Translations under genes and position numbers: made by a program
The notes under the pieces: generated by a model
The model's input: only the letters and a program-made list of their open reading frames with translations
Told to the model about the DNA's origin: nothing
The model's database searches: none
Source: a virus
Taxonomy: Duplodnaviria > Caudoviricetes
Length of the DNA stretch: 64,000 nt
Direction: 5' to 3' (one strand)
Virus record (IMG/VR): IMGVR_UViG_2881966637_000004
Span: 1-64,000 of that record
Part shown: piece by piece, positions 1-64,000 of the stretch
How the letters are laid out: each line of letters opens with the position of its first letter
Position numbering within the stretch: the stretch's first letter is position 1

Positions 1-1257
1 ATGCCTTCCGTTAAAATCCTGCAGCATCCCAACAAGACCTATAAAGATGGCACCGTGCCGATCATGCTGCGCGTCATCCTGCCGGGCGAGAAAGCCTTTC
101 GGGTACTCGACCGCATCAACCCCAAACACTGGAACGAAAAGCAACACTGCGTCCGGGCGACGCATCCCGACTACCGGCTCATCAACGAGCGGCTGGACGT
201 GGCCCGGCGCACCGCCGAGAACCTGATCCGTACCACTCCAGGCATCACAGCGCGGCAGGCGGTGGGCAGCGACCCCATCGAAGAGCCCAAGCCTGTTACT
301 GTGCCGGGTCTACTGGCCTGGGGCAAGCAGTACACCGACGCCCGGCGCGACGGCCGCCAGCTGCGCACCGCCGAGAAATACGACGGGCACCTGACGGTTA
401 TCGGTCTGTACCTGGCCAGCATCAACCGGCAGGACATCCCGCTGGATGAGGTAGACGACAGCTTCGTGACGGGCTGGCGACGCTGGGAGGTGAGTGAGCG
501 CGGCAACAGCCCCAACACCATCGCCAAGCGGTTCGACTTCATCAAGACCCTGTTACATTCAGCGCATCGCCGGGGTGTCATCAGCGTCTGGCCATGTCCG
601 GACAGTAAGGTAGCCGAGGTAAGAACCCGAAAGCCCCGGCTCACCAGGGCGCAGCTGGATGTCTTACGGGATGCGTCCCTGCCCGACCGGCTGGCGGTGA
701 GCCGCGACTGTTTTCTCTTGCAGTACTATCTCTACGGGGCCAGGATCAGCGACGTGCTGCAGCTGCAGGCGTCGAACATCAGCCACGTCGATGGCGAGGG
801 TCGGGCGGTGGTCGGCTTTGTTGAGCAGAAGACCGGGGCGGTGCGTACCATCCGGCTCCACGCCGAGGCCACTACCCTGCTGCAATCCTACCGGGCCAGG
901 CATACGCCGGGCTATCCATTTCTGCTGCCGCTGGTGCGCTTCACGGCCGATCCGACATGGTCGGCCAATGAGCATCGTAAGTTTCTCAACAAAGCGGTGG
1001 AGTCGGCCAGTGCCAGGGTGAACAAGGACTTGAAGGACATCGCCAAAGCGTGTGGCTTCACGGTGCATCTGACTACGCACGTCGCCCGGCATACGTTCGC
1101 CCGGCTGGCCGACGAGACGGTTGCTGATAAGCGCAAGATTGCGGGGGCACTGGGCCATACCCGTTTCGCCCAGACGGAGAACTATCTGGACGACCTGCGC
1201 CAGCAGGACATTGATGCCGCGATGGACGAGGTGTTTGCAGCCTTTCGGGGTAGATGA
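1..1257 (+). CDS. int: Tyrosine recombinase / phage integrase (Bacteroidota type, with arm-binding and SAM-like N-terminal domains)
   Basis: Catalytic set visible: GARISD (R), EQKTG (K), HVARHTFA (HxxR), LGH and TENY (Y). The N-terminus KDGTVPIMLRV...INPKHWN resembles Arm-DNA-bind_5. Confidence 0.95.
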   Translation: MPSVKILQHPNKTYKDGTVPIMLRVILPGEKAFRVLDRINPKHWNEKQHCVRATHPDYRLINERLDVARRTAENLIRTTPGITARQAVGSDPIEEPKPVTVPGLLAWGKQYTDARRDGRQLRTAEKYDGHLTVIGLYLASINRQDIPLDEVDDSFVTGWRRWEVSERGNSPNTIAKRFDFIKTLLHSAHRRGVISVWPCPDSKVAEVRTRKPRLTRAQLDVLRDASLPDRLAVSRDCFLLQYYLYGARISDVLQLQASNISHVDGEGRAVVGFVEQKTGAVRTIRLHAEATTLLQSYRARHTPGYPFLLPLVRFTADPTWSANEHRKFLNKAVESASARVNKDLKDIAKACGFTVHLTTHVARHTFARLADETVADKRKIAGALGHTRFAQTENYLDDLRQQDIDAAMDEVFAAFRGR

Positions 1258-1493
1258 GAGTATGGTTGGTGGTTTAATGGCGACTCCTGCACCCTCGTCA
1301 AGTCCCACCCTATCATGTTACCACAGTTGGAGCAGCACTAGCCATAGCTTTCTTCGTCCATTCGTCGCATGGTGCTACACTTGGCGCAGTACGGACGCCA
1401 GCCAGGGTAGCCACCACCCTTGGTTGTTGCTTCCGCGATCATGGCCTTTCGCTGTTCGTCGTCCAGTCCTTCGTAGTAGGTTATTGATTTCAT
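1182..1493 (-). pseudogene. Small Cys-rich (Zn-ribbon-like) phage gene interrupted by an in-frame TAG
   Basis: Starts by ATGA overlap with the upstream gene. Reads MKSITYYEG...PYCAKCSTMRRMDEESYG*CCSNCGNMIGWDL, with TAG at 1338-1340 between two Cys pairs. Confidence 0.5.
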
Positions 1494-2038
1494 GGTTTGG
1501 TAATTGTTTCGAGTGATTGAACGAACTTATCCAGGATGGTATGCACTTTGCACACTACCTCGTAGGGTGGTGCCGGGCGGTCGTTATACTGGTAGGTCTG
1601 CCACTGCCCCCATTCGTAGGGGCTCAGCTGGTCATGCAGCAGGGTCTTGACCGACATCTCGGGCCGGTCCAGAAAGTGGCGCAGCTCATCGGCGTAGGCT
1701 ACCGTATCGCTGGGTTTGCCCAGAGCGCGGAACTCGGCGACGATGCCAGCAAGAAAGGCCAGCAGCGTGTGGCGCGTCTGGCCGTCGAGGATGTACTTCT
1801 TGTATTTGTCGGGCTTCTTATAGCCGTTGACCACGTTATTGAGCAGGGTCGGGTAGCGCAGGTTCTCTCCCAGAACCTTGAGCTTGAGCTGTCTACTGGC
1901 AAGCAGCAGCAGCAGGGGGTCGGTATCGGTTGCTTGCATAGGGTGTCGGCTGACCACCGGGGAACAGTTGTCGGTTTGGTTTCTGTTCCCCGGTGAGGGA
2001 GATAGCGCGGTCAGGTGGTAGCGTTTGCGAGTTGCCAT
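1490..2038 (-). CDS. Hypothetical phage protein
   Basis: Member of the leftward operon. Start reassigned to ATG at 2038, just after the stop of the upstream gene. Confidence 0.65.
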   Translation of the reverse strand: MATRKRYHLTALSPSPGNRNQTDNCSPVVSRHPMQATDTDPLLLLLASRQLKLKVLGENLRYPTLLNNVVNGYKKPDKYKKYILDGQTRHTLLAFLAGIVAEFRALGKPSDTVAYADELRHFLDRPEMSVKTLLHDQLSPYEWGQWQTYQYNDRPAPPYEVVCKVHTILDKFVQSLETITKP

Positions 2039-2045
2039 AGGTTGA

Positions 2046-2714
2046 CTATGTCCACTGGTTTGACTGGCCTTCCAGAATACCCATCTCAATACAAATCTGA
2101 CTGATTGCCGAGTCGAGCAAGATAGCCTGGCCCGTTGTCGTGCGGCCCCACAGGTAGACACTGCCGCCATCAAGGACGGGATAGCCGGCAGCTTTTAGCT
2201 TGCGATACAGCCAGCCGGAGACGGCCCACCACTCGTAAACCTCGTACTCTTCGCCGGCCTCCATGTTGACCTCGTCGGTCGCGTCCAGGATGGTGATGCT
2301 GCCCCAGCTTTTAATGCCGAACACCTCACCCTTGAGGTCGAAATAATACTCGGCTACGGCTTCGCCATCCCGAATGTCAACGCCCTCGTCAGAGAGGAAA
2401 GCAGCCTCTTCGTTGGTTATCTCAAGGATGGTATCGCCGTCCTCGCCGTCCTCGTTAATGCGGTCGAAGTGCGCCTTGAACTCACCGCGCTCATCAAGAT
2501 CAATGGTATAGCGAAATTGATTATCGGCTACCGTCTCGGGACCGATCAAGTTTTCGATGTCGTCGTAAGAGAAGGGCGCGTCGCCATCTTCGTGGCTCTT
2601 TTTGAGGATGTAGTCAACCATTGTATTCACATTGCAGAATACTTCACGGCCAACGAATTTACTTTTGATGTCTTGGTTGATGATACTGTTAACGTCACCT
2701 GTGTATGCAGACAT
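2046..2714 (-). CDS. Conserved hypothetical phage protein (EWWAVSxWL...WGRTTTGQAI family)
   Basis: Acidic protein with the C-terminal motif YEWWAVSGWLYRKLK...WGRTTTGQAILLD, recalled from other phages. Start reassigned to MSAYTG. Confidence 0.75.
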   Translation of the reverse strand: MSAYTGDVNSIINQDIKSKFVGREVFCNVNTMVDYILKKSHEDGDAPFSYDDIENLIGPETVADNQFRYTIDLDERGEFKAHFDRINEDGEDGDTILEITNEEAAFLSDEGVDIRDGEAVAEYYFDLKGEVFGIKSWGSITILDATDEVNMEAGEEYEVYEWWAVSGWLYRKLKAAGYPVLDGGSVYLWGRTTTGQAILLDSAISQICIEMGILEGQSNQWT

Positions 2715-2760
2715 GATAGTTGACGCCGGTTGACCTATGCCCCGGCAGGTTTGGGTTATA

Positions 2761-3003
2761 CTAGTTGTCTTTTCTGGTGAGCGAGATGTATTGACGGCCC
2801 TCGTTATATGCCATGTAGTACTTGCCCACATGGTATATGTCGTCTTCGGTGCCGTTACCGAGCGTGTCGGACGTTTCGTACTCGTCATGCACATCGAAGG
2901 TTTCGATGAGAATGGGCAGCAGTTTGGCGTTGCCGATGGCATTGCGGATGTTGATAAGCACCTGGGCTTTTTCGCCCTGAAAGAAAAAGATTTGACTAAA
3001 CAT
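2761..3003 (-). CDS. Hypothetical protein, 80 aa
   Basis: ORF fills the gap in the operon, downstream of a promoter-less AT-rich leader. Confidence 0.55.
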   Translation of the reverse strand: MFSQIFFFQGEKAQVLINIRNAIGNAKLLPILIETFDVHDEYETSDTLGNGTEDDIYHVGKYYMAYNEGRQYISLTRKDN

Positions 3004-3075
3004 AGTGGTGGTTGATTAAGACGGTCCCGCTCCGGCCCGTCCGGGGAGCCGGTACCGGCCGTAGCGGTTGACGGA

Positions 3076-3711
3076 TTAAATCATGGTGCCATCGGCCTCA
3101 AACTCGTAGTTATTGGCTTCGCAGGCTTCGATAAAGGCTTCCATACTGTTGGCATGTTCAAGGTCGGCAGCGCAGTCTTTCGCCCACTCCTCAAAGCAGG
3201 TGTCAAGCAGGTCTTCCAATGTGACAGACGGGTCGGGCTTCTTCATGTAGGCATAGATGGGTTCAAGCAGGGAATCGTCGATGCAATAGCCCGTCAGGAC
3301 GCCCCCCGTTTCCAAGGTGATGCGCGACCGGCGTTCTACGCGGCCAACGCCCGGCGTCAGGGTGTTGGTCTTACGGTTGAACGATTTGGAATACCAGCGG
3401 CCTTTGTAGATGTCGCCGCGCAGGTTATTCCAGAGCCAGGCGGCGAGTCGTGGACCGGACAGGTGGGCCACATCGTCAACATCGTGGTGCCATTCATCAT
3501 GGAACCCGTATCGTACCTCTCCCCCATTTTCGTCGTACTCCCAGTGTTTGATCTTAATGGGAAAGAGTTTGGCAAAGGCTTCGAGGGACTCTTTGTTTTC
3601 ACTATGCCAACCGTAGTTGTCGCCGTCTTTGATATAGTCCATGTGAGCTTGCTCTCTAGCCTCTTCGCTCAACTCATTGACGGTAAATACCGATACTTCG
3701 ATGGTACGCAT
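3076..3711 (-). CDS. Acidic early phage/plasmid protein (xxFxxxELSEEARE...YEFxxDG family)
   Basis: N-terminal MRTIEVSVFTVNELSEEAREQA and C-terminal CEANNYEFEADG match a widespread uncharacterised mobile-element family. Confidence 0.7.
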   Translation of the reverse strand: MRTIEVSVFTVNELSEEAREQAHMDYIKDGDNYGWHSENKESLEAFAKLFPIKIKHWEYDENGGEVRYGFHDEWHHDVDDVAHLSGPRLAAWLWNNLRGDIYKGRWYSKSFNRKTNTLTPGVGRVERRSRITLETGGVLTGYCIDDSLLEPIYAYMKKPDPSVTLEDLLDTCFEEWAKDCAADLEHANSMEAFIEACEANNYEFEADGTMI

Positions 3712-3856
3712 GACTGTAGGGGTTACTGGTGAAGAAATGGGTAGACGTGAATCATAAACTGACCGCCGATCAGAAACAGCCATGCTAAGCAGAAGGCTAA
3801 GATGATCAAGACGGTCAGGGCGTTGAGCCAGGTAAACTTTCGCTTTCGGAGTGTGC

Positions 3857-4072
3857 TCATACGTTTCGGTATCTGGCTACGGTCTGGATCAGTTCACAGG
3901 CACCGCCGAAGAGCCTGACCTTATCGGCTGCTATCGGGGAGTCGATTTTGTTTTTGACCGCCCAGACTACGGATGCGGCTTCGGAGTGGGTCATCTTGCC
4001 GATGAACATGGCCTGACGGATGAGGTTTGGGTAGCGTTGCGCTACTGCGTGGAACTTGCTCGTCGTGATCAT
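3857..4072 (-). CDS. Hypothetical protein, 71 aa
   Basis: ORF in the operon orientation, preceded by the tandem motif at 4079-4094. Confidence 0.55.
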   Translation of the reverse strand: MITTSKFHAVAQRYPNLIRQAMFIGKMTHSEAASVVWAVKNKIDSPIAADKVRLFGGACELIQTVARYRNV

Positions 4073-4092
4073 TATAGGGTTGATTTAAGTTG

Positions 4093-4120
4093 ATGCCGGA
4101 GCATACGTATGCTCCGGCAT
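4093..4120. repeat. Perfect 28-bp palindrome
   Basis: ATGCCGGAGCATACGTATGCTCCGGCAT equals its own reverse complement. Intergenic. Confidence 0.95.
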
Positions 4121-4124
4121 GTGA

Positions 4125-4379
4125 CTAGTTGTGTTGAACTGCAAACAGGTCTGCTGGTTGGTTAAGCAGGGCGAGAGCGGTTTCGTGCAGGTTGTCAATA
4201 GACTCCCCGAGTTGCTGCTGCTGCTCGAAGAGTTCATTGATGTAGTCGGCATTGGTGCGGTTCTGTCTCATCAGGTCGATGAGGTGGTCGCGGTAGTGGC
4301 TCATGGCGGCCAGTATCATTTCAGCTTCGCTGTACTGCTTTTTACCACGGAAGGCGGAGATATTGATAGACAGGGTCAT
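4125..4379 (-). CDS. Hypothetical protein, 84 aa (helical)
   Basis: ATGA overlap with the upstream gene at 4376-4379. Confidence 0.65.
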   Translation of the reverse strand: MTLSINISAFRGKKQYSEAEMILAAMSHYRDHLIDLMRQNRTNADYINELFEQQQQLGESIDNLHETALALLNQPADLFAVQHN

Positions 4380-4888
4380 GGCTTGGGTTTGGTCAGGATT
4401 TGGTTATACATTTCATCAAGTACCGGCTCGGGATACAGGCCGAGTTTGCCCCATGTAGCATCTTCTACGTACATGAGTTTATAGTCGCCGGCAACTTTGG
4501 TTCTGCCTGTGGCGATCTTGCCGAGTTCTTTGACTTTGTCTAACCAATCGTGCTTGCCTACCATTTCCAGGTATTCACGCATGGTATAGCGTATTTCATG
4601 GCCGGGCCGTCGAAGCGGGACGCTCTGTGGCGTTGCCTTTGATGTGCGGTCCAGCTCCGTCCGGTGCGCCGAATCGGCCAACGCGGTTTTCCGGATTAGC
4701 TTTGATAGCTCAAGGCGTTCCTGTTTGGAGATTGAGCCAAAGTCGTCGGACTCGGACGCCAGAAGGAACAGTTTGAGCAGCGCGTTGCCGGCTGGGGTGT
4801 TCGGCATGGATGCCGATGGCTCAAAAGCGGTGGTGTTCGCTTTTGGGGGTTGGAAACCTGCTGGTTTCTGGGTAGGTTTGTTTAGCAT
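4376..4888 (-). CDS. Antirepressor-like protein
   Basis: The C-terminus YTMREYL...ELGKIAT...EDATWGKLGLYPEPVLDEMY resembles the small C-terminal domain of KilA-N/BRO/AntA antirepressors (...LG..A......DPRFG.V..YP..VL). Confidence 0.55.
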   Translation of the reverse strand: MLNKPTQKPAGFQPPKANTTAFEPSASMPNTPAGNALLKLFLLASESDDFGSISKQERLELSKLIRKTALADSAHRTELDRTSKATPQSVPLRRPGHEIRYTMREYLEMVGKHDWLDKVKELGKIATGRTKVAGDYKLMYVEDATWGKLGLYPEPVLDEMYNQILTKPKP

Positions 4889-4906
4889 AGTATTTTATGC
4901 TGTTTT

Positions 4907-4946
4907 GCCTCGGCGACTGGTCTCACGCAGTTGTCGGGGCTTTTTT
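4907..4946 (+). terminator. Intrinsic terminator on the + strand (antisense to the early operon)
   Basis: GCCTCGGCGACTG-8 nt-CAGTTGTCGGGGC followed by TTTTTT. The three G-U pairs form only in + strand RNA. Confidence 0.7.
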
Positions 4947-5024
4947 ATGACCGTATAGTAAATTCTATGGGTATAGGCTGGCCGCTGGGTGATTTTTGGT
5001 TCCTGCTATCAACCGTATCCTGCA

Positions 5025-5447
5025 ATGCATGACCTTGCCTCCGTCGCTAAGATTGTTTTCCAATCCGCTGCTTCTCTTTTGTTGTTGGTTCTGGCTTTCT
5101 GGGTGATTGATTTTATATTCTTTGAGGTTTTAGTGGCTGGTTTTCTATATGTGGCTGCGTATAACACGTTGCTGGCTTTCGCTACAGCGGTGCTTTTTTA
5201 CCGGCTCTTGTGGCGTTACTACGTCCGCGCATCTGAGATGGCGTTTACGTATGCCTTGTCCGGCTTTACCTATGGGCCGTTACTATCCGGCGTCGGTGTA
5301 TGGGGACTTTTATTCAACCTGTTCTATATGGTGCACCGCATCTGGACGATGCAGGATAGTTATGACACATGGATAGTGTTGTACTCAGTCCTTTTCAGTG
5401 TGGCCGCTGGCTTACTGACCGTCTCCATGATTTCCGATCCGGAATAG
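5025..5447 (+). CDS. Multi-pass membrane protein (moron-like)
   Basis: About four hydrophobic segments, lower GC, opposite strand to its neighbours. Confidence 0.7.
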   Translation: MHDLASVAKIVFQSAASLLLLVLAFWVIDFIFFEVLVAGFLYVAAYNTLLAFATAVLFYRLLWRYYVRASEMAFTYALSGFTYGPLLSGVGVWGLLFNLFYMVHRIWTMQDSYDTWIVLYSVLFSVAAGLLTVSMISDPE

Positions 5448-5465
5448 CATTGAGCGTGGACAGAA

Positions 5466-5810
5466 CTATGGTTTGGTCGTAGCAAAGGCACCGTAATTGA
5501 TATGGTCAATCAGGGCGCATTTGGTGGGCAGGTCGAGGTCGTCAACGTAGATCAGGTCGTTGTTTATTTCTGCGGCAACCCATTCCTCTCCGTCAAAGAA
5601 TATACGCACGATGGGTTGGGCATTGACTCGCATCCCGTTATAGAGTATATCGTCCGGCGAGTCTGGCAGGACCACACCCTCGCTATCTTCCTTGTACTGG
5701 TGATACCACCATTTGCTTTTATCTAATGTCCCAAGTGATTTCTCAAGCATCTCATTGGTGACGGCTTCGCAAGCCTTGTAGGCTTGCAGTATTTCCTGTG
5801 TGTTGGTCAT
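5466..5810 (-). CDS. Hypothetical protein, 114 aa
   Basis: ATGA overlap with 5807-6064. Confidence 0.65.
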   Translation of the reverse strand: MTNTQEILQAYKACEAVTNEMLEKSLGTLDKSKWWYHQYKEDSEGVVLPDSPDDILYNGMRVNAQPIVRIFFDGEEWVAAEINNDLIYVDDLDLPTKCALIDHINYGAFATTKP

Positions 5811-6064
5811 GGCTCTGGAAAGTAAATGGGTTCGTCGTCAATGGGGTGCTGATCGACGGATACGGGTTCTATTACGGTAGCGTGCCAGTACATCCCGTTT
5901 TCGAGTGGGATATAGATAATGTCGCCTTCATTGAAGGCATGGGCGTTGGGCCACCGGACGACTTCGGTTTGTCCGTGGTGCCACACTTTAAGGGCGTTGG
6001 GACGTTGATACACGGCCACACCGAGCCCAATCATGGACAGGGTGATAAGGATGGCTTTTTTCAT
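5807..6064 (-). CDS. Small exported/membrane-anchored protein
   Basis: Signal-like N-terminus MKKAILITLSMIGLGVAVY. Confidence 0.65.
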   Translation of the reverse strand: MKKAILITLSMIGLGVAVYQRPNALKVWHHGQTEVVRWPNAHAFNEGDIIYIPLENGMYWHATVIEPVSVDQHPIDDEPIYFPEP

Positions 6065-6066
6065 GG

Positions 6067-6267
6067 CTAATCAAGGGTTGATAGGGTTCTGTCAGAGATT
6101 AACTCGGTTACGTGGATGGACGAAACCAGGGTGTGTCCCGTCTCAATGGCGGCCTTATTTTCTTCGGTATCCAGTACGCCCAGTATGTTTCGGGCTATTT
6201 GCAGTCGATAGCCGTTGATGTCGCCGTCAAAGACGATGCAGAGTTTGATTGTGATTTCGGTTTTCAT
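6067..6267 (-). CDS. Hypothetical protein, 66 aa
   Basis: Tightly packed in the operon. Confidence 0.6.
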   Translation of the reverse strand: MKTEITIKLCIVFDGDINGYRLQIARNILGVLDTEENKAAIETGHTLVSSIHVTELISDRTLSTLD

Positions 6268-6271
6268 GGGG

Positions 6272-6538
6272 TTACTCTTGAAAGCGTAGATTCCATTCGA
6301 GCAGGCACATACCGTAGAGGTCTACCCGGCGGCTCTGGCACAGCTCAAACGCCTGTTCCATCAGGGCGTCGAGCCGGCCGGCCATCTCGGGCGTATAGAA
6401 GGGCTGGTTTTCCCTCACGGTGTCCTTAAAGGAATCGTCGGGGTGAAAACAAACACGGTCGATGTCGTATAAGTGTACGATCATCAGGTGTACGTCGGTC
6501 AGGGTGTTGATACTGGCCGGCAGGCAGGGCTTATTCAT
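6272..6538 (-). CDS. Hypothetical protein (FHPDD motif)
   Basis: The VCFHPDDSF...LMEQAFELC pattern is recalled from Bacteroidota mobile elements. ATGA overlap. Confidence 0.65.
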   Translation of the reverse strand: MNKPCLPASINTLTDVHLMIVHLYDIDRVCFHPDDSFKDTVRENQPFYTPEMAGRLDALMEQAFELCQSRRVDLYGMCLLEWNLRFQE

Positions 6539-6642
6539 TGGCTGAGCAGGATAGCGGCCAGCAGGGCCAGCGCAATCAGGGTGGTGGCGATCCGCAGCAC
6601 CAGCTCTGACTGCTTTTTGAGCTTATGCAGTTCCTTTGACAT
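6535..6642 (-). CDS. 35-aa membrane peptide (not in the ORF track)
   Basis: MSKELHKLKKQSELVLRIATTLIALALLAAILLSQ. TAATG overlap upstream and ATGA overlap downstream. Confidence 0.65.
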   Translation of the reverse strand: MSKELHKLKKQSELVLRIATTLIALALLAAILLSQ

Positions 6643-6926
6643 TAGTTGACCCCATTGAGTTTGTCATTGTCTCTCTCTTCATTGAAGCTGTAGAGGGCCA
6701 TTTCTTTGACTTCGGTAAACGAAGCACCCTGACGCCACAAAAAGTGCATCAGATCGGTGAGCAGGTCTGTGCCTGCCTGTACGGGTTGCTCATCGGACTC
6801 TTCATAATGTTCGTCCAGGATTGCGCGGATTTTCTCAACGCGCTCATCTACGGATAGCATGGCTATAGATGGTTTTTGGTTGTGTAGGTATCCTACTACG
6901 ACCCCGAAAGGTCGTTTCGCTCTCAC
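6642..6926 (-). CDS. Hypothetical protein
   Basis: Acidic small protein (TDLLTDLMHF). The true start may be MLSVDER. Confidence 0.6.
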   Translation of the reverse strand: MRAKRPFGVVVGYLHNQKPSIAMLSVDERVEKIRAILDEHYEESDEQPVQAGTDLLTDLMHFLWRQGASFTEVKEMALYSFNEERDNDKLNGVN

Positions 6927-6962
6927 TAGAGCTCATCAGGCAGGCTATTTGACAAAGGTTGA

Positions 6963-7223
6963 CTACTCCCATATGAGAAATAGCTCACCGTTGTTATAGT
7001 ATTTTGTGAACTCCTCAAACTCAACCGGGTCTTTAACCTCGTCTTTATACTGTTGGTATTCGTGTTCAACTTCATCCGTTATTTTAAAAGTCCTGAGTAT
7101 CCCGTCATTTAGCTCTCTGGATTTTTCTTCAATTCTCATTTGGCCGTTGACTGCATCGTCAACAGTATCGTACTCGAAAGTTTCTTCACCATATTCAGCC
7201 GAAGTCATTGTTAGAATCACCAT
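6963..7223 (-). CDS. Acidic hypothetical protein, 86 aa
   Basis: Flanked by identical 17-bp TATTTGACAAAGGTTGA copies at 6946-6962 and 7262-7278. Confidence 0.65.
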   Translation of the reverse strand: MVILTMTSAEYGEETFEYDTVDDAVNGQMRIEEKSRELNDGILRTFKITDEVEHEYQQYKDEVKDPVEFEEFTKYYNNGELFLIWE

Positions 7224-7282
7224 AAACTTGCCCGTTATGCCGATAGCGCAGCGTTAATGGTTATTTGACAAAGGTTGATGGT

Positions 7283-7822
7283 CTACTTTGCTACTGGTGT
7301 CAGGCCGGCGATTTTGAGGATAGATTCAGCAGGAACGCGACCAGCTGCCAGCTCGGTGCGAACCAAAGACATGGCTTCTGTTTTGGTCATTTTCTTTTCC
7401 CGAACGGGTTTGGCGGGCTTTTCATTTTTGGCCCGATACGCTACAAGGCCGGCTACTTCACCGGCTTTTTCACGGACTACTTTACGGGCGTCAGCCAGTT
7501 CGTTGTATGCCTGGTCAATAGCTGCGAGTGTAGCAGCCGCATTATACGCGCCCTCAGGCACGAGCCGGGTAATGGCATGGCTTTTCTCATCTGCCAGGAA
7601 TGATTTGGTAGCCGCTTTAAAGGCCAGTTCAGACGAGACTTTCGGCTCAGACTTTAGGGCCAACAAAAGTTGCAGATACTTGGGCAGACTGGCATTGGCC
7701 TTGATCCAGCGTCCGGCGTCTTTTGGCCGTGAATAGCCGTTAGACAAGGTTACGCCCATTGCGCCATTCACTTTGATTTCTACGGCTTCGCCGTTTTGAC
7801 GTACTCCATTGAAAAATTCCAT
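7283..7822 (-). CDS. Basic hypothetical protein (first gene of the leftward operon)
   Basis: Start reassigned to MEFFNG at 7822. Ala/Lys-rich. Confidence 0.7.
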   Translation of the reverse strand: MEFFNGVRQNGEAVEIKVNGAMGVTLSNGYSRPKDAGRWIKANASLPKYLQLLLALKSEPKVSSELAFKAATKSFLADEKSHAITRLVPEGAYNAAATLAAIDQAYNELADARKVVREKAGEVAGLVAYRAKNEKPAKPVREKKMTKTEAMSLVRTELAAGRVPAESILKIAGLTPVAK

Positions 7823-8190
7823 GATCGTATAATTTAAAGGTTGATAAAAGTTGAAAACAAAAGTCCCAACGGGACAATGGCGACCAGTCGGATAACGAAT
7901 CCGAATAACGGCGGGCCGTTGCTGGTCTGGTAAAAAGTATTGTTGTTTTTTATTCCGGCTAACTCCGACTTGCCTATCGTTCATCTACACCGTTCAGAGC
8001 CATTTCGCACCAATATGATTGGTCAGACTCCTACCTATCAGTACTACCGCTATAGTGCGGGTTCCGTTGACTGTAAGCCGGCTGACGAGTATGTCACACC
8101 CGTTCCGTTTGTTTCGGTCTATCAGGGCCGATACTGTCAGACCGTTGGTGGTCAGGTCCGTTCTGTTGTCGTTGCCGATTGAGAACATGA

Positions 8191-8221
8191 CAAAGATACG
8201 AGTAATATTTTAAAAAACAAC
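8191..8221 (-). promoter_or_regulatory. Bacteroidota sigma-A-type promoter driving the leftward early operon
   Basis: On the minus strand, TTG (-33) then 19 nt then TATCTTTG (-7; + strand CAAAGATA at 8191-8198). Confidence 0.6.
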
Positions 8222-8836
8222 TACTCGCTTAAAAATAGTTGACAGCATGTCGGGACACTACTTCGCCGAACATAGGAACCGCATACGTGTGTGTACGCAT
8301 CTACGCGGGCGCGTGTGTTGAGGTGAGAAAGGAAAAGGAATTGATTATCAGTCACTTACATAACACATGATAAACTATTCGTCCACTATACCGGACTAAA
8401 ACTGTACCCAACGTAGACAAACGGGTAATTGTATTATTCCGATATGTAAGCAGATTGGTACGGGTAGAAAATTGGGGAAATAGATAGCGTATATACCGAC
8501 ACGTATAGACAGAATACTGATATGTATAGGGGTATGGGGTACAAAAAGGCTGGGCCAGAAATCACAGGTAGCCGGGGGTGGGTTGCCCAGGGAAACGCAG
8601 GGGTCGAAGATTGGGGGGCTATACTCACAATTACGATATGCGACATCAGCACACCTTCCGCCCCCTGTCTACCTCTGAGAGCAGCAGCAGGTGGTGTCAA
8701 ATCAAACAAATAAACCCGTCCTAATAAGTACTAAGAATAGATCGCCACAACTCTCTGATTACTAGCACTAATTCATATTCTTAATCAATACGTTTTTAAT
8801 TCTATCTGAATATTTAAAGGATATTTTTGGGTTGAC

Positions 8837-8868
8837 TTTGGTTGACTCATGGATATTATCTAATTTTG
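8837..8868 (+). promoter_or_regulatory. Canonical Bacteroidota promoter for repL, overlapped by the tandem motif
   Basis: TTTG (8837-8840), 20 nt, TAATTTTG (8861-8868). GTTGAC-tttg-GTTGAC at 8831-8846 covers the -33 element. Confidence 0.75.
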
Positions 8869-8927
8869 ATACAGGTATTCATAATGATACTATAGTGGCA
8901 GGGCGGCCTGCGACAGACTATCGGGAA

Positions 8928-9434
8928 ATGAAAAAGCAATCAGTGGGGATTACCGACTTCTCTACCTATGACCAGAACCCCTACTCACCATCGGGTATGG
9001 AGTCGAAGCGGTTTATCCGGCAGAAAGACGAGCGGGTGTTTATCAATCAAGAGACGGGCGAAGTCGTTACCATGCGGGTGGCTGATGAATCCGTCACACG
9101 CATCACCGACCCCAAAGCCTTTATCAAACTATTCCAGGAGTCCCTGACCAGCGTGGGCGACCTGACGGTGCCAGGGCTAAAGGTACTCGTCTATATGATG
9201 ATGAAGCTAAAGCCGGGGGGGGATGAAGTTACTATCGTCGTGGACAGTTTTCTGGATCACTTCGACTACGGCATCAGTGAGAACGGGCAGCGCAGTAAGA
9301 TGCCCTACTACAAAGGCATCGCCGACCTGTTGAGTCATAAGCTCATCGCCCGAAAGCGGGGCTACGATCACACCTACTTTATCAACGTTGACGCCTTCTT
9401 TAATGGCGACAGAACCAAACTCGTAAAGCAGTAA
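8928..9434 (+). CDS. repL: RepL-like plasmid-type replication initiation (winged-helix) protein
   Basis: INQETGEV, FIKLFQESL...LTVPGLKVLVYMM and YFINVDAFFNGDR motifs are typical of RepL family proteins. RepL-like genes are reported in crAss-like phages. Confidence 0.75.
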   Translation: MKKQSVGITDFSTYDQNPYSPSGMESKRFIRQKDERVFINQETGEVVTMRVADESVTRITDPKAFIKLFQESLTSVGDLTVPGLKVLVYMMMKLKPGGDEVTIVVDSFLDHFDYGISENGQRSKMPYYKGIADLLSHKLIARKRGYDHTYFINVDAFFNGDRTKLVKQ

Positions 9435-9470
9435 ACCCAACGCCGACCGGGCGGTAAGCGGGGAGAGGAG

Positions 9471-9743
9471 ATGTCTATATTAGAAGAATTAGAAGAATTG
9501 ATAAGTGATTTACCGGTTGACTGGGTAGGCACAGGAGATCGTGTATCAGCTGATATTCAGGAAAGGCGGTGGTCTGAGAGAAAAGAACACTTGTTCGAAC
9601 GCCTGAAAATAGCCATAAACGCTACGGCCCCTAAAGCGGATGAAAAGCTACAGCCCAGAAGTCAGGTAGCTACCGGATCGCCAGCGTCCAACTCGCTGGA
9701 CGGATGCCCGTTTCAGTACTGCGACTCAAAGCCCGCGTGTTAA
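9471..9743 (+). CDS. Hypothetical protein, 90 aa
   Basis: Member of the rightward small-gene cluster. C-terminal CPFQYC. Confidence 0.5.
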   Translation: MSILEELEELISDLPVDWVGTGDRVSADIQERRWSERKEHLFERLKIAINATAPKADEKLQPRSQVATGSPASNSLDGCPFQYCDSKPAC

Positions 9744-9772
9744 AATCAGTGCCGATATAAACAAATCATACA

Positions 9773-10276
9773 ATGAGCGAAATCAAACAACTCACCCCGC
9801 AGCAACTGGGGGCTTTCATAGACAAAACAGTGCAGATGGACGTGCCATATAGCCCCGTCCATGATCAGGTCGGCGCGTTGGTCTGCGTGAGTGCCATTGA
9901 CGCATACGTCAGGACAAAGGTATTTAATTATCACACGTTCCGCCACCACCAAGTCCGCCCCGTACTTCGCACACCGCTTGAGGTGACAGATGAGGAGTGG
10001 GTAGTCTTTTTCGGTAATAGCATAACCGTAGATCGTGATGCAAACTGTACTCAGATTACGCTTCCATATCAGGATGGCAAGCGAACGGGAAAAATGTCGT
10101 ACCTCATATTCCAAAACGGGGAGATGTCGTCAATGGAATACAGCGATCAGCTTTGCGAGTTGCACGCTCCTCTTGCATGGGCCAGCCTCATCGACTACCT
10201 ACGCTCCATATCCGTAGACTGTAACGGATGGATACAACAGGGGCTCGCCGTTCACGCACAACCAGACAAGCCATGA
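9773..10276 (+). CDS. Hypothetical protein, 167 aa
   Basis: C-terminal LIDYLRSISVDCNGWIQQGLAV resembles other phage hypothetical proteins. ATGA overlap. Confidence 0.65.
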   Translation: MSEIKQLTPQQLGAFIDKTVQMDVPYSPVHDQVGALVCVSAIDAYVRTKVFNYHTFRHHQVRPVLRTPLEVTDEEWVVFFGNSITVDRDANCTQITLPYQDGKRTGKMSYLIFQNGEMSSMEYSDQLCELHAPLAWASLIDYLRSISVDCNGWIQQGLAVHAQPDKP

Positions 10277-10551
10277 ATACAGACAATCCAGACGACAAAC
10301 ATATGCCTCTGTTGCTGGCGATAAAAGCGGAAGTCAGCTTTGGCCAGCAGATCAGCGCATGGACAGCAAGGGTTGAGGTAGCCGGCAAGGGAACGGTTCA
10401 CATCAAATACGTGCGAAAAGCCTATCACGTTAACGGATGTGGGCTCAACTTCTCCACGCCGAACTACAAAACCGTAGCTGAATTGATCAACGACATACTA
10501 CCAAGCCCGCACACAGATGGAGACAGTCTTAATATGGAACCCATACCCTGA
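10273..10551 (+). CDS. Hypothetical protein
   Basis: ATGA-coupled start at 10273. Confidence 0.6.
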   Translation: MNTDNPDDKHMPLLLAIKAEVSFGQQISAWTARVEVAGKGTVHIKYVRKAYHVNGCGLNFSTPNYKTVAELINDILPSPHTDGDSLNMEPIP

Positions 10552-10729
10552 CGTTCGACCCACCGTGTATGGACGCTATCTGGTCTACCGGGAGAAGTGC
10601 GACAAGATTCATTTTGAAACATGGAACCAGACCGGCTGGGCCTATAACGACAACACCATTACCGATTGGGCCTTCGTCCGAAGTCCACGATCAATGAAGT
10701 CAGACAACTTAAATCAACCAGCACAATGA
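10517..10729 (+). CDS. DUF551-like small phage protein
   Basis: WNPYPDVRP...YLVY...W...ITDWAFVRSP pattern. Confidence 0.6.
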   Translation: METVLIWNPYPDVRPTVYGRYLVYREKCDKIHFETWNQTGWAYNDNTITDWAFVRSPRSMKSDNLNQPAQ

Positions 10730-10971
10730 ATCCAGAAGAAGAGTTTCGTATCAGATCAACCAAGTTCGTTCGTCGTGAGGTCTACGACGATGGAAGCAAA
10801 TGCTACACCTACGAAATATCGTTTAACCGGAGCCTTGAACACACGGGTCGCTACAACATCATGGAGGATGCGCTCAACAAATCACTCAAAGAAGAGGCCA
10901 GGAAGGACTTGTGGTTCGCCGTCGTCAGACTCTACTATAGCATCAAACGATACTTATCAAGCCTACTGTAG
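10726..10971 (+). CDS. Hypothetical protein
   Basis: ATGA-coupled start at 10726. Confidence 0.55.
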   Translation: MNPEEEFRIRSTKFVRREVYDDGSKCYTYEISFNRSLEHTGRYNIMEDALNKSLKEEARKDLWFAVVRLYYSIKRYLSSLL

Positions 10972-11051
10972 CCAGCCATGTGCGCCCCGGTCGCCTGATC
11001 GCACAGTACACCTTCGGTAAACTCTCTCGCTCTAAGTCAGACCGCATCCGT

Positions 11052-11321
11052 ATGTCACTCAATATAGACCAGACGGGCGAAGAGGCTACGCTGGCTGAGC
11101 TCTACGCCAACGCCCCGCTCAAATCCGTTCAGAAAGAAGCCCGTCGCATTGGCTTTGCCTCGCCGGCCAACAAGCCCGTCGAGCCTAAAGTCCCGCCAAT
11201 GCCCACGCCGGCAGAACGACGGCGCGAAGACGAGGAGGATGGACTACTGGCCCTTGAGCGGCTATCCTCTGACGAAACCAGAATCACTTCGGAAGACGTA
11301 AAGAAAGAACTTAGCTTATAA
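11052..11321 (+). CDS. Hypothetical protein
   Basis: ORF in the cluster. Start uncertain. Confidence 0.5.
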   Translation: MSLNIDQTGEEATLAELYANAPLKSVQKEARRIGFASPANKPVEPKVPPMPTPAERRREDEEDGLLALERLSSDETRITSEDVKKELSL

Positions 11322-11332
11322 AACCAGCAATT

Positions 11333-11728
11333 ATGCAACCAACAGTCGAACAGATTAACGAGCAGATAAAGCTCGTAGATTCCAACCAGGTGTCAGACGG
11401 ATACCACACCTTTGGCGAACTCTATGAGCATCGCATCTGCCTGTGGATCGCCCTGTGCGAGATCGCCCAGACAGTAAAAGACCGGGATGAATACTGCTAC
11501 GAGCACATTGTCTGGCGCAGCAAAGCACACTCGGACAGCTCCGAATGGGATGGCTGGTTTCTTCTGGGCCTGATGACCGAACCCGGCAAGCAGATGACCT
11601 ACCACCTGCCCATGTCAAAGTGGGACGAGTGTTCGTTTGCTAGGACACTGGAAAAGGCACCAGAGTACGATGGGCACACTTCATCCGATGTACTAGCCCG
11701 GATTAAAGAGTTGAGCAGTTTACTTTAA
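11333..11728 (+). CDS. WDGH-domain-like phage protein
   Basis: SDGYHTFGELYEHR...WRSKAHSD...WFLLG...QMTYHLP...APEYDGHTSSDVLARI. Confidence 0.8.
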   Translation: MQPTVEQINEQIKLVDSNQVSDGYHTFGELYEHRICLWIALCEIAQTVKDRDEYCYEHIVWRSKAHSDSSEWDGWFLLGLMTEPGKQMTYHLPMSKWDECSFARTLEKAPEYDGHTSSDVLARIKELSSLL

Positions 11729-11738
11729 ATCCCTATCA

Positions 11739-12095
11739 ATGGAAGCCATTGTTATAAAACCCGAAGAGATTGCCGCCACAGTCAAAGACATTGTCAGCAA
11801 GGCGATCCTGTCATCGGTGTCAGCCAGAAAGGAAGACATGGAAACATCGGTCAAAGAGTTCTTTCAGCGACCGTTGTTCAAAAACCAGGAGTCCCAGTTT
11901 GAGCGGTCACTGAACTGGGCCATCGACAGCGTGTTTCAAAGTGCCGTTGAGGACATACTCAGGGAGTTGAACTTTAAAGAGATGGTTGCCAGGACGGCCA
12001 GAAAGCTATTATCCGAAGAAGGCTTTTTGCGCGACATTGCCGAAGAAAAAGTCAGACAGGCTCTGGGCCTCTTGCCCACCCCGGAGAGAGATTAA
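11739..12095 (+). CDS. Helical hypothetical protein, 118 aa
   Basis: Last gene before the bidirectional terminator. Confidence 0.65.
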   Translation: MEAIVIKPEEIAATVKDIVSKAILSSVSARKEDMETSVKEFFQRPLFKNQESQFERSLNWAIDSVFQSAVEDILRELNFKEMVARTARKLLSEEGFLRDIAEEKVRQALGLLPTPERD

Positions 12096-12098
12096 ACG

Positions 12099-12130
12099 AA
12101 AAGCCCCGCCAGTGATGACGGGGCTTTTTT
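12099..12130. terminator. Bidirectional intrinsic terminator
   Basis: AAAAGCCCCG-10 nt-CGGGGCTTTTTT between convergent genes. Confidence 0.9.
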
Positions 12131-12356
12131 AATGGGGCTGGCTGGTCAGGTGCCAGCGTCCGCAGCACTCGCAGCGGTAGGACCGGCAGGGCTTTTTGTT
12201 TCGACCCCGGCTACCCAGTATCTTTTTAAGGTGACGCTGGGCAGCCTCGCGGCTGTCGTAAGTCTTCTTCTGGCAGGGGTGCACCACGTCTGGCTTGAGC
12301 GTAAAGTCGTCATCACCCCAGCGTTTCTTTCTTCGGACGTTTCTCTGATTGCTCAC
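12129..12356 (-). CDS. Small Zn-finger phage protein
   Basis: CQKKTY...A...RSYRCECCGRWHLTS motif. Confidence 0.7.
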   Translation of the reverse strand: MSNQRNVRRKKRWGDDDFTLKPDVVHPCQKKTYDSREAAQRHLKKILGSRGRNKKPCRSYRCECCGRWHLTSQPH

Positions 12357-12735
12357 GCTTGAGTTGGGTAAATGCCTCGACGGCTTTGGCGTACTGCTGC
12401 TTCTGATAGGCGACCCCCTCCTCTTTGGTGGGGGGCAGAAACTGGTTTAACAGGTTGGTGACCTTCGTGCCGAACCAGCTGCTGATCGCCCAGACGTATA
12501 GCCCCTTGTTGCCCCGCTGCCGGCTCAGCTTGAAGCGGGCCATGCCGGGTATCACCACCACCCCCTGCCCCGACAGCAGCCGGAAGACGATCTCCTGCCC
12601 CGTGGCGATGAGCACCTGATACACAACGGTGAACGGAACGGGCGGATCGCAGCGATCTCCTATCGCCCTGGTGATCATGGTGGGGTTGATGCGCGGCACC
12701 TTGCCCAGCCGGGGTCCCTTTTTTTTATTCTGCAT
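12313..12735 (-). CDS. HU/IHF-like DNA-binding protein (divergent)
   Basis: Basic. Two helices followed by GVVVIPGMARFKLSRQ, like the HU V.I.GFG.F strand. IHF-like genes adjoin the tail module in crAss-like phages. Confidence 0.5.
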   Translation of the reverse strand: MQNKKKGPRLGKVPRINPTMITRAIGDRCDPPVPFTVVYQVLIATGQEIVFRLLSGQGVVVIPGMARFKLSRQRGNKGLYVWAISSWFGTKVTNLLNQFLPPTKEEGVAYQKQQYAKAVEAFTQLKREQSEKRPKKETLG

Positions 12736-12737
12736 AA

Positions 12738-12768
12738 TTGGTTTACATTAGTTGACTTTCTATCTTTG
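12738..12768 (+). promoter_or_regulatory. Promoter for the tail/ejection operon, with the tandem motif in the spacer
   Basis: TTG (12738-12740), 20 nt, TATCTTTG (12761-12768). GTTTAC-atta-GTTGAC at 12741-12756 fills the spacer. Confidence 0.7.
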
Positions 12769-12820
12769 ATCGGTTATGAATACCTTGATCCAAAGATAAT
12801 TAGTTGCTGCTGGTAATACG

Positions 12821-13498
12821 ATGGTACGGTTGATAGATTTTGACGACAAGGGTATGCCCGTGATCGACCGATCCTGGTGGAGCCTGCCCGAGTTCGAGCA
12901 GATGGCTACCGTACTGGGGCATAAAGACTACGCCCTGGTCGTCGTGCTGCTCAATGCCTACCGCTCCCCCTACAACCGCATCAGCTACGCCGAGCGCAAA
13001 GCAAAGGTCATCGAGGACTTCCCCCGTCGCTGGTCATCCAGCAGCACCCTGCGACCAATGGCGCGTCACCTCGACCTGCCGGTGTTCAAAGAGGCCGAGC
13101 GGGTATTCCGCGAGTTGCAGTTCGACCCCAAGTGGGACCGGCTCATCATGCTCGAAGACAAGCTGGACGAGTTCACCCAGGCCATCAAGAACACGCCCGT
13201 CTGCTTTGACCTGGGCGAGATGTTCAAGCGGAAGAAAACCAAGAAGAAGCGCGGTCGCCGGTTCGAGGATGAAGACGATGACTTCGAGGACGACGACGAG
13301 TTTCCCGAAGATGCCAGCGACGAGCCCAAGCTGGTAACCAGCAAGGACCAGGCGGACATGCTCAAGGCTCTGCTGCTCACCCAGAAGGCCTACGCACAGG
13401 AGTACGAAGAGCTGCGCATCGAGATTTTCCGGCTCAGTAAGGATAAGAAGGGCAACGTCCGTCAGGCCAAAGCCCGTGACTTTTACGAAAGCATATAG
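12821..13498 (+). CDS. Conserved crAss-like protein, possible terminase small subunit
   Basis: The AYRSPY...ERKAKVIEDF...VFKEAERVFRELQFDP pattern is recalled from proteins near TerL in Bacteroidota phages. Contains a basic/acidic insert. Confidence 0.5.
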   Translation: MVRLIDFDDKGMPVIDRSWWSLPEFEQMATVLGHKDYALVVVLLNAYRSPYNRISYAERKAKVIEDFPRRWSSSSTLRPMARHLDLPVFKEAERVFRELQFDPKWDRLIMLEDKLDEFTQAIKNTPVCFDLGEMFKRKKTKKKRGRRFEDEDDDFEDDDEFPEDASDEPKLVTSKDQADMLKALLLTQKAYAQEYEELRIEIFRLSKDKKGNVRQAKARDFYESI

Positions 13499-13501
13499 CG
13501 C

Positions 13502-14188
13502 ATGGAACAGATACCGGCACCCGACTCGATGGACGGGCTTATATACGACCTGCTGCTGCTGATGCGCGGGGGTGGTCAGCTAACTGACGACGAGCCCGTC
13601 GATACCCGGCAGGTGTCGCTCTGGATCGGATCAGCCATCGCCGAGCTGATGGACGGCGAAGTCTTGCTGGCCGCTCAGCAGAACCGGGATGTCAACCCCG
13701 ACCTCTACCAGACCTTCTCGGTCAGCGAGTTTACGCCCATCAACTTCGGCAAGGGCGGGGTGGCCATCTCGGAAGGGGTGATCCCCAAGCCCCTGTCGGC
13801 GACCGGCAAAGTGTGGCTCAAAGACCTCCACAACGGAGCCGGCACCTTTCTGTCGGCCGTCTCGTCCCGCCAGCGACTCTACGCCGGTATCGGCCAGTCG
13901 GGCTGGGGCCGCTGGAAAGGCAGCGACTGGCACATCTCCTACTGCTACGAAGCGGACACGGCCAATACCGGCAAGCTGCTGATCGCCTACTCACCCGAGA
14001 TGGGCTTGCCCGACCGGATCGAAGGCGAGTACATTCCCGCCAAACCCTGGGAGATGGTGCCGTCCTACCAGACGCTGCCCATCCCGGCCCGGTGGATACG
14101 TCAGATCAGACTCCGGCTGTTGTCGGCAGAAGGCAAGGCCATACTGTCCACAACCCCAGACCCCGTCAATAACGGCACCAACCCATAG
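13502..14188 (+). CDS. Tail ring (tail tubular/adaptor) protein, crAss-like
   Basis: N-terminal LIYDLLLLMRGGGQLTDDEPVDTRQVSLWI and C-terminal PIPARWIRQIRLRLL resemble crAss-like ring proteins. Confidence 0.65.
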   Translation: MEQIPAPDSMDGLIYDLLLLMRGGGQLTDDEPVDTRQVSLWIGSAIAELMDGEVLLAAQQNRDVNPDLYQTFSVSEFTPINFGKGGVAISEGVIPKPLSATGKVWLKDLHNGAGTFLSAVSSRQRLYAGIGQSGWGRWKGSDWHISYCYEADTANTGKLLIAYSPEMGLPDRIEGEYIPAKPWEMVPSYQTLPIPARWIRQIRLRLLSAEGKAILSTTPDPVNNGTNP

Positions 14189-14190
14189 CC

Positions 14191-17100
14191 ATGTATCTAT
14201 CCATCACCGACAGCATCTACCGTTTCAGCGAGGAGTGGCCCGGCGACGACGGCCCCATGCCCGACGAGAACCTGCCCCTGCTGCAGAGCTGGGCAATAGA
14301 CACCCTGACCGAAATTGGCATGGAGCCCTTCTGCACCATCATGGAGACAAAGCTGCCGGTGATCGACAGCTTCGCCGATATGCCCGCCGACTGCGTCCGG
14401 GTCATCGACTACGGCATGGACGCCAGCATCCGCCCCGACCGGGCCAGATCGCGCATCTACGCCCGTGGCCACAAAGAGATCACCATCCGCTACGACTCCA
14501 TGCCCCTCGACGGAGCCGGTCGGCTAATGATTCCCGAGATGGCCGAAGCCGCGATCCAGAAAAGCTGGATGGCCCGCTGGGCGTGGCGGATGGGACTGGA
14601 CAAAAAGACCCGTTCGCAGGGCACCGTCAACCTCTACCAGCCCCTGAAAGCCGAAGCCGACCGGCTCATTGGCTGGACCAGAGGGCGGGTGCAGATGATG
14701 ACCCAGGCCCAGAAAGAAAACCTGCTGGCCTACCGCATGTCGCGCCTGCCGGGCGGTCTTCACTATACCGAACCCTATTCACCCCCAGAGACAGGACTTA
14801 TGCCTACCGTTGGAAACATCATTTCGCTACCCGGCACCAAAGGTGATCAGGGTGCCGCCGGACTACCCGGCCCTCCTGGCCCTCCCGGCCCCAAAGGCGA
14901 TGCCGGTATCCCTACCCTTCCTGACATGAACGCACTGGCTGCTTACCAACTTACGCTGGAAGAAGGTAAGGGCTACATCGTTCACGTACTCAACAGTGCC
15001 GGTGGCGGAATTGCCACCTACCTCGTCACCAAAACAACCTACCACCCCTATGCATACTGGGGAATTAGTCTGCCGCTGCTGTCGGGAGAGGCAGCAGCGC
15101 AGATCGGAAACGTCTATTCCAAAGCGCAGATTGACAATCAGCTCTCAACGAAGGTTACCTCGCTCTCTTCCGTTAACGCGTTTGCCTATGCAACGGAGTC
15201 AAAGGTTTTCTTTGACGGCTCCGAATGGGTGCGCAAGTCGGGCTCATTCTCGGCCAACGGGGGCACGATTGTTGCTGGGGCTGGTGGTGCGTTTTACCAG
15301 CGAGTCTATACGGGAGATGCGCTGGTGAAGTGGTTTCCCGGTGCCACCGATACCGAGCAGATCGTAAACGCGCTGACTTCGCCGGACCCTGTTTTGTTGC
15401 TTGATGCCAAGTCATACACAGCCAACCAGTTCAGTATCCCGGCCGGAAAAAAATTGAGAGGTGTTCCTGGTAAATCAGTGTTACGCCCGTCGGCCAGCAT
15501 CGTAGGACAAGCTAACCCTGACTTTGGTTATCCAAGTCAGGTAACGGGTTGGATAACGATGTCAGCCAACAATGTTGCGCTGGAAGATGTAACCCTGGAC
15601 ATGAGTTCCAACACCACCCGGTTGGCTGCTATTAAGTCGATGGGCGTTGCACTGGATGGATGGCGGGTCAACAACGTCACGTTCCTGAACGGGATTAATC
15701 ACTTCATATACGTGCATCTGGCGGCTACGTCAAAAAATATTGAGATTACCAATAACCGCTTTCTGCATGGCGAAAACGGGGTTTCTATTCGCGCTACCGT
15801 AGCCGCCCGTCTCAACAACAACATAAAAATAAACGGCAACACCTTCGACGATGTAGGGGGGAATATAATCGGGTTAGAAGACAATTTCTCCGTTGGTCCT
15901 ACCCGGTATGACACGCACACTAATGTAGAAGTTAACAACAATATTATGACCAACCTTCGGGTGGTCGGTGGCTATGACGGGGCTATTCCTTTAGAGCTGC
16001 ACGGCGTAACCAACGGGGTTGTGTCGGGCAATATTGTTGACAGCGGAACCAGGGGGTTGGGCGTGATGACCAGCAAAAACGTGGTGCTGGAAGGCAACAC
16101 CGTCAGCAACCAGACGGCGTATTTTACCGAGATCGCCAAGCTGGAAGACTGCTCGTTTGTCAATAACGTATCCAAAAACAACCGGACATTTATCACGCTG
16201 TCTCCATCTGACAACTACGCCGTGCCCAATAAAAATATCCTGGTTTCAGGCAACCAGATAATCGGCAACGGCATACAGACGGTAGCCGGAGGGGTTGATA
16301 TGGCGGCTATCAATACCAGCTATAACGCGATCCTGCAAAACTGGGTTATTGAGAACAACGTATTTACCAATCAGGATTTCGCGGCCAATGGGGTTATTTC
16401 TATCCGGGGGTCACGCGCCCGCCCCAATATCATTTTCTCGGGTGGTGGGGGCAGCGGTGCCCAGGCCACAGCAACACTGAAAGTCGTGGCTGTAAAAGTT
16501 GATCAGGGCGGTAGCGGCTACACCAGCGCACCAACCGTAAGTGTTTCTGCGGTAGACGGTAGCGGTGCAACGGCCGAAGCGGTGATCAGCAACGGAACAG
16601 TTACCTCTGTCGTCGTTACCAGCGCGGGAGACGGCTACCTCTACGAGCCCAGTATCATTTTTTCGGGCGGTGGGGGTAGTGGAGCTTCGGCCACCCCTAT
16701 TCTGGGTATAGCTTCGGTCAGTGTCGTGTCGGGGGGCAGTAACTACACCAGTGCCCCTACCGTAACAGCAAAAGACAACGGCGTCATCCTGGACGAATAC
16801 GGCGGTCTGCAAACGGGCGGGGCGGTTCTGACCGCTACGGTTAGCGGGGGCAGTGTTGTATCGGTCAATGTGGCATCGCCGGGGAACAGCTTTGGCCGGG
16901 GAAACACCAATATTGTGATCCGGGGAAATAAATTTTTCTCTACGTCGGTCAACTCACCTATTCAGATTATCAACCTGACGGGTCGGCATCTTCGGGTTGA
17001 GGATAATTACTTTTACCGCACGGCCGCCTACAGCAATGCGACCCACTGGCAGTCAGGCGGGGTGGTTGTCAGCACGTCCGGGCTGGGTCTGCTGGACGAG

Positions 17101-18414
17101 GTGGCTATTGATCGCAACACCTTTATCTTCAAGGGTAAAATGGGGTCAGGGCAGTATGCCGCAATCGGGCAGTATCTTAGCTTTTCTGACCGGGTGCTGA
17201 CCAAAGGGCTTCGGGTTACGAACAATTTCATTGACGGCTATTTCACGCGGGGCATATACGTCAACGACCAGTCAACCGATTCTGAAATACTCAACAATGA
17301 GATTTCAGATTTAGTCGGCACACCTTACATCATCGGGGCCGGGAAGCGTATGTTTTCGCTTAGAACCTTCAACGGCAGTTCAGCCCCAACAGCGGGTAAC
17401 TGGCGTGCTGGCGATAAGCTGCTCAATCCGGCTCCTCAACTCGGCCAGCCGGAAGGGTTTATATGTATAGCATCGGGTAGCCCAGGTACGTGGATTGAAC
17501 TCTCGCCGGTCGGAACGGACAGGATTGGCGACGGGTCGCCCAACGGGGTTGTTTCAGCTCCGGTGGGGTCGATCTATCGCAACACATCATCTAGCGCGGC
17601 CGCTTTGCACTACAAAGCCGGGGGGCTATCCGGCAATACAGGCTGGCGGGAGCTGGCTAACGTCAGCAATACGATTATGCTGGGCGACCCGTCCATTTCT
17701 CACAACGCGGGTACGGGCCTTAAAATGGCCAGTAACACCACGTCAGGCGGAGATGGACATTTCTTGAACTCAGTTGATGCCAGTGAGTTTTTCCTCACCA
17801 ACAGCAACAGCAGCCAGACCCGGTTTGAATTAAAGTTTGGGTCTGCCAGAAGCAATGACGCGACGGTGGGGCTACGATATATCACGGGCACACTGGGGGC
17901 AGGAGCCGGGGTACTATCTATTGGTCAGGCATCAAAGAGTTTGTCAGGATGGACACATGGGTTCACGCGCCTGTACAATATGGGCGTAATTACCATGACC
18001 ACCACGCCGACTAACCGTGTCCTCATCGGGACGCAAACCGACAATGGCCGGGATATTGCACAACTCGCCGGATCAATCTCGGCGAGTGCAGTCTATGGGG
18101 CAGGCCTGACGCCAACAATTACCGCCGGGGCCGGAGCGGGCACCACACCAACGGTATCGGTCGTAGGTACAGCAACGGCGGGAGTAATTACCATTACCAC
18201 GGGCAGCTCCCCGGCCGCAGGAACCCTGGCAACCGTTACGTTCCCGTCCGCTTACGCAACCAATGCGCCTATCGTCGTCGTCTCCGGGGCGCAGGGCACA
18301 ACCCTGGCCGCATACACGACGGGAGAGACAACGTCGGCTTTCTCGCTGGCAACGGCGGCCACCCCTTCGGCCGCCACGACCTATCGCTTTGCGTATATAA
18401 CCATCGGACGCTGA
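14191..18414 (+). CDS. Fusion of a tail ring protein, collagen repeat and beta-helix tailspike (1407 aa)
   Basis: Residues 1-190 resemble a ring protein (YDSMPLDGAGRLMIPE...AEADRLIGWTRG). Then GxY collagen repeats, pectin-lyase-like Asn-rich beta-helix repeats, GSGYTSAPTV repeats and a C-terminal receptor-binding-like domain. Confidence 0.8.
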   Translation: MYLSITDSIYRFSEEWPGDDGPMPDENLPLLQSWAIDTLTEIGMEPFCTIMETKLPVIDSFADMPADCVRVIDYGMDASIRPDRARSRIYARGHKEITIRYDSMPLDGAGRLMIPEMAEAAIQKSWMARWAWRMGLDKKTRSQGTVNLYQPLKAEADRLIGWTRGRVQMMTQAQKENLLAYRMSRLPGGLHYTEPYSPPETGLMPTVGNIISLPGTKGDQGAAGLPGPPGPPGPKGDAGIPTLPDMNALAAYQLTLEEGKGYIVHVLNSAGGGIATYLVTKTTYHPYAYWGISLPLLSGEAAAQIGNVYSKAQIDNQLSTKVTSLSSVNAFAYATESKVFFDGSEWVRKSGSFSANGGTIVAGAGGAFYQRVYTGDALVKWFPGATDTEQIVNALTSPDPVLLLDAKSYTANQFSIPAGKKLRGVPGKSVLRPSASIVGQANPDFGYPSQVTGWITMSANNVALEDVTLDMSSNTTRLAAIKSMGVALDGWRVNNVTFLNGINHFIYVHLAATSKNIEITNNRFLHGENGVSIRATVAARLNNNIKINGNTFDDVGGNIIGLEDNFSVGPTRYDTHTNVEVNNNIMTNLRVVGGYDGAIPLELHGVTNGVVSGNIVDSGTRGLGVMTSKNVVLEGNTVSNQTAYFTEIAKLEDCSFVNNVSKNNRTFITLSPSDNYAVPNKNILVSGNQIIGNGIQTVAGGVDMAAINTSYNAILQNWVIENNVFTNQDFAANGVISIRGSRARPNIIFSGGGGSGAQATATLKVVAVKVDQGGSGYTSAPTVSVSAVDGSGATAEAVISNGTVTSVVVTSAGDGYLYEPSIIFSGGGGSGASATPILGIASVSVVSGGSNYTSAPTVTAKDNGVILDEYGGLQTGGAVLTATVSGGSVVSVNVASPGNSFGRGNTNIVIRGNKFFSTSVNSPIQIINLTGRHLRVEDNYFYRTAAYSNATHWQSGGVVVSTSGLGLLDEVAIDRNTFIFKGKMGSGQYAAIGQYLSFSDRVLTKGLRVTNNFIDGYFTRGIYVNDQSTDSEILNNEISDLVGTPYIIGAGKRMFSLRTFNGSSAPTAGNWRAGDKLLNPAPQLGQPEGFICIASGSPGTWIELSPVGTDRIGDGSPNGVVSAPVGSIYRNTSSSAAALHYKAGGLSGNTGWRELANVSNTIMLGDPSISHNAGTGLKMASNTTSGGDGHFLNSVDASEFFLTNSNSSQTRFELKFGSARSNDATVGLRYITGTLGAGAGVLSIGQASKSLSGWTHGFTRLYNMGVITMTTTPTNRVLIGTQTDNGRDIAQLAGSISASAVYGAGLTPTITAGAGAGTTPTVSVVGTATAGVITITTGSSPAAGTLATVTFPSAYATNAPIVVVSGAQGTTLAAYTTGETTSAFSLATAATPSAATTYRFAYITIGR

Positions 18415-18415
18415 C

Positions 18416-18679
18416 ATGGAAGCTACGCCCAAATACTTTATCCTTGACCGGCGACTGATCGGCGTTGTCGAAGTTGCCAAGCGAATGGTCGAAGCTGCGG
18501 CCGGCGCATCTGCCGTGTCTGACTACCCCTGGGTAGCACTGGTGCTGATCGTTTTCCGGGTAGGCCTGTCCGGTATTGGCTACTTTTCCCTGCCCAAAAA
18601 CCCGATCAACGTCAATACCGAACAGACTGTATCTATAGCCACCGAACCCAAAGCCGATGCGCCATCGCCAGACCTTTGA
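18416..18679 (+). CDS. Small single-TM protein, 87 aa
   Basis: Starts 2 nt after the upstream stop. One hydrophobic segment. Overlaps the muzzle start. Confidence 0.45.
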   Translation: MEATPKYFILDRRLIGVVEVAKRMVEAAAGASAVSDYPWVALVLIVFRVGLSGIGYFSLPKNPINVNTEQTVSIATEPKADAPSPDL

Positions 18680-21600
18680 AAAGGGCATGTCGTCCGACCT
18701 TGCCCCCCTGCTTACTCCCCCCGGCACCTACCAGTACGCCCATAGTCTGTACCTGGGCCTGACGGGTGACGGGCGCGGCATGGCCCTGACCGTAGAAAAG
18801 CCCGAGCGACCCGTCACCGTGACGGGTCTGCCCGCGTCGTACCGGCTCGTCGGCCTGCAGGGGCTGGTTGCCTCCGGCGACTACCTCGCCTTTCTGACCA
18901 ATCCCAACCGCCCGTCCGGCGTAGCCCGCGATCTGATCGCCCGGCTGACGCTGAACATCGACGGCCTGACGGCCTCGGCGCAGGTGCTCTTCGATGACCG
19001 GCGCGATCCGGCCGGGGCGCAGCTCAACCTGCCCGCCGGGGTGAAGCTGCAGACGCGGCTGGAAACCGAAACCGAAAGCCTGATGCGGGTCTACTGGAAC
19101 GACGGGGTCAACGAGCCGCGCTGCTTGACGCTGGCCGACGGCTACGACGCCTTCGGCAGTCCGCACCACCTGTCCACCCAGGACTACCCCCGGCGGTGGA
19201 GCGTCCACCAGTTTGCCCTGCAGCCGGCGGTGCTGTGGGGTACGCCGATGTTTGAAAAGACCACCGAAGAAGGGTCGCTGCTGTCGGGCTTCTACCGCTA
19301 CAGCTACCGCTACCGTTCGGGATCGGTAGAGTCGGCCCCCTTCCCGCTCTCTACGCCCCTGACGCTCCGCCAGGATATGGGCGAGCCCGACCTGACCAAG
19401 CCCGTACAGATGGAAGCCTCGGGGGTGTCCACCAAATCCGCCATCCACATCATTGTCGATCAGCCGGACGACCGCTGGGAAGAAGCCGAGCTGCTGATGA
19501 GCTATTCAGCCGACGGCAGCAGCTGGTCCGACCTGGTCATCGCCGACCGCAGGGCCGTACCCGAGCGGCCCTCCGTTGGGCCCGCCGAGTTGCTGCGGCT
19601 GACGCACGATAAGCCCGCCGGCCTCGGTACGACCGTATCGCTGGCGCGGCTCAGTCAGATCGATCAGGTGGTCAGTCAGGCCGGGGTGATGACGCTGCAC
19701 AAGCAGAAGCTGATCCTGGGTGATCTGACCCTGTCGATGCCGCTGGACCCGCCGACCCAGACCGTGACGCTCTCGCCCAAGCTGGTGGATATGCCCCTGG
19801 ACGAAAGCGGCTTTCCCACCTCCCCCAACCGGACACTGGGACTGGCCTATACCTTTAAGCAGGCGGTGAACGACCCGCCCCTGACCGAGTCGGCCTACAA
19901 ACGCCAGGACGGCACCATAGCCACGCGCACCAAACCCATCGTCGCCGACTACCGCGACTACAAAGGGGTGCAGGTAGCCCATAGCCGGGTTGGTCTGCGC
20001 GGGGGCGAGAGCTACCCCTACGCCCTGGTCCTTTTCGACATGATCGGTCAGCCGACATTCGCCTGGCCCATTGGCACGTTTGCCGCACCCAACCGCTACG
20101 ACGACCCCGCCGGCAACGGCACCTTTCCCTACGCGCCCACCGCTGCCCGTAATCTGGGCACGGCCCTCGGCATGGGCTTTGTCGCCCGGCCGATGGGGTT
20201 GTCCGTGTCGGGCATCAACATCCCCGTCGAGATGGTCTTCGACGCGGCCGGCCGCCAGCAGGTATCGGGCTTCGCCATCGTGCGGGGCAACCCGTCGGGT
20301 CGCATCAAAGCCCAGGGTATCGCCCTGCCCGCCCTCTGGGAGCAGGGTGGCCGCGACAAGTTCATCGTCTCCATCCCCAGCTATACCAACCACCTCACCG
20401 ACCAGCCGACGAGTGACGGCTTTGGGCTGTTCAACGACATTCCGGCGAAGGCTGGGGCGGTCTATCGCCACCTGGCGGGCTGGATGACCTTTCTCTCCCC
20501 CGATCTGATGGTTGAGGGAAGTCTGGATACCAACCCGCCCACCGGCACCCGGCTCCGGCTGCTGGGCAGTATGCACGGGCCGGACGACAGCAACCACGTC
20601 CGCCAGCTCGACGGCGATAACCGCCAGCACTACGTCAAGGCGTACCGCTACATCGGCAAGTCGGCCCTGAGTCTGCGCCCGGCGGCCCGGTCCAGGCCCA
20701 ACCCCGGCGAGACGACCAACATCCGCCAGGCGTACAAGACCGTGCTCAACCAGACGCTTGAAAAGTTCTACGCCGACGACCAGAGCCTGGTCTTTTCGCC
20801 GGGCGTAACCTCGTCGGCGGGGCTGGCCCAGCAGACGCCGGGCTACCTGCTCAAAGTAGACGGCTTTTCGCTGGTGGACCGGGGCGAATCCCCCACCAAG
20901 CCCGCCGGCTACGCCATCGTCAACCTCGAAGTCAACACGCCCCCGGCGGCCAGCCAGAACCAGACGTTCCAGTGGACGAACCACTTCCAGCCCCTGACCG
21001 AAATAGTGCTGGGCGAGGTGCCGCAGGTGTTTATCAGCGGCAAAGCCTGTTACCGCTTCGATGAGGTAGAGGTCTGGGGTGGCGACACCTACCTGCCCCT
21101 GATCGACATGGCCCGGATGCTGCCCTACTACGCCCCGGTTGGCGGGTATATAGCCACCGAAGGCCACGGGCACGGCATCTTTACGGTCATTGAGAGTAAG
21201 TTCAACCACGCCCTGCGCTACGGCAGAACATATAAGCACGTCGGCACCATGCCGACTATCGAAGCTACGGGGGGCGGGGGTGGCGGCTACCGGCAGGCCA
21301 TCAACGTGTTTCAGCCCGAAGACTGGAACGTCAACCAGGGGCTGCAGAGTAAAGAAACCGTCCGGCTGTTTCAGCCGCTGCCGGCCGACATCCGGCTCGA
21401 ACGGCGGTGGCCACAGGGACTGGCGTGGTCGCAGGTCAAAAGCGACGGCCAGCGGCTGGACGCCTACCGACGCATACCGGCTCCAAACCTGTTTCTGCTC
21501 GAAGGCGAGAACGGCCCCGTCACCGGCTTTGCCGTGTTGTTCGGCGAACTCTACGCGGGTCAGTTCCGGGCCGTCAGCAAGGTGCGGGTCAACGAGCGGC

Positions 21601-22370
21601 AGCTCATCACCGACGCCACGGGCAAACCCCTGCAGATCGGCGAGGCTTCGGGGGCTGAAATCTCCGGAGCCGATACGCTGACGAGCCGCATTGGCTGGCA
21701 GGCGGTGAGCCACTACGTTGTCACCAGCCGGGCGTTCTACTGGCTCGACCGGCGCAATGGCAAGTTCTACCGCTTCTCCCAGGCGGGCATCGACTGTCTC
21801 TCGGATCGGGACGGTCTGCATGACGCCCTGCAGAACACGGACCTGTCGGCCTTCTCGGTGGTCTATGACGAAGAGAACGAACTGGTGCATCTGCTCTGCG
21901 CGAGTGAGCGCATCAGCTACAGCGAGAAGGCCAACGCCTTTGTCGCCTGGCACGACTGGGTAAACGGGCTGGCATGGGCCATCAGCGGCCACGTCCTGGT
22001 CACCAGCCCCGACGGCAGCAGCCTCTTTCGGATGGGGAAAGACCCGGACAGCCGGCCCGTGCTGCGCTACCGGCACGTACCCCAGCCCGGCCAGCCGCTG
22101 TACTTCGACAACATCCTCATTGGCCTGCGTCCTGACTGGATCGAAGCCATTGATGTGGAGTCCAGCATGGGTCAGCAGGTCACCCTGACGCCGGACACGG
22201 ACGGGCGGTTTCGCTTTCGGGATGGCCGACTGCTCGGCCCCCTGCGCGGGCGTAGTCAGAGTTACCGCATGTACGGCGAGTGGATCAGCATCAGCATCAC
22301 CATGACGCCCACCGCCGACCCGACCCTGCTGCTTTCGGAGATTGAGGGCCGACTACTCTATCGCAGTTGA
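18657..22370 (+). CDS. Tail muzzle / stabilisation protein (P22 gp10-like, crAss-like), 1237 aa
   Basis: N-terminal QTFEKGMSSDLAPLL...TY, YRYSYRY, VWGGDTY, FYWLDRRNGK and YSEKANAF motifs. Size and position before the cargo genes fit. Confidence 0.8.
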   Translation: MRHRQTFEKGMSSDLAPLLTPPGTYQYAHSLYLGLTGDGRGMALTVEKPERPVTVTGLPASYRLVGLQGLVASGDYLAFLTNPNRPSGVARDLIARLTLNIDGLTASAQVLFDDRRDPAGAQLNLPAGVKLQTRLETETESLMRVYWNDGVNEPRCLTLADGYDAFGSPHHLSTQDYPRRWSVHQFALQPAVLWGTPMFEKTTEEGSLLSGFYRYSYRYRSGSVESAPFPLSTPLTLRQDMGEPDLTKPVQMEASGVSTKSAIHIIVDQPDDRWEEAELLMSYSADGSSWSDLVIADRRAVPERPSVGPAELLRLTHDKPAGLGTTVSLARLSQIDQVVSQAGVMTLHKQKLILGDLTLSMPLDPPTQTVTLSPKLVDMPLDESGFPTSPNRTLGLAYTFKQAVNDPPLTESAYKRQDGTIATRTKPIVADYRDYKGVQVAHSRVGLRGGESYPYALVLFDMIGQPTFAWPIGTFAAPNRYDDPAGNGTFPYAPTAARNLGTALGMGFVARPMGLSVSGINIPVEMVFDAAGRQQVSGFAIVRGNPSGRIKAQGIALPALWEQGGRDKFIVSIPSYTNHLTDQPTSDGFGLFNDIPAKAGAVYRHLAGWMTFLSPDLMVEGSLDTNPPTGTRLRLLGSMHGPDDSNHVRQLDGDNRQHYVKAYRYIGKSALSLRPAARSRPNPGETTNIRQAYKTVLNQTLEKFYADDQSLVFSPGVTSSAGLAQQTPGYLLKVDGFSLVDRGESPTKPAGYAIVNLEVNTPPAASQNQTFQWTNHFQPLTEIVLGEVPQVFISGKACYRFDEVEVWGGDTYLPLIDMARMLPYYAPVGGYIATEGHGHGIFTVIESKFNHALRYGRTYKHVGTMPTIEATGGGGGGYRQAINVFQPEDWNVNQGLQSKETVRLFQPLPADIRLERRWPQGLAWSQVKSDGQRLDAYRRIPAPNLFLLEGENGPVTGFAVLFGELYAGQFRAVSKVRVNERQLITDATGKPLQIGEASGAEISGADTLTSRIGWQAVSHYVVTSRAFYWLDRRNGKFYRFSQAGIDCLSDRDGLHDALQNTDLSAFSVVYDEENELVHLLCASERISYSEKANAFVAWHDWVNGLAWAISGHVLVTSPDGSSLFRMGKDPDSRPVLRYRHVPQPGQPLYFDNILIGLRPDWIEAIDVESSMGQQVTLTPDTDGRFRFRDGRLLGPLRGRSQSYRMYGEWISISITMTPTADPTLLLSEIEGRLLYRS

Positions 22371-22398
22371 AAGTCAACTAAAATCAACCTAACTTTCG
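22367..22398 (+). promoter_or_regulatory. Promoter-like site for the cargo genes, with the tandem motif in the spacer
   Basis: TTG (22367-22369), 20 nt, TAACTTTCG (22390-22398). GTCAAC-taaa-ATCAAC at 22373-22388. Confidence 0.55.
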
Positions 22399-22419
22399 GC
22401 TGATAACTCCACACATACA

Positions 22420-25400
22420 ATGGCAACATTCTCCACCTCTACGCCCCTGACAACCTACTGGACCCCGCCGACGGTGGCGAAGGGGTGGGATAAGGCCATG
22501 CTGGGCCTGACGGGCTACAAGGAAGACGGCACCCAGAACACCTTCGGTAAGATCGGCAGCTGGATACCCGGCTTCAACCTGGCCCAGAACGCAGCGGCCC
22601 AGAACACGGCCCGTAACGCCGGCCTGACCGACGTGGCCAACACTATCGCCGACGACTTCGACAACCGGCTGGGGAAACTCAAGACGGTGGGCGGGGTCGC
22701 CCTGGGGGTAGCGGGTGGTGTGACAGGCAACCCCGCCCTGATCCAACGGGGGCTCTCCATGTCGGCGTCGGGCGTGACGGGTCTGGCAGCCGATCCCGGC
22801 CAGACGCCGATGGCGGGGCAGTCGTACCTGCAGGCGTTTGCCGGTGGTGGCGTCTACGGTCCCGGCAAAGGGGCGACGATGGCTGCCGACCGCACCGCAG
22901 TAGCCAGGCCGATGCTGGCTGGCCAGACGACAGGTGGACTGGGCAAGGCGGTCAACAGCGTGACCAAACCCGCCGACGAGTTTACCCAGATGTCGCAGGA
23001 GATGGTAGCCCGCGACGGCACCGACTACGTGCGCAACTGGGTGCGGCAGTCGGCGGCAATGGGCCGGGCCGGGCTTCGCCCCGGTGACGCGGTCTACGCC
23101 GGGCTGCTTAACACCCCGACGGTGATGAACACCAACGCTGCCTACAACTCAGTCAGTGCCGGCAACGACTCAGGTGGGCAGTACGACCCCATGACCAAAG
23201 AAGCCATCCTTCGACCCAACGCCGATCCGCTGGTTATCCAGTCAGCGGCCACCCATGAGGTTACTCACCAGTGGCAGGACATGATGGGAGATCGCAGCCT
23301 GTCCGGGCCGGGTCAGCGGTCGGTTACCAATCCTGCCTGGGCGGCTTCGGAGAGTTTGATCCGCCAGTCGGTTGCCGGCTCCTCGAAGGCCAGCAAAGAC
23401 CCCTACCTTACCCAGCCGATTGAGGTTCACTCGCGGATCATGGAGATGCGGCAGGCGGCCGACCTCAAGCCGGGGCAGGTGGTCACCCCGGAGTTGTACC
23501 AGAAAGTAAAGCGGTCGGCCGAGCAGTATGCCCCGAACGCCGTGGGTGGACTGAATCGGGTACTGGACGAAAAGCAGATCATTGATCTGATGAATAAGAC
23601 GGTCAGCAATGACCAGCCCCAGACCGATCCCACACTCTTTGCTGCTGCCGAGGGTGGTGTTTATCAGCCGCCGGGAGGCACCCGCCTTCCCACGAGGGAT
23701 GAGTTGATTCGTATGGGTGTATCTCCACAACAGGCAGATCAGTACCTGGCGGCACGAATAAACCAGTCGGCATCGCCACCCGCCCACCGATCCGCCACCA
23801 GGCCATCGTCCACCCCGCCCCCTGCGACTACATCCGCGCCACCCCGCCGAACTAACCCGATGCCGCTAATGGACCTGCCTGACAATGTCGCACGCACGGA
23901 CACGGACCAAACAGCAACGTCCCGGCCTGTTAGTTTATTCAAGAGACCCAACGAAGGTTATCAGACCCCCCAGACGTTCTCAAAAGGGGAGCCGGAGCGT
24001 CTGTACCAGAAGAATGCCCAAAAAGGGACTGATTATGTACGAAACTGGATACGTCAGTCAGCAGCTATGGGTCGGGCCGGGCTTCGACCGGAAGACGCGG
24101 TTGCTGCCAGCCGGATTGCCAATCCAGTTATCGTCAAGTCGAAGGAAGAGTTTGACCGGATATATGAGGGGAACACAGCAGACGTTGGTGCATTCTACCA
24201 ATCAAAGGTAGATAGCAGCTTTATTCCCAGCACACAAGGATTTGCTGCCGACACACATGCCGCGCACGAAGCGACCCATCAATGGCAGCGGGCTATGGGC
24301 GACCAAACCATAACCAGACTTGGCGCGGGTCAGGCAATAACACCTGGCTGGGCGGCCTCCGAAGCATTAATTCGGCAGGCGGTCCATAGCTCGTCAAAGG
24401 CGTCCAAAGACGATTACCTCACCAAGCCTGTTGAGGTTCACGCCCGGATCATGCAACTACGCCGGGCCGGAAACCTCAAGCCGGGACAGGTCGTGACCCC
24501 GTCGCTTTATCGACAGCTAGTAAATAAGGTGGTCCCTAGACTGAACGAAGAACTCAATCAGGTGCTGGATGAAAAGCAGATTATTGACCTGATGAACAAA
24601 ACCGTAAGCAACGATATGCCCCAGGATCAGACGACCTTCGCTGCCTACAAGGGTGGCGCACTACCCGGTATCGGCGGACCCGTTGCCGGTCAAGTTCGAC
24701 AGTATAGCCCCGGCAGCCGGCAGGAAGACCAGCTCATCGTGGACCAGACGACGGGGCAGGTGAACGGACTCATGCGGGCCGGCGAGCTGATCTTCGATCA
24801 GAAAGCCAAACAGACCATCGACCGGCTCATCGACGGCGGCACCGCTGCCGAGCTGGGCAACTTCATCAAAAAGGAACGGGCGACCCATCCCGACCAGACG
24901 CAGGCGTTTTGGGAGGGCGGGGTCAGCGAAGACCCGGCCTACTGGACGCGGATGCTCAACCCGATATCACCCATCAACATGGCCAAGCCCATCGTTCCCC
25001 AGCGGCCGTCTACCCCCTTCACCCCGACCATTAAACCCATTGATCAGGCGCAGAAAGCCATCGGCTCCCTGTCTACCCAGGCGACGGGATCGGCGGGCGC
25101 ATCGGCCCCATCCGCGAAGATGGGCGTCGGCGACTGGGCCAGCATCGGCATGGATGCGCTGGGGGCTATCGGCTCGGCCATTGGGGCTAACCGAAAGCTG
25201 CCGACCCAGACGGTCACCCCGGCCTGGCAGAGCTACCTCAACGAAGTGTCGGCCCGCGCCGATCAGGGACTGTTGCCGTCGGAGCGGGCAGCGGCCGAGC
25301 GGGCCATCGGCTCGGGCTACGACCGGCAGGTGCAGAGCATCGCCGATGTCGTGGGGGGCGGTGGCAGCGGAGCGGCCGTGCTGTCGGCTCTGGGTACGGC

Positions 25401-25764
25401 GGGGCGCAACACGCTGGACGCCGGACTCAACCTCGAACTGGCAGCGGCCGATCGTCGCCGGCAGAACCTCGGCGTCTACGGACAGGCGGTGGGTCAGCAG
25501 ATGGCGCAGGACAACCAGAACTATTCGCTGGCCTACAACAACGCCGTTAACAGCCGGGACGCCTTTACCAAAAGCATGGTCGCCAACCTGCAGCAGATCG
25601 GCAACCGATTCAGCTACAACCAGACCTACGGCCCCGGCTCGGCGTTCCAGACCCTGCAGGCCGAGATGGCGAAGATGGGTCAGGGCTACCAGCAGTCGGC
25701 TAACGCGCCCTTCGCCGGCTTCTCCGCGCCGATTGGTATCAACACCAGCTTCGGCAAAAAGTAA
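22420..25764 (+). CDS. Virion cargo/ejection protein with two tandem zincin-like metallopeptidase domains
   Basis: Gly/Ala-rich amphipathic ends. HEVTH (23254-23268) and HEATH (24265-24279), each followed by YLxxPxEVHxRIM. Confidence 0.75.
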   Translation: MATFSTSTPLTTYWTPPTVAKGWDKAMLGLTGYKEDGTQNTFGKIGSWIPGFNLAQNAAAQNTARNAGLTDVANTIADDFDNRLGKLKTVGGVALGVAGGVTGNPALIQRGLSMSASGVTGLAADPGQTPMAGQSYLQAFAGGGVYGPGKGATMAADRTAVARPMLAGQTTGGLGKAVNSVTKPADEFTQMSQEMVARDGTDYVRNWVRQSAAMGRAGLRPGDAVYAGLLNTPTVMNTNAAYNSVSAGNDSGGQYDPMTKEAILRPNADPLVIQSAATHEVTHQWQDMMGDRSLSGPGQRSVTNPAWAASESLIRQSVAGSSKASKDPYLTQPIEVHSRIMEMRQAADLKPGQVVTPELYQKVKRSAEQYAPNAVGGLNRVLDEKQIIDLMNKTVSNDQPQTDPTLFAAAEGGVYQPPGGTRLPTRDELIRMGVSPQQADQYLAARINQSASPPAHRSATRPSSTPPPATTSAPPRRTNPMPLMDLPDNVARTDTDQTATSRPVSLFKRPNEGYQTPQTFSKGEPERLYQKNAQKGTDYVRNWIRQSAAMGRAGLRPEDAVAASRIANPVIVKSKEEFDRIYEGNTADVGAFYQSKVDSSFIPSTQGFAADTHAAHEATHQWQRAMGDQTITRLGAGQAITPGWAASEALIRQAVHSSSKASKDDYLTKPVEVHARIMQLRRAGNLKPGQVVTPSLYRQLVNKVVPRLNEELNQVLDEKQIIDLMNKTVSNDMPQDQTTFAAYKGGALPGIGGPVAGQVRQYSPGSRQEDQLIVDQTTGQVNGLMRAGELIFDQKAKQTIDRLIDGGTAAELGNFIKKERATHPDQTQAFWEGGVSEDPAYWTRMLNPISPINMAKPIVPQRPSTPFTPTIKPIDQAQKAIGSLSTQATGSAGASAPSAKMGVGDWASIGMDALGAIGSAIGANRKLPTQTVTPAWQSYLNEVSARADQGLLPSERAAAERAIGSGYDRQVQSIADVVGGGGSGAAVLSALGTAGRNTLDAGLNLELAAADRRRQNLGVYGQAVGQQMAQDNQNYSLAYNNAVNSRDAFTKSMVANLQQIGNRFSYNQTYGPGSAFQTLQAEMAKMGQGYQQSANAPFAGFSAPIGINTSFGKK

Positions 25765-25785
25765 TCCACCTACTGATTCACACCG

Positions 25786-27387
25786 ATGACACCCATAACG
25801 CCCGGCTTTGCCCCTAACCCCAACTCAGCCCCCTCTCCTACGCTGGCGGCTGCGCTGATGCCGACCGAGAATCTGGCCCAGCGCAGGGCGGATCAGCAGG
25901 CCGGGCTGTATTTCCAGTCGCAGCTCAACGAGGTGTGGCGGCAGCAGAACGCCGAACGGCAGGCCGCCATCGTGGACCTGGAAAAGACCAACAACCAGAT
26001 CGGCAGCATGGGTCTGCTCGGCCCCGACGCCAGCCGGCTCTACAACCAGTTCGCCGAACCCTGGCGCAGAAAGGTCGAAGACATCATCAAGAACGAATAC
26101 CAGGGCGACGTGCGTAGGTTCCGGCGCGAGAAGGGCGACTACCTCATGGGCGAGTTCAACACCATGCTCACCACCAGCCGGGAGTTGCAGCAGGCCCAGC
26201 AGAACAAAACCAACTACGCCCTCTGGCTCAAAGACAAGCAGGATGGCAAGCTGGCCCTGGGCGACATGGACACGGCCTTCGCCCAGTTTACCAACGGGGA
26301 TCGGCCGGACCTGCCCTATGCCGGTGGCTATGAGCCGCCCAAGAATGTCTTCGACCGGATCGCCAAAGGCACCAAGCCCGGCTACGAGTGGGGGCTGTCG
26401 GTCAAGGACGAGCGGGGCAACCACATCGGCTACGCGCCCGTGCCGGCCTCAAGGGAAGACATCTACCGAGAAGCCCTCAATGACGGGCTCTCTCCCGCCC
26501 AAGCCAGCGACTACGTGGACAACAAACTCCGCTATCAGGGCGGGGTGAACTGGGGCATGAAGCAGCCCGACCCCTACAAGCTCCGTCAGGACGCCATCGA
26601 AAACGAGCAGTGGAAGATGAAGTTCAACCAGGCCGAGCGGTTCCAGGCGCAGGACATCGGCGAACGCCGGGCCGACCGCGCTGCCCGTGAAAAGGCACGA
26701 AAGGAAGAAGCGGCCGCCAAAGCCAAAGTGCCCGGCGCGGGTCTGCCGTCCTACTACGACCGACTGTTTTCGACGACGGGCTTCAACGAGCGGTTCCAGG
26801 TGCCGGGCCAGTCGGGCCTTTCCTTCCCCCAGCGCAGCGGTATCGTGGCCGGGGAGCGCGACGCCCTGCTGGCCGCGCTGGGCTACGACGATAAGAACGC
26901 CCGCGAGTTGACCAACGCCGACAATCCGGCCATACCACAGGACAAACCCATAAAGGTCAATGCCGTGACGCCGGGGCAGGTGATGTACCGCGTCGGGGGT
27001 GGACAGACGGTGACGGGGCCAGCGGTGATCTCGGCCGACGGCAGCAAGGTCATCCCGATGAAAGACGGCATCCTGCGCGAAGTGACCGAGATTGATCCCA
27101 GCCGCATCATCCAGCTGCCGGCGGCCCGCTTCGGTGGTCCGGCCGGGGTGCCCATCATGGCCGTCAAGGCGAAGGTCAACCTCAAGGCCGCCGACGGCAC
27201 AACCAAATTCAATCAGGACGTGTTTATTCCCGTCTCTACCAGCATGAACACCCGAGCGGGCCTGACCGATCTGACCCCCTTCGGGTCGCCCAACCCCCGC
27301 GCTGCGGCCATGCAGCCCACGGGCTACGACGGCCCCGACCAGCCCACCACCCGAACCTACGTCCAGCAACTCCTTAACGAAGACTGA
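25786..27387 (+). CDS. Virion cargo/ejection protein 2, 533 aa
   Basis: Q/E/K-rich helical protein located between cargo 1 and the giant protein. Confidence 0.65.
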   Translation: MTPITPGFAPNPNSAPSPTLAAALMPTENLAQRRADQQAGLYFQSQLNEVWRQQNAERQAAIVDLEKTNNQIGSMGLLGPDASRLYNQFAEPWRRKVEDIIKNEYQGDVRRFRREKGDYLMGEFNTMLTTSRELQQAQQNKTNYALWLKDKQDGKLALGDMDTAFAQFTNGDRPDLPYAGGYEPPKNVFDRIAKGTKPGYEWGLSVKDERGNHIGYAPVPASREDIYREALNDGLSPAQASDYVDNKLRYQGGVNWGMKQPDPYKLRQDAIENEQWKMKFNQAERFQAQDIGERRADRAAREKARKEEAAAKAKVPGAGLPSYYDRLFSTTGFNERFQVPGQSGLSFPQRSGIVAGERDALLAALGYDDKNARELTNADNPAIPQDKPIKVNAVTPGQVMYRVGGGQTVTGPAVISADGSKVIPMKDGILREVTEIDPSRIIQLPAARFGGPAGVPIMAVKAKVNLKAADGTTKFNQDVFIPVSTSMNTRAGLTDLTPFGSPNPRAAAMQPTGYDGPDQPTTRTYVQQLLNED

Positions 27388-30300
27388 TGCAGCCACTACC
27401 CCCTTCGCAGTACGGAAAGCCCGCAGCGGCTGCCAGCCCGGCCGACTCGCTGAGCTTCGGCGGTGATATGCCGCCCGTGCGCAGCAGCCCGCCCGCCTAC
27501 AAACGCAACGATCCGCTGGTGGCTGGCGTCGCCAAAGCCATTGAGCAAAACGGACTGGGCACCTACGACCAGGTGATGAACCGCTGGAACAATGCCGTTG
27601 CCAAAGGGCCGGACTACGTCGATCAGTTCATGCCCAAGCTCGAAGAGCTGGGCCGCATCGCCGGCACCGAAATCAACCGGGCGGCCTTTCTGCCGGGTGG
27701 GGCCGAGCGGCTGGCCGGCCCTAAGACCGCCCCGCCGTCCGAGCCGGGGCTGGCCGCCACCACGCGGGGCGTAGGCAAAGGCCTGTGGAACGGGCTAGTG
27801 TCGCTGGCGCAGGGCGTTGTTGAGCTGCCCGAGACGGTACTCGGGGCCGAGCGCGGCATCGAAGCCGGCATGATGGCCGCCGGTCAGGTGATCAGGGGCG
27901 ACGTACCCCGCACCGCCGAAGGGTTCGGACAGGCCTTCGACGCGGCCGACCAGCAGATCGGCCAGTCTTCACTCGGTCTGGGTAAGTCCGACGCGGTGCT
28001 GAACCGGTTACGCTCGGTCAGCGAGTTTATCAACAACGGACTCGAACAGGTGAAGTTCGCCGTCGATCCCAAGACGCTGCTGTCGTATAACGACGGCGTC
28101 GAGTGGACAGGTGCGCTGGACGAAGGCACCGGGGCGGCCCTGGGCGAAGGACTCTTCACCGCCATCTCGGCAATGGCCCCCGCGCTGGGAGCCGCCAGGA
28201 TCGGCCAGCTTCCCAAACTCATCCGGGCCGCCGAGCTGGCCGGTGATCTGGCCGAAGCGGGCGTCCTGACAGCTCGCCTGCGCCAGACGCAGATGGGCCT
28301 CTCTACGCTGTCGTCCACCGTTTCGATGGTTCGCCCCATCACCGAAGAAGCCAGGGCTGCTGGCCTCTCGCCTACCGAGACGAGCCTGTTTGCTGGCCTG
28401 CTGGCTCCCGTCATGGGGGTGATGGAAAGCCGGCTCGGCATCGAAAAGAACTTTTTCGCGGGAGCCGGCCGCAGCATCCGCGACTCGGCCATCAAGGCGG
28501 GCCTCGCCGAACTGCGGGCGGGCGTCAGTGAAGCCTCGCTGCGTCAGGCGGCCAAATCCACCACCAACGCCCTGATGCGGGGCATCAAGGCGGCCCCGGC
28601 CAACATCCTCGAAGGGGTCATCAAAGAAGGGGTCTACGAAGAAGGGCTGCAGTCGGCGGGCGAAGAGTTCGCCAAGCTGATCTTCAACAACACCGTTGGG
28701 GCCAATGCCGCCACGGGCAAGGGGCAGTTCGACCAGTCCATGAACAGCGTGCTCAACAACATCATCGGCTCCATGTCGATGGGCGCAGCGGTGGGCGGCT
28801 TTCTCAATACGTTCCATAACTCGGGCGCGATGACGCCAACGCTCTTCGGGGCCATCGACCAGCGCATCCGCGAGGGTCAGGGCGTCGAAGACGTGCAGCA
28901 GTGGCTGAGTCCGATGCTGGACGGCCTGGACAGTCAGCCGAACCTATCGCCCCAGGCGCGGCAAGAGATACGCCAGAACGCGGCCGACCTCATCGACGTG
29001 GCCATGCGCTTCTCGCGCCTGCCGAACACGACCGCCTTTCAGCGGTATCAGTATTACGACATCACCCGCAATCACATCCCCGAAGTCAGCGGCCGGATCA
29101 TGGCCGCCGAAGCGGTCGCCAACGAACTACCTGCCCTGCAGGAACAGTACGCAGCGGCCCAGGGTGACGATAAGATCGACATTGCCGCCCGGATCGCCGA
29201 GATCAACGCGGCCCTGCCCGAAGGATACAGCGACAGCGAACGGGCCAAAGATGACCGCCGGATGCGCTTTCTCACCGATCAGGTGGACGGACTGCTGACG
29301 GGCCGCCAGGCCACAGCCGTCTCGGAAGGGCTGGGCCATATCGACCGGCTGGACGTGGGGATGCTGGCCAGCGGACAGGGCGAGAACGGGCCCGTGTCCG
29401 GCTCTATCGTAGACATCTCCGCCGACGGTCAGCGGGTCACCATCAGCCAGCCGACCGAAGATGGTCAGCCGGACGTACCCGTCACCCTGCCCGCCGGTAA
29501 AGTCGTTGTGCGCAACGAAGCCGACATGGCTCCCCCATCGGTCAGCGTCGCCAATCCGCGCACCGTCGCCGAGGAGCCCGGCTTTGTCACCGCCGAGATC
29601 AAACCGCTGTCGGCTTACCAGCCCGGCGAGTTCGTCCGGCTGTCGGGCATCGCCGACCCTATCCGCGTGGACGCCGTCAGCAGCGAGGACGGTCAGGTGC
29701 CGACGATCACCCTGGCGATGCCGGGTGAGGGCGGGGTTACGTCCCAGACCTACGACATGGAGCAGCTACTGAGCGACGCCGACAACGGCTTTATCGGCGG
29801 CTACGATCCCGAGCTGGCTCTGCAGCAGGAAGCCAACGCCCGGCGCGAGGCCCAGACCAACCAGCTTCGCGCCAGGCTGGAAGCCAAACTCAGCCCGACG
29901 ACGGTAGCCGCCATCAACGCCCTGCCGGACGCGGCCCTGCTGGGTCGGCGCGACGGCTTCAAGGGGCGTACCGTGGCCGCCGACGAGCGGCCCCTGCGCG
30001 ACTACATCAACTTCATCGCCGATCAGCGCGGCCTGACCGCTGCCCCCGCCAATGAAACAAACCCGACCAGTCCCTCACCCACGCCCGATTCGCCCCAGCC
30101 CGTATCCACGGCGGCCGATCCCCAGTCTATCCTGGAAAACGGGCCGGTAGCCTACGACCCCGAGAACGGCATCGTCCTGATCAACGGCCTGCCCTATACG
30201 CTGCCCGAGGGGCAGGTGCTGGCCGACGCCTTCGCCTACGACAAGAACGGCAAACTCTTCGGCGTGAAGCTGGTGGACAGCAAAGGTGTCGAGCGGACCA

Positions 30301-33300
30301 TCCGCAAGGGCGATGTGCTTTCTGCCTTGCAGGTGCTCGATCTGCAGGCGCAGATGAGTGCGCTGCCGGGGCCGGTGGTTGGTCAGGCCATCGAAGAAGC
30401 CATCGCCGACACCCAGGCCGAAGCCGCCGAGTCGGCCACCGACCCCGACGCGCTGACGCCCGTAGGCCAGCAGCGCATGAACCAGGCTGTCGCCCTGTTC
30501 GACGCGGTCTATTCGTCGGATACGGTAGCGCAGATCGTGCAGGCGCAGGGTGAAGGCTTTACCGCCGATGAGATCGGCGCGGCCAGCTCGGTCGTGCAGT
30601 CGGTAGCGGCTCAGCTCGAAGCCATGCGCCCAGGCGACGGCCTGATCGCATCCGACGCCGAGGTGCTGGGTCGCTATATTGACGAAAATATACCCGGCTT
30701 GTACCAGGTAAACGAAGTGCTTACCACGCTTTATGAATTAGCCCAAACCAACAATGGAGAGTCCACAACCCCGGCCGGAAACCCCGCCGACAATACAGAC
30801 CAGCCCGGTGCAGTGGCAGAACCCGGCCAGGGCCAAAGCGATCCGCTCCCTGCCGATGCAGGCGTTGCTGTTCAACCTGAACCGGCAGCTGCACCGCCTG
30901 CCGCCGACCCAACGCCAGCAGGTGCTGAGCCGGCTGTCGCAGTCGCTGGCAACGATCAGCCCGATGGTAGCGTTGCGGACGGAGCAGTTGCAGAACCAGG
31001 TGCGCCAGCAAATCCAGACGGCGGTACGGCTCCCGTTGGGAATCCGGACGCGCTGAACCAGCCCGTCTCCGACAGCGACTACCGCGCCTTCCGGCAAGAC
31101 CCGTCGGGTTTCCTGCTCACGCCCGAACTGGCGCAGGGCATCGCCGACCGCATCCGCGAAGGCCGCTCCGACACCCGCGATCAGGTGATCTACCAGAACC
31201 GCCGGGCCGAGATTGACCCCCTCATCGCCCGTGGCCGGGGGCTGACGACGACTCCGGCTACTCCCCCGTCCGGCATGGCTGACATCAACCTGGACGGCAT
31301 GGACGCTACCGATCTCGAACTGGCCGCTGCCGAAAGCGGACGAGCAGCCACGCCCCTGTCCGTGAGGTCTTCGACCGTGGAAGCTGCGGTGGGCATGGAT
31401 GTGCAGGTGGGCCGCACCAACCCCTTCGAGGCCAAGATCATTGGCTTCACCGAAGACGGGCAGGTGGTGGTGAACCGCGACCGACTGGGTAAGAAAGGTA
31501 AGTTCACCTACCCCCTCGACGCCGTGCGGGACGGGCGGGGCGTTCGCTCCCTGACGCTGCCGGCCAACATCCACGAAGCCAACGCAGCCGCCGTGGCCGC
31601 TCCATCTACCCCCTCGGTGGGTGAACCCGTCGCGGCCCAAAACGTTGCCGTCGAAGGCTACTACAAAAACTATACGCTGCCGGGAGCCGGCAAGAAAGGT
31701 TACCTCGTCCGCGTGGCGGCCCTGAACACCACCGCCGACGGCAAGGTCATTGCCGACGTGTACGTCGTGGCTACCAAAGAACGCCGGTCGATCCTGGCCA
31801 GCAAGCTCATGGAAGCCAGCGAGGCCGAGCAGAACCAGGCGAAGGCACTGGTGGACAAAGCCATTCCCAAGCGGCTGCCGACGATCCGGGAGCAGCGGGT
31901 GCCCGACGGACGAACGCTGACATCTGACCCCATCGGCCGGGCCCGGCTTGAAGCGATGGCCAGCCGGCTCGGCAACGCCTTTCCGAGGGTGCGGGTCGAG
32001 ATACTGTCCAACGAGGCCATGACCGAAGGCTTCGGCGAGGGGTTACTGGGCAGCGTTCGGGACGGGGTCGTCTACCTCAACGCCGACTACGCCACCGCCG
32101 ACGCGCCCATCCACGAATTTGGCCACGTCTACACCACCCTGGCCAAAGCCGAGATGCCCGACCTCTACCAGTCGGGTCTGGACCTGGTGCGGGGCAGCGA
32201 GTACGAAAGCCGGGTGCGGGATACCTACGCCGGCCGGGGGCTCAGCGATGAGCAGCTACTCGAAGAAGCCCTGGTTACCGCCATCGGCGAACGCGGGGCC
32301 GCCATGACCCGGCCCACTATCGCTAAGCGGTTCGCCACCTGGCTGCGGGTGATGATGAAGCGGATCGGCGCGAAGCTGGGCCTGACCCTTTCGCCCGAGA
32401 CGACCCTGGACGCCTTCGCCGACGCCCGTGCCGAAGAACTCCTCGCCGGACTACCCCTCTCGCTGGCGACCAGTGAGCAGATCGGCGACCTGTCGGCGCA
32501 GCTGGACATGGCCCCCGACCGGGCCCGGCTGCACACGGGCCCACTGCCGGCGGTGATCGACAACAACTGGCTGGCCCAGCACACACTCAGTAAAGACCAG
32601 CAGGATCAGCTGCTGCAGTACGGCTGGGCGTCGCCCGACCCCGATACCGGGGAGATGGTGCGCGTCGCGCCCGACCTGGCCGCCCAGCAGGCCGACGTGG
32701 ATACGGCCCGCCAACTCTACAAAGGCAAGCTGTATGCCGCCCTGCGCACCGCAGCCTACACGATGGACATCCGCAACCTCGCCCGGCTGGTGTACGGCGA
32801 GGGTAGCAAAACGGCCAAGAACCTGATCGGCCTGCTGGATGCGTCGCGCAACCGCACGGCGGGTCTGCAGGTCATCAAGCACGACGCCCTCAACGCCCTC
32901 TACGAAACCGGCCGGGGGCTGACGACGCACCGCTCCCTGACGGCGGTAGAAGATGTGCCCCGATTCTCCACCACCGCCGTCGTCAACGGACAGGCGGGCA
33001 GTATCGACATTCCGGTGGACCGGGTGCTGACCATCGTGGCCCAGCACAAGACCATCATGGCCAACACCAACGGCGGCAGGAAACTGGTGAACGGGGTAGA
33101 GACGCGCATTACCCCACCCGTCTTCGAGATGATCTCGCCCGACGACGACACGCAGACGCTCAGCGTTGCGCTGAGTCTGGACGAGCTGCGCGACCTGGAA
33201 GCCCGCGTCGATGCCGACCCCACCCTGACGCAGATGCTGGACACCTGGCGGACGATGCGCGACGGCTTCGCCCCGGTGGTGGCCGACACCTACCAGACCT

Positions 33301-35024
33301 CGACGGGCGGCAGCCTGCGGCTCTACAACGAATACTTCCCCCTGCGCACCATCCGCGACGAGAAAGAAATCAACCGGCGCAGTGTCAGCCAGACCGTTGA
33401 GGATGTTGGTCTGCTGCAAAGCCGCACGGGTATTCCGTCCCGGCTGATCGTAGAGCCCTTTACGGCGGTGGTGGAACGCTACGCTAGGCAGGCCGAAAGC
33501 TACGTGCAGTACCAGCCGGTGTACGCCGAGATGGAGCGGCTGCACGTAGCCCAGGCCAACGGCTATACCGGCAACCAGAAAAACTACTGGAAGTCGGTAG
33601 GGCTCGGCGGTACGGGCGGGCCGGAGTCGGCCTGGCTGACGGCGATGGACCGGCTGGGCAAACCCCATGTCAGCCGCAACCAGTACGCGGTTTCTATAAT
33701 GGGACTGAGTGTGGGAAATCTAATGAAGAGAGCGACCATTAGTCGGTTTGCTACTAACTTTTCAGTAGGTCTCAAACAGACCACTGGCTATATTGCAGCC
33801 TTTGGATCAGGTTTCATTGACAGTAAATACTTATGGACCGAGATGCCCCACTACGGCAAGATGATCGGCGAGAGCTACGTACTCATCGGGCGGGGCGGCA
33901 AACCCGAGTGGTATAACGGCAGCCCGACCGACTTTGATCTGGCCGAGCAGGAGCTGCGTCAGGTCGCCCAGCTACCGGGCGGGGAAGCTGCCAACGTCCT
34001 GCTGTGGCGTCTGCTGGGCGAAGCCACGCCGGATGTTGACTTTGACACATGGCAACAGTATAGTCAAAATCCGACCCGAACCAAGCGGATTGGTCAGAAA
34101 ATGAGGGGCTTTATTGAAGAGTATGGATTGTCTGCCATTCAGCGGGCGGACAAGGCCGTCGTGGCCTCTTTTTACCGGGCGGCACTGGCCCAGGCGCAGG
34201 ACACCATGCCGACGGCTTCGCCCGAGGAGCATCGGCTGGACGCGGCCCGCCGGGCGGTGGGGGCTCTCTACTACTCCAACCAGACCTACGATCAGACCGA
34301 CCGGGCGGCCATCCAGATGATTGACAACCCGGTGGCTAGAATGATGAATATGTATCGGGGGCAGGCTGCCAAGATTTCCAACACCACTTACCAGCGTATT
34401 CTGGAAGCCGGCGCGGCTACCGACCCTACCCTCAAGGCGCAAGCCAGGGGTAGATTAGCCCTTCAACTGGGCTTGAACGCGGTCATTATTCCTGCCATTA
34501 CCGCAGCCATCAATGCGCTGGCAAAGTACGTCAGAAACTTATTGGCCGACGATGAAGAAAAGCGGAAAACAGAAACGGACGAATATTTCTGGGATGTGGC
34601 GTCACAGACGCTGTCCACGTACCTGCCGCCCATTGCCAATGAGCTTGTTGGTGGGGCAATTGCCACCCTGCAAGACAAGCCGTGGGCGGATGAGATGTTT
34701 ACGGAGACCGGCCTCAATGGCGTTGGTAAGTTCTTTTTCCATGCCGTGTCCCTGATTCGATTTGTGGGGCCGTTCGGTGAGTTTAAAAATGAAGCCGACT
34801 ACGAAAAGCAACTCAACAAAGAAATACAGAGTCTGCTCCGTTCGGGAGCGGAGGTGGGCGGCATTCCTCAAGAAGTTATTAGGCAGATTAATATTCAGAT
34901 CAACAACCAACTACCGCAGAAGGCGATAAGAAAAGAGCCGACTAGCTACACTGGGTTTGAAGTAATCAGTGGCGACGCCCCGACGGGTGGAGACCAGAAA
35001 CGCATTCGCTCATCTCCCTACTAA
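27387..35024 (+). CDS. Giant virion cargo / large polyvalent protein (2545 aa) with an HExxH domain
   Basis: VVYLNADYATADAPIHEFGHVY...LLEEALVTAIG (HEFGH at 32112-32126). Low-complexity P/A/D linker. Helical C-terminal NEYFP...ALYYSNQTY region typical of phage ejection proteins. Confidence 0.75.
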   Translation: MQPLPPSQYGKPAAAASPADSLSFGGDMPPVRSSPPAYKRNDPLVAGVAKAIEQNGLGTYDQVMNRWNNAVAKGPDYVDQFMPKLEELGRIAGTEINRAAFLPGGAERLAGPKTAPPSEPGLAATTRGVGKGLWNGLVSLAQGVVELPETVLGAERGIEAGMMAAGQVIRGDVPRTAEGFGQAFDAADQQIGQSSLGLGKSDAVLNRLRSVSEFINNGLEQVKFAVDPKTLLSYNDGVEWTGALDEGTGAALGEGLFTAISAMAPALGAARIGQLPKLIRAAELAGDLAEAGVLTARLRQTQMGLSTLSSTVSMVRPITEEARAAGLSPTETSLFAGLLAPVMGVMESRLGIEKNFFAGAGRSIRDSAIKAGLAELRAGVSEASLRQAAKSTTNALMRGIKAAPANILEGVIKEGVYEEGLQSAGEEFAKLIFNNTVGANAATGKGQFDQSMNSVLNNIIGSMSMGAAVGGFLNTFHNSGAMTPTLFGAIDQRIREGQGVEDVQQWLSPMLDGLDSQPNLSPQARQEIRQNAADLIDVAMRFSRLPNTTAFQRYQYYDITRNHIPEVSGRIMAAEAVANELPALQEQYAAAQGDDKIDIAARIAEINAALPEGYSDSERAKDDRRMRFLTDQVDGLLTGRQATAVSEGLGHIDRLDVGMLASGQGENGPVSGSIVDISADGQRVTISQPTEDGQPDVPVTLPAGKVVVRNEADMAPPSVSVANPRTVAEEPGFVTAEIKPLSAYQPGEFVRLSGIADPIRVDAVSSEDGQVPTITLAMPGEGGVTSQTYDMEQLLSDADNGFIGGYDPELALQQEANARREAQTNQLRARLEAKLSPTTVAAINALPDAALLGRRDGFKGRTVAADERPLRDYINFIADQRGLTAAPANETNPTSPSPTPDSPQPVSTAADPQSILENGPVAYDPENGIVLINGLPYTLPEGQVLADAFAYDKNGKLFGVKLVDSKGVERTIRKGDVLSALQVLDLQAQMSALPGPVVGQAIEEAIADTQAEAAESATDPDALTPVGQQRMNQAVALFDAVYSSDTVAQIVQAQGEGFTADEIGAASSVVQSVAAQLEAMRPGDGLIASDAEVLGRYIDENIPGLYQVNEVLTTLYELAQTNNGESTTPAGNPADNTDQPGAVAEPGQGQSDPLPADAGVAVQPEPAAAPPAADPTPAGAEPAVAVAGNDQPDGSVADGAVAEPGAPANPDGGTAPVGNPDALNQPVSDSDYRAFRQDPSGFLLTPELAQGIADRIREGRSDTRDQVIYQNRRAEIDPLIARGRGLTTTPATPPSGMADINLDGMDATDLELAAAESGRAATPLSVRSSTVEAAVGMDVQVGRTNPFEAKIIGFTEDGQVVVNRDRLGKKGKFTYPLDAVRDGRGVRSLTLPANIHEANAAAVAAPSTPSVGEPVAAQNVAVEGYYKNYTLPGAGKKGYLVRVAALNTTADGKVIADVYVVATKERRSILASKLMEASEAEQNQAKALVDKAIPKRLPTIREQRVPDGRTLTSDPIGRARLEAMASRLGNAFPRVRVEILSNEAMTEGFGEGLLGSVRDGVVYLNADYATADAPIHEFGHVYTTLAKAEMPDLYQSGLDLVRGSEYESRVRDTYAGRGLSDEQLLEEALVTAIGERGAAMTRPTIAKRFATWLRVMMKRIGAKLGLTLSPETTLDAFADARAEELLAGLPLSLATSEQIGDLSAQLDMAPDRARLHTGPLPAVIDNNWLAQHTLSKDQQDQLLQYGWASPDPDTGEMVRVAPDLAAQQADVDTARQLYKGKLYAALRTAAYTMDIRNLARLVYGEGSKTAKNLIGLLDASRNRTAGLQVIKHDALNALYETGRGLTTHRSLTAVEDVPRFSTTAVVNGQAGSIDIPVDRVLTIVAQHKTIMANTNGGRKLVNGVETRITPPVFEMISPDDDTQTLSVALSLDELRDLEARVDADPTLTQMLDTWRTMRDGFAPVVADTYQTSTGGSLRLYNEYFPLRTIRDEKEINRRSVSQTVEDVGLLQSRTGIPSRLIVEPFTAVVERYARQAESYVQYQPVYAEMERLHVAQANGYTGNQKNYWKSVGLGGTGGPESAWLTAMDRLGKPHVSRNQYAVSIMGLSVGNLMKRATISRFATNFSVGLKQTTGYIAAFGSGFIDSKYLWTEMPHYGKMIGESYVLIGRGGKPEWYNGSPTDFDLAEQELRQVAQLPGGEAANVLLWRLLGEATPDVDFDTWQQYSQNPTRTKRIGQKMRGFIEEYGLSAIQRADKAVVASFYRAALAQAQDTMPTASPEEHRLDAARRAVGALYYSNQTYDQTDRAAIQMIDNPVARMMNMYRGQAAKISNTTYQRILEAGAATDPTLKAQARGRLALQLGLNAVIIPAITAAINALAKYVRNLLADDEEKRKTETDEYFWDVASQTLSTYLPPIANELVGGAIATLQDKPWADEMFTETGLNGVGKFFFHAVSLIRFVGPFGEFKNEADYEKQLNKEIQSLLRSGAEVGGIPQEVIRQINIQINNQLPQKAIRKEPTSYTGFEVISGDAPTGGDQKRIRSSPY

Positions 35025-35086
35025 GGGTAGTATTCATAGCGGAGTGGCTTTTGGTGTGCGTTGCATCACTAAACGCCCCTTTACGT

Positions 35087-35458
35087 ATGTTGCAGGCTTG
35101 GTTTTTATTTGGAATCCTGTCCTTTTCGGTAGCAACGGCTTACCTATGGCAAGAGGGAGAGTTCAAAAAAATGAATCTATTTGATTTTTTTGACTACTCG
35201 TTTCCAGCAATTATGTACGGTCCAATTGGCTTTATTTATTTGCTGTATCAAATGCCAACGCCATACAACAAATACAAGAAGTATGGTGCAATGCTGGTAA
35301 TTGTTTCCTTTCTATTTATTTCGGTAACTGAGGGAACGAAGGAGTTTATCGGCTGCGTGTGTAAAGATGGATGGAGAAGTCCCTCCACGGGGCGAGGCAC
35401 TTGCTCTTGGCACGGAGGGATTGACTACTACGATTACAAGTACTGGTGGGATAAATAA
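35087..35458 (+). CDS. Membrane protein with DUF3761-like Cys/His C-terminal domain (moron)
   Basis: About three TM segments, then CVCKDGWRSPSTGRGTCSWHGGI. Low GC. Confidence 0.7.
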   Translation: MLQAWFLFGILSFSVATAYLWQEGEFKKMNLFDFFDYSFPAIMYGPIGFIYLLYQMPTPYNKYKKYGAMLVIVSFLFISVTEGTKEFIGCVCKDGWRSPSTGRGTCSWHGGIDYYDYKYWWDK

Positions 35459-35465
35459 GAGTCTT

Positions 35466-35879
35466 TTAGTCCTCAATGCGCTTCTCACGGTACTCAATGT
35501 ATAGATCACCACCCAGCGCATTGAATAGATCACCCAGCGTCTTCAACCCCAACTTGCGCCTACCCTGTTCAATGTTGCCAATGACGGGAGCCGGATAGCC
35601 GATGGCCTCCCCTAGTTCGGCCTGAGTCATACCTCGAAGCTTCCTAAGGGATGTGATCAGCTCCGGCATGGCGTCAGGTGTATTAGATAGCCGCAGCCCA
35701 CCACCCGGCAGCAACTCACCCGGTATGTTGATCTCCTCTACTTCAAAGGCCGGCGTATCTACATTGTCGTTACTGGCTTCGCTTGACCAGCCCGGCCCAC
35801 CCGACTGCATCCGGTCGGCTAAAGTGCTACCCTCGTCTATCGGGTCATCAATATCTTGTTCTTCGTTTGGCTCATTCAT
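35466..35879 (-). CDS. XRE/Cro-C1 family HTH transcriptional regulator with acidic N-terminus
   Basis: LRKLRGMTQAELGEAIGYPAPVIGNIEQGRRKLGLKTLGDLFNALG. Confidence 0.9.
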   Translation of the reverse strand: MNEPNEEQDIDDPIDEGSTLADRMQSGGPGWSSEASNDNVDTPAFEVEEINIPGELLPGGGLRLSNTPDAMPELITSLRKLRGMTQAELGEAIGYPAPVIGNIEQGRRKLGLKTLGDLFNALGGDLYIEYREKRIED

Positions 35880-35902
35880 ACGCTAGTACGTCTTTTCTGT
35901 AT

Positions 35903-36184
35903 CTAATCCCTCCTATCTTCTTGCATCCAGGCCAACAATTCCGATGATTTAAACGAAAGTCTATTGCCCCTTTTAAAGTGAGGTATTTTTCGTTGAGCTA
36001 CCAAAGCATAAACCCTAGCTCGGCTGAGCCTGGTAATCTCTGCTGCAGCCCGAATACCTATAATGTCGCTAACAGGACTAGGCGTGTTAGTCTGTTGGTA
36101 TTCTTGCATCGCTAACTTAACAGCCGCGTTGATTATTTTGGTTAAATCCTCCACTCTGAGTGGCGATAATAATATATCGTGCAT
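35903..36184 (-). CDS. Excisionase-family HTH_17 (MerR-like winged helix) protein
   Basis: IIGIRAAAEITRLSRARVYALVAQRKIPHFKRGNRLSFKSSELLAWM, the typical Bacteroidota Xis-like pattern. Confidence 0.9.
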   Translation of the reverse strand: MHDILLSPLRVEDLTKIINAAVKLAMQEYQQTNTPSPVSDIIGIRAAAEITRLSRARVYALVAQRKIPHFKRGNRLSFKSSELLAWMQEDRRD

Positions 36185-36290
36185 TGTTTTATTTTGTTTT
36201 GGTTGTCAACTAATATCAATTTAAATCAACTATCTACGCAACCATAATGATCGACTGGATAGTTCCCCGTTTGGCATTTGTTGAAAATCT

Positions 36291-36339
36291 TTTGACAGGG
36301 GGGCTGTCAACATAGCCGGGGCGCGGGCATCTAGTTTTG
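36291..36339 (+). promoter_or_regulatory. Putative late promoter: palindrome plus -7 box
   Basis: TTGACAG-GGGGG-CTGTCAA (36292-36310), then TAGTTTTG (36332-36339). Same arrangement as at 52929-52978. Confidence 0.7.
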
Positions 36340-36344
36340 CTTCC

Positions 36345-37220
36345 ATGCTCACGCCCCGGTTTTCCATCCTCAAGCGCAGCGGCTCCCAGGCAGGGATGAA
36401 GCTCAGCGACCTGACGGGCGACTACCACGCTACCAACAATCCCGGTGGCTGGTGGCCGCCGGCTCCGGCGGGTCAGTCGCTGCCGTCCAACCGACTCAAT
36501 CCCACCCGCGCCGAGTCCGCCGTCCTGCTGGTGGTTACCAACGCCCGGACGGGTGACGAGATCGGCCAATATGAGCTGCAGCGTGACCCCGCCGACTCCA
36601 CCCCAACCTACATCGTTCCCTTTGCCCCCACCGATGGCGTCTACATCTTTACGATGCTGGTCAAAGCCAAAGCGGGGCAGGCCCGGCCGCTGTATTCCTA
36701 CAGCCTGACGCGCCCCGCCCAGACGGGCATCACCCTCTGGGTGCGCAGCGACGGAGCCTGGATCAACACCGAGTCACTGGTCGTCAGCACCCCATCCGGC
36801 CGGCTGTGGCAACTCGACGCCACGCCCCAGATCATTACCGAGTGGCGCGAAATCAACGGGGCAGGTCAGATCGTAGCCAGTGCGCCGATCCTGGCCGAGC
36901 AGACCTTCGCCGATCCGACCGCCAGCATGACGGGTTCCGTCGAAGCGGTCGTGGGTCGAACCAGCCTCACCCAGCTCATCAGCCGGAGCCTGGAATTTAA
37001 GCTGGGCCATATCGCGGCCAGCCTCTCCTACGACAGCGCGAACCTGCCCCAGATCAACCAGCACCGTCAGACGATGACCAACCGATTTACCCTAGCTGAC
37101 CGGGGGCTGCTGGCCCTCGAAGCCGCCATCTCCCACCTGTCGGTATTCACGGCGGAGAAGGAGATGTTGCGGCTGCATCAGCTGGTGGACTCCATCAACC
37201 ACATCAGCCCGGCCACATGA
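36345..37220 (+). CDS. Virion structural protein (tail hub / fibre attachment-like)
   Basis: The DLTGDYHATNNPGGW motif is recalled from Bacteroidota phage structural proteins. First gene of the fibre operon. Confidence 0.55.
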   Translation: MLTPRFSILKRSGSQAGMKLSDLTGDYHATNNPGGWWPPAPAGQSLPSNRLNPTRAESAVLLVVTNARTGDEIGQYELQRDPADSTPTYIVPFAPTDGVYIFTMLVKAKAGQARPLYSYSLTRPAQTGITLWVRSDGAWINTESLVVSTPSGRLWQLDATPQIITEWREINGAGQIVASAPILAEQTFADPTASMTGSVEAVVGRTSLTQLISRSLEFKLGHIAASLSYDSANLPQINQHRQTMTNRFTLADRGLLALEAAISHLSVFTAEKEMLRLHQLVDSINHISPAT

Positions 37221-37408
37221 ACGATCTGCTTGCGGACGGGTCATGGCCCGCCATACTGGCCTACATCATTCAGGAAGGCCGGCAAACTAAAGACCTGGAT
37301 GTCGTCGTCGCCTACTCGGCCCGACGCTACCAGACCCCGTATCAACAGGCCGAGGCACTAGCCTGGGCGCAACAAAAAACTGGTTATGGCCTGCAACTGC
37401 TCCGATAA
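37217..37408 (+). CDS. Hypothetical protein, 63 aa
   Basis: ATGA overlap with the upstream gene. Confidence 0.55.
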   Translation: MNDLLADGSWPAILAYIIQEGRQTKDLDVVVAYSARRYQTPYQQAEALAWAQQKTGYGLQLLR

Positions 37409-39965
37409 CAACCCAGACAAACCCTGCGCCAAGTGCGGAGAGCCGGACGGTTGCGCCCCGGCCTACAGCCCCATTCAGCTGACGCCCGTGGAGCCCGACC
37501 TCTGCCCCAAGCCGGCGGATGCAACCACGGTGCAGTACTTCCGCCGACTGCTCGAACTCATCGCCCGGCGCAGTGCCGGCTCGGGCTCCGGTAGTGGCTC
37601 GGGTTCCTCGTCGGGTTCCGGATCGGGCAGCGGCCCGACGCCCCCCGTGGGCTGGCCCGACCCCAACCTGCTCGGCCCGCTGGGCTGGGAGCGGATGCCC
37701 GACGGCACCTGCCCCAAACCCCAGGAACTGCAGCTCATCGCGTCGGCCGACGTGTCGGGCACACTGGCCGACTGCCGAAAGACGGTGGACTACACCTTTT
37801 CTATCGCCGGCAAAACGTCCGGTCTGAGCTGGTCGGTGTCCCGCGACGGGGGCTACAGCTACCAGCCGGCCGCCACGACGCCCATCTTCTCGTTCTCTAC
37901 CGCTGGCGGGGCCAGGGCCGACTGGTATCACTTCCGCGTCCGGGCCGACCACGCCGACGGGGCGGGCGTCTGGGCCATCGAAGTACACCCCACGACCGGG
38001 TCGCTGACCGCCACGCGGCTGGGTGCCTACGTCAACCGGCCCGCCGGCTGCGCCTTCAACCGCTGGCAGCTGGTGCTCCCGCTGGGCGTTACGCTGGTAG
38101 CCTCGGCCCTCACCGCCGACGCCGGCATCGCCATGACCGAAGTGGCACCGGGCGTCGTAGATGTGCGGGGGTTTCAGGGCAAGGTGACGGGTTTCGTCAG
38201 CCTGCGCTGGAACGGCCAGACGGTCAACGTGCCGGTGCGCCCCCTCTACGCGCTGGGCACGGGCTTCTTTGCCGGCCTGCTCAGCGAAGTACCCCTGCCG
38301 GTACTGACGCTGCTGACCTATCCGCTCTGTGACAACACGACCTGGTTTGCCGTCCGCGTGACGGGGGGTAACCTGGCCGAGCCGATCCAGTGGAGCCGGG
38401 GCGGCAGCAGCCTGACCGGCGGCATGACGGAAAAGAAACTGCCCAACGTGGGCGGGGCGGTTGGCGTGTCGGTCGTTACTGACAAGGGCACCCTGACGGC
38501 CAGCAAAGACCCCCTCGCCGGCAGCGGATCGGGCAGCAGCTCGGGTACGGGTAGCGGCTCCGCGTCAGGCACTGGCTCGGGCACTGGCTCGGGTACGGGT
38601 TCCGGTAGCGGAACAGGTTCAGGCAGCAGCAGCGGTTCGGGCTCCTCGTCGGGTTCCGGTTCGGCATCGGGCAGCGGAGCCCCGACGGTGCGCTGTAACT
38701 TCGGCTCCATCCGCAAGTTTGCCCTGCCCGACATCCTCACCTACTTCATTCCCATTGACGAGGTGTTCAGCGGCAACCCGACGGCGTTCCGGCTGGAACT
38801 GGCCGGCTCGGGCGGCATTGGCATCCCCCTGCCGACGAGCGACTACAGCTTACAGCTCAGCGTCGCCACCGAAGAGAATCCGGATGGATCGGTCGTGCTG
38901 GTGCGCTACCTGCAGATGGGCATCCGCACGACGGCGGCCGGCCTGGCGACCTACCGGCTGGTGGCGACCAATACCGCCGGCAGCGCGAACATTGAGTTTC
39001 CGGTTACGACCATCAGCCGCACCGGCTTTGCGGTTCCGAACCTGCTGCTCAGCATCAGCTCGGCGAACCGGGCTTTGTCGGCCTTTATCAACGACAACGC
39101 AGCCGTCACCCAGGCGTTCATCACGCCGGCCGGTACGTGCAACACGTCGGGAGCCACCCCGCCGACCCAGTTTGTCATCGACAACAGCCTGGCCCTGCCC
39201 TACCAGAAGAAGCTGACCCTGCCGGCCAAACCGCGTGGGCTCTATACGCTCTGGCTGGGTAACGCCAACGGCGGTGACGAGATCACCGTCTCGCTGCCGA
39301 CGCCCGACGGCGCGGCCAGGGTGATGGCCGACTCACGGGAAACCTCGGGCTCGGGCTCGGGCTCGTCGTCCGGTACGGGCAGCGGCTCGGGTAGCGGCCC
39401 GGTGTATTACGCCATCGGCACCCCGATAGAAACCTCGGACCCCACCGCATCCGGCTCGGGATCGGGATCGGGATCGGGCAGCGGTTCAGGTAGTGGCAGT
39501 GGTACGGGTTCGGGCTCCGGTAGTGGGTCTGGGTCTTCGTCGGGCTCCGGCTCGGCGGCACCCCCCGCGTCGGTCAACCAGGTCGCCATCTGGCGCACGC
39601 CTGGCAACACGCCGATGTTTTTGATGCGCTCGGCGTCCACCTCGGGTAACCTGGGCATGGAAGGCTTCTGGTCACCGCTGGGCCTGTGGCTGCCGGTCGG
39701 TTACAGTGGCGAGTCGGGTTCCATTACCGACGCCCGCCCCACCGGCTTCGAGGACTTCCAGTACCAGTACGAGTACGGCGCGTCGGTGGGCGACTACCTC
39801 ACCGCCCTCGGCGGCACGACGACCTTTCAGCTGCGCAAGGCGGGCCAGACGCTGCCCTTCCTGTCGGTTGACTTCTCGGCGGCCGGGCTGGGACTCAACC
39901 AGGTTAAGATCATTTACAGTGGCGACCAGGCCAACGAAATTCTTGTAGACGTTTTCACGTACTGA
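37386..39965 (+). CDS. Modular fibre-like protein with Cys-rich N-terminus and long Gly-Ser linkers (859 aa)
   Basis: MACNCSD...CAKC...C. Beta-rich domains separated by GSGSGSG(T/S) tracts. Confidence 0.75.
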   Translation: MACNCSDNNPDKPCAKCGEPDGCAPAYSPIQLTPVEPDLCPKPADATTVQYFRRLLELIARRSAGSGSGSGSGSSSGSGSGSGPTPPVGWPDPNLLGPLGWERMPDGTCPKPQELQLIASADVSGTLADCRKTVDYTFSIAGKTSGLSWSVSRDGGYSYQPAATTPIFSFSTAGGARADWYHFRVRADHADGAGVWAIEVHPTTGSLTATRLGAYVNRPAGCAFNRWQLVLPLGVTLVASALTADAGIAMTEVAPGVVDVRGFQGKVTGFVSLRWNGQTVNVPVRPLYALGTGFFAGLLSEVPLPVLTLLTYPLCDNTTWFAVRVTGGNLAEPIQWSRGGSSLTGGMTEKKLPNVGGAVGVSVVTDKGTLTASKDPLAGSGSGSSSGTGSGSASGTGSGTGSGTGSGSGTGSGSSSGSGSSSGSGSASGSGAPTVRCNFGSIRKFALPDILTYFIPIDEVFSGNPTAFRLELAGSGGIGIPLPTSDYSLQLSVATEENPDGSVVLVRYLQMGIRTTAAGLATYRLVATNTAGSANIEFPVTTISRTGFAVPNLLLSISSANRALSAFINDNAAVTQAFITPAGTCNTSGATPPTQFVIDNSLALPYQKKLTLPAKPRGLYTLWLGNANGGDEITVSLPTPDGAARVMADSRETSGSGSGSSSGTGSGSGSGPVYYAIGTPIETSDPTASGSGSGSGSGSGSGSGSGTGSGSGSGSGSSSGSGSAAPPASVNQVAIWRTPGNTPMFLMRSASTSGNLGMEGFWSPLGLWLPVGYSGESGSITDARPTGFEDFQYQYEYGASVGDYLTALGGTTTFQLRKAGQTLPFLSVDFSAAGLGLNQVKIIYSGDQANEILVDVFTY

Positions 39966-39966
39966 T

Positions 39967-41892
39967 ATGCCAAACGGAATCAAAAAACAGGTACTCGGCA
40001 GCAACGGCACCCCGACCGGGGAGTTCCGCTACTATACCGAATCGGTGGCGGGATCAGGGGTGTACGACGTGCTCATCCCCGAACCTTCGTCCATGACCCC
40101 GGCGCGTATCGGCATCCGGTCGCTGGCCCCCTACAAGCCAGAGCCGGTGCAGGTCTTCAACCCGCAGCAGTTCGGCGTGGGCGACTACTACCACCCCAAC
40201 TTCACCTGCGCCATCGACTTCACCGACGGCAAGACGGTGCCCGAACGCAAGGCACTGGGCATAAACCTGTTCAACGCGCCGACGATGGACGACGCCCAGA
40301 AGGGAGCCCTGACCTTCGGGGAAGGGATGCTCTATATCACCGAGTCCACCTGCCATAAGGAACTCGAAGGGCCGGGCGTGTACGAGTCAAGCCTGCAGAC
40401 GTACTTTCAAAAGATATGGCAGTACATCCCCGCGCTGGGCTACGGCATCGACGTGGGTATCAAGTACGCCATCTTCAACATCGAAACCAGCCTGGGCTGG
40501 GGCCGCGATGTGTACGGGCAGGGTGGCCACTGGGCCAAAACCTGGGATCAGGCGAAGAGCCTTTCGATTGTCTGCGAAAAGGACGGTGTCACCCGCACCC
40601 TAGAGCAGCTGCACAACCAGGGGCCAGCTGAGTGGGACCGCGAGTTCACCACGCGCCGGGCCAACCGGATGACGCTGCTGCTGCTGGTCGCCAGAGAGAA
40701 AGGCTACCCCGGCCTCAAGGTGTCTTTCGGAGCCAGCCCCTACCAGGGCCAGCCGCGCATCGACTTTGCCACGGGGAACAGCGTCTTCACCGACGGAGCG
40801 TGTAACGTCAACCACATCGGCGGATCGGGCAACGTGATCACGCTCAACCGGCCGGGGGGCGGCACCAGCACCTATACGATGGCCGGCAACCAGTGGGACT
40901 ACGAAGACTTCGTGACGGGCTACTACTACGACTTTTACTTCGACGTCCCGGTGCGCCAGGACTTTATCGACATCTGGGTCAACAAGCTGCCCCACACCCA
41001 GAACTACCCCTACATCTGGTCGAAGATGGGCGTTCGCCACGTCTTCGCCGACGAGAAGGGCTATATCCAGCTCAACCGGCAGCGGATGCTGGCCCGCCAG
41101 GGCGTCGTGCGCCCCTTCAAACGGCAGGTCGAACCCATGTACGAAGCCAACGCGGCCGGCATCGTGGCCGGTCAGTGGGTCGAGGCCAACCAGGGCGGTG
41201 AGATATTCAGGGTGCCCCACACCCACCTGCAGAGCAGCATCCTGTATGCCGACCTCAACAAGTTCGACACCCCAAAGGTGTGGCAGCAGCCCTACGAGAT
41301 GGACGCCTTCTACTGCGTGACGCGCTTCTTCGCCGGCAACGACGAAGGCTGGGGTTTCCATATGTTCCCCTTCAACTTCGCCCCCGAGAGTGTCCGCTTC
41401 CCCATCATCAACACCAACTACTACAAGCATGAGATGCACACCATTACGGCCATCCACCAGGCCCGTAAGCGGATGCAGCCCTACGAGCGGTACTATACCG
41501 GCTCGACGCTGGTAGAAGACCCCGAGGTGCAGATAAACGAGACGGGCAGCTGGTCGGCCTATTCGGGCACTGACGCCTACAACTACAACGCGGGCAGCTT
41601 CGGGGTGCAGAAGCCTTCGTTCATGCTGCGCTACAAGGCCGTGTCGGGCGGCTGGCATGTACTTATCGCGGGCGGCATGAACCAGGGCTGGACGACCGAG
41701 CGCACCGATCAGGTCCGGGTGCCGGGTGGGCTGCTAAACGGCAACAAGTTCCGCTGTAAGCTGCGCGGCCCGTCGGTTCACATCTTCGAGTTTTTCGTCC
41801 GCGACAGCGATACGAACCAGACCTACGAAGCGGTGCCCAACACACCAACCGGCTGGGAACGGCCCGGCTACGTGCCCCGCATCATCTCATAG
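39967..41892 (+). CDS. Virion-associated protein, possible glycoside-hydrolase-like domain (641 aa)
   Basis: Aromatic-rich (W/Y) globular protein in the fibre operon with an AIFNIET motif. The fold assignment is a guess. Confidence 0.6.
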   Translation: MPNGIKKQVLGSNGTPTGEFRYYTESVAGSGVYDVLIPEPSSMTPARIGIRSLAPYKPEPVQVFNPQQFGVGDYYHPNFTCAIDFTDGKTVPERKALGINLFNAPTMDDAQKGALTFGEGMLYITESTCHKELEGPGVYESSLQTYFQKIWQYIPALGYGIDVGIKYAIFNIETSLGWGRDVYGQGGHWAKTWDQAKSLSIVCEKDGVTRTLEQLHNQGPAEWDREFTTRRANRMTLLLLVAREKGYPGLKVSFGASPYQGQPRIDFATGNSVFTDGACNVNHIGGSGNVITLNRPGGGTSTYTMAGNQWDYEDFVTGYYYDFYFDVPVRQDFIDIWVNKLPHTQNYPYIWSKMGVRHVFADEKGYIQLNRQRMLARQGVVRPFKRQVEPMYEANAAGIVAGQWVEANQGGEIFRVPHTHLQSSILYADLNKFDTPKVWQQPYEMDAFYCVTRFFAGNDEGWGFHMFPFNFAPESVRFPIINTNYYKHEMHTITAIHQARKRMQPYERYYTGSTLVEDPEVQINETGSWSAYSGTDAYNYNAGSFGVQKPSFMLRYKAVSGGWHVLIAGGMNQGWTTERTDQVRVPGGLLNGNKFRCKLRGPSVHIFEFFVRDSDTNQTYEAVPNTPTGWERPGYVPRIIS

Positions 41893-41910
41893 TCAACTTT
41901 TGTCAACGCC

Positions 41911-44481
41911 ATGCCACGCTATCAGCGCACCAATACCAACCAAGCTGCTTCGCTCACCGACGCGAACAACGCCTTCGTGACCATGCTCGACGGGGAAACG
42001 TCCGCGCAGGCAGCCGCCCGGCGCACGGCCAACCCAGCCCTGCCGGTGCTGCTCGACATTCCCATGCCCAGATGGCTGCTGGCGTTCCGGCAGACCTACG
42101 ACCTGGCCACCCGCGCCCTGATCATCGAAGCCGCCCCGGCGGCCGGCGTGGACATCCGCGCCAAGATCAGACTCGTCAGCAACGCGGCCCTCGTCATGCA
42201 GTCGGGTGGCGGCCAGTCGCTGACGGCGGGTACGTACTACCCCCCCGGCCCGCTGGCGAACCAGAACCCCTTCACCCGCGAGTGGGGCTTTCTGCCTACG
42301 GTGACGGTTGGCTCGGGTGTACCCCAGCAGGAAGTCGAAGTGACTTTTCTCAACTTCACCACGGGTCAGGAGTTCTGGGTGCGCTGGACCCCGCAGCCGC
42401 TGAGCCGCTGGGTCGTGGCCGGCCCCAATGCCGCCATCGGATCGGGCAGCGCGTCGGGCACCGCCGGGGTGCCGGTGGGTCCGTCGTGGCTCAACGTCCG
42501 CTACACCCACTCGGCCTACTACGTCGTGCAGGTAGCCTCGCCGGGGCCGGTGCAGATGATGATTGAACGCACCGATGGCATCGCCATGACGCTCAACAAC
42601 GAGAATAACCCCCTGCTGTTCTCGGGCGTCTTCTACCCCGCCGGACAAGTGCAGGGCCAGGGAGCCTACACCCAGGACTACCAGTTCCGGCCAATCCCGG
42701 TCAACGTCAGGGTGCGGCTCACGTTTAGAAACCAGTCCGGCCAGACATACTCTCTGGAACACCTGGCCACCAACACCTCTACCCCCACGCCGTTGCTGGT
42801 GGCGGGCGTGGGGGCCGGTAGTGGTTCGGGTACGGGTTCCGGCACGGGGAGCGGAACCGGCTCGGGTAGCGCGTCGGGCACCTCGTCGGGCTCGGGCAGT
42901 GCATCCGGATCGGGTACAGGTAGCGGATCGGGTCAGCTGCCGCTGCCGGCGGGTGGCTTTGTGGAGGGGCCGACGGTGGCTTCGCTGCTGGCTTACGCAC
43001 CCTTTGCGCCCGGTGCCAACCAGTACCAGTCGTGGCCGACCGGCAACACCGAGCAGTACCTCAGTAACGGCACCATCGTCGCCGGCTTCGGCCGGGCCGT
43101 GGGAGCCAGCCTCAAGACGCTCCGCAAAGCCAATGGCCCCAACTGGGTCAACACCAGCTTCCAGGACAGCTCCATCTTCGAGGGCGTACTCTCCCCCGAT
43201 ACCGGGCGGTCGGGCGGCTTTTCGATCTACGGATTCCCCGATGGCGGACCCGTCAATCAGCAGACGGGCCTGAGCCCAAACCCCTACTACGAAAACGAGC
43301 AGAACAGTTCCATGCGCTCCGACGACACGGGCTGGAACCCCGTACAGGGGGGCAGCCGGGGGGCTCTGGATAGAAGCCCGATTCTGCACTACGAACGGCG
43401 TACTGTCAACGGCGTTGAATACATCCATACCGTCACCCAGCCCTACCAGTGGGCGATGTCGGGCATCCTGGGTAAGTGCAAGATACACGCCTGGTGGTGG
43501 CTGGAAGGGCCGGTCCTGCGCTACTATACGATCTTCGAGAACTTCCGCGACGACGTGCAGATGCTCTTCGAGGGCCGCGACCAAGAGTTTATCTTCTGCT
43601 ACACCATCGGTGACCTGTGGCGGCATTTGTTGTACACGGGCAATGCCCCGCTGACAGACGGCAACCTGCAGGAGATCACGACGGTATCGCCCACCGAAGG
43701 GGGTGGACAGGATAACCAGACCGACACGGGCGAGTTCTTCGGCACCGAGCACTGGATCGGATCGCTCAACGGGGCCGGCAACGAAGGGGTATTCATCGTC
43801 ACCCCCTACAGCACCGGCTTCCGGGGTAAACAGTTTCAGGGTCGCTGGGGCAATGCCGACACCAACGCCAGCAGCTACATCAACGCCAACATGACCAGCG
43901 TGATGGGCGATCTGCCCTACTGCTACGGGTTTACGGGCTACGTCTACGTCGGCAACCTCAATGAGTTTAGGGCGTGGCGCAAGGCAACCAACATCAACCC
44001 GCTGCCCTTCGGCTGGACGTTCGGCCCCGGCAAGGCCAACAACTGGTACGGCACCAGCTGCCCGGCCAAATTCGTGGATGGCAAGTACACCTGCACGATT
44101 GGCAAGATCAGAAACAACGGCCACCCCCTTGAGAGCAATATCGGCTTCGGCCGGTTCTGGTCACCCAAAGGGGCGTGGAAGGCCAGCGACTATTCGACCA
44201 TCTACGTGCGGGGCAAAGTTACCGGCCTGACCAACCTGTGTTTGTTCTTCCGCCGGCCGGGCGATACGGCCAGCGACATCGACCTGAACCAGATTCCCTT
44301 TACGGTCGTCGGCGACGGGGTTACCCGCACCTACGCCATCACGGTCAGCACCAACCAGCGGTGGCAGCAGACGGGTGTGTTCGTGCAAATATGCATCGGA
44401 AACCCCGTACCCCGCGTGACCCGCGTGGGCAACGAAACCATGCAACTCGACTACGTCGGACCCATCAACCCAGGCAACTAA
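41911..44481 (+). CDS. Modular fibre/receptor-binding protein with GS linker, supersandwich-like and CBM-like domains (856 aa)
   Basis: After the GS tract: LKTLRK...GWNPVQGG...QEFIFCYTIGDLWRHLLYTGNAPLT, resembling galactose-mutarotase-like carbohydrate proteins, then a C-terminal beta-sandwich. Confidence 0.65.
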   Translation: MPRYQRTNTNQAASLTDANNAFVTMLDGETSAQAAARRTANPALPVLLDIPMPRWLLAFRQTYDLATRALIIEAAPAAGVDIRAKIRLVSNAALVMQSGGGQSLTAGTYYPPGPLANQNPFTREWGFLPTVTVGSGVPQQEVEVTFLNFTTGQEFWVRWTPQPLSRWVVAGPNAAIGSGSASGTAGVPVGPSWLNVRYTHSAYYVVQVASPGPVQMMIERTDGIAMTLNNENNPLLFSGVFYPAGQVQGQGAYTQDYQFRPIPVNVRVRLTFRNQSGQTYSLEHLATNTSTPTPLLVAGVGAGSGSGTGSGTGSGTGSGSASGTSSGSGSASGSGTGSGSGQLPLPAGGFVEGPTVASLLAYAPFAPGANQYQSWPTGNTEQYLSNGTIVAGFGRAVGASLKTLRKANGPNWVNTSFQDSSIFEGVLSPDTGRSGGFSIYGFPDGGPVNQQTGLSPNPYYENEQNSSMRSDDTGWNPVQGGSRGALDRSPILHYERRTVNGVEYIHTVTQPYQWAMSGILGKCKIHAWWWLEGPVLRYYTIFENFRDDVQMLFEGRDQEFIFCYTIGDLWRHLLYTGNAPLTDGNLQEITTVSPTEGGGQDNQTDTGEFFGTEHWIGSLNGAGNEGVFIVTPYSTGFRGKQFQGRWGNADTNASSYINANMTSVMGDLPYCYGFTGYVYVGNLNEFRAWRKATNINPLPFGWTFGPGKANNWYGTSCPAKFVDGKYTCTIGKIRNNGHPLESNIGFGRFWSPKGAWKASDYSTIYVRGKVTGLTNLCLFFRRPGDTASDIDLNQIPFTVVGDGVTRTYAITVSTNQRWQQTGVFVQICIGNPVPRVTRVGNETMQLDYVGPINPGN

Positions 44482-44483
44482 CT

Positions 44484-44957
44484 ATGGACACCTCCACGAT
44501 TACCATTGAGCCCTCGAAGGCGGAACTCATGGGTCAGCTCTACGCCCTGGCCGAGCAGCTGGGGCTGGGCATTTCCGACCTGCGCTTTCTGACCACCGAC
44601 CCGCCCCTGCCGGATGGCCCCGGCCCCACCCCCCTGCCCGATCTGGTGGACGGGCTGGGCCTGCGGGTGCAGCTGCGGGTGCAGAGCGGCACATTGCAGT
44701 ACCGCTACCTCGACAGCCAGGACTGGACGACAGCCGGTGTCGTGGGCGGTTCGGGCGGGGTGCTTGAACCCGTGGACATCCCCATCTCCACGGTGGGCCA
44801 GACCAGCTTTGCGCTGGTCAACGAAGAGCCGCGCCGGTCGCTCTACCTCAACGGGGTGCTGCTGGGTAGCGACGAGTACACCATCGCTCCGCCGACGCTG
44901 ACCTACTCGGGATTCTGTACACTCGACCCCGACGATACACTCACCTTAAAACCATAG
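44484..44957 (+). CDS. Tail fibre-associated small protein
   Basis: QLRVQSGTLQYRYLDSQDW motif typical of fibre/collagen-like phage proteins. Start reassigned to 44484. Confidence 0.65.
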   Translation: MDTSTITIEPSKAELMGQLYALAEQLGLGISDLRFLTTDPPLPDGPGPTPLPDLVDGLGLRVQLRVQSGTLQYRYLDSQDWTTAGVVGGSGGVLEPVDIPISTVGQTSFALVNEEPRRSLYLNGVLLGSDEYTIAPPTLTYSGFCTLDPDDTLTLKP

Positions 44958-44962
44958 AGCCC

Positions 44963-45382
44963 ATGCCCGTCCGTGGTAAACAAATCGCCCAGGCCGTATC
45001 GGCCCTCCTGCCCGCCAGTGAGCTGGTCAGCCCAGCCGCCGGCACCGTCGGTGACTTTCTGAAAAACAACGTCCAGCGCACGGTGCGCTACCCGGCCATC
45101 GTCGCCACGCTGGACGCGGCCAAAGCCACCAACAGCACCCTGGCCCACAAACCCCTTTCCCTGCCCGTCATCAACGTGAACGGGGGTGACAGCAGCGGTG
45201 TCGTGGGCGACGGCGTCAAGACCGGCGCGTTTTATTTCTCGGCCGACTCGGGCGCGACCGCCCGCACCCTGGCCAACATGGCGGCCGGCGACAGTCTGTA
45301 CGTCAACCCGACGGTGCTGGGTTATCCGCTCGACACCGACGACGTGCTGATCGTCTCGTACCGCGCCTACCCGGCGGCCTAA
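44963..45382 (+). CDS. Structural hypothetical protein, 139 aa
   Basis: N-terminal VRGKQI and C-terminal LDTDDVLIVSY match the pattern of Bacteroidota phage fibre modules. Confidence 0.65.
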   Translation: MPVRGKQIAQAVSALLPASELVSPAAGTVGDFLKNNVQRTVRYPAIVATLDAAKATNSTLAHKPLSLPVINVNGGDSSGVVGDGVKTGAFYFSADSGATARTLANMAAGDSLYVNPTVLGYPLDTDDVLIVSYRAYPAA

Positions 45383-45407
45383 TCCTCACCACTACGCAAC
45401 CAAACCG

Positions 45408-47339
45408 ATGGGAGTTCACACGAAACAACTAAGGGGTTACCACATACTTGACGACGAAACCGCCCTGTCGGCCTATAAGGGGTTGGTCAATCGCGCCATG
45501 CTGGCCTCGGGTCGGGCCTACACGTATGACCAGGGGGCAAGCGGCTCTCCGGATGGTGTGCTGACCCTGGGCGCAACGGGAAAGGGGTCAGGGCTATGGC
45601 GGGCCAGGGTGCAGCAGGCCGTCAACCTGCGCGACTACATTACCGTGCCGTCGGGGCAAAATGCCACCAGCCAGGTACAGAAGGCCGTCAACTACTGCAT
45701 TGCCACCGGACGAAGCCTCTACGTGCCGGGCGGACCGGACATCTACATCGCCAACGTGCTGATCAATAATTCGCTGACCATCTTCGGCGACAGCAACCGG
45801 AGCGTGTTTGCGTTGGCGGAAGATGATGCGTATTGCTTTGTGATCGACACGCTGAACCAGACCTGCCTGCGCGACGTGTTCATGGTGTCACCGCCCAGCT
45901 ATGGCCTGAATACCGGCGGCATGTACGTGACAGGTGGCAATAGCTATTCCGTCATTGACAACTGCTTTTTCCTGAACTGCCAGCAGAGTATCCACCTGCA
46001 CAACGCGGCCTTCCAGACCATCAAAAACAACAGGTTTCTGGCGGGGCGGTATGGGGTCTGGGTAGAGAATCAGCCACACCCGGACGGCGGGGATAGCATC
46101 ATTGAGAAGAATAAGTTCTGCGGCAACAGCCTGGCTTCGATTTTCTACCGCTCATCCGGTGGCTTGATGGTCTATAAAAACAAATTCCTGCCTCACAACG
46201 GAGTAGAGAATGGCGTTGCTTTTAACATGACGCTGGCCCCTGGGGCGCAGACGGTTGACTTGTTTATCCAGCAGAACAGCATAGAGTCGTACACCAACTA
46301 CGGCATCATCCTGCAGATGGGGGCCGGCAGCCAGTTCTACGATGTACTCATCTCGCAGAACCAGATCGTTGACTACTCAGCCAACCCCACCAACACCAAC
46401 ATCGCCATCAATGGCGACGGGGGTACGCTTGAGAATGTCTTTGTTACGGACAATATTCTCAAAAACAAAGGGGATGCTATCTATGCCAACAATGTCAATG
46501 GCTTTTTGTCCACAGACAATATCATTGACTCGTTCCCAAGCCTGAACCTGACCAACACCAGAGCCTACAACCTGACCAATACGGTCACCAACCACAAGGT
46601 CTTCGGGAATATTCAGAAGCGACAGGCGTTGGCGGACATATTGCCCAACGGAGACGGCACCAACCTGGTGGCGTATGGGGCTAGTCAATCCCTGTCAAGC
46701 GGGCAGAAAGTCCAGGCCAGAACAAACATCGGAGCCATGACGGTGAGTGACCTGAAACTGTCGGCGGTAACGACAGGGTCAGGCGTTCAGTACGCTCCCA
46801 TCCTCACGCTGCCCGGCTCATCGGGGGCCAGCTACGACGGCAGTATTGTAGAGGTCGCGCTGGGGGGCTACTCAAGCAACGCCAAAAAGGTACTGACGAT
46901 AAACGTCGGGCAGCGGGATGCGTTCATAGCAAACGCAATCTGCCAGGGCGACAACGGGGCACCCGGTAAAGTTGTCGCCTACCAGAACGCCGACAACTCC
47001 ACTACCCTGTACGCCGTGGTTGACAGCTATATGGAGGTTGGGGTGTTTTACATCAAGACCGTTCAGTCAACGCCGGTCACGACGCTGGCACTTAGCTCGT
47101 CAACACCCACGGGTACGCTCATCTACGACTCGTCAGTCACCAAGCCCAACCTGGAAGTCGGGTCCGACTTTGTACGGGCTGGCGGGAATATGATTCCTTC
47201 CGTTCTGGAAAAAGCGGGCGCACCGTCCACGACCGACATCCCCGACAAGTCATGGCGGCTGGTTGACAACACCAGCGATGGTAGCGTAAAGCTGTACTAC
47301 AACAAGGGCGGCACACTCAAATCGGTAACGTTAAGCTAA
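45408..47339 (+). CDS. Tailspike with right-handed beta-helix (pectate-lyase-like) domain, 643 aa
   Basis: VNLRDY...DATSQVQKAVNYC...LYVPGG N-terminal pattern, then Asn-ladder beta-helix repeats. Confidence 0.8.
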   Translation: MGVHTKQLRGYHILDDETALSAYKGLVNRAMLASGRAYTYDQGASGSPDGVLTLGATGKGSGLWRARVQQAVNLRDYITVPSGQNATSQVQKAVNYCIATGRSLYVPGGPDIYIANVLINNSLTIFGDSNRSVFALAEDDAYCFVIDTLNQTCLRDVFMVSPPSYGLNTGGMYVTGGNSYSVIDNCFFLNCQQSIHLHNAAFQTIKNNRFLAGRYGVWVENQPHPDGGDSIIEKNKFCGNSLASIFYRSSGGLMVYKNKFLPHNGVENGVAFNMTLAPGAQTVDLFIQQNSIESYTNYGIILQMGAGSQFYDVLISQNQIVDYSANPTNTNIAINGDGGTLENVFVTDNILKNKGDAIYANNVNGFLSTDNIIDSFPSLNLTNTRAYNLTNTVTNHKVFGNIQKRQALADILPNGDGTNLVAYGASQSLSSGQKVQARTNIGAMTVSDLKLSAVTTGSGVQYAPILTLPGSSGASYDGSIVEVALGGYSSNAKKVLTINVGQRDAFIANAICQGDNGAPGKVVAYQNADNSTTLYAVVDSYMEVGVFYIKTVQSTPVTTLALSSSTPTGTLIYDSSVTKPNLEVGSDFVRAGGNMIPSVLEKAGAPSTTDIPDKSWRLVDNTSDGSVKLYYNKGGTLKSVTLS

Positions 47340-47345
47340 ACGCAT

Positions 47346-47993
47346 ATGCTCATTCTCAAACGCATCGGCCTGTGGGTGGCTAAAAACCCCATCGTCATCG
47401 GCCTCGCCCTGCTGGTCTGGGTCATGCTGGCCACCTACCAGTGCAACCGCAACGGGCAAAAGCTCACCGCCCAGCAGGACCGCAGCGACAGCCTGGCCCG
47501 CTCGGTTGTATCGCTGGCCAAAGACACGCTCGTCAAGGGGCGAACGATCTCCCTGGCGAAAGCCGACTACGCCCGCACCGACAGCGCGTGGAAAGCCGAG
47601 AAGCGCAACATCAAGATCAAGGTCGCCTGGCTACCGGGCCCGGCCCGCGTGGATACGGTCTGGAAAATCCTGCGCGACACGGGCCTCGACTCGTCCGCCA
47701 GTCCGATCTACCCCACCGAGCCAGCCCTGGCGACCGCCATTGCCCGGCTGACGGGGAGTGGGTATTCGGTGTATGATTCGGCGCGGCAGGCGGGCCTGAC
47801 CCGCATGGCCCTGGAATACCGCTTTCTGCGCGACACCAGGGACGCCAACGAGCGGGGCGTGTCGATCTACCGGGGGCAGGTAGCCGCCCTGCTCGAAGCC
47901 CAGCAGTCGCTCAAAGACTGCCACCACTGGCTCTTCTGCAGCTGCGACCGCAAGGCGCGTCGCGTCGAACGTAAACTGGCCAGACCCGACTAA
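47346..47993 (+). CDS. Membrane-anchored coiled-coil protein, spanin-like
   Basis: N-terminal TM (IVIGLALLVWVMLATY), coiled coil, Cys at the C-terminus. Lies just before the holin and endolysin. Confidence 0.5.
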   Translation: MLILKRIGLWVAKNPIVIGLALLVWVMLATYQCNRNGQKLTAQQDRSDSLARSVVSLAKDTLVKGRTISLAKADYARTDSAWKAEKRNIKIKVAWLPGPARVDTVWKILRDTGLDSSASPIYPTEPALATAIARLTGSGYSVYDSARQAGLTRMALEYRFLRDTRDANERGVSIYRGQVAALLEAQQSLKDCHHWLFCSCDRKARRVERKLARPD

Positions 47994-48026
47994 CCCTCAA
48001 CGCCATGTGCAAAACCACTTCAACCT

Positions 48027-48416
48027 GTGAGAGAGGAACTGCTGATAACCAGGATACCCCTGTACCTGGACGTACTGATTGTGCTATGCGCCTTCGTGGG
48101 TGCGCTGGTTCGGCTGTTCCGGGGCGAGGCTCTGACGTTCGTGGCCAGCGCGAAGGAGCTATTCTCGGGCTTCTGCATCGGCATGGCCCTGACGGCCCCG
48201 GCCCTGTGGGGCTTCAAGCTGCCGCTCTGGATGGGGATGCCCATTGCGTTCCTGCTGAGTCTGTTCAGCAGCCTGCTCGTCTCCATCGTGGAGAAGAAGC
48301 TGGGCGAATTGCGCGACATGAAATTTTCTGAGATCGTCAAGGTCGTATTCACCGAACTGATCGGCGAGATCAAGCGACTCTTTCCGGGTAAAACCAACAA
48401 CACACCGCCGAACTGA
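48027..48416 (+). CDS. Holin-like membrane protein
   Basis: Three hydrophobic segments and a charged C-terminus, in the lysis cassette. Confidence 0.65.
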   Translation: MREELLITRIPLYLDVLIVLCAFVGALVRLFRGEALTFVASAKELFSGFCIGMALTAPALWGFKLPLWMGMPIAFLLSLFSSLLVSIVEKKLGELRDMKFSEIVKVVFTELIGEIKRLFPGKTNNTPPN

Positions 48417-48417
48417 C

Positions 48418-48939
48418 ATGGACACCTTACACCTCCTCTCCGTAATTACAGCCATCGGTGCCCTGCTGGGTGCCGTCGGCCTCGCTGTACTGGTCGGCAT
48501 GATGGGCGACGAGCCCGGCCGCGAGATGCGCTTTCCCTGGACTGTCCGGGCGGGCACGGCCCTGCTGTCGGTGTCGCTGCTGGGGGTGTCGCTGAGTATC
48601 TTCCGCGCCCCGCCCCTGCTACCCTGGGCGGAGGCCGCGATGGTCGTGTCGCTACTGTGGCTCAGCGTAACCGGACTAACCCTTTACATGCGCCAGCCGA
48701 TGACCCTGGAAGAGCGGGTCCGCTTTGTGGTGGGCTCCCTGCTGGTGGGGGCCGTCATCCTGGGGGCTGGCCTGCTGATCGAGTACGTGATCTACGAGAT
48801 CAGCCAGAACAGTGCGCGGCAGGCCGAATCCCTCTCCAACCAAGAGGAGATAATGAACAAGATGGACACCACCCGGCGCGACCTGGATTCCATCAAGGCA
48901 ATGCTGAAAGACTCCACCCATAGACAACCACACCCATGA
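48418..48939 (+). CDS. Multi-pass membrane protein (second holin/antiholin-like)
   Basis: Four TM segments and a C-terminal coiled coil. ATGA overlap with the endolysin. Confidence 0.55.
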   Translation: MDTLHLLSVITAIGALLGAVGLAVLVGMMGDEPGREMRFPWTVRAGTALLSVSLLGVSLSIFRAPPLLPWAEAAMVVSLLWLSVTGLTLYMRQPMTLEERVRFVVGSLLVGAVILGAGLLIEYVIYEISQNSARQAESLSNQEEIMNKMDTTRRDLDSIKAMLKDSTHRQPHP

Positions 48940-49373
48940 GACAGATTGATCATATCGTACTCCACTGCACCGCTGGTCCGCAGAGCCAGACCATCGACGC
49001 GATTAAGAACTGGTGGAAGACCGGCCTCGGCTGGAAACAGGTTGGCTACCATATACTCATCAAGGCCGACGGCGAAGCCGTGCGGTTGGCCGAAGACGAG
49101 GTGGTGACCAACGGCGTAAAGAACCACAACGCCCGATCCATCCACATCTCCTATATCGGCGGGGTCAACAAGAACGGAGTGGCGGTTGATAACCGGACGC
49201 CGGCTCAGATCGCTACGCAGCTCCGGCTGCTTCGGGAGTACAAAGAGAAGTACCCTGCTGCCCGGATCGTGGGGCACCGCGACTTCCTGGTGCCGGGTAA
49301 GCCGGGCTACAAGTCCTGCCCGTCGTTCTCGGTGCGCGACTTTCTGACCAAACACGCCCCCGAGTTGCTATGA
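48936..49373 (+). CDS. Endolysin, N-acetylmuramoyl-L-alanine amidase (Amidase_2, T7-lysozyme-like)
   Basis: IVLHCTA, GYHILI, NARSIHISYIGG, IVGHRDF and KSCPSF zinc-ligand motifs. Confidence 0.95.
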   Translation: MRQIDHIVLHCTAGPQSQTIDAIKNWWKTGLGWKQVGYHILIKADGEAVRLAEDEVVTNGVKNHNARSIHISYIGGVNKNGVAVDNRTPAQIATQLRLLREYKEKYPAARIVGHRDFLVPGKPGYKSCPSFSVRDFLTKHAPELL

Positions 49374-50242
49374 ACTTCCCCTGTTACGTGTCGGCCGGTG
49401 GCCTCGGCGATTCGGTGTCGGGCCTGTACGCAGCCTGCGGACTCGCCGATCAGGGGGGCGAGGGCAACACCGTTGTCTTTCACACCAGACACCCCAGCTG
49501 GCTGGCGTCGTTCTCCCATCCCAACCTGGTGCTGGCTCCTCATCTGGATAACCAGCCAATGGGTCCGGACATGAACGAGGGCTACGACGCGCAGCTCCAC
49601 TACGCCCAGTCCAGAAAGCAGCACTACTGCACCAACCTCGGCCGCCAGTACGTTATTGAGGGGGTGCGGCCGGCTCGCCCCCGCTACCATACCGAGCTGC
49701 CGTTTGTGCTGGAACCGAGCCTGTCGCCCTACGTGGTGCTGTCGCCCTTCTCGGCGTATTCGTCCAGGGCGTGGCCGCTGATGCACTGGGTCCGGCTGGC
49801 GATCCGGCTGGGCGAAGCGGGCTTTCATGTAGTGGTACTCGACAGCAACGAAGAGAAGATGGCTCCCTTTCAGCATACGGGTGCCAGCTGGTGGTTCGGG
49901 ATGCACCCGTCCTGGGTGATGGGATGCCTCGAACACGCGGCTGCGGTGGTGGCCAACGACTCGGGCCTCGCCCACGCGGCCGGGCTGCTGGGCACACCGA
50001 CCGTCGCGGTGATGGCGCAGCTGAGTCCGCTGCAGGTCTTTTCCCATACCGACGTGCAGGGGGTGATTCCCTCTGCGTCCTGTTCGCCCTGCGCCTGGCG
50101 CGGTGACCGGGGCTGGCGAAAACCGTGCGACGACCTGGGCTGCTCGGCTCTGCACAGCATCCCGGTGGAGACGGTGCTGCAGCGCACGGTCAGCATCACC
50201 AGGCCGGCGGTGTCGGCGCGGCAGGTTGCCCTGCAACAGTAG
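49370..50242 (+). CDS. Glycosyltransferase family 9 (heptosyltransferase-like, GT-B fold)
   Basis: GGLGD, VVLSPFS...RAWPLMHW and VVANDSGLAHAAGLLGTPTVA motifs. Confidence 0.88.
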   Translation: MNFPCYVSAGGLGDSVSGLYAACGLADQGGEGNTVVFHTRHPSWLASFSHPNLVLAPHLDNQPMGPDMNEGYDAQLHYAQSRKQHYCTNLGRQYVIEGVRPARPRYHTELPFVLEPSLSPYVVLSPFSAYSSRAWPLMHWVRLAIRLGEAGFHVVVLDSNEEKMAPFQHTGASWWFGMHPSWVMGCLEHAAAVVANDSGLAHAAGLLGTPTVAVMAQLSPLQVFSHTDVQGVIPSASCSPCAWRGDRGWRKPCDDLGCSALHSIPVETVLQRTVSITRPAVSARQVALQQ

Positions 50243-50245
50243 GAC

Positions 50246-50277
50246 TTGTCAACTTTTGTCAACTGTTGTATCTTTCG
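50246..50277 (+). promoter_or_regulatory. Promoter-like site for the packaging operon, with the tandem motif in the spacer
   Basis: TTG (50246-50248), 20 nt, TATCTTTCG (50269-50277). GTCAAC-tttt-GTCAAC at 50248-50263. Confidence 0.6.
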
Positions 50278-50296
50278 GGAGCCAACCATCACGACC

Positions 50297-50899
50297 ATGA
50301 CCGACGTGCTCCCCCAGCCAGTACCCAAACCCGCTCTCGCCGACGACGATCAGCGCGATGCGCTGACGTTTCTCTCCGAGCGGATCGCCTTTCTCGAACA
50401 CCGGGAAAGTGAACTCTCCCAGCTACTGGCCTACCTGGCCGAAGAGGCCGGCAGTACCGTGCTGCTGCGGCTGCAGTTCCACAAAAGGCGGCAGCTGCTG
50501 CACGACATCGCCGTGGCGGAGTACCAGCTGGAAAGTGAATGGGTGCTTTACTCGGCCAGCCGCGCCTGGCAGAAGGGCCATCCCAGGAAAGATCACGGCG
50601 TCAACACCCGCAGTCTGGGTAACGACAACGAGAAGGCAGCGCGGTACGTCATCTGGTTTCTGCTGCTGCGCTACGACCAGTACGCCAGCCGGTCGGTGCT
50701 GGAAGAGGAGTACGGCATGGGCGGCAGCCAGAACACGGTGGCCCTGCTGAGCAAGCTGCTCACCAAAGAAGGCCAGAAAAGCCGGATGGCTACCGTGGAG
50801 CGCAAGTTCCTCGAAGCCATCGGCTGGATACAGCCCGGCCAGCGGTTCGTTGCCACCGAGCTACCCGCCCCCGGCGAACCCATCAACCCCTGGAAATAA
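50297..50899 (+). CDS. Hypothetical protein translationally coupled to TerL (terminase small subunit candidate)
   Basis: TAATG overlap with TerL. Helical. Confidence 0.55.
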   Translation: MTDVLPQPVPKPALADDDQRDALTFLSERIAFLEHRESELSQLLAYLAEEAGSTVLLRLQFHKRRQLLHDIAVAEYQLESEWVLYSASRAWQKGHPRKDHGVNTRSLGNDNEKAARYVIWFLLLRYDQYASRSVLEEEYGMGGSQNTVALLSKLLTKEGQKSRMATVERKFLEAIGWIQPGQRFVATELPAPGEPINPWK

Positions 50900-52908
50900 T
50901 GAAGTCGCGTCGTCTCGAACGGGAAAAACAAAAGGCTGGCCTGCCCAGCAAATACGACAGGATACGCCCGGTCGAGCGCGACTACCTGACCCATCCTGAC
51001 AGTGTGCAGGTCAAGTATCGGCCCGTCCTGCAGGCTCCCATTCCCGACCCGCCCGAGGAAGGTGAGGTAGGCACCGAGCGGGCGATCTGGTGGCAGACGC
51101 AGCTCTACCGCTGCAAATACGGATGGACCTACGAAGCCGAGGGCGAGACGCCGAAGTACTTCACCCCGGCCTACTACTTCTACCTCAACTTCGTCAAGGT
51201 TGAGATCAAGGACAAGAAGCGGGGCCGGAAGCGGATGGCACCCTTGTATTCGGACTCCGACCACCGCATCTTCAACTGGATATACAGCCTCGAAGCCCAG
51301 GCGTATTCGATGGCCAGAGACGGCATCGTCACCAAAGGGCGACGCAAACACTGGTCCTACATCACCCACTGCGGGGTGTTTCTGCACGACTTCTGCTTCG
51401 ATACGGCCAGCCACGTAGCGATTGGCTACGACAGCAAGATAAGCCGGGAAGAAGGGCAGCGCATTTTTCAGGGGGCGTACAACTCGCTGCCCAGCTATTT
51501 TAAGCACGACACCCTCTACACGGAAAAAGAGGGCGAGCTGTCGAATGGCGAAGCGGTCTACGACGCCGACGGTCAGTTGACGGGCTACGTGGAGCGTAAC
51601 ACCATTATCTTTCGGGAGCTGGATAAAAACCCCGGCGGCCTGCGGGGTAGAAACCTCAAGCGGGTACTCCTGGATGAGATCGGCAAGTACCGCAACGCGA
51701 TGGCCTGCGTGATCGCTACCGAAGATGCGCTGCGCGAAGGCCTCGACAAGCACGGCTCCCTGCTGGCGGGTGGCACGTCGGATGCCATCAGTAACGAATC
51801 GAAAGATTATAAGACGCTCTGGAAACAGGCCGACGTGCGGGGCTGGGGTCGGCTGTTTGTCAGCGCGGGCTGGGTAGCCCCCCCCTACTTTGATTATTTT
51901 ACGGGCGTCTCCGACATCAAGGCGGCCGAAGCCGAGTATCGGGCCGAGCGGGATGCGCTGCTCAACGTCGGCGACGTGATGGGCTACTATGGCAAAATGC
52001 AGGAGAACCCCCTCACGCCCGAGGAGTGCTTCAACCCGCCCGTGCGCAGCCGCTACCCAGCCCACATCATCCAGGAGCAGGTGTTCTTTCTGCGCCAGTG
52101 GCCCACCGAACACTGGATCATCCGGGGTAGGCTGGACTGGGTCAACGACGTACTGGGTAATCACATCCGGGTGGACTTCACCGAAGACCCCAATGGGTCG
52201 TGGCACTTTTACCGCGACGGCTTTCCCCGCCGTGACCTGCCCGGCCTGGACATTCTCGGCGTCGATGACGTGTACCTGGACAAAGAGCGGGAAGAGGTGA
52301 GCGACGACGACTCGCTGCAGAGTATCGTCATCAAACGGCGCAAGGTGGATAAGCAGTTTGAGAACGATCTGTTCGTGGCCTACTACGAAGACCGCCACGA
52401 CCGGCACGTCTTCGCCCGCGAACTCCACAAAGCCCTCTGGTTCACCAACGGCAAAGCCATCATCGAAAACAACGACAAGTTTCTGCCCGACTTTCTGCAG
52501 CGCAACAACCTGCAGGATCAGGTGATCTGGGTAAACGGCAAGATGGGTATCCGCAACGACGAGCGGACGATCCCCCACCAGCAGATGCTGGCCCAGGACT
52601 GGTTCGACGCGGGCGGTGCCAGCCGCTGCTACTTCGAGCGCATCCTGGACAGCTTCAAAAACTTCCGGTCCACCAACGACGACGTGGCTTCGGCCGCTCA
52701 CCTGGCCCTGCACGCCGAAGACATCATCAAGGACCACCCCATCCGCACGGAAGCCGACGCCAAAGGCTTCGGCCTCAAGATCGGCACGGGCTACTCGCCC
52801 CTGCTGGCCAGGATGACGGGTCTGCAGGACACCGGCCTGAACGGCGAATCGGGTTCCCGGCTCGACGGCATACGCCGGATGCGTGAGCAGATGCGCCGGG
52901 TGGCGTAG
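50899..52908 (+). CDS. terL: Terminase large subunit (crAss-like type)
   Basis: YYFYLNFVKV, degenerate Walker A KGRRKHWSY, Walker B VLLDEIGK, GGT coupling motif, nuclease ILGVDD / IIENN / NDDVASA. Confidence 0.92.
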   Translation: MKSRRLEREKQKAGLPSKYDRIRPVERDYLTHPDSVQVKYRPVLQAPIPDPPEEGEVGTERAIWWQTQLYRCKYGWTYEAEGETPKYFTPAYYFYLNFVKVEIKDKKRGRKRMAPLYSDSDHRIFNWIYSLEAQAYSMARDGIVTKGRRKHWSYITHCGVFLHDFCFDTASHVAIGYDSKISREEGQRIFQGAYNSLPSYFKHDTLYTEKEGELSNGEAVYDADGQLTGYVERNTIIFRELDKNPGGLRGRNLKRVLLDEIGKYRNAMACVIATEDALREGLDKHGSLLAGGTSDAISNESKDYKTLWKQADVRGWGRLFVSAGWVAPPYFDYFTGVSDIKAAEAEYRAERDALLNVGDVMGYYGKMQENPLTPEECFNPPVRSRYPAHIIQEQVFFLRQWPTEHWIIRGRLDWVNDVLGNHIRVDFTEDPNGSWHFYRDGFPRRDLPGLDILGVDDVYLDKEREEVSDDDSLQSIVIKRRKVDKQFENDLFVAYYEDRHDRHVFARELHKALWFTNGKAIIENNDKFLPDFLQRNNLQDQVIWVNGKMGIRNDERTIPHQQMLAQDWFDAGGASRCYFERILDSFKNFRSTNDDVASAAHLALHAEDIIKDHPIRTEADAKGFGLKIGTGYSPLLARMTGLQDTGLNGESGSRLDGIRRMREQMRRVA

Positions 52909-52928
52909 TCAACCCTTGTCAACGCACA

Positions 52929-52978
52929 TTTGACAGGGGGGCTGTCAACATTCGCGGGGCGGGTGCCGACTACTTTTG
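52929..52978 (+). promoter_or_regulatory. Putative late promoter for the scaffold-capsid operon
   Basis: The 22-mer TTTGACAGGGGGGCTGTCAACA is identical to 36291-36312, followed by TACTTTTG (52971-52978). Preceded by the tandem motif at 52908-52923. Confidence 0.72.
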
Positions 52979-53007
52979 GGAGCCAACAATCCCAAAACTG
53001 ATTCGCC

Positions 53008-54054
53008 ATGACGGCAACTGCATCCACGCTTTCCCAGACGCCCGAGGACTTCTTCTCCAACGACCTGCCGGCAGAAGCCCCGGCAACCCCCGGTGGACAG
53101 GCGGCCCCAGCCAGTCCGGCACCCGCTCCGGCAACACCGCCAGCCGCGCCGGCTGCACCCGCCACGCCAACGACTACCCTACCGGCTCCGGCAACACCGC
53201 CCGCCGATCCGGCCCAGCCTGCCACACCACCGGCCGACGGATGGGGTGACGAGTGGGAAGACCCCGCAGCTCCGGCAGCTCCGGCTGCGCCCGCCACGCC
53301 AACGACTACCCCACCGGCCCCGGTAGACGCCAACCCCGTACTGAGCCGGCTGGCCCAGCGGCTGGGTCTGAACGAATTACCCGCCGACCCGGAGGCCTGG
53401 GAGCGGGCGGTTGATCAGTACACCGCCAGTCAGGTGCAGGTGATGCCCGACGAACTGGGACAACTCAACAGCCACCTCGCCCTGACGGGCAAAGACTTTC
53501 TCAGGGCCGAGATCGCGGCCCGCTTCCGTGACCCGGTGGTCAACGGCCCGGACTTCGTGGAGAATAAACTCCTCGAACTCGAAGACAGCGGACGGCTCGA
53601 AGAAGCCGAGCGGTACTACCGCCAGGAGCGGACGCAGCAGCGCGACCAGATCGTGACCCAGGCCCGTCAGCAGCAGCAGCAGGCCGAGCAGCAGGCCCGT
53701 CAGCAGATTGCCGCCATCGAGCAGCACATCGACGGAGCCAAAAGCCCGGACGGGCAGGCGTATCCGCAGCGGGTGCGCGACGAGATCAAGCGGTTCATCT
53801 TCTCGGGTGAGCTGGCCCAGACGCTGTACGGAAAAGAAAACGCCGACGCCCTGCTGGACGTAGCCCTGCGCTACCACCCCAAGCTGCGGGAGCAGTACAC
53901 CAAACGCTACGAAGCCGCCCTGCTCAAGCGCGGGGAGTCGTCGGCGTACCGGAGTCTGGAAAACACGACACTGAACGTAGGCTCAGGCTACGGCGCACCC
54001 CAGCAGGGTAGCCAGATCGCCAAAAGCGACGAAGACTTTTTCTCGAACAACTAA
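53008..54054 (+). CDS. Capsid scaffolding protein with Pro/Ala-rich repeats
   Basis: Immediately upstream of the capsid gene. PAAPAAPATPTTT repeats and a Q/E-rich coiled coil. Confidence 0.75.
   Translation: MTATASTLSQTPEDFFSNDLPAEAPATPGGQAAPASPAPAPATPPAAPAAPATPTTTLPAPATPPADPAQPATPPADGWGDEWEDPAAPAAPAAPATPTTTPPAPVDANPVLSRLAQRLGLNELPADPEAWERAVDQYTASQVQVMPDELGQLNSHLALTGKDFLRAEIAARFRDPVVNGPDFVENKLLELEDSGRLEEAERYYRQERTQQRDQIVTQARQQQQQAEQQARQQIAAIEQHIDGAKSPDGQAYPQRVRDEIKRFIFSGELAQTLYGKENADALLDVALRYHPKLREQYTKRYEAALLKRGESSAYRSLENTTLNVGSGYGAPQQGSQIAKSDEDFFSNN
53125..53311 (+). repeat. Internal direct repeats in the scaffold gene
   Basis: CCCGCCACGCCAACGACTACCC at 53158-53179 and 53290-53311. GCTCCGGCAACACCGCC occurs twice. 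Confidence 0.85.
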
Positions 54055-54120
54055 ACCAATGTGGCCTCGGGGCTACCGTGTGAGGGCTTTCTATCCACAC
54101 CACTTTTTATCTAACAGAAT

Positions 54121-55647
54121 ATGGCAAAGATTATCAAGCAACAGTTCGGGGCCGGCACACTGGACCTGCCCTTCCTGGGACTGGCCCTCGCCCGGCAGCC
54201 GCAGATGCTGCAGGAGTTTATCGTCAGCCGGTTTGCTTCCAACAACCTGGCTCTGACGACGCTCTTCCAGGGTATCTATCCCGAGTCGCAGGGCGAAGAG
54301 GTGCTGGGTAGCAACCAGGTGAGCTGGGAGGTCTACAACCTACCCGAAAAGCCCATCTACATCGACGGCATCGTGGGTACACCGAAGGTTGGCAACGACA
54401 TTGAGGTAGACCTGACCGAAGGCTGGCTCCGCGCCGGGGCCAAGCTGCGGCTCGAAGACGGCCGGACCCTGTTACACCTGCAGACCAACGGCTCTCCCCG
54501 CGCCAACGGTATCGTCCGCTACCGGGGTCGGATCGTGGGCAACAACACGGAACACGAAGCTCCGTCGTGGCTTTTCGAGCGCAACCGGGCGGCCAACTAC
54601 CAGACGGCCAACTACGAGGAGGGCTCCCACATGGGCCACCCGATGTACTACGGGACGGGCGACAAGTACAAGCAGGCGATGTCTACTCACCGCCACGACG
54701 CCGACCTGACGGGCGACGCCCTCTCGGAAGTAACGATCTTCGAGACGACCCGCGAGATACCAAACTCGGGTGGACGCACGAAAACCTACCGGGGCTGGCT
54801 GCCCGAGTTCCTGCGGAGCCCAACAACCTCGCTGCTCGACTTCCACCAGCGGCACTGTGAACTGGATCACATTTACGGTCAGAGCAACATCAACTTTGAG
54901 ACGGGCGAGATTTTCAACATCAACGAAACCAACGGCTCGAAGAAGGTGATGATGGGTGATGGGCTTATTGCTCAGCTCGACGGCGCGTACACCAAATGCT
55001 ACGACCCGAAGGATTCGCTATCGTCTATCCGTAACAAGGTGAAGAATATCATCACCTATATGTCGGCCCACTGGAACAACCAGGACTTCCTGGAAATGGT
55101 CGTGATGGGTGGCATCGGGGCGGACGCCGTCTTCCAGGACGTGATGGCCGAGTTACAGGCCAGCTCGGGCGTTCAGGTGTGGCGCACGCCAGACTCAGAA
55201 GGCAAAGTCGTTGTCGGCCTTCGCTTTTCGGAGTGGATCATTGGCGGCATGGGCAAGATCAAGTTCGTGCGTAACAACAGCATGGGCGACATCACCGCCA
55301 AATCGCGCATGATCAACTACAACGGGGTTGCTCTCAACGCCGAGTCGTTCGATATGTACTTCATGCCGATTGGGATGATGTCGAACGGCAAGACCAACAT
55401 CCGCTTCTTCTCGAAGGGTAAGACGGTCAACGGCCAGCAGATCAACCGTTCGCTGGTGTTCAGCCACATCCAGGGCGTGACCGGCTACCTGTCCAACAAT
55501 CTGTCGAAAGCCTCGGCGGATGGGCTGTCGGAGTATGCTAACCTGGTGGGCACCTCGCGGGATGCCGAGCAGTTCCATCTGCTCAGCCAGAAGATGCTGA
55601 TCGTTACCAACCCAACCGAGTTCGCCCGGTTGCTGGTGTACCGATAG
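54121..55647 (+). CDS. Major capsid protein (crAss-like HK97 fold), 508 aa
   Basis: Size; ANYEEGS..G; YGQSN; VMMGDGLIAQL; VVMGGIG; GKIKFVRN; position between scaffold and head-completion genes. Confidence 0.85.
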   Translation: MAKIIKQQFGAGTLDLPFLGLALARQPQMLQEFIVSRFASNNLALTTLFQGIYPESQGEEVLGSNQVSWEVYNLPEKPIYIDGIVGTPKVGNDIEVDLTEGWLRAGAKLRLEDGRTLLHLQTNGSPRANGIVRYRGRIVGNNTEHEAPSWLFERNRAANYQTANYEEGSHMGHPMYYGTGDKYKQAMSTHRHDADLTGDALSEVTIFETTREIPNSGGRTKTYRGWLPEFLRSPTTSLLDFHQRHCELDHIYGQSNINFETGEIFNINETNGSKKVMMGDGLIAQLDGAYTKCYDPKDSLSSIRNKVKNIITYMSAHWNNQDFLEMVVMGGIGADAVFQDVMAELQASSGVQVWRTPDSEGKVVVGLRFSEWIIGGMGKIKFVRNNSMGDITAKSRMINYNGVALNAESFDMYFMPIGMMSNGKTNIRFFSKGKTVNGQQINRSLVFSHIQGVTGYLSNNLSKASADGLSEYANLVGTSRDAEQFHLLSQKMLIVTNPTEFARLLVYR

Positions 55648-55681
55648 TCAACTATAGTCAACGCAAGTTGACGACGCATAG

Positions 55682-55716
55682 CGGGGCCGATGCCGGCCAG
55701 TGTCGGCCCCGTATTT
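55682..55716 (+). terminator. Hairpin after the capsid gene (attenuator/terminator)
   Basis: CGGGGCCGA...TCGGCCCCG stem followed by TATTT. Confidence 0.6.
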
Positions 55717-55740
55717 AACCAACCCAAATCCAGTACGACA

Positions 55741-56730
55741 ATGCACGAAGTTCAGCTCAGACGAAAGAGTTTAAACCCCCAAATCAAACGGTTCGCCCCG
55801 TGCAGCCTGGGGGCGTTCATGGCTCCCGGCGAAGATGGCGTTGACCAGCGGTGGTACTACACCGACGGACGCCGGACAGCCACGGGCGAATTTGAGGAAG
55901 TAGACCTTGAAATCGGCGACGGTGGTGTCATCAAGATCGACATCGACCTGCCGCACCACGCCCACAACTTAGAGACACTGCAGAAGGCGCAGTCGATGAT
56001 ACCCTCGAAGCTGCCCCCCGGTGTGCAGATTGAGATTATCGACAGCCGGCTGCTGGCCGAAGATGGCATCAGCCATCACCTGCTCGTCGCTGAGCTATAC
56101 GGCAAGGTCGAAGGATTGTCCACCGAGATGATGCAGAGCCTGGCCCGTGTGTTGGGATTTGGCCGGATGGAAGGACGGCTGGATACCGAGGTAAAATACT
56201 TCGTGCTGCGTAAGATCAAAGAAGACACCAAGCGGGTCCGCGATCTGCTGGACGCCGAAGATCAGGAGGTGCAGATCGAGGTCGCCAAAGGTCTTGAGGC
56301 CGGATTCATCATCCACCGCGACGGGCAGTACACCTACAACGACCAGTTTCTGGCGACGACGGAAGAAGCCATGCGGGCCAAACTCATGGGCGATGGTAGT
56401 CTGTTCACCGACCTCAAGCTGCGCAACGGCAGACACTTCGCCAGCACCACCCCCCTGCGCCGGCAGGCACCACCCGTCGATACGGTTACCACGAGTGTCG
56501 GGGATGCCTCGAAGCTGGGCGGTGGGTCAACGGGCGTCAACGTCAACGACCTATTCAAGCGGGGTAAAGATAAATCGCACATCTCCTACCAGCGTACCGC
56601 CGAGGGAGAGCGCAAGCAGGGCTACTACTTCGGACAGATGTTTCTGGGCAACTCGGAAAGCACGGCCGTAGCGATGCTGTCGGAGAACGCACTGGTTGCT
56701 GAACTACTCGAAAAAGCCCTGGCAGCATGA
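55741..56730 (+). CDS. Conserved capsid-module protein following the MCP (crAss gene-75-like position)
   Basis: Position. A.VLG...D.EV...L....KED and GQYTYNDQFLATTEEA patterns. Start at MHEVQL. Confidence 0.6.
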   Translation: MHEVQLRRKSLNPQIKRFAPCSLGAFMAPGEDGVDQRWYYTDGRRTATGEFEEVDLEIGDGGVIKIDIDLPHHAHNLETLQKAQSMIPSKLPPGVQIEIIDSRLLAEDGISHHLLVAELYGKVEGLSTEMMQSLARVLGFGRMEGRLDTEVKYFVLRKIKEDTKRVRDLLDAEDQEVQIEVAKGLEAGFIIHRDGQYTYNDQFLATTEEAMRAKLMGDGSLFTDLKLRNGRHFASTTPLRRQAPPVDTVTTSVGDASKLGGGSTGVNVNDLFKRGKDKSHISYQRTAEGERKQGYYFGQMFLGNSESTAVAMLSENALVAELLEKALAA

Positions 56731-57377
56731 CCTGGATGGAAGCCCATGATCGGATCACGTTCTTTCTCTCGCAGGAAGGACGCCCCTGGTACAACCAGGA
56801 AGAGATCGACATGGCCTTGCAGCAGGCGCAGCGCGACTGGCTCCGGCAGGAGCTGTCGGCAGCGGAGAGCAACGGCGAAAGCCGCGAATCATTGGGACTC
56901 ATCACCCGGATTGTGACGGGTGAGGGCACGGTGATCGACATGAGCGCGGATAAGTTCAAGGGGCTCGTCCGGCTCCTGTCGATAGAGTGCCGCTGGAAAG
57001 ACCCCCAGACGGGTTCGGCGGGTACGTTCGTGGCGGTACGGCCCGTCAGCCGCGACGCGCTGGCCCGCACGATGCGCAACCCCTTCGGGCGGGCGACCGA
57101 CGCCCAGCCGCTCTACGTGATGGGGCAGCCCAATGTGCAGCCGGGCAGTGAGCCGGCCCTGCAGGTCACCCTGCTGAGCGAGTCACCGCCTTCGTCCTGG
57201 CGCGTTTCGTTCGTGGTCGAACCCGCCCAGCCGGACGGAGCAAATAAGCCGGACGATCTGTGGACGGGCGTGGGGCCACTGCAGCAGCAGCAGATCATCC
57301 AGCGGGCCGTGCAGTGGCTCATGCACCAACAGGACAACACACCCGCCTGGCAGCGTCAGGCGCAAACCCAGACTTAA
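56727..57377 (+). CDS. Head-tail ring/adaptor protein
   Basis: N-terminal WYNQEEIDMALQQAQ and C-terminal QQQIIQRAV resemble crAss-like ring proteins. ATGA overlap. Confidence 0.65.
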   Translation: MTWMEAHDRITFFLSQEGRPWYNQEEIDMALQQAQRDWLRQELSAAESNGESRESLGLITRIVTGEGTVIDMSADKFKGLVRLLSIECRWKDPQTGSAGTFVAVRPVSRDALARTMRNPFGRATDAQPLYVMGQPNVQPGSEPALQVTLLSESPPSSWRVSFVVEPAQPDGANKPDDLWTGVGPLQQQQIIQRAVQWLMHQQDNTPAWQRQAQTQT

Positions 57378-57405
57378 ATAAACCACACCAGTTTTTCTTA
57401 CCGCT

Positions 57406-58347
57406 ATGGCCAATATCACAGAGTTCGCCCACGGGCCGCAGATACCCGGATCGCTCGTCTACGACGGCACAGACCTGCTCATACCAGCCCTTGACCCGGC
57501 GGTAAAACCTGACCGAGCCATCATCCTGGGCACGGGAGCAGCCAGCTCCATCGCCCTGACGCGGGGTGTGGTCGTGGCTACCGACGAGCTGGGCAACAAG
57601 CTGCGCTTTAAGTACAAAGACATCGAAGAGGATAGCGTCGTGGTGACCACCTCGGCTACCTCCGTCGCCCGCGTGGTAGACATCCAGGCCGTGGCAATGG
57701 CAACGGGTGGGCTGATCTCGCTCTCGCTCTTCCGCCACGAAGGCCGCCAGGAGTACCCCTACCGGGAAGACTACAGCGTCGATCTGGGCACGACCAACAC
57801 CACCGCTGCCAACGTAGCGGCCAAGATCATCGCCGAGATCAACCGCGACCCCAAACGGATCGTCACCGCATCGGAAGGGGCCAGCTCAACGAAGGTGCGG
57901 CTCACCTCGCTCAAGCCGGGGCTTGGCTTCACGGTCACCAAAGGCGACGGCTTCACCGACGAGACGGTCATCACCGAGCAACGCGCCGAGTTCGCTACCG
58001 GCCCGACCCTGAAAGACATCATGCCGGCCGGCTCGTACACCACGGCGCAGGTTGCTACGGGTAAGACCTACAAGGTCATCTCGCTGGTGGCTTACGAACA
58101 CATTGACCTGGCCAATGCGGGCTTCATCGGCGGACGGGATGGTCTGCAGGGAGCCAAAGCGTTGCAGCCGTCGTCGATCTGGCTGCTGTTCGATCTGGCG
58201 ACGACCGAGTCGGGCACGGGATCAGGTACGGGTACGGGAGCCATCCCGCCCAGCGACTTCGACAAGGCGATCAGCATCCTTACCGGAGCCGAGCCGCAGG
58301 CTGCCTACCTGTCGCGTCTGGCTTCATCCACACCGATTAACGCATAA
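57406..58347 (+). CDS. Auxiliary capsid / structural protein, 313 aa
   Basis: Beta-rich, Thr/Ala-rich, AAKIIAEINRDP. Followed by terminators, consistent with a high-copy protein. Confidence 0.55.
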   Translation: MANITEFAHGPQIPGSLVYDGTDLLIPALDPAVKPDRAIILGTGAASSIALTRGVVVATDELGNKLRFKYKDIEEDSVVVTTSATSVARVVDIQAVAMATGGLISLSLFRHEGRQEYPYREDYSVDLGTTNTTAANVAAKIIAEINRDPKRIVTASEGASSTKVRLTSLKPGLGFTVTKGDGFTDETVITEQRAEFATGPTLKDIMPAGSYTTAQVATGKTYKVISLVAYEHIDLANAGFIGGRDGLQGAKALQPSSIWLLFDLATTESGTGSGTGTGAIPPSDFDKAISILTGAEPQAAYLSRLASSTPINA

Positions 58348-58351
58348 GAGT

Positions 58352-58440
58352 ACCCTGGGCGTGGGTATCCCTGCGCCCAGGGTTGGTTGGCCGATGCCGG
58401 ACGGTAGCAGCGACGCTGCCTGCCGCCGGCATCTTTTTTT
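58352..58440 (+). terminator. Two tandem hairpins, the second a strong intrinsic terminator, directly before the portal gene
   Basis: Stem 58352-58383 (ACCCTGGGCG...CGCCCAGGGT). Long stem 58393-58433 (GATGCCGG...CCGGCATC) followed by T7. Confidence 0.8.
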
Positions 58441-58454
58441 CTCCCCCCTTCGCC

Positions 58455-60875
58455 ATGCAGCCAAACCCATCGGTTATCACCCCCTACCAGAACCCCTACC
58501 AGACCGTCGCGTCGGACAAAGCCAATGACTTCGGTGACTACCCCCTGCTGGTGGTGCCCGAAGGAAAGCCCGGCTCGGCCGAGTACGAGCGAAAGCTGGA
58601 CGCCCTCTTCAAGCGGCTCCACGACTGGCTCTCCTCGCGCTGGCTGTATCGCAACGACACCAACGGCACCGGCCCCTTTGCGCGGAACCCCCTCAAAAAC
58701 TACAAGCGCGTCAACGGTACGCCCGACGAGGCCGACCACGCCGACATCCTGGCTCCCTTCGGACAGGCGGGCCTCTCGCAGCTACAGGCCGCCGACTTCT
58801 ATTCGACCAACCTGGGGGTGCTGGCCGGTATCCTGGCCGAGTCGCCACTGCGCTACAGCGTGGACATCCTCAACCCCGAAGTCTCCGAGCGGGCACTGGA
58901 TAAAGTAGCCCAGATGGGAGCCGAAGGCTTTCTGCGGGCCGCTGCCCAGCAGGCCAGCCAGGCGACCGGCACCGACCTGCAGCCGGGCCTGACCGACCCG
59001 TCGATCTTCGTGCCCGATAACGAAGACGAAGTCATGGCCCCCCTGACGGAGAAGGAAGAGATCGCGTCGGTGACCTACGACATGCTCAAGGCCGCCAGCG
59101 AGGAGACGCGGCTCGAACGCATCCTGGCCAACTGCTTCGATGATCTCGGCGTGGTCAACGCCGAGATGATGGAGATACGCATTGAGAACGGCAAGCTCCG
59201 GGTGGACCGGCTGACGGGCAACGAAGTCGCCTGGCTGGGACCGGCCGAGATTGAGAAGGCGGACCAGGCCGACGGCTGGGGTATCTTCCGGATGCTGCCG
59301 GCGACCCAGTGCGTGGCCCAGTACGGCGGCTACATGGAAGAGGTAGACACGCTCAAGGCGTTTAAGAGCTGGCTGGAAAACGGCATGAAGGATCAGCCGG
59401 CTGCGGTAGCCGGGCCCAAAGCCCAGACGAGCTGGTCGCTGCGAAACGCCCTGCCCTACGTGAGCAATGGCGACACGCCGGCCCTGCTCGAAAGCCGTAT
59501 CTACGTTAAGCTGGTGCGCTTTCTCAAGTTCGCCCTGACCCTGGACGGGTTGGAGCTCAGCGACGAGCAGGTCAAAAAGTTCAGAAAGCGGCAGCTTGAC
59601 GAGGCCGAGCGGGTACTCTATACCCGGCTGACCGACGAAGAGGCCGAGGTGCAGAAGGCGCAGGGGCGGGCGATCCACACCATTCCCATCGTCGAACTGT
59701 GGGAGTCGGTGCGGCTGGGCGGTGAGCACCTGATCTACCGACGCCCCGCGCCGGGGCAGATCAGACGGCAGGGGGAGCGGGCCAATGTGAAGTATCCCAT
59801 CATCGCCCACTTCCAGCCGGGCCAGAGTCTGGTCACCAAAGGTGTTCCGCTCTACGAGCTGCACACCAACATTATGACCAAGCTCCGCAAGCTCGTCGCC
59901 CTGTCGGGCATGAAGACACTGGTGATCGACGCCAGCGAGGTGCCGGAAGGGTCAAGCGTGGACCAGATGCTCATCGAAGCCAACGAGATCGGGGTGCTGG
60001 TGATCAACAGCCAGCGCACGTCAGGGGCTCCCACGAAGGAAAGCTACAAGCACATGACCACCGTTGATCTGAGTCTGAACGACAACGTGGTTCACCTGCT
60101 CAACCTGGCCGCCACGCTGCGGGATATGTACGACAACATGACTGGGGTGACGCCGGCCATGAAAGGACTCTTCGCCAACCGCGAGGCACTGGGCCAGACG
60201 CAGATGGCCAAGCTGCAGGGTACGCTGATTTCGCAGCGGCACTTTGCGGCTCATTCCGAGTTTGTGCGGGAAGGCCTTGAGGTGATGGTCAACCTAGGCA
60301 AGTATGTCTGGGCGGGGCAGGGTCGCAAGCGCATCCTGCTGGGCGAGGGGGGTGTGAAGACCTTGCGGCTGGCCGAGGAGATAAACAGCTACGACTACGG
60401 CATCTACCTGTCGGATTCGATGAAGGCCGCCAGGGATAAGGAGTTTTTGATGAACGTCGCCCAGCAGGGCATGTCGAGCGGTCAGGTCGGCCTGAGAGAG
60501 ATCATCTCCATGTACTACGCGGATAACCCCTACAAGGTACTCAGCATCGTCAGAGACGGGCTATCGGCTTACGAGCGGATGGAAGGGCAGATCAAGCAGA
60601 TGCAGGCGGAGAACCAGCAGGCGATGGCCGAAGCGGCAAAGGCCAGGGCGCAGGCTCCGATAGAGGTGGCCAACATCACCGGGCAGTGGAAGCTGGAAGT
60701 GGAAAAGCTCAAACAGGAGTTCGAGGCAATGCGTCAGGAAGGCAAGCTGCAGCACGACGCCGACAAGTTCGACGTGGGCAACCAGGTAGCCGTCAAGCGC
60801 GACGCCATGCGCCTGACGGCCCAGGAAGAGATGGCTAATCCGCAGCCGGAGGTGGTGCCAGTGGACGCCCGCTAA
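58455..60875 (+). CDS. Portal protein (crAss-like), about 806 aa
   Basis: PLRYSVDILNPEVSERALDK, LWESVRLG, YPII, LVTKGVPLYELHTNIMTKLRKL, G++++ID.SEVP, TGVTP and C-terminal Q/A-rich barrel. Confidence 0.88.
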   Translation: MQPNPSVITPYQNPYQTVASDKANDFGDYPLLVVPEGKPGSAEYERKLDALFKRLHDWLSSRWLYRNDTNGTGPFARNPLKNYKRVNGTPDEADHADILAPFGQAGLSQLQAADFYSTNLGVLAGILAESPLRYSVDILNPEVSERALDKVAQMGAEGFLRAAAQQASQATGTDLQPGLTDPSIFVPDNEDEVMAPLTEKEEIASVTYDMLKAASEETRLERILANCFDDLGVVNAEMMEIRIENGKLRVDRLTGNEVAWLGPAEIEKADQADGWGIFRMLPATQCVAQYGGYMEEVDTLKAFKSWLENGMKDQPAAVAGPKAQTSWSLRNALPYVSNGDTPALLESRIYVKLVRFLKFALTLDGLELSDEQVKKFRKRQLDEAERVLYTRLTDEEAEVQKAQGRAIHTIPIVELWESVRLGGEHLIYRRPAPGQIRRQGERANVKYPIIAHFQPGQSLVTKGVPLYELHTNIMTKLRKLVALSGMKTLVIDASEVPEGSSVDQMLIEANEIGVLVINSQRTSGAPTKESYKHMTTVDLSLNDNVVHLLNLAATLRDMYDNMTGVTPAMKGLFANREALGQTQMAKLQGTLISQRHFAAHSEFVREGLEVMVNLGKYVWAGQGRKRILLGEGGVKTLRLAEEINSYDYGIYLSDSMKAARDKEFLMNVAQQGMSSGQVGLREIISMYYADNPYKVLSIVRDGLSAYERMEGQIKQMQAENQQAMAEAAKARAQAPIEVANITGQWKLEVEKLKQEFEAMRQEGKLQHDADKFDVGNQVAVKRDAMRLTAQEEMANPQPEVVPVDAR

Positions 60876-61092
60876 ATTCGTAGGTAGGCGAAGGAAATTT
60901 ATATCGTTCAGCCAATGCCTTTTTCGCGCAATTAGGGAGCGGGTTTTCGTTTTCGTCTTCTACGTATGCATCGTGAAGATGCAATTCATCCCCCGCCAGC
61001 GTGGTTACTATAGTGTGCGAACCGTCTGTTATTTCCTTACCGCAGTAGTCGCAATAGGTTACCCGGTACGGCACTAGTTCTGTTCGTCTCAT
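60835..61092 (-). CDS. Small Cys-containing hypothetical protein
   Basis: YCDYCG motif. Convergent with and overlapping the portal 3' end. Confidence 0.55.
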   Translation of the reverse strand: MRRTELVPYRVTYCDYCGKEITDGSHTIVTTLAGDELHLHDAYVEDENENPLPNCAKKALAERYKFPSPTYEFSGRPLAPPPAAD

Positions 61093-61093
61093 A

Positions 61094-61414
61094 TCATCCG
61101 TTTCTCGCCCGGTCGGCGTTGGTTTGTTCGTCTTTAGAAGGAACGCCGGGGAACGATGAAGTCTCAAGGTCAATGAACGGGGTGCCCGCATAGATGGCCG
61201 GCTTCTCCGGAAGTGGCCCACTAATCTCTTCATCCCACCCTTCGGCTTCCTGATAGCCTTCTTCGTCCAGATACCAGTCTGCCTTTGTTACTGACACAAC
61301 GGTATTTCCGCCCGACTCTCCCTTCTCCCAGTGGATGGGGCTGTCAAGTATGTTGTCGTCGGTGATGGTATTCAGCAGGTCGCGCACTTCGCGCCAGTTG
61401 GTTAGTTTAGTCAT
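61094..61414 (-). CDS. Acidic hypothetical protein, 106 aa
   Basis: Coupled to its neighbours in the leftward block. Confidence 0.65.
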   Translation of the reverse strand: MTKLTNWREVRDLLNTITDDNILDSPIHWEKGESGGNTVVSVTKADWYLDEEGYQEAEGWDEEISGPLPEKPAIYAGTPFIDLETSSFPGVPSKDEQTNADRARNG

Positions 61415-61823
61415 TGGTTGGTTGGTTTACTGTGATTGTTTCAAAATAAAAGACGATAGGCTTTGGTGTTTCTTCGACAAGGCCGTACCGCTTTGCCATC
61501 CTGTAGTTTGAGCTATAGCTGTTAACCCGCTTGATCTGATCTTGGATTTCAGATCGAAAGAACTCAATAGGGTTGGTACTCTTCCAGTTGTTGCAGACCC
61601 TACAGGCGGGCATCAGGTTGTCAATGTGGTTAACATCGTCCGTAGTCAGGTGTAGTAAGTAGTCTGGCACCTGCCACTTGTTGACGATATGGGTCAGGAA
61701 GTTTCGCTGGGAGATAATGTGATCCACCTGAAACCCGTTTTCCTTAATGGACTCTCCGCAGTACCCACACCGTCCGCCACACTTTTGATACACCTTCTGT
61801 CGCAGGGCTTTACCGATTGCCAT
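61407..61823 (-). CDS. HNH endonuclease
   Basis: RQKVYQKCGGRCGYCG...QVDHII...NLMPACRVCNNWK. Confidence 0.92.
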   Translation of the reverse strand: MAIGKALRQKVYQKCGGRCGYCGESIKENGFQVDHIISQRNFLTHIVNKWQVPDYLLHLTTDDVNHIDNLMPACRVCNNWKSTNPIEFFRSEIQDQIKRVNSYSSNYRMAKRYGLVEETPKPIVFYFETITVNQPTND

Positions 61824-62073
61824 AGTCTTTGTAGTGGTTCTTGTTTCTAGCCCGGTGCCGGTGTCTGATGCGCAGTCTGGCATAGCGAACCAGTGTGTGA
61901 TACAGGCCGGCGTATGAGATGATACGGGTGACTGGCCCGTCAAGTGACCACAGCAGAAGCCGGGCTATGGCCGACAGGCCCGCGTAGAGTATAGCCAGAC
62001 AGACAACCCCGGCTATGGTGCATAGAACGATGAAGAGCATGAAGCCTTCGAGTCCGTTAAATTCAAGGTGCAT
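61810..62073 (-). CDS. Small membrane protein
   Basis: Long hydrophobic segment. Confidence 0.55.
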   Translation of the reverse strand: MHLEFNGLEGFMLFIVLCTIAGVVCLAILYAGLSAIARLLLWSLDGPVTRIISYAGLYHTLVRYARLRIRHRHRARNKNHYKDYGNR

Positions 62074-62090
62074 GGGATGGGTGGTTAAAA

Positions 62091-62124
62091 CGACGGGCCG
62101 GCAAAAAAGATGACCGGCCCGTCG
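62091..62124 (-). terminator. Intrinsic terminator after the lipoprotein gene
   Basis: CGACGGGCCGG-12 nt-CCGGCCCGTCG, followed by TTTT on the minus strand. Confidence 0.75.
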
Positions 62125-62145
62125 CAGGTTGATTACAGTTGACGA

Positions 62146-62841
62146 TTAATACCAACCGCCCGGCGGTGTGCCTGGTTCAAAGTAGGCAACCATGATGCTG
62201 TTCGTTGGCCCGTTTTCGTGTACCCAGTACATTGTCGGCTGATTGTTGGGGCCATAAAAAATATAGACCGTAATACCGTACAACCCACAGGCCGGATCAT
62301 GGTTGTTGTTGGTCCGGTAGGTGAGGTTCGGAGAGCCGGGGATGGTGTTATAGATATGGCTGATGGGGCTTTGCTGACTGGGCAGTACCATGCGCCGAAG
62401 TCCGGAGTCGCCACACACCGGGTCAATATAGCTCCCCGGCTCAGAGCACAACGTCATGTGCGAAATGTAGTACCGGCCGTCTACGGGCGGCTGGATGCTC
62501 AAATAGACAAAGTCGAACATGCAGCTTAACGGAAACATCGACTTATACTGGGCCTTGTTTTTGGCGTATCCGGGGGTGTAGATATATTCCTCGGTAGCAT
62601 ACCAATCAACAAACCGCCAGCTGCCAACGATTTCGGCAGGGAGTTCCTGGGCGGGACGGGCCGACTTGTTGGTAGTTGTCTTGGCACTAAGGTCAACCTT
62701 CACGGCGCGACCATCGGCGACGGCCTGCAACAGTTCCGACTTAGTTTTAGGTCGCTTGTAATCGGGCTTAGACTTGGGTTCGTTGGCTTTTTCGCAGGAG
62801 AAAGCAAACAGGAGAGCGAGAATAAGAATGAGTTGTTTCAC
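62146..62841 (-). CDS. Lipoprotein (signal peptide II), moron-like
   Basis: MKQLILILALLFAFSC lipobox. Lipocalin-like start IVGSWRFVDW. Lower GC. Confidence 0.75.
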   Translation of the reverse strand: MKQLILILALLFAFSCEKANEPKSKPDYKRPKTKSELLQAVADGRAVKVDLSAKTTTNKSARPAQELPAEIVGSWRFVDWYATEEYIYTPGYAKNKAQYKSMFPLSCMFDFVYLSIQPPVDGRYYISHMTLCSEPGSYIDPVCGDSGLRRMVLPSQQSPISHIYNTIPGSPNLTYRTNNNHDPACGLYGITVYIFYGPNNQPTMYWVHENGPTNSIMVAYFEPGTPPGGWY

Positions 62842-62986
62842 GATTTGGTTGTTTGATTGTTTGGTTTGATTTGAAATAGACACTTGACAAAAGTTGATAC
62901 GTGCGGATGGGGTGGTCCTCGCTGGTATGGCATGTTGGCGATTGATTAAACTGGTTACTTTCTTTGCGGCCGAAACCCTTCCGGCC

Positions 62987-63181
62987 ATGAATCTGTCCCT
63001 GCCCTACCGCATCATCCTGTCGGCGGCCACGCTGCTGATCCTCTTCCCGATCACCCATGCTATCGCCTACAACCTGAGCCCGACCACGGCATACAATTTC
63101 CTCTACACCTGGCATGTGTGGGTGACAGGCACGGCATTGGCAACGGGGCTGCTGCTGCTAATCTGGCGGGGGTATCGTTAA
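62987..63181 (+). CDS. Small two-TM membrane protein
   Basis: MNLSLPYRIILSAATLLILFP...LATGLLLLIW. Opposite strand to its neighbours. Confidence 0.55.
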   Translation: MNLSLPYRIILSAATLLILFPITHAIAYNLSPTTAYNFLYTWHVWVTGTALATGLLLLIWRGYR

Positions 63182-63366
63182 GCGGGTCGGCCGGTTGACG
63201 GATGAATGTAGGTCGAAGCGTTAACCTGCCGGTCGGCTACGTGGCTGTCGATGGCGTGTTGAATACAGCGGATGATGTAGTCTCTGGGCTGACCGCCGAA
63301 CGTCTCGGGGGATTTGAAGCCGGTCATCTGCCGGTAGGCATGGACGGCGCGTTGCTTGCTGGTCAT
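63178..63366 (-). CDS. Hypothetical protein, 62 aa
   Basis: ATGA overlap with the upstream gene. Confidence 0.55.
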   Translation of the reverse strand: MTSKQRAVHAYRQMTGFKSPETFGGQPRDYIIRCIQHAIDSHVADRQVNASTYIHPSTGRPA

Positions 63367-63815
63367 TTCTTTTTGCGTGTCTTTTTAGTGGGCTGCATGG
63401 GTTGCATGGTTTTGCTGTCGATCAGGACGATAGTGACACCGTACTGCGCTTTGGCGTGACGGGCTTTCCACTGGAACAGAAGGTTCTTGGCACCCACTGG
63501 CGTCTTGACATCGTGCCATTCCTGATGTCCATCGTGAAAGTACACCAGGTAGTCTAGCTCGTAGTAGCCTACGAGCCCCCCACCTTCGGCGATCAAGGGC
63601 ATAACGACGTGCGTATCATAGCTGGCGATCTCACCGGCCAGAACCTGCATGTCCAGTTTACCCTTGTAGCGGTGCTCGGATATACTGTCGTAGGTGTGCC
63701 CCTCGCGTTTGATGTGCGTATTGCCGTACTTGGTTTTCTTACCTGCGCCAGTGGTTTGCTGGCGCAGGTAATCCTGATACTGCTGGGGTGTGTAGGTTTC
63801 TCTATCCTCGCTCAT
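63363..63815 (-). CDS. DUF1064-like PD-(D/E)xK nuclease-fold protein
   Basis: KYGN...GHTYDSISE...YELDYLV...HDVKT motifs. Confidence 0.8.
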   Translation of the reverse strand: MSEDRETYTPQQYQDYLRQQTTGAGKKTKYGNTHIKREGHTYDSISEHRYKGKLDMQVLAGEIASYDTHVVMPLIAEGGGLVGYYELDYLVYFHDGHQEWHDVKTPVGAKNLLFQWKARHAKAQYGVTIVLIDSKTMQPMQPTKKTRKKK

Positions 63816-64000
63816 GGTTACGTGGCCTGATGATCAGGGTGACGAAGTCGGAGAGTACCAGCGCGGGCCAGAACAGGGCCGACGCAGTCTGACGAGGCAA
63901 CTTACAGTCGTCGTAAGCCATCCAGAACAGGGCGGCCATCAGGGCGTAGGCGACACCCAGCAGGAAGAAGAGTACGAACAGCCCCGCCGATGAGGAGCAG

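Follow-up and report, generated by a model that had tools for sequence, protein, structure and literature searches.

Lysogeny is generally held to be beyond the reach of crAss-like phages. The stretch of DNA analysed here (64,000 nt, the window) was predicted from its letters alone to carry a crAss-like virion module together with a tyrosine integrase, and possibly to represent a temperate sister lineage of these phages. The locus raises two questions: do integrase and virion genes belong to one integrated phage, and does this phage belong to Crassvirales?

The window is the left four fifths of an 80,689-bp prophage of Spirosoma, which agrees with the Cytophagales host originally proposed. The prophage runs from window position -135 to 80568, past the right end of the window, so the end predicted at position 60875 was wrong, and the boundaries reported left out a 20-kb early and lysogeny module. 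Its ends are a 15-bp direct repeat: one copy is the 3′ end of tRNA-Ser(GGA), and the other, an exact match, lies 135 bp upstream of int. Inspection of the flanks, as advised in the original prediction, therefore yielded both attL and attR in the context of this tRNA gene. When up to 2 mismatches were allowed, the contig of the window (C21) gave no third copy of the core, and the genome has no further exact copy. In the closest congener genome (G011) the tRNA-Ser adjoins the left flank, and attB consists of the attL left arm, the core and the attR right arm, i.e., the site is empty. A second empty site came from an independent run (X1), in which a contig matches the flank at 99.2% identity and continues through the core into the tRNA. 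In addition, the motif RTCAAC-N4-RTCAAC is present 17 times in the prophage versus 4 times in the remaining 7.29 Mb of the genome; the sites match the strand of the neighbouring genes, and are found in the int arm (2719, 4079 and 8831), the late region and the early region. From attL, attR and the two empty sites, which are independent of each other, it follows that integrase and crAss-type virion genes are physically parts of one insertion; the spread of the phage-specific motif across all modules further supports the linkage originally predicted. The element is a true integrated phage, and hence of temperate type.

The tyrosine integrase itself was confirmed, with three domains (Table) and readable R...HxxRH...Y catalytic motifs, including the C-terminal Y. 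The circular phage genome was inserted by this phage-encoded, heterobivalent-type enzyme through recombination between a 15-bp attP core and the identical 3′ end of tRNA-Ser(GGA), with regeneration of the tRNA, a step that the sequence shows.

Table. Features of the prophage. Positions are window coordinates; beyond the right end of the window they equal the L002 coordinate + 64000.
Feature	Position	Strand	Remarks
attL core	-135..-121		GCAGAGAGGAAGAGA; L001:19865-19879 = C21:385815-385829; just outside window, left of int
Host terminator hairpin			left of attL core
P′-arm repeat	-17..0		18 bp, TTATAACCCGGTTATACC; candidate arm-type integrase site
Tyrosine integrase, 418 aa	1..1257	+	Arm-DNA-bind_5 (PF17293), SAM_5 (PF13102), Phage_integrase (PF00589)
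int-proximal accessory arm	1338..12735	both	small genes; GC 52%
phrog_26364 gene	2046-2942	-	
phrog_10310 gene	3076-3783	-	
RepL-like gene	8832-9434	+	weak; E 0.0044, below Pfam cut-off
WDGH-domain gene	11333-11728	+	
Virion-module protein, 225 aa	12821..13498	+	opens block colinear with PhiCrAss001 gp40-gp47; matches are unnamed viral clusters only
Tail-barrel ring protein	13502..14188	+	CrAss_Ring_2-like; ESM Atlas CrAss_Ring_2 score 0.98, TM 0.69-0.72
Tail spike, 1407 aa	14191..18414	+	collagen-like stretch and right-handed beta-helix
Muzzle, 1237 aa	18657..22370	+	PF25731 crAss_MUZ, 716 bits, E 1.5e-214
Two cargo-position proteins, 1114 and 533 aa	22420..27387	+	positions of PhiCrAss001 C1 gp45 and C2 gp46; by synteny and size only
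Giant protein, 2545 aa	27387..35024	+	gp47 position; conserved HExxH at residue 1576
Low-GC islet (46%)	35051..36184	both	within late region
135-aa ORF		+	in islet
XRE HTH gene	35466-35879	-	in islet
HTH_17 Xis-like gene	35903-36184	-	in islet
Fibre/spike gene set	36345..47993	+	291, 63, 859, 641, 856, 159, 139, 643, 215 aa
Beta-helix spike	45408-47339	+	85% identical to gene of second prophage
Lysis cassette	48418..50242	+	
Holin candidate	48418-48939	+	4 TM
Amidase_2 endolysin	48936-49373	+	
GT9 glycosyltransferase	49370-50242	+	
Small-terminase candidate	50246-50899	+	by position
TerL	50899-52908	+	phrog_6681
Head block	53008..58347	+	colinear with PhiCrAss001 gp31-gp36
348-aa protein		+	in head block; gp31 position
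MCP, 508 aa	54121-55647	+	PF23898 Crass_capsid, 56 bits (cut-off 27), E 2.7e-15
gp33 homologue	55690-56730	+	
216-aa protein		+	in head block; weak ring 3/4 signals
313-aa protein		+	in head block; gp36 position
Portal	58383..60875	+	830 aa from TTG start; phrog_6547
Leftward early operon	60835..79462	-	past window end at 64000
HNH gene	61407-61943	-	in window
DUF1064 gene	63363-63815	-	in window
Sliding clamp	65338-66510	-	beyond window
MazG-like	66514-66978	-	beyond window
DnaB	66993-68516	-	DnaB_C, E 2.7e-53; beyond window
O-like initiator	68794-69810	-	phrog_270/391 initiator-like; beyond window
Rha	70850-71668	-	beyond window
Rad52-like	74925-75425	-	beyond window
N6/N4 MTase	77255-78310	-	beyond window
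106-aa ORF and XRE repressor candidate	79527-80463	+	divergent from early operon
XRE repressor candidate	79900-80463	+	opposes leftward operon
P-arm repeat	80480-80497		18 bp, TTATAACCAGCTTATACC; far end of prophage
attR core	80554-80568		
tRNA-Ser(GGA)	80553-80641	-	

Most of the virion module had been read correctly. The TerL, the 508-aa capsid and the 1237-aa muzzle gave the profile matches listed in the Table, and among 50,697 GenBank phages the muzzle, capsid, portal and TerL matched Crassvirales only, at 21-26% identity. For the muzzle, all 41 matching phage records were crAss-like phages; for the MCP, all tblastn hits below 0.01 were Crassvirales MCPs; and of the 68 records matching the portal, the named ones were crAss-type, with 0 from other named phage families. 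The portal was thus identified as predicted, with a length of 830 aa instead of about 806. As to the predicted ring proteins, one was confirmed by the ESM Atlas feature and structure matches to CrAss_Ring_2, with no detection by Pfam HMMs, and the others are suggested by weak signals or position. Three large genes occupy the cargo position as proposed, and the 1114- and 533-aa proteins have homologues in relatives; the cargo, gp31, gp36 and ring 3/4 assignments follow position and size, the E-values against PhiCrAss001 being insignificant. The N-terminal part of the tail spike may, on a weak signal, be ring- or adaptor-like. The same spike shares 58% identity over 516 aa with a gene of a second, divergent crAss-related prophage, which is located in tRNA-Ser(GCT) of the same genome.

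The comparison with PhiCrAss001 (Kehishuvirus primarius, Steigviridae; structure in PMC10172136) revealed homology to its gp44 muzzle (1.8e-48), gp20 portal (3.4e-23), gp19 TerL (9.4e-15), gp32 MCP (8e-7) and gp33 (6.7e-6) in profile matches. Each of the two phages has a ring protein, and two blocks are colinear with similar protein sizes, namely gp31-36 and gp40 - ring - muzzle - C1 - C2 - gp47. However, identity is 21-24% where alignable, the blocks are rearranged with TerL apart from the portal, and the genomes differ in size and host (80.7 kb in Cytophagales versus 102.7 kb in Bacteroidales). Judged by these matches and the colinear blocks, the virion genes are distant but specific crAss-like relatives, in line with the original prediction. 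Homology and the gene order common with PhiCrAss001 suggest that the particle would be a crAss-type podovirus, with a crAss-fold capsid, a portal, a ring-built tail barrel, a muzzle and an ejected cargo trio.

The remaining modules are those of a temperate phage. The XRE regulator and the Xis-like protein that had been predicted are both encoded in the low-GC islet. No HU/IHF-like gene was recovered (no PF00216 match anywhere in the prophage), nor an antirepressor within the window (Bro-N and ANT matched nothing in the prophage); the sole antirepressor-type gene is Rha, beyond the window. The predicted RepL-like gene does give a match, at a sub-threshold E-value (Table). The right third of the prophage, beyond the window, has the gene content of a lambdoid-style early module, with the O-like initiator, DnaB, the clamp, the Rad52-like protein, Rha and XRE. 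We propose that the phage runs as an ordinary temperate phage, in which the leftward early operon would be set against the divergent XRE repressor candidate, on which no S24 peptidase domain was found. The operon would supply the O-like initiator, DnaB helicase, sliding clamp, Rad52-type recombinase, Rha and methylase.

In Crassvirales a multisubunit RNA polymerase is packaged in the virion (gp47/gp49/gp50 of PhiCrAss001; gp66 of phi14:2). In the Spirosoma prophage no match to gp49 or gp47 was obtained by phmmer or small profiles, and searches for a virion RNA polymerase gave no Pfam, PHROG or PDB match and no conserved D-x-D-G-D motif. A very divergent RNA polymerase could be hidden in the 2545-, 859-, 641- or 856-aa proteins. 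A Pfam scan of nearly all ORFs of at least 100 aa in the 80.7 kb detected no DNA polymerase (family A or B) and no primase, and DnaB, the clamp and the O-like initiator were the only replication genes. An integrase, att sites, repressor candidates and O/DnaB-type replication set the prophage apart from PhiCrAss001, whose gp49/gp50 RNA-polymerase proteins, DNA polymerase and primase were not found in it. Within the reach of Pfam, PHROGs and direct comparison, it appears to be without the replication and transcription genes of Crassvirales. A phage without polymerases of its own would be served by the host RNA and DNA polymerases, which we infer to carry out its transcription and replication.

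TerL trees were built with FastTree (147 rows) and IQ-TREE (58 and 60 rows), the groups being named after the trees had been seen. In this phylogeny, the check advised in the original prediction, all Crassvirales references (Intestiviridae, Steigviridae and Suoliviridae) fall in one clade (support 96-99) and the window TerL in another, outside the clade with all 11 ICTV references (SH-aLRT 99). A tree constrained to an exclusive union of both clades is worse by 120 lnL units and is rejected (AU p = 0.001). The temperate sister lineage originally proposed therefore stands as an integrated relative of crAss-like phages, but not as their exclusive sister by TerL. The window TerL is part of a separate, mostly metagenomic radiation together with Pervagoviridae and Pachyviridae TerLs. 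Both Spirosoma prophages and the metagenomic sequences akin to them form a TerL clade (17-36 rows, 100% support). The Cellulophaga (Bacteroidota) phages phi38:1 (Pervagoviridae) and phi18:3 (Pachyviridae), of 71-73 kb, lie on the window's side of the tree (SH-aLRT 90-91), a placement that is unsure because of long branches. With the clade TerL profile they score 66-73 bits versus 96-119 bits for crassviruses; they have no Crass_capsid match, and a muzzle match is absent or, in phi38:1, weak (about 46 bits).

Taken together, the att sites, the gene content and the trees make it likely that this is an integrated Spirosoma prophage with a crAss-type particle on an ordinary temperate chassis, apparently without polymerases, from a lineage beside Crassvirales. 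It would be a relative of crAss-like phages that is temperate and seems to lack polymerases, and its lineage, as placed by TerL, is deep, mostly uncultured and beside, not within, that order. A temperate crassvirus proper is not supported, with TerL outside the clade and the replication and transcription genes not found by Pfam, PHROGs and direct comparison. A true Crassvirales member that turned temperate and lost its polymerases is improbable. Such a descent would fit capsid, portal and muzzle genes that match Crassvirales only among GenBank phages, and a muzzle score near those of bona fide crassviruses (839-984 bits), whereas phi38:1 and Fpv3 score much lower (44-46 bits). It is opposed by the TerL placement and the rejected union, by Crass_capsid scores of 48-56 bits in the window versus 633-757 in crassviruses and Fpv3, by TerL and portal genes that lie apart when they are neighbours in every reference phage compared, and by the Pfam, PHROG and profile searches that found no DNA polymerase, primase or virion RNA polymerase.

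Other explanations concern the integrated state. An assembly chimera, with a phage contig joined to the chromosome, had nothing in its favour and is hardly credible: the prophage begins 386 kb into a contig of 723 kb, its target site is duplicated, the tRNA was regenerated, and the flank is kept in 53 of 54 congeners. Very improbable is also a composite, in which integrase and left arm are a separate integrative island beside a non-integrating crAss-like genome, and the phage itself is not temperate. The left arm does differ from the virion genes in GC (52% versus 62%), and no integrase orthologue was found beside the prophage of the closest relative, S. oryzae. However, the core is present on the contig only at the two ends of the prophage, the full 80.7 kb is absent as one block from both empty sites, and of the paired 18-bp arm repeats one lies on the int side and the other at the far end; furthermore, the left arm shares the phage-specific RTCAAC-N4-RTCAAC motif, and its RepL-like and phrog_26364 genes have homologues at corresponding positions of the S. 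oryzae prophage. Less remote, but still unlikely, is a cryptic prophage that integrated by the same route and is now a non-inducible genomic fossil or a source of morons. The rarity of the closest relatives (seen in 5 of 401 genomes from the order and in 5 of 301 from the family) and an apparently degraded muzzle, in two pieces, in genome G009 would be explained in this way. In the Spirosoma prophage, however, no disrupted large ORF was seen (the large genes are all open, and their lengths agree with the S. oryzae relative), no module is missing among those for lysis, packaging, head, tail, replication and the switch, and att sites and tRNA are intact; the absence of the insertion from the 99.2%-identical relative argues for recent gain.

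On the reading of an integrated temperate phage, crAss-related particle genes sit with a temperate integrase, repressors and replication genes, and thus the crAss virion type would not be confined to non-integrating phages. A further proposal, whose chances we put a little short of even, is that both Spirosoma prophages, with the metagenomic sequences related to them, are a family-level temperate podovirus lineage that has kept the crAss particle (capsid, ring barrel, muzzle and cargo trio) but relies on host polymerases. If so, the crAss virion module is older than the lytic or episomal, polymerase-rich life style of Crassvirales, or is exchanged separately from it. In the present case the crAss-type particle genes are found on a fully resolved integrated genome of a cultivable soil or water bacterium. 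As the att sites and an empty site are known and the gene set seems complete, the system is tractable, and could address the inducibility of particles, the function of the cargo trio without a virion RNA polymerase, and how the virion module relates to the other members of the Bacteroidota podovirus radiation.

Among the papers searched, those to the contrary offer suggestions only, namely repressor genes, integrases that were "noted", and a pair of incomplete prophages in Parabacteroides (PMC11054128, PMC9980608, PMC8776839). Carjivirus communis, the prototypic crAssphage, is a phage-plasmid with a RepL-type gene and non-lytic persistence in its host (PMC10983915); it is an episome, whereas the Spirosoma phage is integrated in the chromosome and its RepL match is sub-threshold. 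Epsilon crAss-like phages (crAssE-Sib) carry repressor and antirepressor genes and were proposed to be temperate; two incomplete prophages in Parabacteroides were reported, an integrase and resolved att sites were not found, and these phages keep the primase and virion RNA polymerase (PMC11054128), neither of which was found in the Spirosoma phage. In contrast to them, the Spirosoma prophage has its integrase, attL/attR and empty site all resolved.

The window corresponds to G000:C21:385951-449950, i.e., it lies within a 723-kb contig (C21) of a 7.37-Mb genome (G000), and the host genus is Spirosoma. Using ARAGORN, no tRNA genes were detected within the window; tRNA-Ser(GGA) and tRNA-Ser(CGA) genes were located 16.5 kb to the right of its end. 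The flanks were inspected for attL and attR, and a 15-bp exact repeat, GCAGAGAGGAAGAGA, was found at both ends, with one copy preceding the integrase start codon (ATG) by 135 bp and the other coinciding exactly with the 3' end of tRNA-Ser(GGA). No third copy of this core was present on contig C21 at ≤2 mismatches, and no other exact copy anywhere in the genome. The left flank of the prophage is kept in 53 of 54 congeners. In the closest of them, G011 (95% identity), both tRNA-Ser genes adjoin this flank, and attB is identical at every base to the attL left arm followed by the core and the attR right arm. A contig from an independent public sequencing run (X1) showed 8 differences from the flank in 981 bases, and past the core the tRNA body sequence followed; parts of the stretch lacking contig cover do not count as evidence in this comparison. 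When junction words were sought in public runs, no run contained more than 35% of them. From the repeat pair and the empty sites in G011 and X1, it can therefore be deduced that the element is one 80,689-bp insertion, from -135 to 80568 in window coordinates (negative values and those above 64,000 lie outside the window). The end placed at 60875 in the original prediction is that of the portal gene, and the phage runs on to 80568.

An 18-bp direct repeat, TTATAACCNGNTTATACC, is present at -17 to 0 and at 80480-80497, which places one copy on either side of the core in the circular (attP) form, and no further copies were observed elsewhere in the element. These two copies are candidate arm-type sites for the arm-binding domain of the integrase. 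A second motif, RTCAAC-N4-RTCAAC, was found 17 times in the prophage vs 4 times in the remaining 7.29 Mb of the genome. Its sites span 2719-56526 of the window and continue to 79867, occurring in the int arm as well as in the late and early regions. Their orientation tracks the strand of the neighbouring genes, and many lie at gene junctions; the motif could act as an operator, terminator or promoter element specific to the phage. Its spread over all regions, together with the single core pair, speaks against the element being an island and a phage joined together. The predicted linkage of the integrase to the virion genes is thus upheld by the single core pair, the empty sites and the motif shared by the three regions. 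Judged from its sequence, the element appears to be a real and intact temperate phage, integrated at a tRNA gene and carrying a crAss-type particle module.

Main features of the element and the integrase of the second prophage of the same genome
Feature	Position	Profile or content	Remarks
Muzzle	18657-22370	PF25731, E 1.5e-214	41 matching records among 50,697 GenBank phages, all crAss-like phages
Low-GC islet (46%)	35051-36184	second XRE gene and HTH_17 Xis-like gene	opposite strand
Lysis cassette		4-TM protein, Amidase_2, GT9 enzyme	
TerL	50899-52908	phrog_6681	best match among 50,697 GenBank phages: cr126_1, E 2e-4
Capsid	54121-55647	PF23898, E 2.7e-15	matches below 0.01 among 50,697 GenBank phages all Crassvirales MCPs
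Portal	58383-60875	phrog_6547	68 matching records among 50,697 GenBank phages; named ones crAss-type, other named phage families 0
Leftward early operon		HNH endonuclease, DUF1064 protein, sliding clamp, MazG-like protein, DnaB helicase (E 2.7e-53), O-like initiator, Rha, Rad52-type protein, N6/N4 methylase	extends past the right end of the window
XRE gene	79900-80463		divergent from the leftward operon
Integrase of second prophage	C1:182774-183295		minus strand

The crAss-like character of the virion genes in the original prediction was confirmed for the muzzle, capsid, portal and TerL, whose named matches were crAss-type or Crassvirales, at identities of 20-26% throughout to the GenBank phage proteins. 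Small profiles, each made from a window protein and its homologues from related prophages, were run against the Crassvirales reference phage PhiCrAss001, and matched gp44 (E 1.8e-48), gp20 (E 3.4e-23), gp19 (E 9.4e-15), gp32 (E 8e-7) and gp33 (E 6.7e-6). A 228-amino acid protein encoded at 13502-14188 resembles CrAss_Ring_2 (ESM Atlas: feature score 0.98, TM 0.69-0.72), and only two homologues of it were found in a collection of 5.8 billion proteins. The Pfam ring models PF25702 and PF25710 stayed below significance in this phage genome. A single-sequence AlphaFold2 model of the ring protein was discarded (pLDDT 30). With the MCP as query, phmmer returned nothing useful from the PDB, and related loci sought with the muzzle and with the MCP were not found.

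Gene order was compared with that of PhiCrAss001, using the protein roles in PMC10172136. The head block (348 aa, MCP, 346, 216 and 313 aa) is colinear with gp31, gp32, gp33, gp34/35 and gp36, and the tail/cargo block (225 aa, ring, spike, muzzle, 1114, 533 and 2545 aa) with gp40, gp42/43, gp44, gp45, gp46 and gp47, the proteins being of similar sizes in both cases. However, the order of the two blocks themselves is rearranged, and TerL is apart from the portal, whereas it adjoins the portal in every reference fetched. The proteins assigned to cargo C1/C2, gp47, gp31, gp36 and ring 3/4 are candidates by position only. In the 2545-aa protein an HExxH motif is conserved; a conserved D-x-D-G-D motif was not found in it, and phmmer against the PDB gave nothing useful. 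No protein of the prophage matched PhiCrAss001 gp47 or gp49, and none of its ORFs matched a DNA polymerase or primase.

When 1.84 billion proteins were searched with TerL, no more than 215 clusters (50% identity) matched at E ≤ 1e-3, and three trees were built (FastTree, 147 rows; IQ-TREE, 58 and 60 rows). One clade (support 96-99) comprised Flavobacterium phage Fpv3 and all 11 ICTV Crassvirales references, and the window TerL fell in a separate one. A 17-row inner clade (support 100) unites the window phage, its relative from Spirosoma oryzae and the second prophage of the same genome; the TerLs of Pervagoviridae (phi38:1) and Pachyviridae (phi18:3) lie on this side of the tree on long branches. 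Joining the Crassvirales-containing clade with the 17-row clade was rejected (delta lnL 120, AU p 0.001), these groups having been named after the tree was seen. The HMM scores gave a mixed picture. With crAss_MUZ, the window phage scored 716 bits, crassviruses 839-984, and phi38:1 and Fpv3 44-46; with Crass_capsid, the window phage scored 48-56 bits, and crassviruses and Fpv3 633-757. The TerL profile of the window's clade gave 96-119 bits with crassviruses and 66-73 with phi38:1 and phi18:3. We conclude that the window phage is outside Crassvirales. Fpv3 (NC_031904.1, Fipvunavirus) is not in Crassvirales according to ICTV, yet its MCP matches Crass_capsid at full score (633 bits); its TerL nests beside Intestiviridae in these trees.

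In the searchable papers crAss-like phages are described as devoid of lysogeny modules, with scattered contrary hints, and no description of a crAss-related prophage in Cytophagales was found there.

Relatives are infrequent: crAss_MUZ was present in 5 of 401 genomes of the order, the TerL profile was matched in 5 of 301 genomes of the family, and the only organism names among 20 TerL relatives were Spirosoma oryzae and uncultured Arsenicibacter. The closest relative is that of S. oryzae, a congener of the host (G050:C25; loci L030-L033 and L045; TerL P0003), with identities of 38% in TerL, 44% in MCP, 38% in portal and 39% in muzzle. A flank resembling host DNA occupies 1-22 kb, and the relative reaches the end of the contig. 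A search for PF00589 integrases on this contig was negative, and no orthologue of the window integrase was found nearby. A further chromosomally integrated relative of ∼100 kb was observed at ∼3.99-4.09 Mb of G583:C1 (L067-L073); it encodes tRNAs of its own, for one of which ARAGORN gave an odd call with a 4-base anticodon. The second prophage of the host genome, divergent and crAss-related, occupies G000:C1:86627-184100 (∼97.5 kb; L050-L054 and L005). It is delimited by copies of a 20-bp repeat, TGCGGAGAGAGAGGGATTCG, corresponding to the 3' end of tRNA-Ser(GCT), and carries no RTCAAC-N4-RTCAAC site. It shares only 22-26% identity with the window phage in TerL, MCP, portal and muzzle. The spike at 45408-47339 is 85% identical (579 aa) to the region at ∼94.9-96.6 kb of G000:C1, and the spike at 14191-18414 is 58% identical (516 aa) to that at ∼88.6-90.1 kb; such similarity between co-resident prophages suggests that receptor-binding genes were exchanged recently.

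As to lysogeny functions, the anticipated XRE regulator and Xis-like protein were both recovered in the low-GC islet, which splits the late virion genes and is 35 kb away from the integrase. That the two XRE proteins are paralogues was ruled out on comparison. Two other predicted genes were not confirmed: PF00216 gave no match in the prophage for an HU/IHF-like protein, nor did Bro-N and ANT for an in-window antirepressor-like protein. ORF 48005-48331 is probably an artefact of an alternative reading frame. In the late operon, the GT9 (heptosyltransferase-family) gene (49370-50242) overlaps the end of the endolysin gene, and has homologues in the S. oryzae relative (42% identical) and in G583 (36%). 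The int-proximal arm encodes a WDGH-domain protein at 11333-11728 (PF25311, E 1.9e-29).

Follow-up and report, generated by a model that had tools for sequence, protein, structure and literature searches.

A transcription-oriented tandem hexamer array in a Spirosoma prophage: predicted docking sites for a phage-encoded regulator

Short direct repeats recur at the gene junctions of a phage DNA stretch of 64,000 nucleotides (the window), and the question raised by this locus is what reads them and to what effect. A Bacteroidota, crAss-like setting had been proposed for this DNA in a first-pass annotation, and our analysis agrees at the sequence level: the window belongs to an 81-kb temperate prophage (window coordinates -135 to 80568) with a crAss-like virion module, residing in the 7.37-Mb genome of a Spirosoma bacterium (G000), of which 7.29 Mb remain outside the prophage. 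The predicted prophage promoters are of the Bacteroidota type, with -33 and -7 elements; gene leaders are A/C-rich and devoid of SD sequences, and two evident host-type promoters are near-leaderless. Most likely, the approximately 30 oriented words described below serve as genome-wide docking sites for a DNA-binding regulator of the phage's own.

Abundance and specificity of the tandem word

The repeated element is a 16-bp word, RTCAAC-N4-RTCAAC, whose hexamers recur at exactly 10 bp around an A/T-rich spacer; the prophage has 30 copies of it. All 18 places originally listed in the window carry the motif, and the array is larger than had been noted, with 12 further sites past the right edge of the window (64033-79867; L009). 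The sites inside the window are as follows.

2031 to 2046, - strand: tandem site (21.8 bits), first G overlapped by the TAG of the upstream ORF; follows the last gene of the leftward block, has no downstream same-strand gene and faces the convergent gene 1517-1996
2719 to 2734, - strand: tandem site with G/C spacer, ATG 4 nt downstream (15.3 bits, the weakest of all)
4079 to 4094, - strand: tandem site with two ATCAAC units, immediately preceded by a perfect palindromic hairpin of 24 bp; the ATG follows after 6 nt
6635 to 6650, - strand: tandem site with the TAA stop of the upstream ORF in its spacer
6948 to 6963, - strand: tandem site, first G overlapped by a TAG stop
7264 to 7279, - strand: tandem site beginning 3 nt past the upstream stop
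7840 to 7855, - strand: tandem site within a gap of 170 bp, 19 nt ahead of an ATG
8831 to 8846, - strand: tandem site in a divergent control region
10703 to 10718, + strand: tandem site GACAAC/ATCAAC in a short rightward block, ATG 7 nt downstream
12741 to 12756, - strand: tandem site in the leader of a leftward 140-aa gene, ATG 5 nt downstream
22373 to 22388, + strand: tandem site beginning 2 nt past the stop of the crAss muzzle gene; the last site ahead of a 13.8-kb site-free stretch
36205 to 36230, + strand: three-unit site between the leftward Xis-like gene and the rightward structural operon
41892 to 41907, + strand: perfect site (27.1 bits) filling the 18 bp that separate the 641-aa gene from the 856-aa gene, with TAG overlap and ATG 3 nt downstream
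50248 to 50263, + strand: perfect site 5 nt past the upstream stop, followed 5 nt later by a near-consensus -7 box, TATCTTTC
52908 to 52923, + strand: site overlapping the TerL stop, with the palindrome TTGACAGGGGGGCTGTCAA and a -7 box at 52971 downstream
55647 to 55662, + strand: site overlapping the MCP stop, followed by a third, inverted hexamer at 10-bp spacing
62128 to 62143, - strand: site 2 nt past the upstream stop, followed by a strong hairpin and T-run
62883 to 62898, - strand: site near the 5' end of a 280-aa ORF, the true start of which probably lies downstream of the site

The 16-mer is asymmetric and without dyad symmetry, bases outside it show no conservation across sites, and exactly two hexamer units are found in 27 of the 30 sites. 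The array clearly exceeds a composition-matched null: the strict pattern RTCAAYN4RTCAAY yields 12 matches in the window against 0.06 expected from dinucleotide shuffles (at most one per shuffle), and the relaxed pattern (<=2 mismatches) yields 30 against 4.4 expected. An extra match at 56526, inside a gene and with a G/C-rich spacer, is probably due to chance. Of the 11 exact GTCAACN4GTCAAC copies in the 7.37-Mb genome, 10 lie within C21:388669-465832, and a weight matrix at >=18 bits gives 29 matches in the prophage as opposed to 3 in the 7.29 Mb outside it (the matrix was built from the sites themselves and is thus circular for the inside count and valid for the outside count). Overall, the density of the word is approximately 750-fold lower in the rest of the genome than in the prophage. 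Two objections raised along with the first observation, a motif shared with host 5' UTRs and a GTYRAC methylation target, do not hold: the motif is absent from host 5' UTRs, and GTYRAC methylation does not account for it because GTTAAC occurs at the expected level and only GTCGAC is avoided.

No array of this kind is seen in the S. oryzae prophage, a relative with 44-46% MCP identity, and the array is therefore not lineage-wide. Unrelated mobile elements of other Spirosomaceae carry iteron-like clusters of the same hexamer, likewise phased at 10 bp, next to DUF3987 genes and as 4-unit arrays; no protein family is common to the phage and these elements.

Position of the sites relative to genes and promoters

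On a hand-curated gene map with a coding share of 93.4% of the prophage, no more than 10 of the 16 bases are coding in 24-25 of the 30 sites (binomial p about 2e-23), in keeping with the intergenic placement first described. The sense orientation also stands, as site strand tracks every gene-strand switch (30/30, and 26/26 without the divergent regions). The stop overlaps noted after the TerL, MCP, 641-aa and 2046-start genes were confirmed, with TAG running directly into TCAAC. Six sites have the upstream stop at +1, another six have it within 5 nt and four inside the spacer, and in gaps of at least 40 bp 7 of 9 sites hug it (p about 9e-4). Because the AT-rich word itself contributes TAG/TAA in two frames, the stop-hugging may in part be incidental. 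At many sites the next ATG follows 3-31 nt after the end of the word, and in 8 cases after 3-9 nt.

Several sites overlap predicted Bacteroidota-type promoters, as scored on perfect TAnnTTTG boxes. At the early leftward promoter (box at 79839), which faces a repressor-like (cI-like) gene, the site falls in the -33 region. In the 105-bp cI/cro gap the tandem site is the only repeat besides two back-to-back -7 boxes and lies 17 nt ahead of the cI-like ATG. On the + strand, site 8831 abuts the perfect box at 8822, so that the site is at +1; a second promoter, with its box at 8861 and facing a RepL-like gene, is overlapped in its -33 element and spacer. Elsewhere, a site begins 7 nt after the box at 65037, site 12741 lies 34 nt after the perfect -7 box 12791-12784, in the leader, and the three-unit site 36205 precedes the -7 box at 36332 by about 100 bp. 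Sites 79867 and 8831 overlie host-type promoters of opposite facing. This mixture of sites on predicted core promoters and sites at junctions agrees with the likeness to an operator/stoperator layout drawn in the first-pass annotation.

Candidate binders and alternative explanations

The binders initially suggested within the window were not upheld, and better candidates, a cI-like protein and a 92-aa winged helix, lie just beyond it. The genes concerned are the following.

35466 to 35879, - strand: XRE-type HTH protein, 137 aa, in a cassette common to islands in other Spirosomaceae
35903 to 36184, - strand: excisionase-family HTH_17 protein, 93 aa, adjoining the three-unit site
78947 to 79225: candidate binder, excisionase/BldC-like winged helix, 92 aa, third gene of the early leftward operon
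79900 to 80463: candidate binder, cI-like protein, 187 aa, with two XRE HTH domains, in the immunity locus at the attR end

Homologs of the 35466 XRE protein, 66-70% identical, occur at 7 other loci without boxes, RepL gave a weak sub-threshold match, and no HU/IHF-family (PF00216) gene was found in the prophage. In the cI-like protein the C-terminal domain matches HTH_3 (E=1.5e-19) and the N-terminal domain alone matches HTH_31 (5e-6, at the curated cut-off); its AF2 model consists of two 5-helix domains (pLDDT >90) and a low-confidence linker of about 20 aa. One 98% copy is its only close relative. A tenable, if tentative, reading is that this protein recognizes the sites, occludes promoters and roadblocks junctions, and so silences lytic genes in the lysogen. 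Phage specificity, intergenic co-orientation, promoter overlap, the two-domain make-up of the candidate and the Cluster A parallel discussed below argue for it, and the strict two-unit format fits a two-module reader better than an open-ended filament. Against it, boxes occur in two islands where no cI-like homolog was found, either in the whole G153 genome or among the genes called on the 11.9-kb metagenome locus L144, and boxes are absent near its best two-domain homolog (33% identical), which comes from a prophage remnant in a different genome, probably likewise of Spirosoma.

We consider it rather doubtful that the 92-aa winged helix binds the same sites head-to-tail and that the array serves lytic growth, for instance in early shut-off, as a temporal switch or through anti-repression, rather than silencing the lysogen; the two proteins could also have a common set of sites, in the manner of CI and Cro. 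Among 401 Spirosomaceae genomes this protein occurs only in G000 and G153, and a 5.8-billion-protein search added one further locus, L144. All three loci, which is all that are known, carry sense-oriented tandem boxes <=1 kb upstream (two ahead of the operon in each of the islands G153:C6 and L144), and between these islands the hexamers are kept although the flanking bases differ; such a small sample may be linked by descent. The AF2 model (pLDDT 82) predicts a long helix and then a winged helix, and its best local fold matches are BldC (6ama, rmsd 1.8 over 51 columns) and 7lwr, an HTH domain from phage DNA packaging (rmsd 2.0 over 52 columns), both at prob 0.99, together with RdfS excisionase and P2 Cox, but Foldseek E-values are all >0.01 and Pfam HTH_17 is matched at only E=0.015. 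Identical direct half-sites about one helical turn apart around an A/T-rich spacer are shared with lambda Xis, P2 Cox, Streptomyces BldC and OmpR/PhoB boxes, and head-to-tail binding of direct repeats by BldC and lambda Xis supports this reading. Xis, Cox and BldC act at one or few loci, however, and we know of no head-to-tail winged-helix binder with about 30 genome-wide, transcription-tied two-unit sites. P2 Cox forms a filament on arrays of at least six cox-boxes of mixed orientation (PMC3936717), whereas the sites here are strictly two-unit. Sites at the ends of late structural genes would also be left without a reason.

It is improbable that the word is a phage-specific promoter or activator docking site driving numerous short transcription units that include leaderless ones. 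Phage promoters usually appear as motifs that are dispersed, intergenic and sense-oriented, as in crAss-like genomes, where 137 promoter-motif matches are nearly all intergenic and sense (10.1101/2020.03.07.982082), and the 8 closely following ATGs and the near-leaderless host-type promoters are consistent with it. Yet the word is not accompanied at any constant distance by a conserved -7 box or other element, and two identical hexamers 10 bp apart are unlike the sigma-dependent promoters known. The roughly 60 scanned ORFs yielded neither a sigma factor nor an RNA polymerase, the DFDxD motif is absent from the 2545-aa protein, site 2031 has no gene to serve, and sites 79867 and 8831 sit on host-type promoters facing the opposite way.

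A similarly slim chance is given to an mRNA-level signal, GUCAAC-N4-GUCAAC at stop/start junctions, acting in SD-less re-initiation by ribosome landing or retention, or as the site of a phage RNA-binding protein or nuclease. The absolute sense orientation, the stop-hugging (7/9 in the longer gaps), the proximity to the next ATG and the A/C-rich leaders favor it. So does a likeness to the start-associated sequences (SAS) of Cluster K mycobacteriophages, asymmetric 13-bp, transcription-oriented words immediately upstream of many start codons, which to our knowledge have no known function. Unlike the word studied here, which tracks upstream stops at least as tightly and lacks an SD, SAS include the ribosome-binding site and track start codons. 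Moreover, host 16S rRNA has no GUUGAC or GUUGAU for pairing, the exact 10-bp period and A/T-rich spacer are features of a DNA face, and the stop-hugging may partly stem from the word's own TAG/TAA. Site 2031 again lacks a downstream gene, and at sites 8831, 36205 and 79867, all in promoter regions, the word precedes or spans the predicted start, so that their sense transcription is not clear.

Very unlikely is a non-regulatory role as boundary homologies, or recombinase or host-factor sites, for gene-module exchange: the phage-encoded Rad52-type annealing protein, the iteron-like clusters elsewhere and the site-flanked 13.8-kb stretch (22373 to 36205) of island-shared genes fit it, but the points where homology to the G153 island breaks off do not fall on sites, the cluster-bearing elements share no protein family with the phage, a host factor should have chromosomal sites and G000 has essentially none, and the strict tie to transcription direction is unexplained.

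Relation to known systems and proposed function

The closest parallel is offered by Cluster A phages (L5 gp71, Bxb1, the TipsytheTRex repressor). Their repressors are 183-aa monomers with two DNA-binding domains that bind 13-14-bp asymmetric sites, 20-30 per genome, transcription-oriented, some in promoters and one upstream of rep (PMC9283540, PMC6550527). Shared with the present array are the number of asymmetric sites, their orientation and location in short intergenic gaps, the few promoter sites, including an early lytic promoter and one upstream of the repressor gene, and a candidate repressor of about 185 aa with two DNA-binding domains in one chain. In contrast, the 16-bp word here is a direct repeat of one hexamer, where Cluster A sites are non-repetitive words of 13-14 bp, the candidate reader carries a pair of canonical XRE domains and has no similarity to gp71 or its Stoperator domain, and the setting is a Bacteroidota host with -33/-7 promoters, no SD and a crAss-like virion. 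A looser match is SPBRE of the Bacillus subtilis phage SPbeta, a phage-specific word of about 15 bp in many intergenic or promoter regions, predicted in silico and later confirmed by ChAP-seq and EMSA as the site of the repressor MrpR (YopR); the portions of that report consulted (PMC10516654) describe about ten bound, promoter-associated sites and do not describe junction roadblocks. MrpR has a tyrosine-recombinase fold, whereas no recombinase-fold repressor candidate was identified here, the att-adjacent integrase being the only recombinase found. The claim that no such system is known holds for Bacteroidota and crAss-like phages in the literature searched; the kind itself is known in actinobacteriophages and SPbeta.

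Returning to the cI-like reading, the 16-bp word would be a DNA site in which two hexamers follow each other head-to-tail at one helical turn, and a prophage-encoded protein with two DNA-binding modules would recognize it, most likely the 187-aa cI-like protein with its flexibly tethered XRE-type HTH domains. Binding at five or six host-type promoters, including the early leftward one facing the protein's own gene, would block access to the -33 element, the spacer or the +1 region. At gene junctions, about 20 in number, the protein would act as a polar roadblock stopping RNA polymerase and mopping up read-through, although a plain roadblock does not predict the stop-hugging in long gaps. Promoter occlusion and roadblocks together would keep the lytic genes silent in the lysogen.

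The tandem word and the prophage that carries it

The 16-bp word RTCAAC-N4-RTCAAC had been noticed in the first-pass annotation as a tandem motif recurring along the window, and every coordinate listed there indeed carries two RTCAAC-form hexamers exactly four bases apart, with GTCAAA, GGCAAC and GTAAAC as occasional variants. The strict pattern gave 12 matches in the window versus 0.06 expected from dinucleotide-preserving shuffles, and with up to two mismatches allowed there were 30 matches versus 4.4, so that the enrichment over a composition-matched null is well borne out. The window corresponds to G000:C21:385951-449950 in a genome of 7.37 Mb and 27 contigs, whose host is congeneric with Spirosoma oryzae DSM 28354. 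Ten of the 11 exact copies of GTCAACN4GTCAAC in this genome fall within 78 kb (C21:388669-465832), as do 24 of the 45 matches with at most one mismatch, and a weight matrix derived from the sites themselves found 29 matches scoring 18 bits or more within the element versus 3 in the other 7.29 Mb. Twelve more sites are located right of the window, at 64033-79867 in the same numbering, which gives 30 in total; an additional exact match at 56526, intragenic and with a G/C spacer, is treated as chance.

The site is an asymmetric direct repeat without dyad symmetry, and its 30 phage-specific copies compare with the twenty or more of a Cluster A array. The unit number is exactly two in 27 of the 30 sites, the spacer is A/T-rich (per position T/C, T/A, A/T, T/A), and the information content is at background beyond both edges of the 16-mer.

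The sites mark an 80.7-kb prophage (window -135 to 80568) with a 15-bp direct repeat, GCAGAGAGGAAGAGA, at -135 and 80554, the latter copy forming part of a tRNA-Ser(gga) gene at its 3' end. Its features include:

1-1257: tyrosine integrase with an arm-binding domain
from about 79.8 kb, leftward: lambdoid early operon

The early operon encodes, in order, a cro-like protein, a 96-aa protein, a 92-aa winged helix, an N6/N4 methylase, a Rad52-type annealing protein and Rha, followed by an HTH_36 replication initiator, DnaB, a sliding clamp, DUF1064 and HNH proteins. The virion module is crAss-like: the Crassvirus muzzle family PF25731 is represented by a 1237-aa protein (E=1.5e-214), and TerL, MCP and portal match PHROG families. 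A giant virion RNA polymerase, as in crAss-like phages, was not recognised: the 2545-aa protein has neither a Pfam match nor DFDxD, and carries no more than a DVDFD string, at residue 2216. Leaders are devoid of Shine-Dalgarno sequences.

The gene for the 2545-aa protein lies in a site-free stretch of 13.8 kb (window 22420-36184), together with those for a 533-aa protein and an XRE protein. The three genes recur in integrase-bearing islands of another Spirosomaceae genome (G153:C6 17-37 kb, loci L021 and L023-L024; identities of 97% for the 533-aa, 75% for the 2545-aa and 91% for the XRE gene) and of a metagenome locus (L144), adjoined by an ART-like gene and without phage MCP or other virion genes. 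The set may represent a mobile cassette rather than crAss cargo. The whole prophage is also short of 6-bp palindromes (563 in total versus about 1200-1280 expected), evenly along its length; 21 of the 64 are absent, among them GTCGAC, CCCGGG, CCATGG, CCGCGG, GCGCGC and CGTACG, each expected 20-35 times, and nine others occur once each. This looks like broad restriction-site avoidance, beside the phage's own N6/N4 methylase gene (L009:13255-14310, where L009 is the stretch right of the window and its positions plus 64,000 are window positions).

Relatives of the prophage were few. Single-protein scans with MCP over genomes and viral contigs returned none, and an MCP alignment query found no more than three, in S. 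oryzae DSM 28354, a Runella MAG and a distant viral contig. The sites proved not to be conserved in the related prophage of S. oryzae, which contains neither the word nor any other tandem hexamer. The exact 16-mer occurs at 78 loci in IMG/VR, mostly as lone chance matches with a few local clusters, and no relative of the prophage was among them.

The hexamer appears in other settings as well. In other Spirosomaceae (L011-L016, L019, L022), the stretches of about 360 bp of intergenic DNA that directly follow a gene for a DUF3987 protein of about 470 aa are crowded with pairs of the form GTCAAC-N4-GTCAAC, which alternate in strand and recur with a period of 99 bp; these regions resemble the origins or iterons of a family of integrative elements. 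A conserved non-coding module shared by two further loci (L032:10050-10400 in genome G219 and L033:9850-10200 in G343) consists of a tract of T-rich repeats and four GTCAAC units phased at 10 bp, followed after about 100 nt by three GTTGAC units phased at 8 bp; no flanking gene common to both was found. Even family HMMs revealed no resemblance to prophage proteins among those encoded beside the DUF3987-type clusters or the G219/G343 arrays.

Position of the sites relative to genes and promoters

On a gene map curated by hand, coding sequence occupies 93.4% of the prophage, and for 24-25 of the 30 sites no more than 10 of the 16 bases are coding (p about 2e-23), in agreement with the intergenic location originally claimed. 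A site is present in all four divergent regions and, where neighbouring genes share a strand and are 41-120 bp apart, in 9 of 12 gaps. The claimed orientation with transcription holds for all 30 sites, whose strands are minus from 2031 to 8831, plus at 10703, minus at 12741, plus from 22373 to 55647, minus from 62128 to 79526 and plus at 79867. As every change of gene strand is tracked, the polarity is tied to transcription and not to replication or packaging.

Many sites are anchored at stop codons. In six of them the upstream stop is a TAG that shares its G as the first base of the word, six further sites begin within 5 nt of the upstream stop, and four carry the stop codon within the spacer; the same closeness to the stop holds for 7 of the 9 sites in gaps of 40 bp or longer (p about 9e-4). 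This hugging may in part be a by-product, since, against a G+C-rich background, an A/T-rich word gives stops in two frames. For eight sites the next ATG is 3-9 nt further on, and for 15 it comes within 31 nt. Strong hairpins adjoin two sites, one formed by a perfect 24-bp palindrome (window 4095-4118) directly upstream of the 4079 site and the other, with a GC-rich stem and a T-run (window 62080-62125), directly downstream of the 62128 site. Inside the gene for the HTH_36 replication initiator, some 620 nt beyond its start, three hexamers form GTCAAC-N4-GTCAAT-N6-ATCAAC (window 69174-69205; L009:5174-5205), a position that recalls, by analogy, the lambda origin within gene O.

Promoter and translation start signals of Bacteroidota differ from the textbook ones, and promoters were predicted here from perfect -7 boxes (TAnnTTTG) in sense orientation alone. 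Such boxes are few in the prophage, and several adjoin sites. At the predicted box of the leftward early operon (79839), the site lies 20 nt upstream, in the -33 region, and 17 nt separate its end from the ATG of the cI-like gene, which reads rightward; in this 105-bp gap the sole repeat other than the site is two back-to-back -7 boxes. Two rightward predicted boxes, at 8822 and 8861, face the RepL-like gene, with the site at about +1 of the one and over the -33 TTTG and spacer of the other. The site begins 7 nt after the predicted box at 65037, is located within the leader at 12791, and lies 60-110 bp upstream of the predicted late promoters at 36332 and 52971. Both late promoters (-7 boxes TAGTTTTG at 36332 and TACTTTTG at 52971) lack a -33 TTTG, and a palindrome that they share, TTGACAGGGGGGCTGTCAA, about 20-40 bp upstream of the boxes (window 36291-36312 and 52929-52950) is a candidate late-activator site. 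Sites over predicted core promoter elements are a minority, and most are plain junction sites. Few sites over predicted promoters together with many junction sites resemble the operator-plus-stoperator layout of L5 and its relatives (PMC9283540, PMC6550527), in which some sites are operators in promoters, among them the early lytic one and the region ahead of the repressor gene.

Candidate readers and alternative readings of the word

The word is probably a protein-binding DNA site of some sort, and two prophage proteins were considered as its readers. The first is the 187-aa cI-like protein (79900-80463), the product of the last gene before attR, at the immunity locus. Its C-terminal XRE domain is strong (HTH_3, E=1.5e-19), and the N-terminal one, scored alone, reaches the curated cut-off (HTH_31, 27.2 bits). 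The AF2 model consists of two confident five-helix domains separated by about 20 linker residues of low confidence; as its pTM is 0.47, the mutual orientation of the domains is not fixed by the model. Two tethered HTH modules, as modelled, would fit sites made of two hexamers. BLASTP between the two domains detected no similarity. A word-indexed search for relatives returned only one, 98% identical, and a full HMMER search many multi-HTH proteins, of which the closest two-domain homolog (P0019) has no boxes in its surrounding locus.

The second candidate, the 92-aa winged helix (78947-79225), was found among 401 Spirosomaceae genomes only in G000 and G153, with a third instance at the metagenome locus L144. 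The G153 and L144 islands carry two tandem boxes upstream of the operon that holds this gene, and the hexamers are conserved between the two islands while neighbouring bases differ. No homolog of the cI-like protein is present in the G153 genome or among the genes called on L144. Local fold matches of the winged-helix model, all with Foldseek E-values above 0.01, include BldC, a phage DNA-packaging HTH domain (7lwr), the RdfS excisionase and P2 Cox. Protein P0002 shows marginal similarity to the first island genes (E=0.036). Two binders proposed at first pass have been dropped: the 137-aa XRE protein at 35466-35879, because its homologs in seven other loci come without boxes, and the HU-like protein, since no HU/IHF-family (PF00216) match was found inside the prophage.

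Dispersed, sense-oriented motifs are usually explained as phage-specific promoters, and the short distances from site to ATG agree with such a role. The surroundings of the sites, however, show no conserved element at a set distance, the roughly 60 ORFs scanned gave no sigma factor or polymerase, and the 2031 site has no gene downstream. An RNA-level junction signal would account for the stop-codon anchoring, but the exact helical period and the A/T spacer are features of duplex DNA, and several of the sites overlap or precede predicted starts of transcription. Pairing with ribosomal RNA in the manner of TURBS is ruled out, as the host 16S rRNA contains no complement of the word. Iteron-like clusters of the same phased hexamer do occur in unrelated mobile elements of other Spirosomaceae; as the chromosome is essentially devoid of sites, a host factor is an unlikely reader. 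A GTYRAC methylation target of HincII type, which had been named as a possible refutation, is excluded: the variants are not treated alike (GTCAAC plus GTTGAC 125, GTTAAC 10 with about 8 expected, and only GTCGAC missing, with 0), and it gives no account of the tandem 10-bp rule or of the strand rule. AlpA-type antitermination of P. aeruginosa, with one protein, one hexamer and one promoter, is no model for 30 tandem sites.

Relation to known repressor-site networks

The stoperator-like network suggested by the first-pass annotation stands as far as its layout is concerned, the sites being phage-specific, asymmetric, intergenic and co-oriented. The array is laid out like the operator and stoperator sites of L5 and its Cluster A relatives (PMC9283540, PMC6550527), and is more loosely similar to the SPbeta repeated element SPBRE with its master repressor MrpR (PMC10516654). 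Cluster A repressors are of the gp71 type, with an HTH plus a Stoperator domain, to which the candidate readers share no homology; against the PDB at E<=0.01, the cI-like protein matched generic XRE structures and not the repressor of TipsytheTRex. The Cluster A repressor is a monomer with two DNA-binding domains, and the present two-HTH candidate at the immunity locus is known from sequence and a model. A repressor of the SPbeta type, with a tyrosine-recombinase fold that is catalytically dead, was not identified, the sole recombinase seen being the att-adjacent integrase. Unlike either system, the array has a tandem-hexamer grammar, canonical XRE or winged-helix candidates, a Bacteroidota host and a crAss-like virion. 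It belongs to neither family, and its kinship with the Cluster A system is one of analogy, not membership.

That the array comprises the sites of a repressor roadblock is a tentative reading, to which we give somewhat less than even weight. The more specific scenario, in which a temperate crAss-like phage of Bacteroidota independently evolved stoperator-type silencing of its whole genome with a single-chain two-XRE repressor, a tandem hexamer and sites at stop codons, appears rather unlikely. In it the stop-codon placement would be deliberate, with RNA polymerase blocked exactly where the trailing ribosome departs; we know of no phage for which a roadblock coupled to translation termination has been described.

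To our knowledge, genome-wide polar arrays of repressor sites have been approached experimentally only in actinobacteriophages, as stoperators, and in SPbeta, and there was no prior knowledge of lytic-gene silencing in temperate Bacteroidota phages or temperate crAss-like relatives. The locus offers a small experimental system, with a 16-bp word of two hexamers, a fixed 4-bp A/T spacer and one direction, two candidate readers of 187 and 92 residues, and about 30 natural promoter and junction sites. If the sites are true roadblocks, the strategy would have arisen more than once, with different protein folds, and the word would provide an orthogonal, orientation-dependent transcription stop for Bacteroidota genetic tools.
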